A DNA stretch of 20,000 bases from an uncultured virus (IMG/VR IMGVR_UViG_3300034073_002641). Taxonomy: Duplodnaviria > Heunggongvirae > Uroviricota > Caudoviricetes. Made by a program: the position numbers and the translations under genes. The notes under the pieces are model-generated. The model was not told the DNA's origin, made no database searches, and saw only the letters and a list, made by a program, of their open reading frames with translations. The DNA is taken from IMG/VR virus record IMGVR_UViG_3300034073_002641, positions 56,756 through 76,755 of that record. One strand, given 5' to 3'. Shown here piece by piece: positions 1-20,000 of the stretch. Each line of letters starts with the position of its first letter. The first letter of the stretch is position 1.

Positions 1-2
1 AA

Positions 3-203
3 AGCACATATCCTTTCTTACAGAACAGCAAAGGTGAGTTTGACCAACCTTATGCCTGGATTGAGTTCACTTGTCCTAGCACTAAATCTGTGTATCTAAT
101 TGATACATGTCCAACATTCACTGATGCTATTGAGTGTGCCAAATGGCATAGACCAAGTAATGTTCCTGGTTCTGTTGATTACACGTGGTATTCTGCCAAC
201 TAA
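3..203 (+). CDS. 3' end of a DUF6745-like protein (partial, runs off the left edge)
   Basis: Frame 3 is open from the edge to TAA at 201-203: STYPFLQNSKGEFDQPYAWIEFTCPSTKSVYLIDTCPTFTDAIECAKWHRP...WYSAN*. The CPST..vY.....p....a...a.W motif resembles the C-terminus of long DUF6745-type proteins, and the typical partner gene follows. Confidence 0.6.
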   Translation, partial: STYPFLQNSKGEFDQPYAWIEFTCPSTKSVYLIDTCPTFTDAIECAKWHRPSNVPGSVDYTWYSAN

Positions 204-228
204 ATTTTAAACTTAAAATAACAAAAAA

Positions 229-615
229 ATGAGTAAATTAAATTTTTCCAACATTTCTTTCCACCAAGGTGATGTCCAGTTCTTTGGATTAACTGAACTC
301 CCTAGTGATGTTAAAAAGGTGCAAAAGCAATTTATTGCTGCATCAGAAAGGTCAGGTAGTTTCCATGCCTTATTTGGTAACTATGACATTTATGAATACC
401 CAGATGGGGGATTTCTTATTGAGGCTCATGATGAGTGTATTCTAAACCACTCATTACAGTCAGAACTATTAGGATCTGGTGTTTCTATGGATACGGCTGT
501 TATTACGCCTAAAAAAGACCACAGACACACTATTGTTCCACCAGGCAAATACTATGCTGGAATCCAGACAAGGTTTGATCCTTTGGAGAATATGAAGAAA
601 AGGGTTATTGACTAA
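229..615 (+). CDS. QGDV-motif small protein (usual neighbour of DUF6745-type genes)
   Basis: HQGDV ... ASERSGSFHAL ... H ... DHRHTIVPPGKY...QTRFDP...RVID matches the recognisable QGDV..GE.TGH.H...H..i.lP.G.Y...Qrey...V.D pattern. Confidence 0.7.
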   Translation: MSKLNFSNISFHQGDVQFFGLTELPSDVKKVQKQFIAASERSGSFHALFGNYDIYEYPDGGFLIEAHDECILNHSLQSELLGSGVSMDTAVITPKKDHRHTIVPPGKYYAGIQTRFDPLENMKKRVID

Positions 616-620
616 TAACA

Positions 621-661
621 AAGAAGGCTACTTGGAGATTTTTAAGTAGCCTTCTTACTTT
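621..661 (+). terminator. Stem-loop, probable intrinsic terminator or processing hairpin
   Basis: Perfect 13-bp inverted repeat AAGAAGGCTACTT (621-633) / AAGTAGCCTTCTT (644-656), 10-nt loop, weak U-tail. Confidence 0.7.
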
Positions 662-674
662 AAAATACAAAAGT

Positions 675-869
675 ATGAAAAACGTTGGTTCAAAAATAAC
701 AAAACAAATTGATATTTTAAATACAAATAATGAAGCATTTATTGATTATAAAGTAAATAAATATTTGAGGCGTAAAAGTGATTTAGAATTTGAGGAGATG
801 TTAGAGCAGATACAGAATAAAATGCCCTGCATACCTATTGTTAGGTTTTTAATTAGAAAAAATAAATAA
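675..869 (+). CDS. Small array protein (MKNV)
   Basis: ORF track; 64 aa; family N-terminus. Confidence 0.75.
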   Translation: MKNVGSKITKQIDILNTNNEAFIDYKVNKYLRRKSDLEFEEMLEQIQNKMPCIPIVRFLIRKNK

Positions 870-870
870 A

Positions 871-1056
871 ATGAAGAATGTTAAACAACATATCCATAAT
901 CAAATTAATTATTTAGTTAAATATCGTACACCTACGCTTGTGAGTTTTTGGAGTATGGATACAATGTATAGGATTCACCTCAAATTAAATAGTGAGGTTC
1001 GTAATCAGATAACTAATGCACAACCACCATTGATTAAAGAAACCATTTTAAAATAA
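871..1056 (+). CDS. Small array protein (MKNV)
   Basis: ORF track; 61 aa. Confidence 0.75.
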   Translation: MKNVKQHIHNQINYLVKYRTPTLVSFWSMDTMYRIHLKLNSEVRNQITNAQPPLIKETILK

Positions 1057-1062
1057 ACAAGA

Positions 1063-1260
1063 ATGAAGAATGTTTCCAGAGTTATAACTTCAAAAGGATT
1101 ATATATTGATAAAATTTATCCTGGTAAGAAGTATGAGAAAGCATGGTTTCAAGCTGCACCTATTATGGATGAATCAAAAAATCAGGTAGATAACATTGCA
1201 TATTATAACATAATCAAAAATTTATTTCCTAATATGAAAAATAATTTTAAACATGGATAA
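1063..1260 (+). CDS. Small array protein (MKNV)
   Basis: ORF track; 65 aa. Confidence 0.75.
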   Translation: MKNVSRVITSKGLYIDKIYPGKKYEKAWFQAAPIMDESKNQVDNIAYYNIIKNLFPNMKNNFKHG

Positions 1261-1432
1261 CATTGGGGACTTAATAGTGTGGAAAATACATTTAAAGATT
1301 AAGGAGAAAGTTACAAAAGATATATCATATAGTATGTATCTTAAAACTAACATGAATAGTAAATTTATACAAATAAGCCGTTTTCATTGGTTAACAAATA
1401 ATGTTATTCAACAAGTTAGAAAATTAAAATGA
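1253..1432 (+). CDS. Small array protein (MDNI), absent from the ORF track
   Basis: Hand translation: MDNIGDLIVWKIHLKIKEKV...NNVIQQVRKLK*, 59 aa; 8-nt overlap with the upstream ORF. Confidence 0.75.
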   Translation: MDNIGDLIVWKIHLKIKEKVTKDISYSMYLKTNMNSKFIQISRFHWLTNNVIQQVRKLK

Positions 1433-1438
1433 CAAAAC

Positions 1439-1645
1439 ATGAAGAATATTGATAAACAAATAATTTATCAAATATATAAGCAACATAGGGAAAAGGTCAA
1501 TGATATTATTAATGACAAAGGATACAACATATATGCTAATATTGGAAATAAGTTGTGGGATGTTGCTTGGCTTCAGGTGGAGAATAACGTGACTAATAAT
1601 GTAGTTATGCAAGTGAAAAATAAATTAAAACATGAAGAATATTAA
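1439..1645 (+). CDS. Small array protein (MKNI); close paralog of the next ORF
   Basis: Shares DKG..IY.....KLWD..WLQV.NN...KNKL with 1632-1838. Confidence 0.8.
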   Translation: MKNIDKQIIYQIYKQHREKVNDIINDKGYNIYANIGNKLWDVAWLQVENNVTNNVVMQVKNKLKHEEY

Positions 1646-1838
1646 TGAATTTATATTACGTAAAATATATGACCAATATAGGATGAAGGCTGATAATGCT
1701 ATATTTGACAAAGGATGGAAAATATATACTAAACTTACAGTTAAATTATGGGATCCTTCTTGGTTGCAGGTGGATAATAATATGGCAGAAAAATTAATTA
1801 CCCAAATAAAGAATAAATTAAACTATGAAGAACATTAG
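1632..1838 (+). CDS. Small array protein (MKNI)
   Basis: Paralog of 1439-1645; 14-nt overlap. Confidence 0.8.
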   Translation: MKNINEFILRKIYDQYRMKADNAIFDKGWKIYTKLTVKLWDPSWLQVDNNMAEKLITQIKNKLNYEEH

Positions 1839-2049
1839 TAGAAACATATTTGATGTGATGATATATGATGGTGTAAATTCTAACATAAAACAAAATGCTG
1901 CCACAAATATTGGTGATAGATTATGGAAAATTATGTGGGATAAGGCAGAGGATGGTATATATGGACAAGTTTTCTTACCAATAAGAGACCAGGTGTGGCT
2001 TGAAATAGATAATCCAAAAAAACTTAAAATTAAGAAATGGAAAGAGTGA
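1825..2049 (+). CDS. Small array protein (MKNI)
   Basis: 74 aa; GQVFLPIRDQVW motif; 14-nt overlap. Confidence 0.75.
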   Translation: MKNISRNIFDVMIYDGVNSNIKQNAATNIGDRLWKIMWDKAEDGIYGQVFLPIRDQVWLEIDNPKKLKIKKWKE

Positions 2050-2225
2050 ACAGTAAAATCACAAAGAAAATTTCATCAATAGAGAAGTTAGAAAGACTTA
2101 ACTTAATTCCAACTATTAATCCTGCATATCATATTAGATATCGAGAAATAATAAATGACCAAATATTTAAGCAAATGACACATAATTTTACAGATAATCT
2201 TAGAATAAAAATAATGTTTAAGTGA
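2037..2225 (+). CDS. Small array protein (MERV)
   Basis: 62 aa; overlaps both neighbours. Confidence 0.7.
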   Translation: MERVNSKITKKISSIEKLERLNLIPTINPAYHIRYREIINDQIFKQMTHNFTDNLRIKIMFK

Positions 2226-2572
2226 TGAAAAATATTGGGCAAGAAACAAAAGATAAATTAGTAAATGAAATTAGAATTCCAATTTGGAATGGAAGTTATG
2301 AAACTTTATTTAGTAGATTGCGCCATAAAATCTGGACAGAACTATATCATAAAACAACAAATCAAATGCTAACAATGAGAAATATTTCAAGTGTGGTAAA
2401 TAGTAAATTTACTAAAATACAGGTTAATGTTTTTCACACTAAAACTGATAATGTTAGTTATAGAGTTGATTTTAAAGTTGATACAAAGTTATCATATCTA
2501 CGTACTGGTCGTCGCTTAATAAGTGTCATAGGTAAACAAATATGGTATAAAGTTAAATCTATAATATTATGA
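2225..2572 (+). CDS. Double-length array protein (two modules fused in frame)
   Basis: MKNIG.. at 2225 and a second in-frame MRNISS.. at ATG 2375. Confidence 0.75.
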   Translation: MKNIGQETKDKLVNEIRIPIWNGSYETLFSRLRHKIWTELYHKTTNQMLTMRNISSVVNSKFTKIQVNVFHTKTDNVSYRVDFKVDTKLSYLRTGRRLISVIGKQIWYKVKSIIL

Positions 2573-2739
2573 AAAGTGTAAGAATTGAAATTTTGAATCA
2601 AGTGTATGATGAAATTGAAGTTAAGTTAAAGGATACAATAGAAGAAAAAGAATACCTACCTGGTAATCAGTTTAGGTGGTTTAATAGTCGAGTGACAATA
2701 AACCTAAAATTAAGAAATTTGCCAAAGATAATTTTATGA
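2569..2739 (+). CDS. Small array protein (MKSV), absent from the ORF track
   Basis: MKSVRIEILNQVYDE...KEYLPGN...INLKLRNLPKIIL*, 56 aa; ATGA overlaps at both ends. Confidence 0.8.
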   Translation: MKSVRIEILNQVYDEIEVKLKDTIEEKEYLPGNQFRWFNSRVTINLKLRNLPKIIL

Positions 2740-2906
2740 AAAGTATAAGAACTATAATTTTGAATCAAGTGCATGATGAAACTCTAAGAAATTTAAAGGG
2801 TGTAATAAAAATAAAAGAATATCTTCCTGGTAATGTTTGGATGGGGGCTTATATGCAAGGAATAATCAACCTAAAATTAAGAAACTTGCCAAAGATAATT
2901 TTATGA
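2736..2906 (+). CDS. Small array protein (MKSI), absent from the ORF track; duplicate of the previous ORF
   Basis: MKSIRTIILNQVHDE...KEYLPGN...INLKLRNLPKIIL*, 56 aa. Confidence 0.8.
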   Translation: MKSIRTIILNQVHDETLRNLKGVIKIKEYLPGNVWMGAYMQGIINLKLRNLPKIIL

Positions 2907-3289
2907 GTAAGAAAGTTAGAGATTTGTTGTTTGAAAAATGCAATGGTAGATGTTGTTATTGTGGTGATAAGTTAGAGAAAGGTTGGCACATTGACGAAAT
3001 AGAACCTGTTAAAAGAAATCATATATATGACAAAGTTAAGAAGAAATTTGTGATAGATAAAGATAATCCTATGCAGCATCCAGAACGATTAACAATTGAA
3101 AATCAAAATCCAAGCTGTCCAAGTTGCAATATTAATAAACATTCATTATCTTTGGAAGAGTTTAGGTCTTTGATTAAAGGGTTCATGAAACATCTAAATG
3201 AGAAATCAACCCAATATAAAATTGCAAAACGTTATGGTCTTGTCCAGGAGAATGAGATTGATATAGTTTTTTATTTTGAAAAAAATTAA
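2903..3289 (+). CDS. HNH endonuclease
   Basis: GRCCYCG...WHIDEIEP...NQNPSCPSCNINK. Start moved to ATG 2903 (ATGA overlap). The usual D-H is D-E here. Confidence 0.85.
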   Translation: MSKKVRDLLFEKCNGRCCYCGDKLEKGWHIDEIEPVKRNHIYDKVKKKFVIDKDNPMQHPERLTIENQNPSCPSCNINKHSLSLEEFRSLIKGFMKHLNEKSTQYKIAKRYGLVQENEIDIVFYFEKN

Positions 3290-3293
3290 AAGC

Positions 3294-3464
3294 ATGAAAA
3301 ATGTAGATGATAAAATACGGAAACATATAGGTATGAAAGTTAATTTTGTATTACGTAAAGAATTACGTAAACAAATAACTATTGAATACTATGATTACCC
3401 CCAATTTGGTAATCAAACACTTCAAGAATTGTTTTCCAAAATAGAAAAAAGATTAAAAGCATGA
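3294..3464 (+). CDS. Small array protein (MKNV)
   Basis: Start moved to ATG 3294; 56 aa. Confidence 0.75.
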   Translation: MKNVDDKIRKHIGMKVNFVLRKELRKQITIEYYDYPQFGNQTLQELFSKIEKRLKA

Positions 3465-3634
3465 AAAATGTGGCTAGTAAAATTGGAAATAAAATACAAA
3501 ACCCACGATCCATTACTCCCATATCAATACAAGTGGTTCATCATATTAGGGATAAAGTATATCTACGACCTTGGACACAAGTTCATCAACAAGTATCTAT
3601 TCAAATAAAAGAAAACCTAAAATTTAAAGTATGA
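3461..3634 (+). CDS. Small array protein (MKNV), absent from the ORF track
   Basis: MKNVASKIGN...PWTQVHQQVSIQIKENLKFKV*, 57 aa. Confidence 0.8.
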   Translation: MKNVASKIGNKIQNPRSITPISIQVVHHIRDKVYLRPWTQVHQQVSIQIKENLKFKV

Positions 3635-3804
3635 GAAATGTAGGTCATGAAATAGAAGCTAAAGTCCAGTATCCAAGATGGAATAAACATGCACGGGTAC
3701 CAGTGGTTAATAATGCTAGGCATCAAGTATATCATCAGGTATGGAGGCAAGTTAGCCAACAAGTATCTATGCAAATGAAAGCAAACTTAAAATTTAAAGT
3801 ATGA
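3631..3804 (+). CDS. Small array protein (MRNV), absent from the ORF track
   Basis: MRNVGHEIEA...HQVYHQVWRQVSQQVSMQMKANLKFKV*, 57 aa; paralog of the previous ORF. Confidence 0.8.
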   Translation: MRNVGHEIEAKVQYPRWNKHARVPVVNNARHQVYHQVWRQVSQQVSMQMKANLKFKV

Positions 3805-3953
3805 AAAATGTAATAGATAAAGTGTATATGCAAGTGGGTTATTTTGTACATGATAAACCAAATATGCAATTAAGAAAAAAAATACTTAGAGTAGGAGAGG
3901 TTCAAACAAATGGTCAACTATGGTTTCAAATACAAAACAACCTAAAATTATGA
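3801..3953 (+). CDS. Small array protein (MKNV), absent from the ORF track
   Basis: MKNVIDKVYMQV...QLWFQIQNNLKL*, 50 aa. Confidence 0.75.
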   Translation: MKNVIDKVYMQVGYFVHDKPNMQLRKKILRVGEVQTNGQLWFQIQNNLKL

Positions 3954-4147
3954 ATAGTGTAAGCCAGAAAATATCTAAAGAATTAGGAGATAAAGTAACT
4001 ACCTATGTAGTTAAAAAAAGTATTCTTCAAATAAGTAATAAAGTGCTTATTCAAGCAGAAGGGGAAGTTTTTGAACAGATTATTGGTCAATTATATCAAA
4101 ATTTAGAACCAAATGTAAAAAAGACTATGTTGAAGCATAATTTTTAA
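3950..4147 (+). CDS. Small array protein (MNSV)
   Basis: Start moved to ATG 3950 (ATGA overlap); 65 aa. Confidence 0.75.
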   Translation: MNSVSQKISKELGDKVTTYVVKKSILQISNKVLIQAEGEVFEQIIGQLYQNLEPNVKKTMLKHNF

Positions 4148-4172
4148 TTACATTTTCAAAAACTAAATAATT

Positions 4173-4619
4173 ATGGCTATTAAAGACCTTGTCCCTTATG
4201 AACTAGCATTAGAACTTAAAAAACTAGGTTTTAGAGAACCTTGTTTTGGTAATTATAAAGAAACTGAAATAATAGATTACAACCTTGGAAGACATAATAA
4301 ACATATCTTTTTAGATACTATAAATGGTCTTCAAGATTATAATGAGCATAATAAAGAGACAGATGCTTCAGCTCCTACTTTTACAGCAGCATTTAGGTTT
4401 TTTAGGGAGAAGTTTGATTGGCAATTTTCAGTAGAAGCAACATCTGATCAGCACAATTGTGAACTTGGTTACAATTATTGGATTTGGAATCATAAAACAG
4501 GTGAAGAATACCATACAATGCCAAAAAATAGACCTTCTGGTGATTGGGAATATGAAACCTATGAAGAAGCTGATTTAGCAGGTTTAAATAAATTAATTGA
4601 GGTTGTAAAAAACAAATAA
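4173..4619 (+). CDS. Phage hypothetical protein, ALELK.LGF.EPC / FRWFREK / TYEEA family
   Basis: Motifs shared with 5874-6248 and 6250-6612. Confidence 0.8.
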   Translation: MAIKDLVPYELALELKKLGFREPCFGNYKETEIIDYNLGRHNKHIFLDTINGLQDYNEHNKETDASAPTFTAAFRFFREKFDWQFSVEATSDQHNCELGYNYWIWNHKTGEEYHTMPKNRPSGDWEYETYEEADLAGLNKLIEVVKNK

Positions 4620-4620
4620 A

Positions 4621-5022
4621 ATGAGCAAACAAACAGAAAATTATATAGGAAGTCAACAACATTGGGAAGATAGAATAAATGATGATTATGATTATCTAAA
4701 ACAAATGGAAAAGGAAATGGAAAAGGATGTGGAAAAACTAATATACAATGGGTTAGAAAAACAAAACAAAATGATTTTAACACCAAAAGAAGAAGCAAAA
4801 GAGCTAGTTGATACATTCTATCAAACAACTCCTAATGAGACTTGGATTGATGAGCCTTTAGGGGAATTTATGGAAACCTATACAGCTTGGGGACAGGCTA
4901 AACAATGTGCTTTGATTGCAGTTGATAAGATATTGTTTGTACTTAACTTTAATCTTGATTTTAAAATGGAAAGGTCTATTGCACATTATTTAGAAGTTAA
5001 ACAAGAAATAGAAAAATTATAA
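4621..5022 (+). CDS. Phage hypothetical protein with a TPKE.AKEL...AKQCALIAVD...EVKQEIEKL module
   Basis: ORF track; possible internal start at ATG 4771 after an A-rich tract. Confidence 0.75.
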   Translation: MSKQTENYIGSQQHWEDRINDDYDYLKQMEKEMEKDVEKLIYNGLEKQNKMILTPKEEAKELVDTFYQTTPNETWIDEPLGEFMETYTAWGQAKQCALIAVDKILFVLNFNLDFKMERSIAHYLEVKQEIEKL

Positions 5023-5041
5023 CAACAAAAAAACTAAAACT

Positions 5042-5542
5042 ATGAAAACACCAGTTGATTATTTATGTGATGTTATCAATAGCCAGTATGGTAGCAGGAT
5101 TACAAATTACACAATCCCAAATGAGGTTTTTGAACGTATCAAGAAACTAGAAGAGGATTATCATAAAGTAACAGAAAACACCTCTGATGGATATCACACC
5201 TTTAAGGAATTATATGATTTTAGAGCAGCCTACAATGCTTTATTGTTTAATGAGTGGGCAAATCAGAAAGGTGATGAAGAGTTCCAGGATTTGAACCAGG
5301 TGATGCAGAACACCAAATATAGTGTCCATAAGAGTTGGAAACATAATGATGGTTATCCTTGTTTTGGTGGGGGCTGGTTTATTGTTGTGGCAAAATTACC
5401 AAGTGGCCAAATATCCAATCACTATCCAGCAGATAGGTGGGATGATTTTAAAGTCCCAGAAACATCAAAAGCATTATTTCCTTTTGATGGTCATACAAGT
5501 CATGCTGTTTTGAAAATATTACAGAAAGAACTTGCGCAGTAA
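5042..5542 (+). CDS. WDGH-motif family phage protein
   Basis: SDGYHTFKELY...HKSWKHNDG...GWFIV...LPSGQISNHY...WDDF...FDGHT. Confidence 0.75.
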   Translation: MKTPVDYLCDVINSQYGSRITNYTIPNEVFERIKKLEEDYHKVTENTSDGYHTFKELYDFRAAYNALLFNEWANQKGDEEFQDLNQVMQNTKYSVHKSWKHNDGYPCFGGGWFIVVAKLPSGQISNHYPADRWDDFKVPETSKALFPFDGHTSHAVLKILQKELAQ

Positions 5543-5570
5543 TTTTATTTCCCTTATATTTGTGTATCAA
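5530..5570 (+). promoter_or_regulatory. Bacteroidota-type sigma70 promoter (-7 TAnnTTTG)
   Basis: TATATTTG at 5555-5562 in an intergenic gap, with TTG about 20 nt upstream. Confidence 0.65.
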
Positions 5571-5584
5571 AAAAAATAATAGTT

Positions 5585-5845
5585 ATGTCATACATTACAG
5601 TGGAAGCTGATATTGATTTGGATGATTATTCAGATGAAATCATCTATATGTTCAAAAGAAACAAAAGGTTTAGAGAGAACCTATTACAAGCAATGGAAGA
5701 TGATAATATAGGATTTGTTCTTAATAGAGGTGGTGATGATAAATATGATGATAGGAAAACACAACTTTCTAAAATAAGTGAAAACTACTGGAAATTGACT
5801 GTTGAGGATGAGGAACTAATTAATAAGATTGCAGATAGGTTTTAA
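5585..5845 (+). CDS. Hypothetical protein
   Basis: ORF track; directly downstream of the promoter. Confidence 0.7.
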   Translation: MSYITVEADIDLDDYSDEIIYMFKRNKRFRENLLQAMEDDNIGFVLNRGGDDKYDDRKTQLSKISENYWKLTVEDEELINKIADRF

Positions 5846-5873
5846 GGAATTTATTAACCATAAACTAAACAAA

Positions 5874-6248
5874 ATGAAAATATACAATGAATTAGAATCT
5901 TTAGGATTGTTTGAGTGGTTATCAAAAACTCATAATTTAAAAGATACTGACATATCGCCAGAATATCTTGATGAATTACCATTAAATAAGATTCACAGAA
6001 CTGTGGTCAATGCTATAGCATTCAGGTGGTTTCGAGAGAAGTATAATTTAAGAGGGTTTATTGGGTTTAGACCAAATACTAAACAATTTGATTGTCACAT
6101 TTATGATATGTCATTATCAGGTTTAGAATACGCTAAACAAAGAACAATGGAAGAGTTTAATAAAGACCCTAAAGTTGGAACTTACGAAGAAGCGGAGTTA
6201 GAGTGTTTAATAAAATTGATTGAAATTGCTAAAAACAAAATAAATTAA
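5874..6248 (+). CDS. Phage hypothetical protein, FRWFREK/TYEEA family (divergent N-terminus)
   Basis: AFRWFREKY...TYEEAELECLIKLIEIAK; start moved to ATG 5874. Confidence 0.75.
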   Translation: MKIYNELESLGLFEWLSKTHNLKDTDISPEYLDELPLNKIHRTVVNAIAFRWFREKYNLRGFIGFRPNTKQFDCHIYDMSLSGLEYAKQRTMEEFNKDPKVGTYEEAELECLIKLIEIAKNKIN

Positions 6249-6249
6249 T

Positions 6250-6612
6250 ATGGAAAAGGAATTTGTAAGTTATCAAATAGCGTTAGAACTCAAACAGTTA
6301 GATTTTGACGAACCATGTTTTGGATACTTTCAAGAAAATAAAACAAAAGTAATAATTGATAATTCTGGACTCATAACCAATTCTAATTTTAGTAAAATAT
6401 TTTCAGAAGACCGATTTAGATTAGTAACACCACTATACCAACAAGTATTCAGGTGGTTTAGGGAGAAGTATGGTGTTTATATGCAGCCAAAGAAGTTTGA
6501 TGTAGATAAATGGTGGGTTGAATGGGGGGATTGGAATAGTCCTATTTTTGAAACATATGAAGAAGTAGAAGAGTCAATTTTACAAAAAATGATTGAAATT
6601 GCTAAAAAATAA
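6250..6612 (+). CDS. Phage hypothetical protein, FRWFREK/TYEEA family
   Basis: ALELKQLDFDEPCFG...PLYQQVFRWFREKY...TYEE. Confidence 0.8.
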   Translation: MEKEFVSYQIALELKQLDFDEPCFGYFQENKTKVIIDNSGLITNSNFSKIFSEDRFRLVTPLYQQVFRWFREKYGVYMQPKKFDVDKWWVEWGDWNSPIFETYEEVEESILQKMIEIAKK

Positions 6613-6617
6613 ATATT

Positions 6618-7535
6618 ATGAAAAACATACACATAATTCCAACAGATAAACCAAGTAGGTTAGGATATCTAACTAAAAAAGGTAAGCAAGTCTTTAATGA
6701 TTTAAGGTTATTTGATAGGGTTATGCCTAACATTTTGGATAGCGAAAATCAACACCTATACATCACTAATGATGAAGAAATTATAGAAGGGGATTTAATT
6801 ATCTATAAAAATGGTGATGAATATTTTTTTGCTGAATATCGTTTAGGTTATTATGATAGATATGAACTATGTAAAAAAATCATCCTAACCACAGACCAAG
6901 ACTTGATTAAAGACCATGTTCAAGCTATTGATGATGAGTTTTTAGAATGGTTTGTTAATAATCCAAGTTGTGAGGAGGTTGAGGTTAGAGAAATTGAAGT
7001 AGAAGATTATGTTGGATTTGCAGGACATACAAGTTATCCAACTTTCCATAAGGAATACAAAATAATTATTCCAAAAAAAGAACCTAAACAATTAAATTTA
7101 GAATATTTTGGATTACCAAAAATTGGAACAAAAGAGTTTAATGACTTAGCATCTGGTTTGTTTGGTGGTAAACCTAAACAAGAAAAACTCACATACACAG
7201 AATCAGCAAAGAAGGAAGAAAGAATATCTAATTCTATTATGATGAAACGTAAACAAGAAACGGTTGAAGATGCTGCTGAAAATAACTGGGATAAAATAAA
7301 TTCAGAATATAAAAATGGATTAAATCCTTATGCACATAAAATAGGATTTATTGAAGGTGCTGAATGGATGCAAGAGAGAATGTATAGTGAGGAAGAAGTT
7401 AATGATTTACTAGAGATGCTTAAACGTAGTATTTCAGAAATAAATCATCTTAAATACACCTACAAAGATAAAGGTCATTGTGGTAAATATTTAAGTGATT
7501 GTGAAACCATTATTGAACAATTTAAAAAGAAATAA
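6618..7535 (+). CDS. Modular phage hypothetical protein
   Basis: MKNIHIIPTDKPSRL, KKIILTTDQDLI..VQAIDDEFLEWFV, YKIIIPK.EPKQ, ETVEDAAE..F.EGA.W.QERMYSEEEV modules. Confidence 0.8.
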   Translation: MKNIHIIPTDKPSRLGYLTKKGKQVFNDLRLFDRVMPNILDSENQHLYITNDEEIIEGDLIIYKNGDEYFFAEYRLGYYDRYELCKKIILTTDQDLIKDHVQAIDDEFLEWFVNNPSCEEVEVREIEVEDYVGFAGHTSYPTFHKEYKIIIPKKEPKQLNLEYFGLPKIGTKEFNDLASGLFGGKPKQEKLTYTESAKKEERISNSIMMKRKQETVEDAAENNWDKINSEYKNGLNPYAHKIGFIEGAEWMQERMYSEEEVNDLLEMLKRSISEINHLKYTYKDKGHCGKYLSDCETIIEQFKKK

Positions 7536-7536
7536 A

Positions 7537-7884
7537 ATGAACTATATAGCTAGAGGTTGTATGTATTGCGAAGGTATTTGTAACAAAGAATGTCTTCCTA
7601 AAAAAGAAACAGTTGATGAGGCTGCTAAAAATATTTATATAGACTTCAATCCTTACCTTTTGGGGGTAAACGTTGGTAATTGGCTAACAAAAGAAGCATT
7701 TAAAAAAGGCGCGAAATGGCAACAAGAACAGATGTATAGTGAGGAAGATTTGATTAGTTTTGCACATTTTTATTTTCAAGAAGAATTTAACTCAACAATG
7801 CAAAATTCTAATAAATCAGCAGAGGAAATTTTACAAGAGTGGTTTAATCAATTTAAAAAAACTAAACAAGATGAAACAACTTAA
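7537..7884 (+). CDS. Phage hypothetical protein with an ETV.EAA..GAKWQQE.MYSEE module
   Basis: Shares the module with 6618-7535; N-terminal CMYC...C...C; start moved to ATG 7537. Confidence 0.75.
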   Translation: MNYIARGCMYCEGICNKECLPKKETVDEAAKNIYIDFNPYLLGVNVGNWLTKEAFKKGAKWQQEQMYSEEDLISFAHFYFQEEFNSTMQNSNKSAEEILQEWFNQFKKTKQDETT

Positions 7885-8098
7885 TGAAACCATTACCCCC
7901 ACCTCAACAGAGTTCAATGTTTTTTCATATTCTATATGCAATACAGATGGTCTTTTTGAATATTCTCACTGGACAGAAGGTTTAAAAATGATTATAATTA
8001 AAAATGGGGTAACAATTGAGTTAGAGCCTGATGAAATTCAGCAGTTGGTTAATACTCTCCCCAGGACATTTGGTCAATCTTACAAACAAAAAAACTAA
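7871..8098 (+). CDS. Hypothetical protein
   Basis: Start moved to ATG 7871; 75 aa. Confidence 0.65.
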   Translation: MKQLNETITPTSTEFNVFSYSICNTDGLFEYSHWTEGLKMIIIKNGVTIELEPDEIQQLVNTLPRTFGQSYKQKN

Positions 8099-8103
8099 AT
8101 AAT

Positions 8104-8436
8104 ATGCGACTAGTGAATATTAGTGAAGATCATTACATCATTGTGGATGATTTGGATATTGAAATAGGTGATTGGGTTTATGTGTATTGCTCCGAGATTG
8201 AAGTTGAAGAGATTTGTCAAGTTATTGAATATTATAATGAGCAATTTATATTTAGGGATGGCAGCCAAATTCATTTGGATTATTGTCATAAAATCACCCA
8301 TTCAACAAAACCAATTGAGGTTTATTATGATGATATAACTGGGAAAGAAGTTTGGCATTATGATAAGGTGCAATACTTTATTCCAGAAGTCCAGGGGAAT
8401 AACCTAAATCCATTTATTGAAAAAATGAATTTATGA
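8104..8436 (+). CDS. Hypothetical protein
   Basis: ORF track; I..GDW.Y...C.KITHST motif loosely similar to part of 6618-7535. Confidence 0.7.
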   Translation: MRLVNISEDHYIIVDDLDIEIGDWVYVYCSEIEVEEICQVIEYYNEQFIFRDGSQIHLDYCHKITHSTKPIEVYYDDITGKEVWHYDKVQYFIPEVQGNNLNPFIEKMNL

Positions 8437-8624
8437 AAAATATTTGTAATCAGATTCATTTTACATTATATAAGATGAGAATTGGTTTGGGTGATGAAGC
8501 GTGGGATAAAGTTAGTGATAATGTTAGGCTTACAGTAAGGGCTAAAGCAGGGGATGAAGGAGTGATAAGCAATAAAATAATGAATCAAGGAGTGAATCAA
8601 GTAAAACTAAATGTAAAGTTATGA
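8433..8624 (+). CDS. Small array protein
   Basis: MKNI...QVKLNVKL; paralog of the next ORF. Confidence 0.75.
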   Translation: MKNICNQIHFTLYKMRIGLGDEAWDKVSDNVRLTVRAKAGDEGVISNKIMNQGVNQVKLNVKL

Positions 8625-8806
8625 ACAGTTTTTCTAATCAGATTCATGAAAAGTTGTACAAGAGGAGAATTAGTTTTGGAGTTAAAGTAAGTAATGAAGT
8701 ATGTAATGAATTAAGTGATAAGGTATGTAATAAAGTAAGTGATAAGGTATCTAATAAAGTAAGGGATAGGGTAGTGAAACAAGTAAAACAAAATGTAAAG
8801 TTATGA
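8621..8806 (+). CDS. Small array protein with an internal tetrapeptide repeat
   Basis: KVSN EVCN ELSD KVCN KVSD KVSN KVRD RVVK QVKQ. Confidence 0.8.
   Translation: MNSFSNQIHEKLYKRRISFGVKVSNEVCNELSDKVCNKVSDKVSNKVRDRVVKQVKQNVKL
8684..8791 (+). repeat. Degenerate 12-bp tandem repeat (about 9 units, consensus AARGTAWGTRAT)
   Basis: AAAGTAAGTAAT GAAGTATGTAAT GAATTAAGTGAT AAGGTATGTAAT AAAGTAAGTGAT AAGGTATCTAAT AAAGTAAGGGAT... Confidence 0.8.
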
Positions 8807-9027
8807 AGAGGGTTAACTCTATAATTGGTAATAGGGTTAATACTAAGCGTAATGACACTTCGGATAAAATATCTTATCATGTTGCTAGTTATATTCGTGG
8901 TATAATAAATAATGCTGTTAGTCGTAATCTTAATATGGAAGTGAAACACCCAATATACTGGGATGTTTTGAATAATGGCTGGAATAATATAGAGGTCTTA
9001 AATATTAACGTAGATGAGGAATATTAG
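8803..9027 (+). CDS. Small array protein
   Basis: MKRV; ORF track. Confidence 0.75.
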   Translation: MKRVNSIIGNRVNTKRNDTSDKISYHVASYIRGIINNAVSRNLNMEVKHPIYWDVLNNGWNNIEVLNINVDEEY

Positions 9028-9205
9028 TCATGAAATTGATATAAAAACACGTGGTAAAATCTTATATAAGTTATTTGATTATGTTGTGGGTTATGCCTGG
9101 GATAGAACCAGTAGGAGTAATAGCCCTATTAACAGACTATTATTTACGCAAACAAGTTTACCAGTTTGTTTGGTGATTGGTAGTAAATTAAAAAAAAATA
9201 AATGA
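9014..9205 (+). CDS. Small array protein
   Basis: MRNI; ORF track. Confidence 0.75.
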   Translation: MRNISHEIDIKTRGKILYKLFDYVVGYAWDRTSRSNSPINRLLFTQTSLPVCLVIGSKLKKNK

Positions 9206-9387
9206 AAAATATTAAATACATATTGGCAGATAGGGGGGTTTCTTTTACACAAAAGATGGCATATAAAACAGTATTTTTTGATCAGGATATAAAGAATAAA
9301 ATAACAGATGAGAAAATAAACTCAATTTATGAAAACACAAAAACTATCTTAAACAATGTAAAACATACAATATATGATAAATATTAG
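9202..9387 (+). CDS. Small array protein
   Basis: MKNI; ORF track. Confidence 0.75.
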   Translation: MKNIKYILADRGVSFTQKMAYKTVFFDQDIKNKITDEKINSIYENTKTILNNVKHTIYDKY

Positions 9388-9556
9388 TAAAATTGATTTG
9401 AAAATAACTAACAAATTACATTCGCCTTTAAATATAAAGGTATATAAGAAAATGGATTTCTGTTTACAAAATATAATGGGTAGGGTTTATGATAATATGC
9501 TAGTTGAGGTAAGTCACCAGTTTTATTCACTTATTAAAAATAACGTAAAAAAATAA
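9374..9556 (+). CDS. Small array protein
   Basis: MINI; ORF track. Confidence 0.75.
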   Translation: MINISKIDLKITNKLHSPLNIKVYKKMDFCLQNIMGRVYDNMLVEVSHQFYSLIKNNVKK

Positions 9557-9558
9557 TC

Positions 9559-9765
9559 ATGGAGAACATTGGTGTAAAGAATTTTCAGAAATGGGATATG
9601 ATTTGGGAGCATTTACTGGCTAAGTTGTCCAAGAAAGTAAATTATCTTTTGGAAGATAAGATAAGGGATAAGGCATTTTTCAATATATTGGCTCAGACAG
9701 AGAACCAGGTGTATTTTCAGACTTTAAATAATTTAAAAAAACATAATTATGGAGAACATTTTTGA
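9559..9765 (+). CDS. Small array protein
   Basis: MENI; paralog of the next ORF (L.A..S.K....LE.KIR.K). Confidence 0.75.
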   Translation: MENIGVKNFQKWDMIWEHLLAKLSKKVNYLLEDKIRDKAFFNILAQTENQVYFQTLNNLKKHNYGEHF

Positions 9766-9937
9766 AAAAAAATTAGATGATATATGGAGTATATTCCAGG
9801 AGAGGTTACAGGCTAGGGTGTCCAATAAATTATGCTCTAATTTAGAAGTTAAAATAAGAAGTAAAATGTATAAAGAAAATAGTGATGTTCACTGGCTTGA
9901 AGTTGAAAATAATTTAATAATAGGCAACAATGAATAA
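9749..9937 (+). CDS. Small array protein
   Basis: MENI; ORF track. Confidence 0.75.
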   Translation: MENIFEKKLDDIWSIFQERLQARVSNKLCSNLEVKIRSKMYKENSDVHWLEVENNLIIGNNE

Positions 9938-10115
9938 TATAAAGTATGATATTAGTTTTAATTTTCCCTATAGGAAAAGATTAAATAATGCAGTTGACTG
10001 TGTTGAACACAAGACTTATGATTGTGCAAACAATGTTATTTTTTCAGTAGTTTGGTTAAGAACTTTACCTTTATATAGAGAGGTTGTAGAAAAAGTAAAA
10101 AAACAAATAGAATGA
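9930..10115 (+). CDS. Small array protein
   Basis: MNNI; ORF track. Confidence 0.75.
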   Translation: MNNIKYDISFNFPYRKRLNNAVDCVEHKTYDCANNVIFSVVWLRTLPLYREVVEKVKKQIE

Positions 10116-10333
10116 AGAATATTCATTACACAATTGGAGCAAAATTTAGTAATACCCATGACAAAATTTCAAATAAAGTATTTGATTGTGTTGGGACTTC
10201 TATTTCAGTTAAATCTTTTAATTCAAAAGAGGATGTAATATACCAGCTTCTTGATAGATCCTTTGATATAGAAGAGGATATAATAATCCAGGTTCTTGAC
10301 CGTCTTAAAACCCAAATATATGAAAAATATTAG
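10112..10333 (+). CDS. Small array protein
   Basis: MKNI; ORF track. Confidence 0.75.
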   Translation: MKNIHYTIGAKFSNTHDKISNKVFDCVGTSISVKSFNSKEDVIYQLLDRSFDIEEDIIIQVLDRLKTQIYEKY

Positions 10334-10502
10334 TAAAAAGGTTAATTTACGTACTAGAGTTGATGCTGCTATGTTTGTAATTACAATTAATCGTATAAAT
10401 GGTGTTGCCTGGGGTTGTACTTGGGATATTTCTAATGACATTAAAAAAATTGAATCTACTTATGATGTGTGTAAGGAGATTGAAAATAAATTAGAAAAAT
10501 AA
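10320..10502 (+). CDS. Small array protein
   Basis: MKNI; start moved to ATG 10320. Confidence 0.75.
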   Translation: MKNISKKVNLRTRVDAAMFVITINRINGVAWGCTWDISNDIKKIESTYDVCKEIENKLEK

Positions 10503-10503
10503 T

Positions 10504-10701
10504 ATGAAAAAGATTAAGATTGGAGGTCAAGCCAAATTACGTGCTGAAATGTTAGACATAGTGTCAAATCACACTATGCAAAAATCTTGGCGTAAGATAG
10601 GGGATATGATATCTTATAATATAGAAATGCAGATAACAGATCAGGTTTATTCTCATATTGAAAATAATTTAAAAAAGAAATTAAACTATGAAGAATATTA
10701 G
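10504..10701 (+). CDS. Small array protein
   Basis: MKKI...DQVYSHIENNLK. Confidence 0.75.
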   Translation: MKKIKIGGQAKLRAEMLDIVSNHTMQKSWRKIGDMISYNIEMQITDQVYSHIENNLKKKLNYEEY

Positions 10702-10906
10702 AACAAGTGTTAGTGAATGTATGAATTATTTAAGACACAATAAATTTACAGCAAACACATCTGTTGTTCTTGGAGATAATGATAAAGTAACTAACACTGT
10801 TCATCAGAGTATGAAAGATAAAGTAAATTTTTCAATTATATTTCTAATTCAAAGTGGTTATGAGGTACGTAATGTGATTGAAAACAAATTAAACTATGAG
10901 AAATAA
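10688..10906 (+). CDS. Small array protein
   Basis: MKNI...IENKL. Confidence 0.75.
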   Translation: MKNIRTSVSECMNYLRHNKFTANTSVVLGDNDKVTNTVHQSMKDKVNFSIIFLIQSGYEVRNVIENKLNYEK

Positions 10907-11141
10907 AAAAGGGGTGATTAGGGATTTTACAATTACTTTTATACAAAGGATGTATAAACAACAAAATAGAAATGGCTTTGAGGAAAATATACATCATAAT
11001 CTAATTGATTCAAATCTTGATGGTGGAAGAGATATGTTTAGAATTTGCCTTTCTACACAAAATGGTAAAGTTAATAGAGAAATTGAATTTAGTTCTGCTG
11101 TCAAAATGGAATTGGTGAATAATTTAATTTATAAAAAATGA
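10896..11141 (+). CDS. Small array protein
   Basis: MRN...NNL; 81 aa. Confidence 0.7.
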   Translation: MRNKKGVIRDFTITFIQRMYKQQNRNGFEENIHHNLIDSNLDGGRDMFRICLSTQNGKVNREIEFSSAVKMELVNNLIYKK

Positions 11142-11329
11142 TAAATTTTAGAGGAAAGATTGGTGATGATATACTTGATTTTATTCGGGGTATGCATAAA
11201 ATAAAAATAGATGATTACATTGCAATTGACGTATATACCAATGTGGTTGAAGTTACTATTCATGGTGCAAGCGGTGTATTAAGGAGTTCAATATTTAACC
11301 AGGTTGAGAATAATTTAAAAAACAAATAG
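11138..11329 (+). CDS. Small array protein (IGD/QVENNLK subgroup)
   Basis: Similar to the next three ORFs. Confidence 0.8.
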   Translation: MINFRGKIGDDILDFIRGMHKIKIDDYIAIDVYTNVVEVTIHGASGVLRSSIFNQVENNLKNK

Positions 11330-11518
11330 ATGAGAAATGTTAAAAGAAATATTGCTGATAAGATAAATGCTTTTAGATGGTACAAGTGTAGGCCAAGAAT
11401 AAATGGTTACGTTATGGAAAATGTAATTGGCAATATAACTAATCCTTTTATTGGTGTAAGTGCTATAGCAAGGATTTCAATATCTGACCAGGTTGAGGAT
11501 AATTTAAAAAACAAATAG
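11330..11518 (+). CDS. Small array protein (IGD/QVENNLK subgroup)
   Basis: MRNV...SISDQVEDNLKNK. Confidence 0.8.
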   Translation: MRNVKRNIADKINAFRWYKCRPRINGYVMENVIGNITNPFIGVSAIARISISDQVEDNLKNK

Positions 11519-11725
11519 ATGAGAAATGTTAATGCAAAAATTGGTTATATTCTAAACAACATTAGGTGGGATAAATATGACCAAAAAACAATAAATAGTG
11601 TTGGGCCTGATCTATATGATATTGTTGTTGAATATGCTCTTCTTGGTGTAAGAGGAACAGTATTCAAGGCTTCAATACTTGACCAGAATGATACTAATTT
11701 AAATAGGAATGATGAGAAATATTAG
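11519..11725 (+). CDS. Small array protein (IGD/QVENNLK subgroup)
   Basis: MRNV...GVRG...SILDQ. Confidence 0.8.
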   Translation: MRNVNAKIGYILNNIRWDKYDQKTINSVGPDLYDIVVEYALLGVRGTVFKASILDQNDTNLNRNDEKY

Positions 11726-11915
11726 AACAAGTATTGGTGATAAGATAAACTTTTTTAGATTGGCTAAATCTCTAACAAGAACAGATGATTGTCTTAAAGC
11801 CAATGTATATAATAGTGTGAGTGATAAAACTCTTAATGGTGTAAGAGATATATTAAAGATTACACTATATAGTCAGATTGAAAATGAATTAGAAAAACAA
11901 CATGAAGAATATTAA
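11709..11915 (+). CDS. Small array protein (IGD/QVENNLK subgroup)
   Basis: (M)MRNI..IGDKIN.FR...GVR...QIENEL. Confidence 0.8.
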   Translation: MMRNIRTSIGDKINFFRLAKSLTRTDDCLKANVYNSVSDKTLNGVRDILKITLYSQIENELEKQHEEY

Positions 11916-12111
11916 AAAAAATATTAATTTAGCATTCAATAGTAATGGAACACACAATAAGATAGTTAATCTTATTAGCACACATAGAAGTCATTATGAA
12001 TGTTCTTATATATATGATTTTATAGTTTTTGATCCAGGACAAAGACAAATTCCCTTTTCTAGTGTAAATCACGGGATTAAAAAACAAATTAAAAAAAACA
12101 ATAAATTATGA
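11902..12111 (+). CDS. Small array protein (last of array 2)
   Basis: MKNI; ORF track. Confidence 0.75.
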   Translation: MKNIKKNINLAFNSNGTHNKIVNLISTHRSHYECSYIYDFIVFDPGQRQIPFSSVNHGIKKQIKKNNKL

Positions 12112-12515
12112 AAGCAAAATTCACAGTTACAAAAGAGTTTGACATTGAGTATTTGTTTGTTGAGGCTGGTGTAAGACGCTGGGATGATGGTATAATGAAT
12201 GGGATTGAGGATAAGGATGGTAACATTCCTTGTAGGGATGGGGATTGTTGGAAGCCATTGATAAACATCAATACTGGAAAGATTGTAAACTGGACCCAGG
12301 GGGTTAGGGCAACCACGCATTATAAGGTATGTGATAATGGGACATATAAACTTCTTGATAGCAATATGGAGTTAATAAAGAAGATTAGGGATTATGTTCC
12401 CAGGATGTTATCTCCAAAGAAGGATGGTTGGGGTGATTATATTATTATGGACATTGATTCTGATGGGCAGATAAATGATTGGAAGGTTATATTGGATGAA
12501 TTTTATTACGAATAA
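12108..12515 (+). CDS. Conserved phage hypothetical protein
   Basis: VEAGVR.W.D...NG.ED...IPC..GD.W.P...HYKVCD.G.Y...YVP...GDYIIM.ID motifs. Confidence 0.75.
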   Translation: MKAKFTVTKEFDIEYLFVEAGVRRWDDGIMNGIEDKDGNIPCRDGDCWKPLININTGKIVNWTQGVRATTHYKVCDNGTYKLLDSNMELIKKIRDYVPRMLSPKKDGWGDYIIMDIDSDGQINDWKVILDEFYYE

Positions 12516-12519
12516 AAAT

Positions 12520-12813
12520 ATGAAACAGCTTTACTTAAAAAATAAAATTGAGCAAATGATTGATATAAGGGAACTGGATGAGAAATATCATTATTTTGAA
12601 CAATTCTATAATCCAAATATATCATTTAGGGTTGCCCCAGAAAATTATTTAATTGCTGAGACAATGATAAAACATTTGGGCAATCCCCAGCCTGATTTCA
12701 TACAATTATCAGTTGGGATTATAGATAGTGGTAATTATAATGAATTGGTTAATTTGGGTAGAAACAAGATTAAAAAACAATTAATGGATGATTATCCGGA
12801 GATGTATAAATAA
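12520..12813 (+). CDS. Hypothetical protein
   Basis: Start moved to ATG 12520; 97 aa. Confidence 0.65.
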   Translation: MKQLYLKNKIEQMIDIRELDEKYHYFEQFYNPNISFRVAPENYLIAETMIKHLGNPQPDFIQLSVGIIDSGNYNELVNLGRNKIKKQLMDDYPEMYK

Positions 12814-12819
12814 AATGAT

Positions 12820-13140
12820 ATGAAGTTTTATATTGGCAAATACAATGGGGAGATGGTTGATGATGTATTCCAGAAGGATATAAACTATTGTAGTTGGTTT
12901 GTTAGGACATTTCCAAATTCAAAAACATCAACATATATACAAAGCAAGAATATCCCAATGAAATTAAGTCGTGATCATATGTTCTGGTTTGGCAAACATA
13001 AGGGTAAGAAGATAATTGATGTATTGGAGCAGGATTTTAGTTATTGCAAATGGTTTGTGGAGACATATCCAATAAAGAATGAAACAATGTTTATTATCCA
13101 GACAAAGAAATATAGTGATTATATAAATAAACCCCAATGA
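12820..13140 (+). CDS. Protein with two tandem FGK[YH]KG...YCxW domains (ExoX C-terminal/DUF3820-like)
   Basis: FYIGKYNG..V.DV...D.NYCSWFV.TFP and FWFGKHKG..I.DV...D.SYCKWFV.TYP. Confidence 0.75.
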   Translation: MKFYIGKYNGEMVDDVFQKDINYCSWFVRTFPNSKTSTYIQSKNIPMKLSRDHMFWFGKHKGKKIIDVLEQDFSYCKWFVETYPIKNETMFIIQTKKYSDYINKPQ

Positions 13141-13144
13141 TATT

Positions 13145-13177
13145 TTGGTATTTGGGATAAAGTTTGTATCTTAGCAG
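13145..13177 (+). promoter_or_regulatory. Possible Bacteroidota-type promoter
   Basis: TTTG elements followed by TATCTTAG (one mismatch to TAnnTTTG) in an intergenic gap. Confidence 0.4.
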
Positions 13178-13202
13178 GAGAAATAAACAAAACCAAAAGA
13201 CT

Positions 13203-13430
13203 ATGGAAAGATTATGGATGTTATTGCTTGGAAAACGTTATGGTATATTCAAAAATGATAAAAATGAATATTGCCAGGTTACAAGGTTCTACGATAACAA
13301 TAAGGAGAAATATTATATTATCTTTTCTGATGGTAAGTTTGGTAGCATTGCAAATAAACCAGCCATTTGCACAACAGTTGAGAAGAAGGTGGTAAAGATC
13401 CTTAAAGAGGGTGGTTATATTTTAAACTAG
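13203..13430 (+). CDS. Hypothetical protein
   Basis: Start moved to ATG 13203; 75 aa. Confidence 0.6.
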   Translation: MERLWMLLLGKRYGIFKNDKNEYCQVTRFYDNNKEKYYIIFSDGKFGSIANKPAICTTVEKKVVKILKEGGYILN

Positions 13431-13479
13431 TAAAAACAATTAAGTTTCAGTTGCTAAAAAAGACATAAAAACTATAAAA

Positions 13480-14574
13480 ATGGTAAAAATATATAAAATA
13501 TTTTATGAAAATAACCCAAATGTGATTTATATTGGTAAAACAGAAAAATCATTGGAACTTAGGTTTAGACAACATATATATAATTCTAAAAAAAATAAAA
13601 AAACTAAATTATATAATTGGCTTAGTAAATATGGTTATAATGATTTAAAAATTTCACTTATTTGTGAAGTAGAAAAAGATAAAGGTGATTTTGCTGAAAT
13701 AGAAGAAATAAGATTACATAAAGAAAGAGGTTTCATTTTAAAAAATCAAACAAATGGTGGTGATGGTGTTAGAAAGGGTTATAAACATACTCAAGAAGTT
13801 TGTATTAAAGTTAGAGAAAGAAGTCTTTTGAGTGGTGTTTTTAAAGGTGAAAAAAATCCTTTTTTTGGTAAAACAGGTAAGAAAAATCACAAATCAGTTG
13901 AAACTTATCAATATTCTTTGAATGGTGATTATATTAAATCTTTTGAATCTCAAAACTTATTAATTAAAGAGTTAGGTTTGCCTTTATGTAATAGGTTAAT
14001 AAGTAGAGCATGTAAAACTGGTGGAATAGCATATGGTTATTTATGGTCAAATATTAAATACGATAAATTAGAACCAAAAAGATATAAAGGTGAACACATG
14101 TCAGAATCTGATATACTTTTGGTGTTTGAAATGTATCAAAATGGGTTTAATTTTAGTGAAATTGAAAAAAAGACTAGATTTAGTAGAGCTCAAATAACAC
14201 GTAAATTAAAAAAGAATTTTAATATTGATAATAAATATAAATCAAAAGTTTATATGTTAGAATCTGATATACTTTTAGCATTTGAAATGTTCCAGAAAGG
14301 TTTAACTATTAAAGAAATTGAAAAAAAGACTGGGTTTAGTGGTTCACAGATTAGAAAAAAATTAAAAAACAAATACAATGTTGAGTTTGAACATTTTGTA
14401 TTAGATGAATTGGTTATAGCTAAAGCTGCTAAACAATATGAAGAAGGTGTTAGTTTTTATAAAATTTATAAAGAATTAAATAAAGATGTGAGAGTTAGTA
14501 GAGACAGGCTTACAAAAAAAATTAAAGAATATTTAAACACAAAGGTTAATATGAAACATGAAAATTGCACCTAA
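13480..14574 (+). CDS. GIY-YIG homing endonuclease with NUMOD-like and HTH DNA-binding modules
   Basis: KIY...IYIGKT...RFRQH...E...N.T.GGDG; KGEKNPFFGK (NUMOD3-like); YQYSLNG..IKSFES...ISRAC...YGYLWS (NUMOD1-like); duplicated ESDILL.FEM.Q.G....EIEKKT.FS..QI..KLK HTH. Confidence 0.88.
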   Translation: MVKIYKIFYENNPNVIYIGKTEKSLELRFRQHIYNSKKNKKTKLYNWLSKYGYNDLKISLICEVEKDKGDFAEIEEIRLHKERGFILKNQTNGGDGVRKGYKHTQEVCIKVRERSLLSGVFKGEKNPFFGKTGKKNHKSVETYQYSLNGDYIKSFESQNLLIKELGLPLCNRLISRACKTGGIAYGYLWSNIKYDKLEPKRYKGEHMSESDILLVFEMYQNGFNFSEIEKKTRFSRAQITRKLKKNFNIDNKYKSKVYMLESDILLAFEMFQKGLTIKEIEKKTGFSGSQIRKKLKNKYNVEFEHFVLDELVIAKAAKQYEEGVSFYKIYKELNKDVRVSRDRLTKKIKEYLNTKVNMKHENCT

Positions 14575-14607
14575 ATACCATATAGGTAAAACAAACTTTT
14601 GCATCTA

Positions 14608-14622
14608 AACATATTTATAATA
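14608..14622 (+). promoter_or_regulatory. ATATTTAT motif, possible phage late/middle promoter
   Basis: ATATTTAT at 14611-14618, 16 nt before the ATG; the same motif lies 17 nt before the minus-strand ATG at 15971. Confidence 0.4.
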
Positions 14623-14634
14623 AACTATAAGATT

Positions 14635-15054
14635 ATGTATGAATACAAAGCAACAGTAAAGCGAATCATTGATGGGGACAGTTTAATCCTGGACATTGAT
14701 TTGGGTTTTTACATGTTTATGAATGAGACCAAGATTAGGTTGTATGGATTGGACACACCAGAGATGACATCAGAGGATCCATTATTAAGATTACAGGCAA
14801 TTATGGCCACAAGGTATTTGTTTGATAATTTAAAGGTTGGGGATAAGGTTACAATAAAGACTGTGCTTGACAAGCGTGAGAAGTATGGTAGATTATTGGC
14901 AACTGTATTCACAAAGGATGGGTTAAACATTAATGAGGGATTGATTCAGAACAAACTAGCTGTATCATATCACAATTTAACCAGGGAGGAACAAATCCAG
15001 AAACATTATGAGAACCAGGAGTATTTAATTAACAAGGGATTTATTATTCTTTAA
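14635..15054 (+). CDS. Thermonuclease (staphylococcal nuclease-like)
   Basis: YEYKA.V.RIIDGDS...DIDLGF...IRLYGLDTPE...EKYGRLLA...INE.LI...LA; start moved to ATG 14635. Confidence 0.9.
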   Translation: MYEYKATVKRIIDGDSLILDIDLGFYMFMNETKIRLYGLDTPEMTSEDPLLRLQAIMATRYLFDNLKVGDKVTIKTVLDKREKYGRLLATVFTKDGLNINEGLIQNKLAVSYHNLTREEQIQKHYENQEYLINKGFIIL

Positions 15055-15073
15055 TTGCTTTTTTCATTTAAAC

Positions 15074-15116
15074 AAAGAACCCCTCATATATAACAATATG
15101 GGGGTTTTCTTATTTT
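15074..15116. terminator. Probable bidirectional terminator between convergent genes
   Basis: AACCCCTCATAT...ATATGGGGGTT stem flanked by A- and T-rich tracts. Confidence 0.7.
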
Positions 15117-15194
15117 AAGGCAATTTAAGACACACTATAATAAAAGACAAGCACCAATAGCAAAACATATCATAAAGTTAAGCACAATGCAATT

Positions 15195-15971
15195 CTATGC
15201 CTTATTTGATGCCTTTTGTGAAGCCAAGAACTTATCATATAACATATCAATAAAACCTGGTTGTTTATTATCACTTGATGTAATACCTGTATCTGATGAT
15301 GAACCTGTTGATAGGGGAGAAATATTAATGTTTTCAATATTTGGTAATATCTTCTCTAACTTCTTTCCAGTATCAACAATAATTCTATTACCACTATCTC
15401 TTCTATATTCAAGAACTTTACCAACAAGTTCTCCAATACTTAAATTCTTTTTAACATCTTCATTAAACTTATTTGCAAACTTCTTAAACCAACCTGGACC
15501 ATTCCAAGTGGCATAGATGAAATTAAATGTCAATGCTTTACTACTATTAACAATCTTCTGTGCTTCTGGTGTAAGATATTTCCTCATATATAAATCAAAC
15601 TGTGGTTTCATCATTTGTGCAGCCAATACCTTTAACCTATCACCCAATTGACCACCTTTATAATTCCAATCCCAAGTATTCTTTGCATTAGCATTATCAA
15701 TTAAAGTCCAGAACTCCCTACCAGCAGAAGTTGTATTGATTGAACCACCTCTTAATCTATCAATCCCAAACATAGTTTCACCAGAATTACCATACTTAGA
15801 CCAATCACCTTTTAATCTATACCTCATATCTGGATGGTAATATCCACCTTCTAACTGATCTATCACTTGTCCAGTTAATGTAACAAAATCAACATTATCA
15901 TTTGTATTCTCACTAATGACATTCATTATTTGTTTGAACCTATTCACTTGCTCATTTAATCTATTTCTCAT
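15195..15971 (-). CDS. GH108-like peptidoglycan hydrolase with an N-terminal leader
   Basis: LEGGYYHPD...SGETMFGID resembles the GH108 EGGY..HP.D.GGET..GI motif; start moved to ATG 15971 (MRNRLNEQVNRFKQIM). Confidence 0.6.
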   Translation of the reverse strand: MRNRLNEQVNRFKQIMNVISENTNDNVDFVTLTGQVIDQLEGGYYHPDMRYRLKGDWSKYGNSGETMFGIDRLRGGSINTTSAGREFWTLIDNANAKNTWDWNYKGGQLGDRLKVLAAQMMKPQFDLYMRKYLTPEAQKIVNSSKALTFNFIYATWNGPGWFKKFANKFNEDVKKNLSIGELVGKVLEYRRDSGNRIIVDTGKKLEKILPNIENINISPLSTGSSSDTGITSSDNKQPGFIDMLYDKFLASQKASNKA

Positions 15972-15985
15972 ACTATATGTTTTAT

Positions 15986-15999
15986 TACATAAATATATC
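15986..15999 (-). promoter_or_regulatory. ATATTTAT motif upstream of the minus-strand gene
   Basis: Minus strand reads GATATATTTATGT, 17 nt before the start. Confidence 0.4.
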
Positions 16000-16019
16000 A
16001 AGAAATAAGTTTTCTCACA

Positions 16020-17430
16020 TCCCCCCACCCCCACACGATGCTACCGCATCTGTTTGGCGGGTTGCTGCGTTCAAACTTATTTCCCCTACTGATTATGGTC
16101 TGGGTGTGGGCATAATAAAAGCCATATGGCTTAATGGTTGCCCTATTATAGACACCTAAAACCCTATAACTATATCATAAGTATTAATTTGTTTTATACC
16201 CCCAGAGGGGGTTGTATAAATTACTATATGATTGTAATGGGGCATATTTGATTTCTAACAATAGATAATGACATACCTATGTGTCATATCATATTGACAA
16301 TAAAGGTTCATTATATGTAATATATGGGCTAATTGAAGGGTGGTGATGGGGGATTACAGGCTCATTACATTCGCTACCCCCACCTTGTTCCATAACTCAT
16401 TATTTTTTGCTAGGAAAAGTATATAGTATTTTTGAGTATGTGAGGGGCAATTTTAGTTCATAATTGCCCTTTTTAACTATGTGAGGGGCAATTATGGTAT
16501 GGGGGGTATGTAGGGGCAGTTTTGCTTGGGGATTATCCCCTATTTTTGCCCCCTCCGGAGGGGTATTGTTATGTGCAAAAACTGTGCCAAACTCCCCCTG
16601 GTGACAAGATGTCACACTATATAATGTTGTGATTTATAAGGGGTTAACTATGTGGGGATAAATAAAAAGTTATTAACACCCCCTATTTAAATCACACATA
16701 ATGGCTTATAACATAGACAGTTCCCCCTAATTAAGGGGGCGTACTGACATCCTGTCGTGTTAGTAACTTTTTAGCCTGGGGTATGTTAAAGTTTGTTCCC
16801 CCTTAATTAGGGGGTCCCTCCACATAACTAATGGATGATCAGTGCATTATAGATTATTGCATAGCCCCCTAGTTAAGGGGGTTAATATTATGTTAATGTT
16901 CCCCTCCCACCATAATGTCCCTTCAGGTATAACATATTGTATGTTAGGGGCTTACACATGATCACATCCCCCGACCAGTGGGGGCAATTAAAGTTTAGTT
17001 AATGTTATCTCATTAGTTAAGGGGCTGTATTACAAGGGTTTATATATCCTAGTTAAGGGGGTGTTAATGTTTTACTAATGTTATAATGTATTATAAACCA
17101 ACCACTTAACTAGCAACCCACACAACACACTCACAATCAAACACTTACAACACAAGGGGGGACTGCCATAACGTCAGCCACCATAACGGGACCCCTACGC
17201 CCCCCTGGATGGGGTTATACCCCTGTGTGGGGCCCCCTCCCCCAGCCGTGTCCCCCCTTATAATGCATTTGTGGGGGTCAAAAGGGGCTTTAATGGCCTG
17301 TTTGACAATTAAAAAATTTGTGGTAAAATTTGCCCCCTCCCCATACAACATAAAACTTCAATTTCCCCCACACAGGTTGTAAAGGAATTTATTTGCCAAT
17401 TTCTCAAATAAAATTTTTGGGAAAAATTTA
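16020..17430. other. Long non-coding, repeat- and palindrome-rich region (candidate origin or packaging/terminal region)
   Basis: No credible ORF; many G/C runs; repeated CCCCCTARTTAAGGGGG and TATGTGAGGGGCAATT motifs. Confidence 0.7.
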
Positions 17431-17471
17431 CATAATCTATGGTTTTTATTATTATTAAGTAAAAGTATATT

Positions 17472-18209
17472 ATGGAAACAAAAGTATGTAAGAATTGCAA
17501 TATAGATTTGCCAATAACAGATTATTATAAAAAAGGAAAGAATGGATTATATTATATATGTAAAAAATGCAAAAGTGAAAAAAATAAAACATATATGGAA
17601 AAATATTTAAGTAATCCTGTTAATAGAGAAAAGATAAGAGAGAATAAGAGAAAGAATGAAAAAAAGAAAGCATTAGAGAATAGATTGATTAAGCAGAAGT
17701 TAAAGGAGGATGCTTTAATATTATTGAACATTGAGAAGGAAAAGAAGAGCCAGGAGTTAGAAAGGAAAAGACTTGCAAAAGAAGAAAGGAATAGAATGAT
17801 TGCTTATAAGAAGACAGATGAGTATAAGGTTGAACAAAAGAATAAAGATAATGCTAGAAGATATGAGAGGTGGAAGAATAAGTTTAAAAACGACCCCTTA
17901 TTTGCATTAAAGAAGAGACTACGCACTTTAATAAGGGGTTCATTTAGAAAGAGTGGCTATACCAATTTTGCAATGAAGACAGAAAGCATTGTTGGGATTA
18001 GTTATAATGAGTTTAAGATATATATGGAATCAAAATTTGTTAATGGGATGAGTTGGGATAATCGTTTAGAATGGCATATTGATCATATTATTCCATTATC
18101 CTCTGCAAAATCAGAAGATGAGTTAATTGCTTTATCTCACTATACCAATTTGCAACCCCTATGGGCAATGGATAACTTAAAGAAGGGGGCAAGGGTTGAT
18201 ATGGTTTAA
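17472..18209 (+). CDS. HNH-family endonuclease with an N-terminal Zn ribbon
   Basis: CKNC...CKKC; charged helical linker; GMSWDN..EWHIDHIIPLSSA...HYTNLQPLWA.DNLKK. Confidence 0.85.
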   Translation: METKVCKNCNIDLPITDYYKKGKNGLYYICKKCKSEKNKTYMEKYLSNPVNREKIRENKRKNEKKKALENRLIKQKLKEDALILLNIEKEKKSQELERKRLAKEERNRMIAYKKTDEYKVEQKNKDNARRYERWKNKFKNDPLFALKKRLRTLIRGSFRKSGYTNFAMKTESIVGISYNEFKIYMESKFVNGMSWDNRLEWHIDHIIPLSSAKSEDELIALSHYTNLQPLWAMDNLKKGARVDMV

Positions 18210-18216
18210 GGGGCAA

Positions 18217-18260
18217 ATAAAACCCCCCCCCATCCAGATTATGTAGATAGGGGGTTTTAT
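18217..18260. terminator. Probable bidirectional terminator
   Basis: ATAAAACCCCC (18217) / GGGGGTTTTAT (18260) inverted repeat between convergent genes. Confidence 0.7.
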
Positions 18261-18274
18261 AATACACAAAAGAT

Positions 18275-19183
18275 TTATGCTCTTTGGGTTGTGTTGTTGG
18301 GTTTTTTTGTGGCATCCACAACAGAAATATTTACTTCACCAAGTTTATTTAAATCAATGAATACGGTAGTGGTAGGGTCTTCAACAAATGGGGTATATGT
18401 GAATTTTGCAAATAAGAATGCAATGTCATCATTCTTTGTTCCATTAATTCTTAAATCACCAAAAAAATATGTAAGGTTTGTTAAATCTGGCAAAATTTTC
18501 CGCTTATCAATTGTTGTAAATCCTAAGTAATTACTCTGCCCTTCAATATATAATTTAACATTGGGGAATGTTATTTTCCCTGAATTAAAATATTCAATAA
18601 TTTTATTCTTAATGTCTGTGCCATTAGAGGTTGGGGTTAAATCTAATAGATTGCGCAAATTTTGAATTCTAGCATATGTTTCATTATCACTTTCAGTATA
18701 TTTAGTATGAGTATCATATACATTATCTTTATTATATGTTGGGGTGATTGTTTTTTCTTGTTTTGCTTTTAATGTGTACTCAATAGCATGAGCCATTTCA
18801 TGTATAATTACATTATAGAGTTCATTTATTGGAACTAATTTTCCACCCTCTTCTTTAAATAAATAAGTTATATTCAAATTAATTGGCTCATTTGGTATAT
18901 TTGGAACAAAACCAAATCTACCATCATTTGCAGAATAAAATATATATTTAATTGTTGGTATATATTTTTTTATTCCATCAACATTCTCTGGATATGCAAA
19001 CTTGGCAGTGGTTTCAGGTTTTGAGTAATGATTTAGATAATATTGTTTGGCTTTATCAAATAAAACTTTTGTTATATCATCAGCCTCTTTTTTAATATCT
19101 TCTGGTATATCAAAATTTAATTCTTGTTCATTTAATATGCCCATCATTTGCTTTATTCTATTTATATTCTCTTGTAAATTCAT
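18275..19183 (-). CDS. Putative HExxH zinc metallopeptidase with an N-terminal leader
   Basis: IIHEMAHAIE with downstream NETYAR (candidate third ligand Glu); leader MNLQENINRIKQMMGILNE. Confidence 0.65.
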   Translation of the reverse strand: MNLQENINRIKQMMGILNEQELNFDIPEDIKKEADDITKVLFDKAKQYYLNHYSKPETTAKFAYPENVDGIKKYIPTIKYIFYSANDGRFGFVPNIPNEPINLNITYLFKEEGGKLVPINELYNVIIHEMAHAIEYTLKAKQEKTITPTYNKDNVYDTHTKYTESDNETYARIQNLRNLLDLTPTSNGTDIKNKIIEYFNSGKITFPNVKLYIEGQSNYLGFTTIDKRKILPDLTNLTYFFGDLRINGTKNDDIAFLFAKFTYTPFVEDPTTTVFIDLNKLGEVNISVVDATKKPNNTTQRA

Positions 19184-19199
19184 ATTATAATTTTAATTA

Positions 19200-20000
19200 T
19201 TAATAATTTTTTTCTTTTTCACGCATTATTTCATAATAATCATGCAATTGTTGATTTGTCATATGATCTATTTCAAAATCATGTATTGCATAAACCCTTC
19301 TTTTTGTTGTATTAGGTAAAAATACTGTCCTATAAAAATCCTCAATCCTTTCATCAAGATAATCTTCCTTTTCAATAGGTGTGGTAATATTAAATTCATC
19401 TTCTGTTAAGGCAACATCTTCCAAATCAGTATCATCCAAGTTTGGTTTCCAATTAAAATATCTTGAAATTTGTTTATCAATATATTCTTCCCTCTCAGAA
19501 TTTGTTATCATATTAATTTCAATGTTATTTAATTTTGTCCCCCTATTTAATTTAGCCAAAATAGTTTGTCTTGTTTCAGAATTTTTTGATGTAACTATAT
19601 TTCTTGTGCTATCAGGATTTAAACAACTTAATAACTTATATTCCCCATCCATATTTTGAACTTTTTCCAAAACATAATCCAGGTAATCTATGAATTTTTT
19701 TGGGTTATCAATTTCTCCATATGTCTTAGCCTCTGGGTATAATATAACATCCTGGTCATTTTTAATATTAACATAAGGTTTAACCAAAATCCTTGCCAAG
19801 GGGTTGGATAATGTTTCATCATTTGCATTTGTTAGATATACAGCAATTGTACCATTTTCAATATCTTTCTTAACAAACTCTCTAAATTTCCCATCTACTA
19901 GATGCATACAACTCCTCCAAGTTCTACCATAAGACATTCCAGCAATATCATATGGGTGTCTTGCAAATATAATAATTAGCCCAAGTTTTTTTTCCATTGC
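19200..20000 (-). CDS. Phage hypothetical protein (probably partial, frame open to the right edge)
   Basis: RHPYDIAGMS.GR.W.SCM...DI..GT..VYL...D....NP.ARIL.KPY motifs; no stop before the window end. Confidence 0.7.
   Translation of the reverse strand, partial: AMEKKLGLIIIFARHPYDIAGMSYGRTWRSCMHLVDGKFREFVKKDIENGTIAVYLTNANDETLSNPLARILVKPYVNIKNDQDVILYPEAKTYGEIDNPKKFIDYLDYVLEKVQNMDGEYKLLSCLNPDSTRNIVTSKNSETRQTILAKLNRGTKLNNIEINMITNSEREEYIDKQISRYFNWKPNLDDTDLEDVALTEDEFNITTPIEKEDYLDERIEDFYRTVFLPNTTKRRVYAIHDFEIDHMTNQQLHDYYEIMREKEKNY

What the first reader, a model, noticed from the sequence alone, without database searches (positions are those of the whole stretch)
675..12111. Two arrays with about 35 tandem, hypervariable micro-proteins sharing a common frame
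Seen: 16 ORFs in 675-4147 (six missed by the ORF track) and 19 in 8433-12111, almost all 50-81 aa, same strand, overlapping or abutting. They share M-[KRE]-[NS]-[IV] starts, a basic QV/QI..NLK tail and 4-residue hydrophobic periodicity, while the cores have diverged almost beyond recognition. Neighbours are the closest relatives (1439/1632, 2569/2736, 3461/3631, 8433/8621, 9559/9749, 11138-11915). Inference: an accordion-like repertoire that grows by local duplication and diversifies rapidly, for example a library of helical binders or decoys against host defences, or specificity subunits. I know of no described function.
Basis: partly seen in the sequence, partly recalled or inferred. Interest (0 to 1): 0.9.

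Follow-up and report, generated by a model that had tools for sequence, protein, structure and literature searches.

The report
Detached tetrapeptide-repeat mini-gene arrays
A giant uncultured freshwater phage carries 36 tiny back-to-back genes, each a free-standing, diverged copy of a four-amino-acid repeat that related phages build into one unstudied protein (DUF6745); a structure model docks one copy onto the phage's own repeat-less DUF6745, but what the set does is unknown.

Summary
Window 675-4147 and 8433-12111 hold 36 modules (17 + 19; the 116-aa ORF is two fused modules), all on the + strand. They have no in-frame stop in 2286 codons and are chained by ATGA or 14-nt overlaps. They form one family, seen by profile and by a 4-residue hydrophobic period.

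More canonical relatives show the build: MKNV cap, then (x-x-Q-V)n, then a KQNIKL cap. The same repeat is the internal tract of DUF6745 (PF20530) proteins. The phage's single DUF6745 gene ends at window 203 and lacks that tract, whereas homologues at 51-57% identity carry about 9 to 60 repeats at that spot.

Among related loci with at least 5 kb of flank, 7 of 7 repeat-less DUF6745 clusters had arrays and 0 of 8 repeat-bearing clusters did. Three repeat-less loci had none within reach.

A complex model docks module 8621 onto the DUF6745 protein (ipSAE 0.83, best control 0.00).

Orthologous modules are under purifying selection (dN/dS 0.38-0.55). Module number changes between strains.

Function is unknown. 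The nearest studied analogue, Tweety gp54, is not homologous. The verdict is a real, unpublished split-tract architecture, also noted by earlier agents of this scan in other genomes.

The parts
3..203 (+). 3' end of the phage's single DUF6745 gene (whole gene = genome 55942-56958, 338 aa, P0187); it has no tetrapeptide tract
   Evidence: PF20530 27.9 bits against cut-off 27; phrog_31813; best BFVD fold match is the Microcystis phage LMM01 DUF6745 protein, E 1.7e-14; alignment A2 shows the tract missing; one copy per 270-kb genome
229..615 (+). Conserved 128-aa partner gene directly downstream of DUF6745, function unknown
   Evidence: tblastn finds it in 13 of 15 DUF6745 loci from the viral collection, including tract-bearing ones, and directly downstream of the DUF6745 gene in 12 of these (4 kb downstream in L028); dN/dS 0.02-0.15; no Pfam, PHROG, NCBIfam or PADLOC family
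675..869 (+). module 1 (64 aa)
   Evidence: HMM 22.8 bits; leave-one-out 15.1 against shuffle max 9.2
871..1056 (+). module 2 (61 aa)
   Evidence: HMM 33.9 bits; leave-one-out 19.6
1063..1260 (+). module 3 (65 aa)
   Evidence: HMM 36.7 bits
1253..1432 (+). module 4 (59 aa)
   Evidence: HMM 30.5 bits
1439..1645 (+). module 5 (68 aa); absent from one natural variant contig
   Evidence: HMM 55.3 bits; joint 1430->1632 in run X4; many 85-99% variants in metagenomes
1632..1838 (+). module 6 (68 aa), paralogue of module 5
   Evidence: phmmer E 4.9e-21 to module 5
1825..2049 (+). module 7 (74 aa)
   Evidence: HMM 53.9 bits
2037..2225 (+). module 8 (62 aa)
   Evidence: HMM 35.3 bits
2225..2374 (+). 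module 9 (50 aa), no stop, fused in frame to module 10
   Evidence: two HMM domains in one open frame
2375..2572 (+). module 10 (65 aa)
   Evidence: HMM 27.0 bits
2569..2739 (+). module 11 (56 aa)
   Evidence: HMM 24.0 bits; phmmer E 4.3e-17 to module 12
2736..2906 (+). module 12 (56 aa)
   Evidence: HMM 24.7 bits
2903..3289 (+). HNH endonuclease gene lying exactly at a module junction (ATGA); it splits array 1
   Evidence: weak PF01844 match, E 0.001 and below the Pfam cut-off; the ATG at 2903 overlaps the stop of module 12
3294..3464 (+). module 13 (56 aa)
   Evidence: HMM 24.0 bits
3461..3634 (+). module 14 (57 aa)
   Evidence: HMM 57.2 bits
3631..3804 (+). module 15 (57 aa)
   Evidence: HMM 57.6 bits
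3801..3953 (+). module 16 (50 aa)
   Evidence: HMM 38.0 bits
3950..4147 (+). module 17 (65 aa)
   Evidence: HMM 36.7 bits
8433..8624 (+). module 18 (63 aa)
   Evidence: HMM 49.7 bits
8621..8806 (+). module 19 (61 aa); the most canonical copy, it keeps a 12-nt DNA repeat; this is the copy docked on DUF6745 in the model
   Evidence: HMM 54.3 bits; TRF period 12, 6.8 copies at 8683-8763; complex ipSAE 0.83 against control 0.00
8803..9027 (+). module 20 (74 aa)
   Evidence: HMM 43.6 bits
9014..9205 (+). module 21 (63 aa)
   Evidence: HMM 48.0 bits
9202..9387 (+). module 22 (61 aa)
   Evidence: HMM 31.5 bits
9374..9556 (+). module 23 (60 aa)
   Evidence: HMM 37.7 bits
9559..9765 (+). module 24 (68 aa)
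   Evidence: HMM 61.5 bits
9749..9937 (+). module 25 (62 aa)
   Evidence: HMM 43.2 bits
9930..10115 (+). module 26 (61 aa)
   Evidence: HMM 47.1 bits
10112..10333 (+). module 27 (73 aa)
   Evidence: HMM 46.1 bits
10320..10502 (+). module 28 (60 aa)
   Evidence: HMM 33.1 bits
10504..10701 (+). module 29 (65 aa)
   Evidence: HMM 56.2 bits
10688..10906 (+). module 30 (72 aa)
   Evidence: HMM 44.2 bits
10896..11141 (+). module 31 (81 aa), the weakest member
   Evidence: HMM 29.6 bits when it is in the model, but leave-one-out gives 2.0 bits, no better than shuffles
11138..11329 (+). module 32 (63 aa)
   Evidence: HMM 41.4 bits
11330..11518 (+). module 33 (62 aa)
   Evidence: HMM 37.0 bits
11519..11725 (+). 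module 34 (68 aa)
   Evidence: HMM 32.6 bits
11712..11915 (+). module 35 (67 aa)
   Evidence: HMM 50.6 bits
11902..12111 (+). module 36 (69 aa)
   Evidence: HMM 44.7 bits

Best explanation
The two arrays encode 36 small proteins (plus one lone copy elsewhere on the contig). Each is a free-standing version of the tetrapeptide-repeat tract that DUF6745 proteins normally carry inside one polypeptide. The build is an MKN[IV] cap, about 10-16 degenerate x-x-[Q/K/N]-[V/I/L] units, and a KQN[IV]KL-type cap.

Shown:
- They are one translated gene family under purifying selection.
- They match DUF6745 tracts at profile level.
- This phage's only DUF6745 protein, encoded 470 bp upstream of array 1 with its conserved 128-aa partner, lacks the tract at exactly the place where close homologues have it.
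- Arrays and a repeat-less DUF6745 go together in related loci.
- Module number changes by whole-module gain and loss.

Inferred:
- Each mini-protein folds on, and binds, the helical N-terminal half of the repeat-less DUF6745. It lays its conserved every-fourth-residue hydrophobic stripe on the protein and leaves the variable polar positions outward.
- One constant DUF6745-partner scaffold can therefore be dressed with any of about 37 alternative variable subunits made from a translationally coupled operon.
- The conserved cap-to-cap junctions serve as the homology for unequal crossing-over that expands, contracts and reorders the array.

Guessed, by analogy only: the complex acts in phage-host or phage-phage conflict, as does the non-homologous tetrapeptide-repeat protein gp54 of mycobacteriophage Tweety.
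For: Coding and selection.
- There are 0 stops in 2286 in-frame codons, and GC by codon position resembles neighbouring genes.
- Of the 33 junctions within the arrays (the 35 spacings less the two large gaps), 11 are ATGA overlaps and 8 are 14-nt overlaps.
- For 18 orthologues against strain L055, Sd is 82.4/643.8 and Nd 143.6/2824.2. That gives dN/dS 0.38, with a binomial test against neutrality of p = 2.7e-10.
- Pooled dN/dS among L009, L010 and L011 is 0.44-0.55.

Family and repeat. The 119 modules from loci L007-L012 are canonical MKNV-(xxQV)n-KQNIKL.

Link to DUF6745.
- A profile of the 36 modules, run against 1.84 billion representatives, gave 206 hits at E<=1e-3. The top hits are 400-600 aa proteins. 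Of the 18 long hits scanned, 14 carry PF20530, after a long ([WRGS][DAN]QV)n tract in those printed.
- P0187 is DUF6745 and has no tract. Homologues at 51-57% identity (P0207-P0211, P0009, P0215) have about 9 to 60 repeats inserted between its residues ~95 and ~97.

Co-occurrence, for loci with at least 5 kb of flank, clustered at 80% identity.
- Repeat-less DUF6745: 7 of 7 clusters have arrays.
- Tract-bearing DUF6745: 0 of 8 clusters (11 loci) have any small-frame HMM hit.
- Four more tract-bearing loci in MAGs have 0-1 period-4 small ORFs.
- A second, independent flavour exists. L028 (DUF6745 37% identical, repeat-less) has about 22 mini-genes of (x-S-E-L)n between DUF6745 and the partner.

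Docking.
- P0187 with module 8621 gave ipSAE 0.82, 0.85 and 0.83 (median 0.83); the best of 3 controls was 0.00.
- That mark was reached by 116 of 157 solved complexes and 2 of 215 mismatched pairs.
- The runs share at least 72% of contacts, and the partner's pLDDT is at least 86. It falls to 44 when DUF6745 is replaced by an unrelated protein.
- The lowest-error contacts are the period-4 hydrophobics I8, L12, F19, V23, V35, V39 and V43.
- Predicted interface residues of P0187 are 57% hydrophobic, against 30% for other residues of region 20-200. They are also more conserved (0.58 against 0.50, Mann-Whitney p = 0.003).

Turnover.

Contigs of two metatranscriptome libraries lie on modules of array 1, and those of one library also on array 2.
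Against: - Only one of 36 modules was docked, and a model score is not a measurement. My own unpaired alignments were used, and A3 contains tract-bearing homologues, so the model may be replaying the intramolecular packing of the fused form.
- Three repeat-less loci (L042, L043, L054) show no array within the 5.7-10 kb available.
- The co-occurrence rests on perhaps two independent lineages (the QV clade and the SEL clade), not seven.
- Array 2 lies 8-12 kb from the DUF6745 gene.
- A ratio of about 37 modules to one scaffold is unexplained.
- Orthologue dN/dS is not significantly above that of neighbouring accessory genes (Fisher p = 0.31), so hypervariability is mostly between paralogues and in copy number.
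- The window's modules are degenerate. Only 11 of 36 pass the single-ORF period-4 test at z>=2.5.
- The RNA-library contigs do not prove transcription, because DNA carry-over is possible.
- No function is known for DUF6745, and its model has no match with E<=0.001 (Foldseek) and a best VIA-align Z of 5.0 among solved structures.
Confidence: 0.55

Rival explanations
1. The mini-proteins are independent small early proteins, for example host-takeover factors, anti-defence binders or decoys. They act on host targets on their own. Their likeness to the DUF6745 tract reflects common descent or convergence of an amphipathic period-4 helix, not a present-day partnership.
For: They are numerous, small, translationally chained and lie among accessory genes. 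Array 2 is 8-12 kb from DUF6745. Three repeat-less DUF6745 loci have no array nearby. One lone module sits far from DUF6745, at genome 44070-44258.
Against: The docking model scores 0.83 against controls of 0.00, and the module is confident only when DUF6745 is present (pLDDT 86-89 against 44). Arrays were found only with repeat-less DUF6745 (7 of 7 clusters against 0 of 8). The module caps align to the start of the fused tract.
Confidence: 0.27
2. The arrays are decaying or selfish repeat DNA, the debris of an expanded tetrapeptide tract. It is kept open by chance or by weak constraint and has no function of its own.
For: Cores are very diverged. Paralogue dN/dS is near or above 1 in 5 of 10 pairs. 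Module number varies freely between strains. The window's copies are more degenerate than those of relatives.
Against: There are 0 stops in 2286 codons, where 10% stops per codon are expected. Orthologue dN/dS of 0.38 is far below neutrality (p = 2.7e-10). Some modules differ only by synonymous changes. Arrays of 16-49 modules are kept in all 5 related records searched.
Confidence: 0.08
3. The conserved thing is a DNA or RNA element at the junctions, such as a repeated promoter, terminator or recombination site, and the ORFs are incidental.
For: Junction DNA (-30..+12) is more alike than core DNA (mean pairwise identity 0.51 against 0.33).
Against: Sigma-70-like promoters (71 against 85.6 expected) and terminators (3 against 3.4) are not enriched. 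There are no Rfam families. The conservation is at protein level, seen in period-4 residues, excess synonymous change and an open frame. Promoter types of non-sigma-70 hosts were not covered.
Confidence: 0.04
4. The diversity is written by a diversity-generating retroelement or another targeted mutator.
For: Diversity is concentrated in a repeated frame.
Against: PF00078 reverse transcriptase has no match in the 270-kb (90% complete) and 168-kb related records, while the control genomes did ring. Substitutions show no adenine-specific pattern that I tested for. Variation is explained by duplication, unequal crossing-over and point change.
Confidence: 0.02

Closest known systems
Internal tetrapeptide-repeat tract of DUF6745 (Pfam PF20530, phrog_31813) proteins, e.g. 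P0207, P0009, P0211 here; the family includes the Microcystis phage LMM01 DUF6745 protein
   Same: They share the same unit (x-[D/N]-Q-V and variants), the same 4-residue period and profile-level similarity. The tract sits exactly where this phage's DUF6745 has none. The same 128-aa neighbour gene is present.
   Different: Here the tract is not part of the DUF6745 polypeptide. It is encoded as 36-37 separate capped genes of 50-81 aa in tandem arrays, most of which have lost the 12-nt DNA repeat (only module 8621 keeps it). The family has no known function, and I found no paper naming it.
Mycobacteriophage Tweety gp54 (with Che8 gp57, PMC gp51): a tetrapeptide-repeat, mutationally 'tunable' counter-defence protein
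   Same: It is a phage accessory protein with a fast-changing tetrapeptide tract whose repeat number differs between relatives. It is non-essential. Escape mutants against the Phrann gp29/gp30 defence change the repeat number. Sources read: passages of PMC2884959 and of PMC9262239.
   Different: It is not homologous. gp54 has no Pfam family, and hhalign against the DUF6745 profile gives probability 0.1%. Its unit is A-A-x-[S/Y], it is GC-rich, and the tract is in one polypeptide between two domains. It has no arrays of separate genes.
Arrays of 'detached DUF6745 repeat' mini-genes noted by earlier agents of this scan in other uncultured phages (S-V-x-x and other flavours)
   Same: The architecture is the same: capped tetrapeptide-repeat mini-genes, chained in tandem, beside a repeat-less DUF6745, with a docking model.
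   Different: The genomes and the repeat flavour differ (here x-x-Q-V, much degenerated). Here there are two arrays of 17 and 19 in a jumbo phage of about 270-300 kb. Those are unchecked AI notes, not publications.
Bordetella phage BMP-1 bbp36 VR2 repeat region
   Same: It is a variable-number repeat in a non-essential phage gene, cited as a parallel in PMC2884959 (passages read).
   Different: It has a 24-bp unit within one gene. There is no evidence of homology, and I did not test it here.

Membership tests
DUF6745 (PF20530), for the 338-aa gene ending at window 203 | Match to the Pfam model above its gathering score | tested here: met
   27.9 bits against cut-off 27; 28.4 bits, marked over the cut-off, in the identical 270-kb record; phrog_31813 E 5.5e-9
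DUF6745 (PF20530), for the 338-aa gene ending at window 203 | Same fold as a named DUF6745 protein | tested here: met
   AF2 model has pLDDT 91 and pTM 0.83; the best BFVD match is the Microcystis phage LMM01 DUF6745 protein, E 1.7e-14, TM 0.51-0.56
DUF6745 proteins with an internal tetrapeptide tract | Tetrapeptide repeat tract between the N-terminal helices and the C-terminal domain of the same polypeptide | tested here: not met
   P0187 and its 66-97% identical homologues in A2 (P0189, P0191, P0198, P0201) have no tract; homologues at 51-57% identity have about 9 to 60 units there
DUF6745 tetrapeptide tract, for the 36 modules | 4-residue period with a hydrophobic residue at every fourth place | tested here: met
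   Lag 4, 8 and 12 give z of 7.4, 6.8 and 5.0; lag 4 is the maximum in 27 of 36 modules against 3 of 28 control proteins
DUF6745 tetrapeptide tract, for the 36 modules | Profile-level similarity to tracts of DUF6745 proteins | tested here: met
   The top hits of the module profile are tract-bearing DUF6745 proteins, E down to 1.5e-33. The module HMM scores 46-204 bits on 8 of 8 tract-bearing homologues and -0.9 on the repeat-less P0187. Low-complexity bias may inflate these scores.
DUF6745 domain, for the 36 modules | Match to PF20530 itself | tested here: not met
   None of the 35 ORFs has a PF20530 match, even at E<=1; the Pfam model covers the C-terminal domain, not the tract
Tweety gp54-like tunable counter-defence proteins | Sequence homology to gp54 | tested here: not met
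   gp54 (L015:1145-2269) has no Pfam family; hhalign of the DUF6745 profile against gp54 gives probability 0.1%
Tweety gp54-like tunable counter-defence proteins | Counter-defence activity tuned by repeat number | not testable with these tools
   This needs a cultured host, a defence system and escape mutants
Diversity-generating retroelement target | Reverse transcriptase in the genome | tested here: not met
   PF00078 has 0 matches in 2 related records, one of them 90% complete; the control genomes did match
Any catalogued phage, defence or small-protein family | Match in PHROGs, Pfam, NCBIfam or PADLOC | tested here: not met
   No PHROG family for the 35 ORFs. Pfam gave only chance-level hits below cut-offs. 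NCBIfam and PADLOC, tried on 3 of the 36 modules, gave only hits far below cut-offs.

The most novel reading that the evidence does not exclude
The phage keeps a germline library of specificity subunits. One constant DUF6745-partner scaffold accepts any of about 37 separately encoded, outward-variable helical modules, all made from coupled operons. A single infection therefore fields dozens of differently surfaced complexes at once. This would be a parallel, combinatorial answer to diverse host defences or rival phages. It would replace the one-at-a-time, slippage-tuned tract of fused DUF6745 proteins, and it evolved at least twice (the QV and SEL flavours).
Probability: 0.25. Interest if true: 0.9.

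Novelty: new variant of a known kind. Interest (0 to 1): 0.8.

Why it matters
- Tetrapeptide-repeat tracts are among the fastest-changing parts of phage accessory proteins. The one studied case (Tweety gp54) tunes escape from a bacterial defence.
- Here the tract of a widespread but unstudied family (DUF6745) has been cut loose and amplified into dozens of separate genes. That is 3-5% of a jumbo phage genome, kept open and under selection.
- If the modules do plug into DUF6745, this is a new way for a virus to hold a repertoire of variable surfaces.
- It would also give DUF6745 a first testable handle: a small, defined set of natural binding partners, a predicted interface, and natural variants that differ by whole modules.
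- The phage occurs in freshwater, wastewater and subsurface metagenomes of 14 studies, so material for tests exists.

Tried and rejected
- **Close DNA relatives.** Megablast of the window against 50,697 phage records found nothing. tblastn of P0187 there gave one weak hit in an uncultured record.
- **Loci from the module alignment.** The search for related loci with A1 was impossible, because no stretch was conserved enough. I used flanking genes instead.
- **Family libraries for the modules.** PHROGs, Pfam, NCBIfam and PADLOC gave nothing above cut-offs. The weak rows (YpjP, Cas2, GvpQ, WxxxE effector and others) are low-complexity noise far below cut-offs and were not pursued.
- **Signals in the arrays.** Promoter and terminator scans were not above chance. 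There are no tRNAs and no Rfam family at gathering score.
- **Targeted mutator.** No reverse transcriptase was found.
- **Fold of DUF6745.** Foldseek against the PDB gave no match at E<=1e-3. VIA-align against 48,161 chains gave a best Z of 5.0 over 71 residues of a beta-meander. I do not claim the fold is new.
- **The 128-aa partner.** The ESM Atlas returned only unnamed viral clusters.
- **Tweety gp54.** It is not homologous to DUF6745.
- **Fused form.** The fold of the fused form P0207 (alignment A5), meant to compare the cis tract's place with the trans docking site, failed on the server.
- **Repeat-less loci without arrays.** The genome search on the metagenome records of L042, L043 and L054, to look for arrays further away, failed because the records are not held. 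Those three remain unexplained exceptions.
- **RNA libraries.** In run X16, 16 of 18 bins of 1-12006 have depth, against 4 of 12 bins of 12007-20000. Both DNA runs cover 30 of 30 bins. I give no weight to the uncovered parts, as the tool advises.
- **Literature.** 'DUF6745' is in 0 papers. Six repeat strings are in 0 papers. 'tetrapeptide repeat' with bacteriophage and hypervariable listed nothing relevant among the 15 rows shown.
- **Earlier notes of this scan.** There are no earlier notes on this genome or sequence.

Full report
**Where the window lies.** The window is the last 20 kb of a 76,755-bp, 30% GC virus contig. PHROG hits on that contig include SbcCD-like nuclease subunits, a sigma factor, RNA ligase and DNA methyltransferases. 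No structural gene was seen among the 56 larger proteins scanned. The same DNA, at 99.96-99.99% identity, lies in IMG/VR records of 200,775 and 270,075 bp, the latter estimated 90% complete. So this is a jumbo phage of about 270-300 kb. Near-identical sequence is held by runs from 14 studies of freshwater, wastewater and subsurface metagenomes.

**The observation.**
The 116-aa ORF at 2222-2572 is two modules fused in frame. Three ORFs have their family-type ATG further in, at 3294, 3950 and 10320.
- That gives 36 modules: 17 in 675-4147 and 19 in 8433-12111.
- An HNH endonuclease gene (weak PF01844 match, below the Pfam cut-off) starts at an ATGA junction at 2903 and splits array 1.
- The coding frame has 0 stops in 2286 codons, against 11% and 18% in the other + frames. 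GC by codon position resembles neighbouring genes.
- Of the 33 junctions within the arrays (35 spacings less the two large gaps), 11 overlap by 4 nt (ATGA) and 8 by 14 nt. The recurrent ...EEY/EEH tails are simply the next gene's ATGAAGAATATT read in another frame.
- Promoter-like and terminator-like sites are not above chance. The arrays therefore look like translationally coupled operons.

**One family.**
- phmmer all-against-all finds 20 of 595 pairs at E<1e-3, and none in 5 shuffled sets.
- In a leave-one-out HMM test, 35 of 36 modules beat all 30 of their own shuffles; module 10896 fails.
- A six-frame scan of the whole contig hits only these modules and one lone copy at genome 44070-44258.
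- Hydrophobic residues recur at lags 4, 8 and 12 (z 7.4, 6.8, 5.0), which other proteins of the genome do not show.
- The best core partner is adjacent in 11 of 36 cases (permutation mean 1.9) and in the same array in 33 of 36.

**What the modules are.**
- Using the flanking 128-aa gene, I fetched related loci, in which that gene is 72-78% identical. They carry 7-35 modules each, all on the same strand as the marker and none on the other strand. Whole related records hold 16 to 49.
- Their modules are far more regular than the window's: MKNV, then x-x-Q-V repeated 10-16 times, then KQNIKL. The window's 'cores diverged beyond recognition' are degenerate tetrapeptide repeats of variable number.
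- Module 8621 still has a 12-nt DNA repeat.
- A profile of the 36 modules searched against 1.84 billion representatives gave 206 hits. About 22 of the best 150 are similar mini-proteins. The top hits are 400-600 aa proteins with an N-terminal region, a long ([WRGS][DAN]QV)n tract and a C-terminal DUF6745 domain. PF20530 was found in 14 of the 18 long hits scanned.

**The neighbour.**
- Earlier AI notes of this scan, on other genomes, describe 'detached DUF6745 repeat' mini-gene arrays beside a repeat-less DUF6745. I treated this as a lead and tested it here.
- The gene that ends at window 203 (genome 55942-56958, 338 aa, P0187) is DUF6745. It scores 27.9 bits against a cut-off of 27, matches phrog_31813, and its fold matches the LMM01 DUF6745 protein at E 1.7e-14. 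It is the only copy in the 270-kb record.
- It has no repeat. Homologues at 51-57% identity carry about 9 to 60 x-[D/N]-Q-V units inserted exactly between its residues ~95 and ~97. Its closer homologues (66-97%) have none.
- The module HMM scores 46-204 bits on the 8 tract-bearing homologues and -0.9 on P0187. In three of them the module's N-cap aligns to the first residues of the tract.
- tblastn finds the 128-aa gene at 229-615 in 13 of 15 DUF6745 loci from the viral collection, tract-bearing ones included. It lies directly downstream of the DUF6745 gene in 12 of these and 4 kb downstream in L028.

**Co-occurrence.**
- I collected 15 viral, 63 metagenome and 4 MAG loci with relatives of P0187. 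For each I scored the tract in the DUF6745 ORF and the mini-genes in the flanks. Mini-genes were scored with the module HMM and with a flavour-blind period-4 test, whose false-positive rate was 5 of 121 background small ORFs.
- Among loci with at least 5 kb of flank, clustered at 80% identity, 7 of 7 repeat-less clusters have arrays. Of 8 tract-bearing clusters (11 loci), none has any small-frame hit.
- The 4 MAG loci are tract-bearing and have 0-1 period-4 small ORFs.
- Against this, L042, L043 and L054 are repeat-less with no array within reach. L031, L032 and L034 lack the downstream flank and are uninformative.
- The seven clusters are at most two independent lineages. The second lineage is instructive. 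In L028 (DUF6745 37% identical, repeat-less), about 22 mini-genes of (x-S-E-L)n lie between DUF6745 and the partner, with caps MKNIREEL...REINSMIDEKH.

**Docking.**
- P0187 (alignment of 59 rows) with module 8621 (136 rows) gave ipSAE 0.82, 0.85 and 0.83 (median 0.83). The best of three controls was 0.00.
- That mark was reached by 116 of 157 solved complexes and 2 of 215 mismatched pairs. The runs share at least 72% of contacts, and the partner's pLDDT is at least 86.
- With DUF6745 replaced by an unrelated protein, the module's pLDDT fell to 44.
- The interface covers P0187 residues 21-46, 66-72, 83-91, 101-124 and onward, around the place where the tract is inserted in homologues. It covers nearly the whole module.
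- The lowest-error contacts are the every-fourth hydrophobics I8, L12, F19, V23, V35, V39 and V43. Uncontacted residues recur about every fourth place and are mostly polar.
- Interface residues of P0187 are more hydrophobic and somewhat more conserved than the rest of that region.
- This supports binding but does not show it. Only one module was tested, with my own alignments. Neither search found a convincing solved-structure match for this fold, so memory of a solved complex is unlikely. Memory of the fused form is possible.

**Evolution.**
- Against the ~90% identical strain L055, 18 orthologous modules give pooled dN/dS 0.38 (p = 2.7e-10 against neutrality). The partner gives 0.02, HNH 0.10, and three other accessory genes 0.23-0.60. 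The pooled flanking genes give 0.30, not significantly different from the modules.
- Among L009, L010 and L011 the modules give 0.44-0.55, against 0.04-0.15 for DUF6745 and the partner. Some modules carry only synonymous changes and others mostly non-synonymous ones.
- Paralogue pairs give 0.22-2.6 on small counts.
- Copy number changes at every scale examined:
  - One contig in run X4 joins 1430 to 1632 and so lacks module 1439.
  - L055 has an extra module beside that spot, lacks orthologues of 8621 and 8803, and lacks the 2.1-kb block 6264-8414.
  - L035 (~80% identical) has about 2-3 kb where the window has 11.4 kb.
  - L010 and L011 differ in module order and content although their flanking genes are 97-98% identical.
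- Junction DNA is more alike than core DNA (0.51 against 0.33), which fits unequal crossing-over at the caps.
- No reverse transcriptase is present.

**Expression.** Contigs from two metatranscriptome libraries of one study lie on modules. For example, X16 lies on 2195-2631 and 3193-3437 and has depth across 8005-12006. This is consistent with transcription, but DNA carry-over is not excluded.

**Comparison with the known.**
- The nearest family is the DUF6745 tract itself, which is uncharacterised. No paper in the library names DUF6745 or holds the repeat strings I searched.
- The nearest studied system is Tweety gp54. It has an (A-A-x-S/Y)n tract whose repeat number differs between relatives. 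By passages I read in a 2022 review, its repeat number changes in mutants that escape the Phrann gp29/gp30 defence. I recall the primary 2017 paper but did not see it.
- gp54 is not homologous to DUF6745. In DUF6745 the tract is an excursion from a loop between packed domains, so the 'spacing of two domains' model proposed for gp54 need not apply.

**Verdict.**
- The finding is a real, selected, translated-looking family of detached tetrapeptide-repeat mini-proteins.
- My best reading, at confidence 0.55, is that they are exchangeable variable subunits of the phage's repeat-less DUF6745-partner pair.
- Function remains unknown.
- I file it as a new variant of a known kind (phage tetrapeptide-repeat proteins). 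The architecture is not in print as far as my searches reach, and earlier agents of this scan noted it in other genomes.

Noticed in passing
window 16199-17232: A 1.3-kb stretch at about 40% GC with no ORF over 71 aa holds eight short C4-5...G4-5 hairpins, several of them CCCCC-TWAWTTA-GGGGG. The pattern gives 16 matches at 8 sites against 0.34 expected, and none elsewhere in the window. There is no Rfam family at gathering score and only chance-level rows at E<=1. Strain contigs differ here by many small indels.
   Followed up: partly
window 2903-3289: An HNH endonuclease gene starts at an ATGA module junction and splits array 1 into 12 + 5 modules. A second HNH gene lies at 17472-18209.
   Followed up: partly
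L028:11102-14986: A more distant phage (DUF6745 37% identical, repeat-less) has about 22 chained mini-genes of a different repeat flavour, (x-S-E-L)n, with caps MKNIREEL...REINSMIDEKH. They lie between DUF6745 and the 128-aa partner gene. The opposite strand also reads as long open period-4 frames.
   Followed up: partly
genome 44070-44258 (L003:6070-6258), outside the window: A lone 62-aa module (…QVVQNTKLN) lies 12.7 kb upstream of the arrays; HMM E 4.7e-4.
   Followed up: partly
window 4173-4619, 5829-6248, 6250-6612: Three neighbouring genes look like paralogues. All share an N-terminal ...ALELK.LxF.EPCFG motif, and two of them match phrog_25117 and phrog_12005. Function is unknown.
   Followed up: no
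window 6264-8414: This 2.1-kb block of genes between the arrays is absent from the ~90% identical strain L055. The whole inter-array block is absent from L035. The two arrays may therefore be one ancestral array split by insertions.
   Followed up: partly
window 13480-14574: A 364-aa protein with weak NUMOD3 and several HTH matches, probably a homing endonuclease, contains an internal direct repeat (14098-14228 and 14254-14384, 76% nt identity).
   Followed up: no
whole contig; L094-L097: SD-like 4-mers upstream of starts are at the random rate: 1 of 36 modules and 8 of 49 larger genes, against 16% at random positions. Upstream regions are 56-57% A. The four genome-bin loci with relatives of the DUF6745 gene are MAGs labelled Bacteroidota, Bacteroidetes, Ignavibacteriaceae and Melioribacteraceae. 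Together these hint at a host in that group. The link between missing SD sequences and Bacteroidota is recalled, not tested.
   Followed up: partly
window 8469-8531: One DNA contig (run X5, depth 6.9) joins 8531 back to 8469 with 6 extra letters. This would be an in-frame 69-nt duplication inside module 8433.
   Followed up: no
P0187 residues 296-321 (window ~76-153): The C-terminus of DUF6745 has nearly invariant C296-P-S-T, C308, C317 and H321 (C-x11-C-x8-C-x3-H), which could be a metal site. This is inference only.
   Followed up: no
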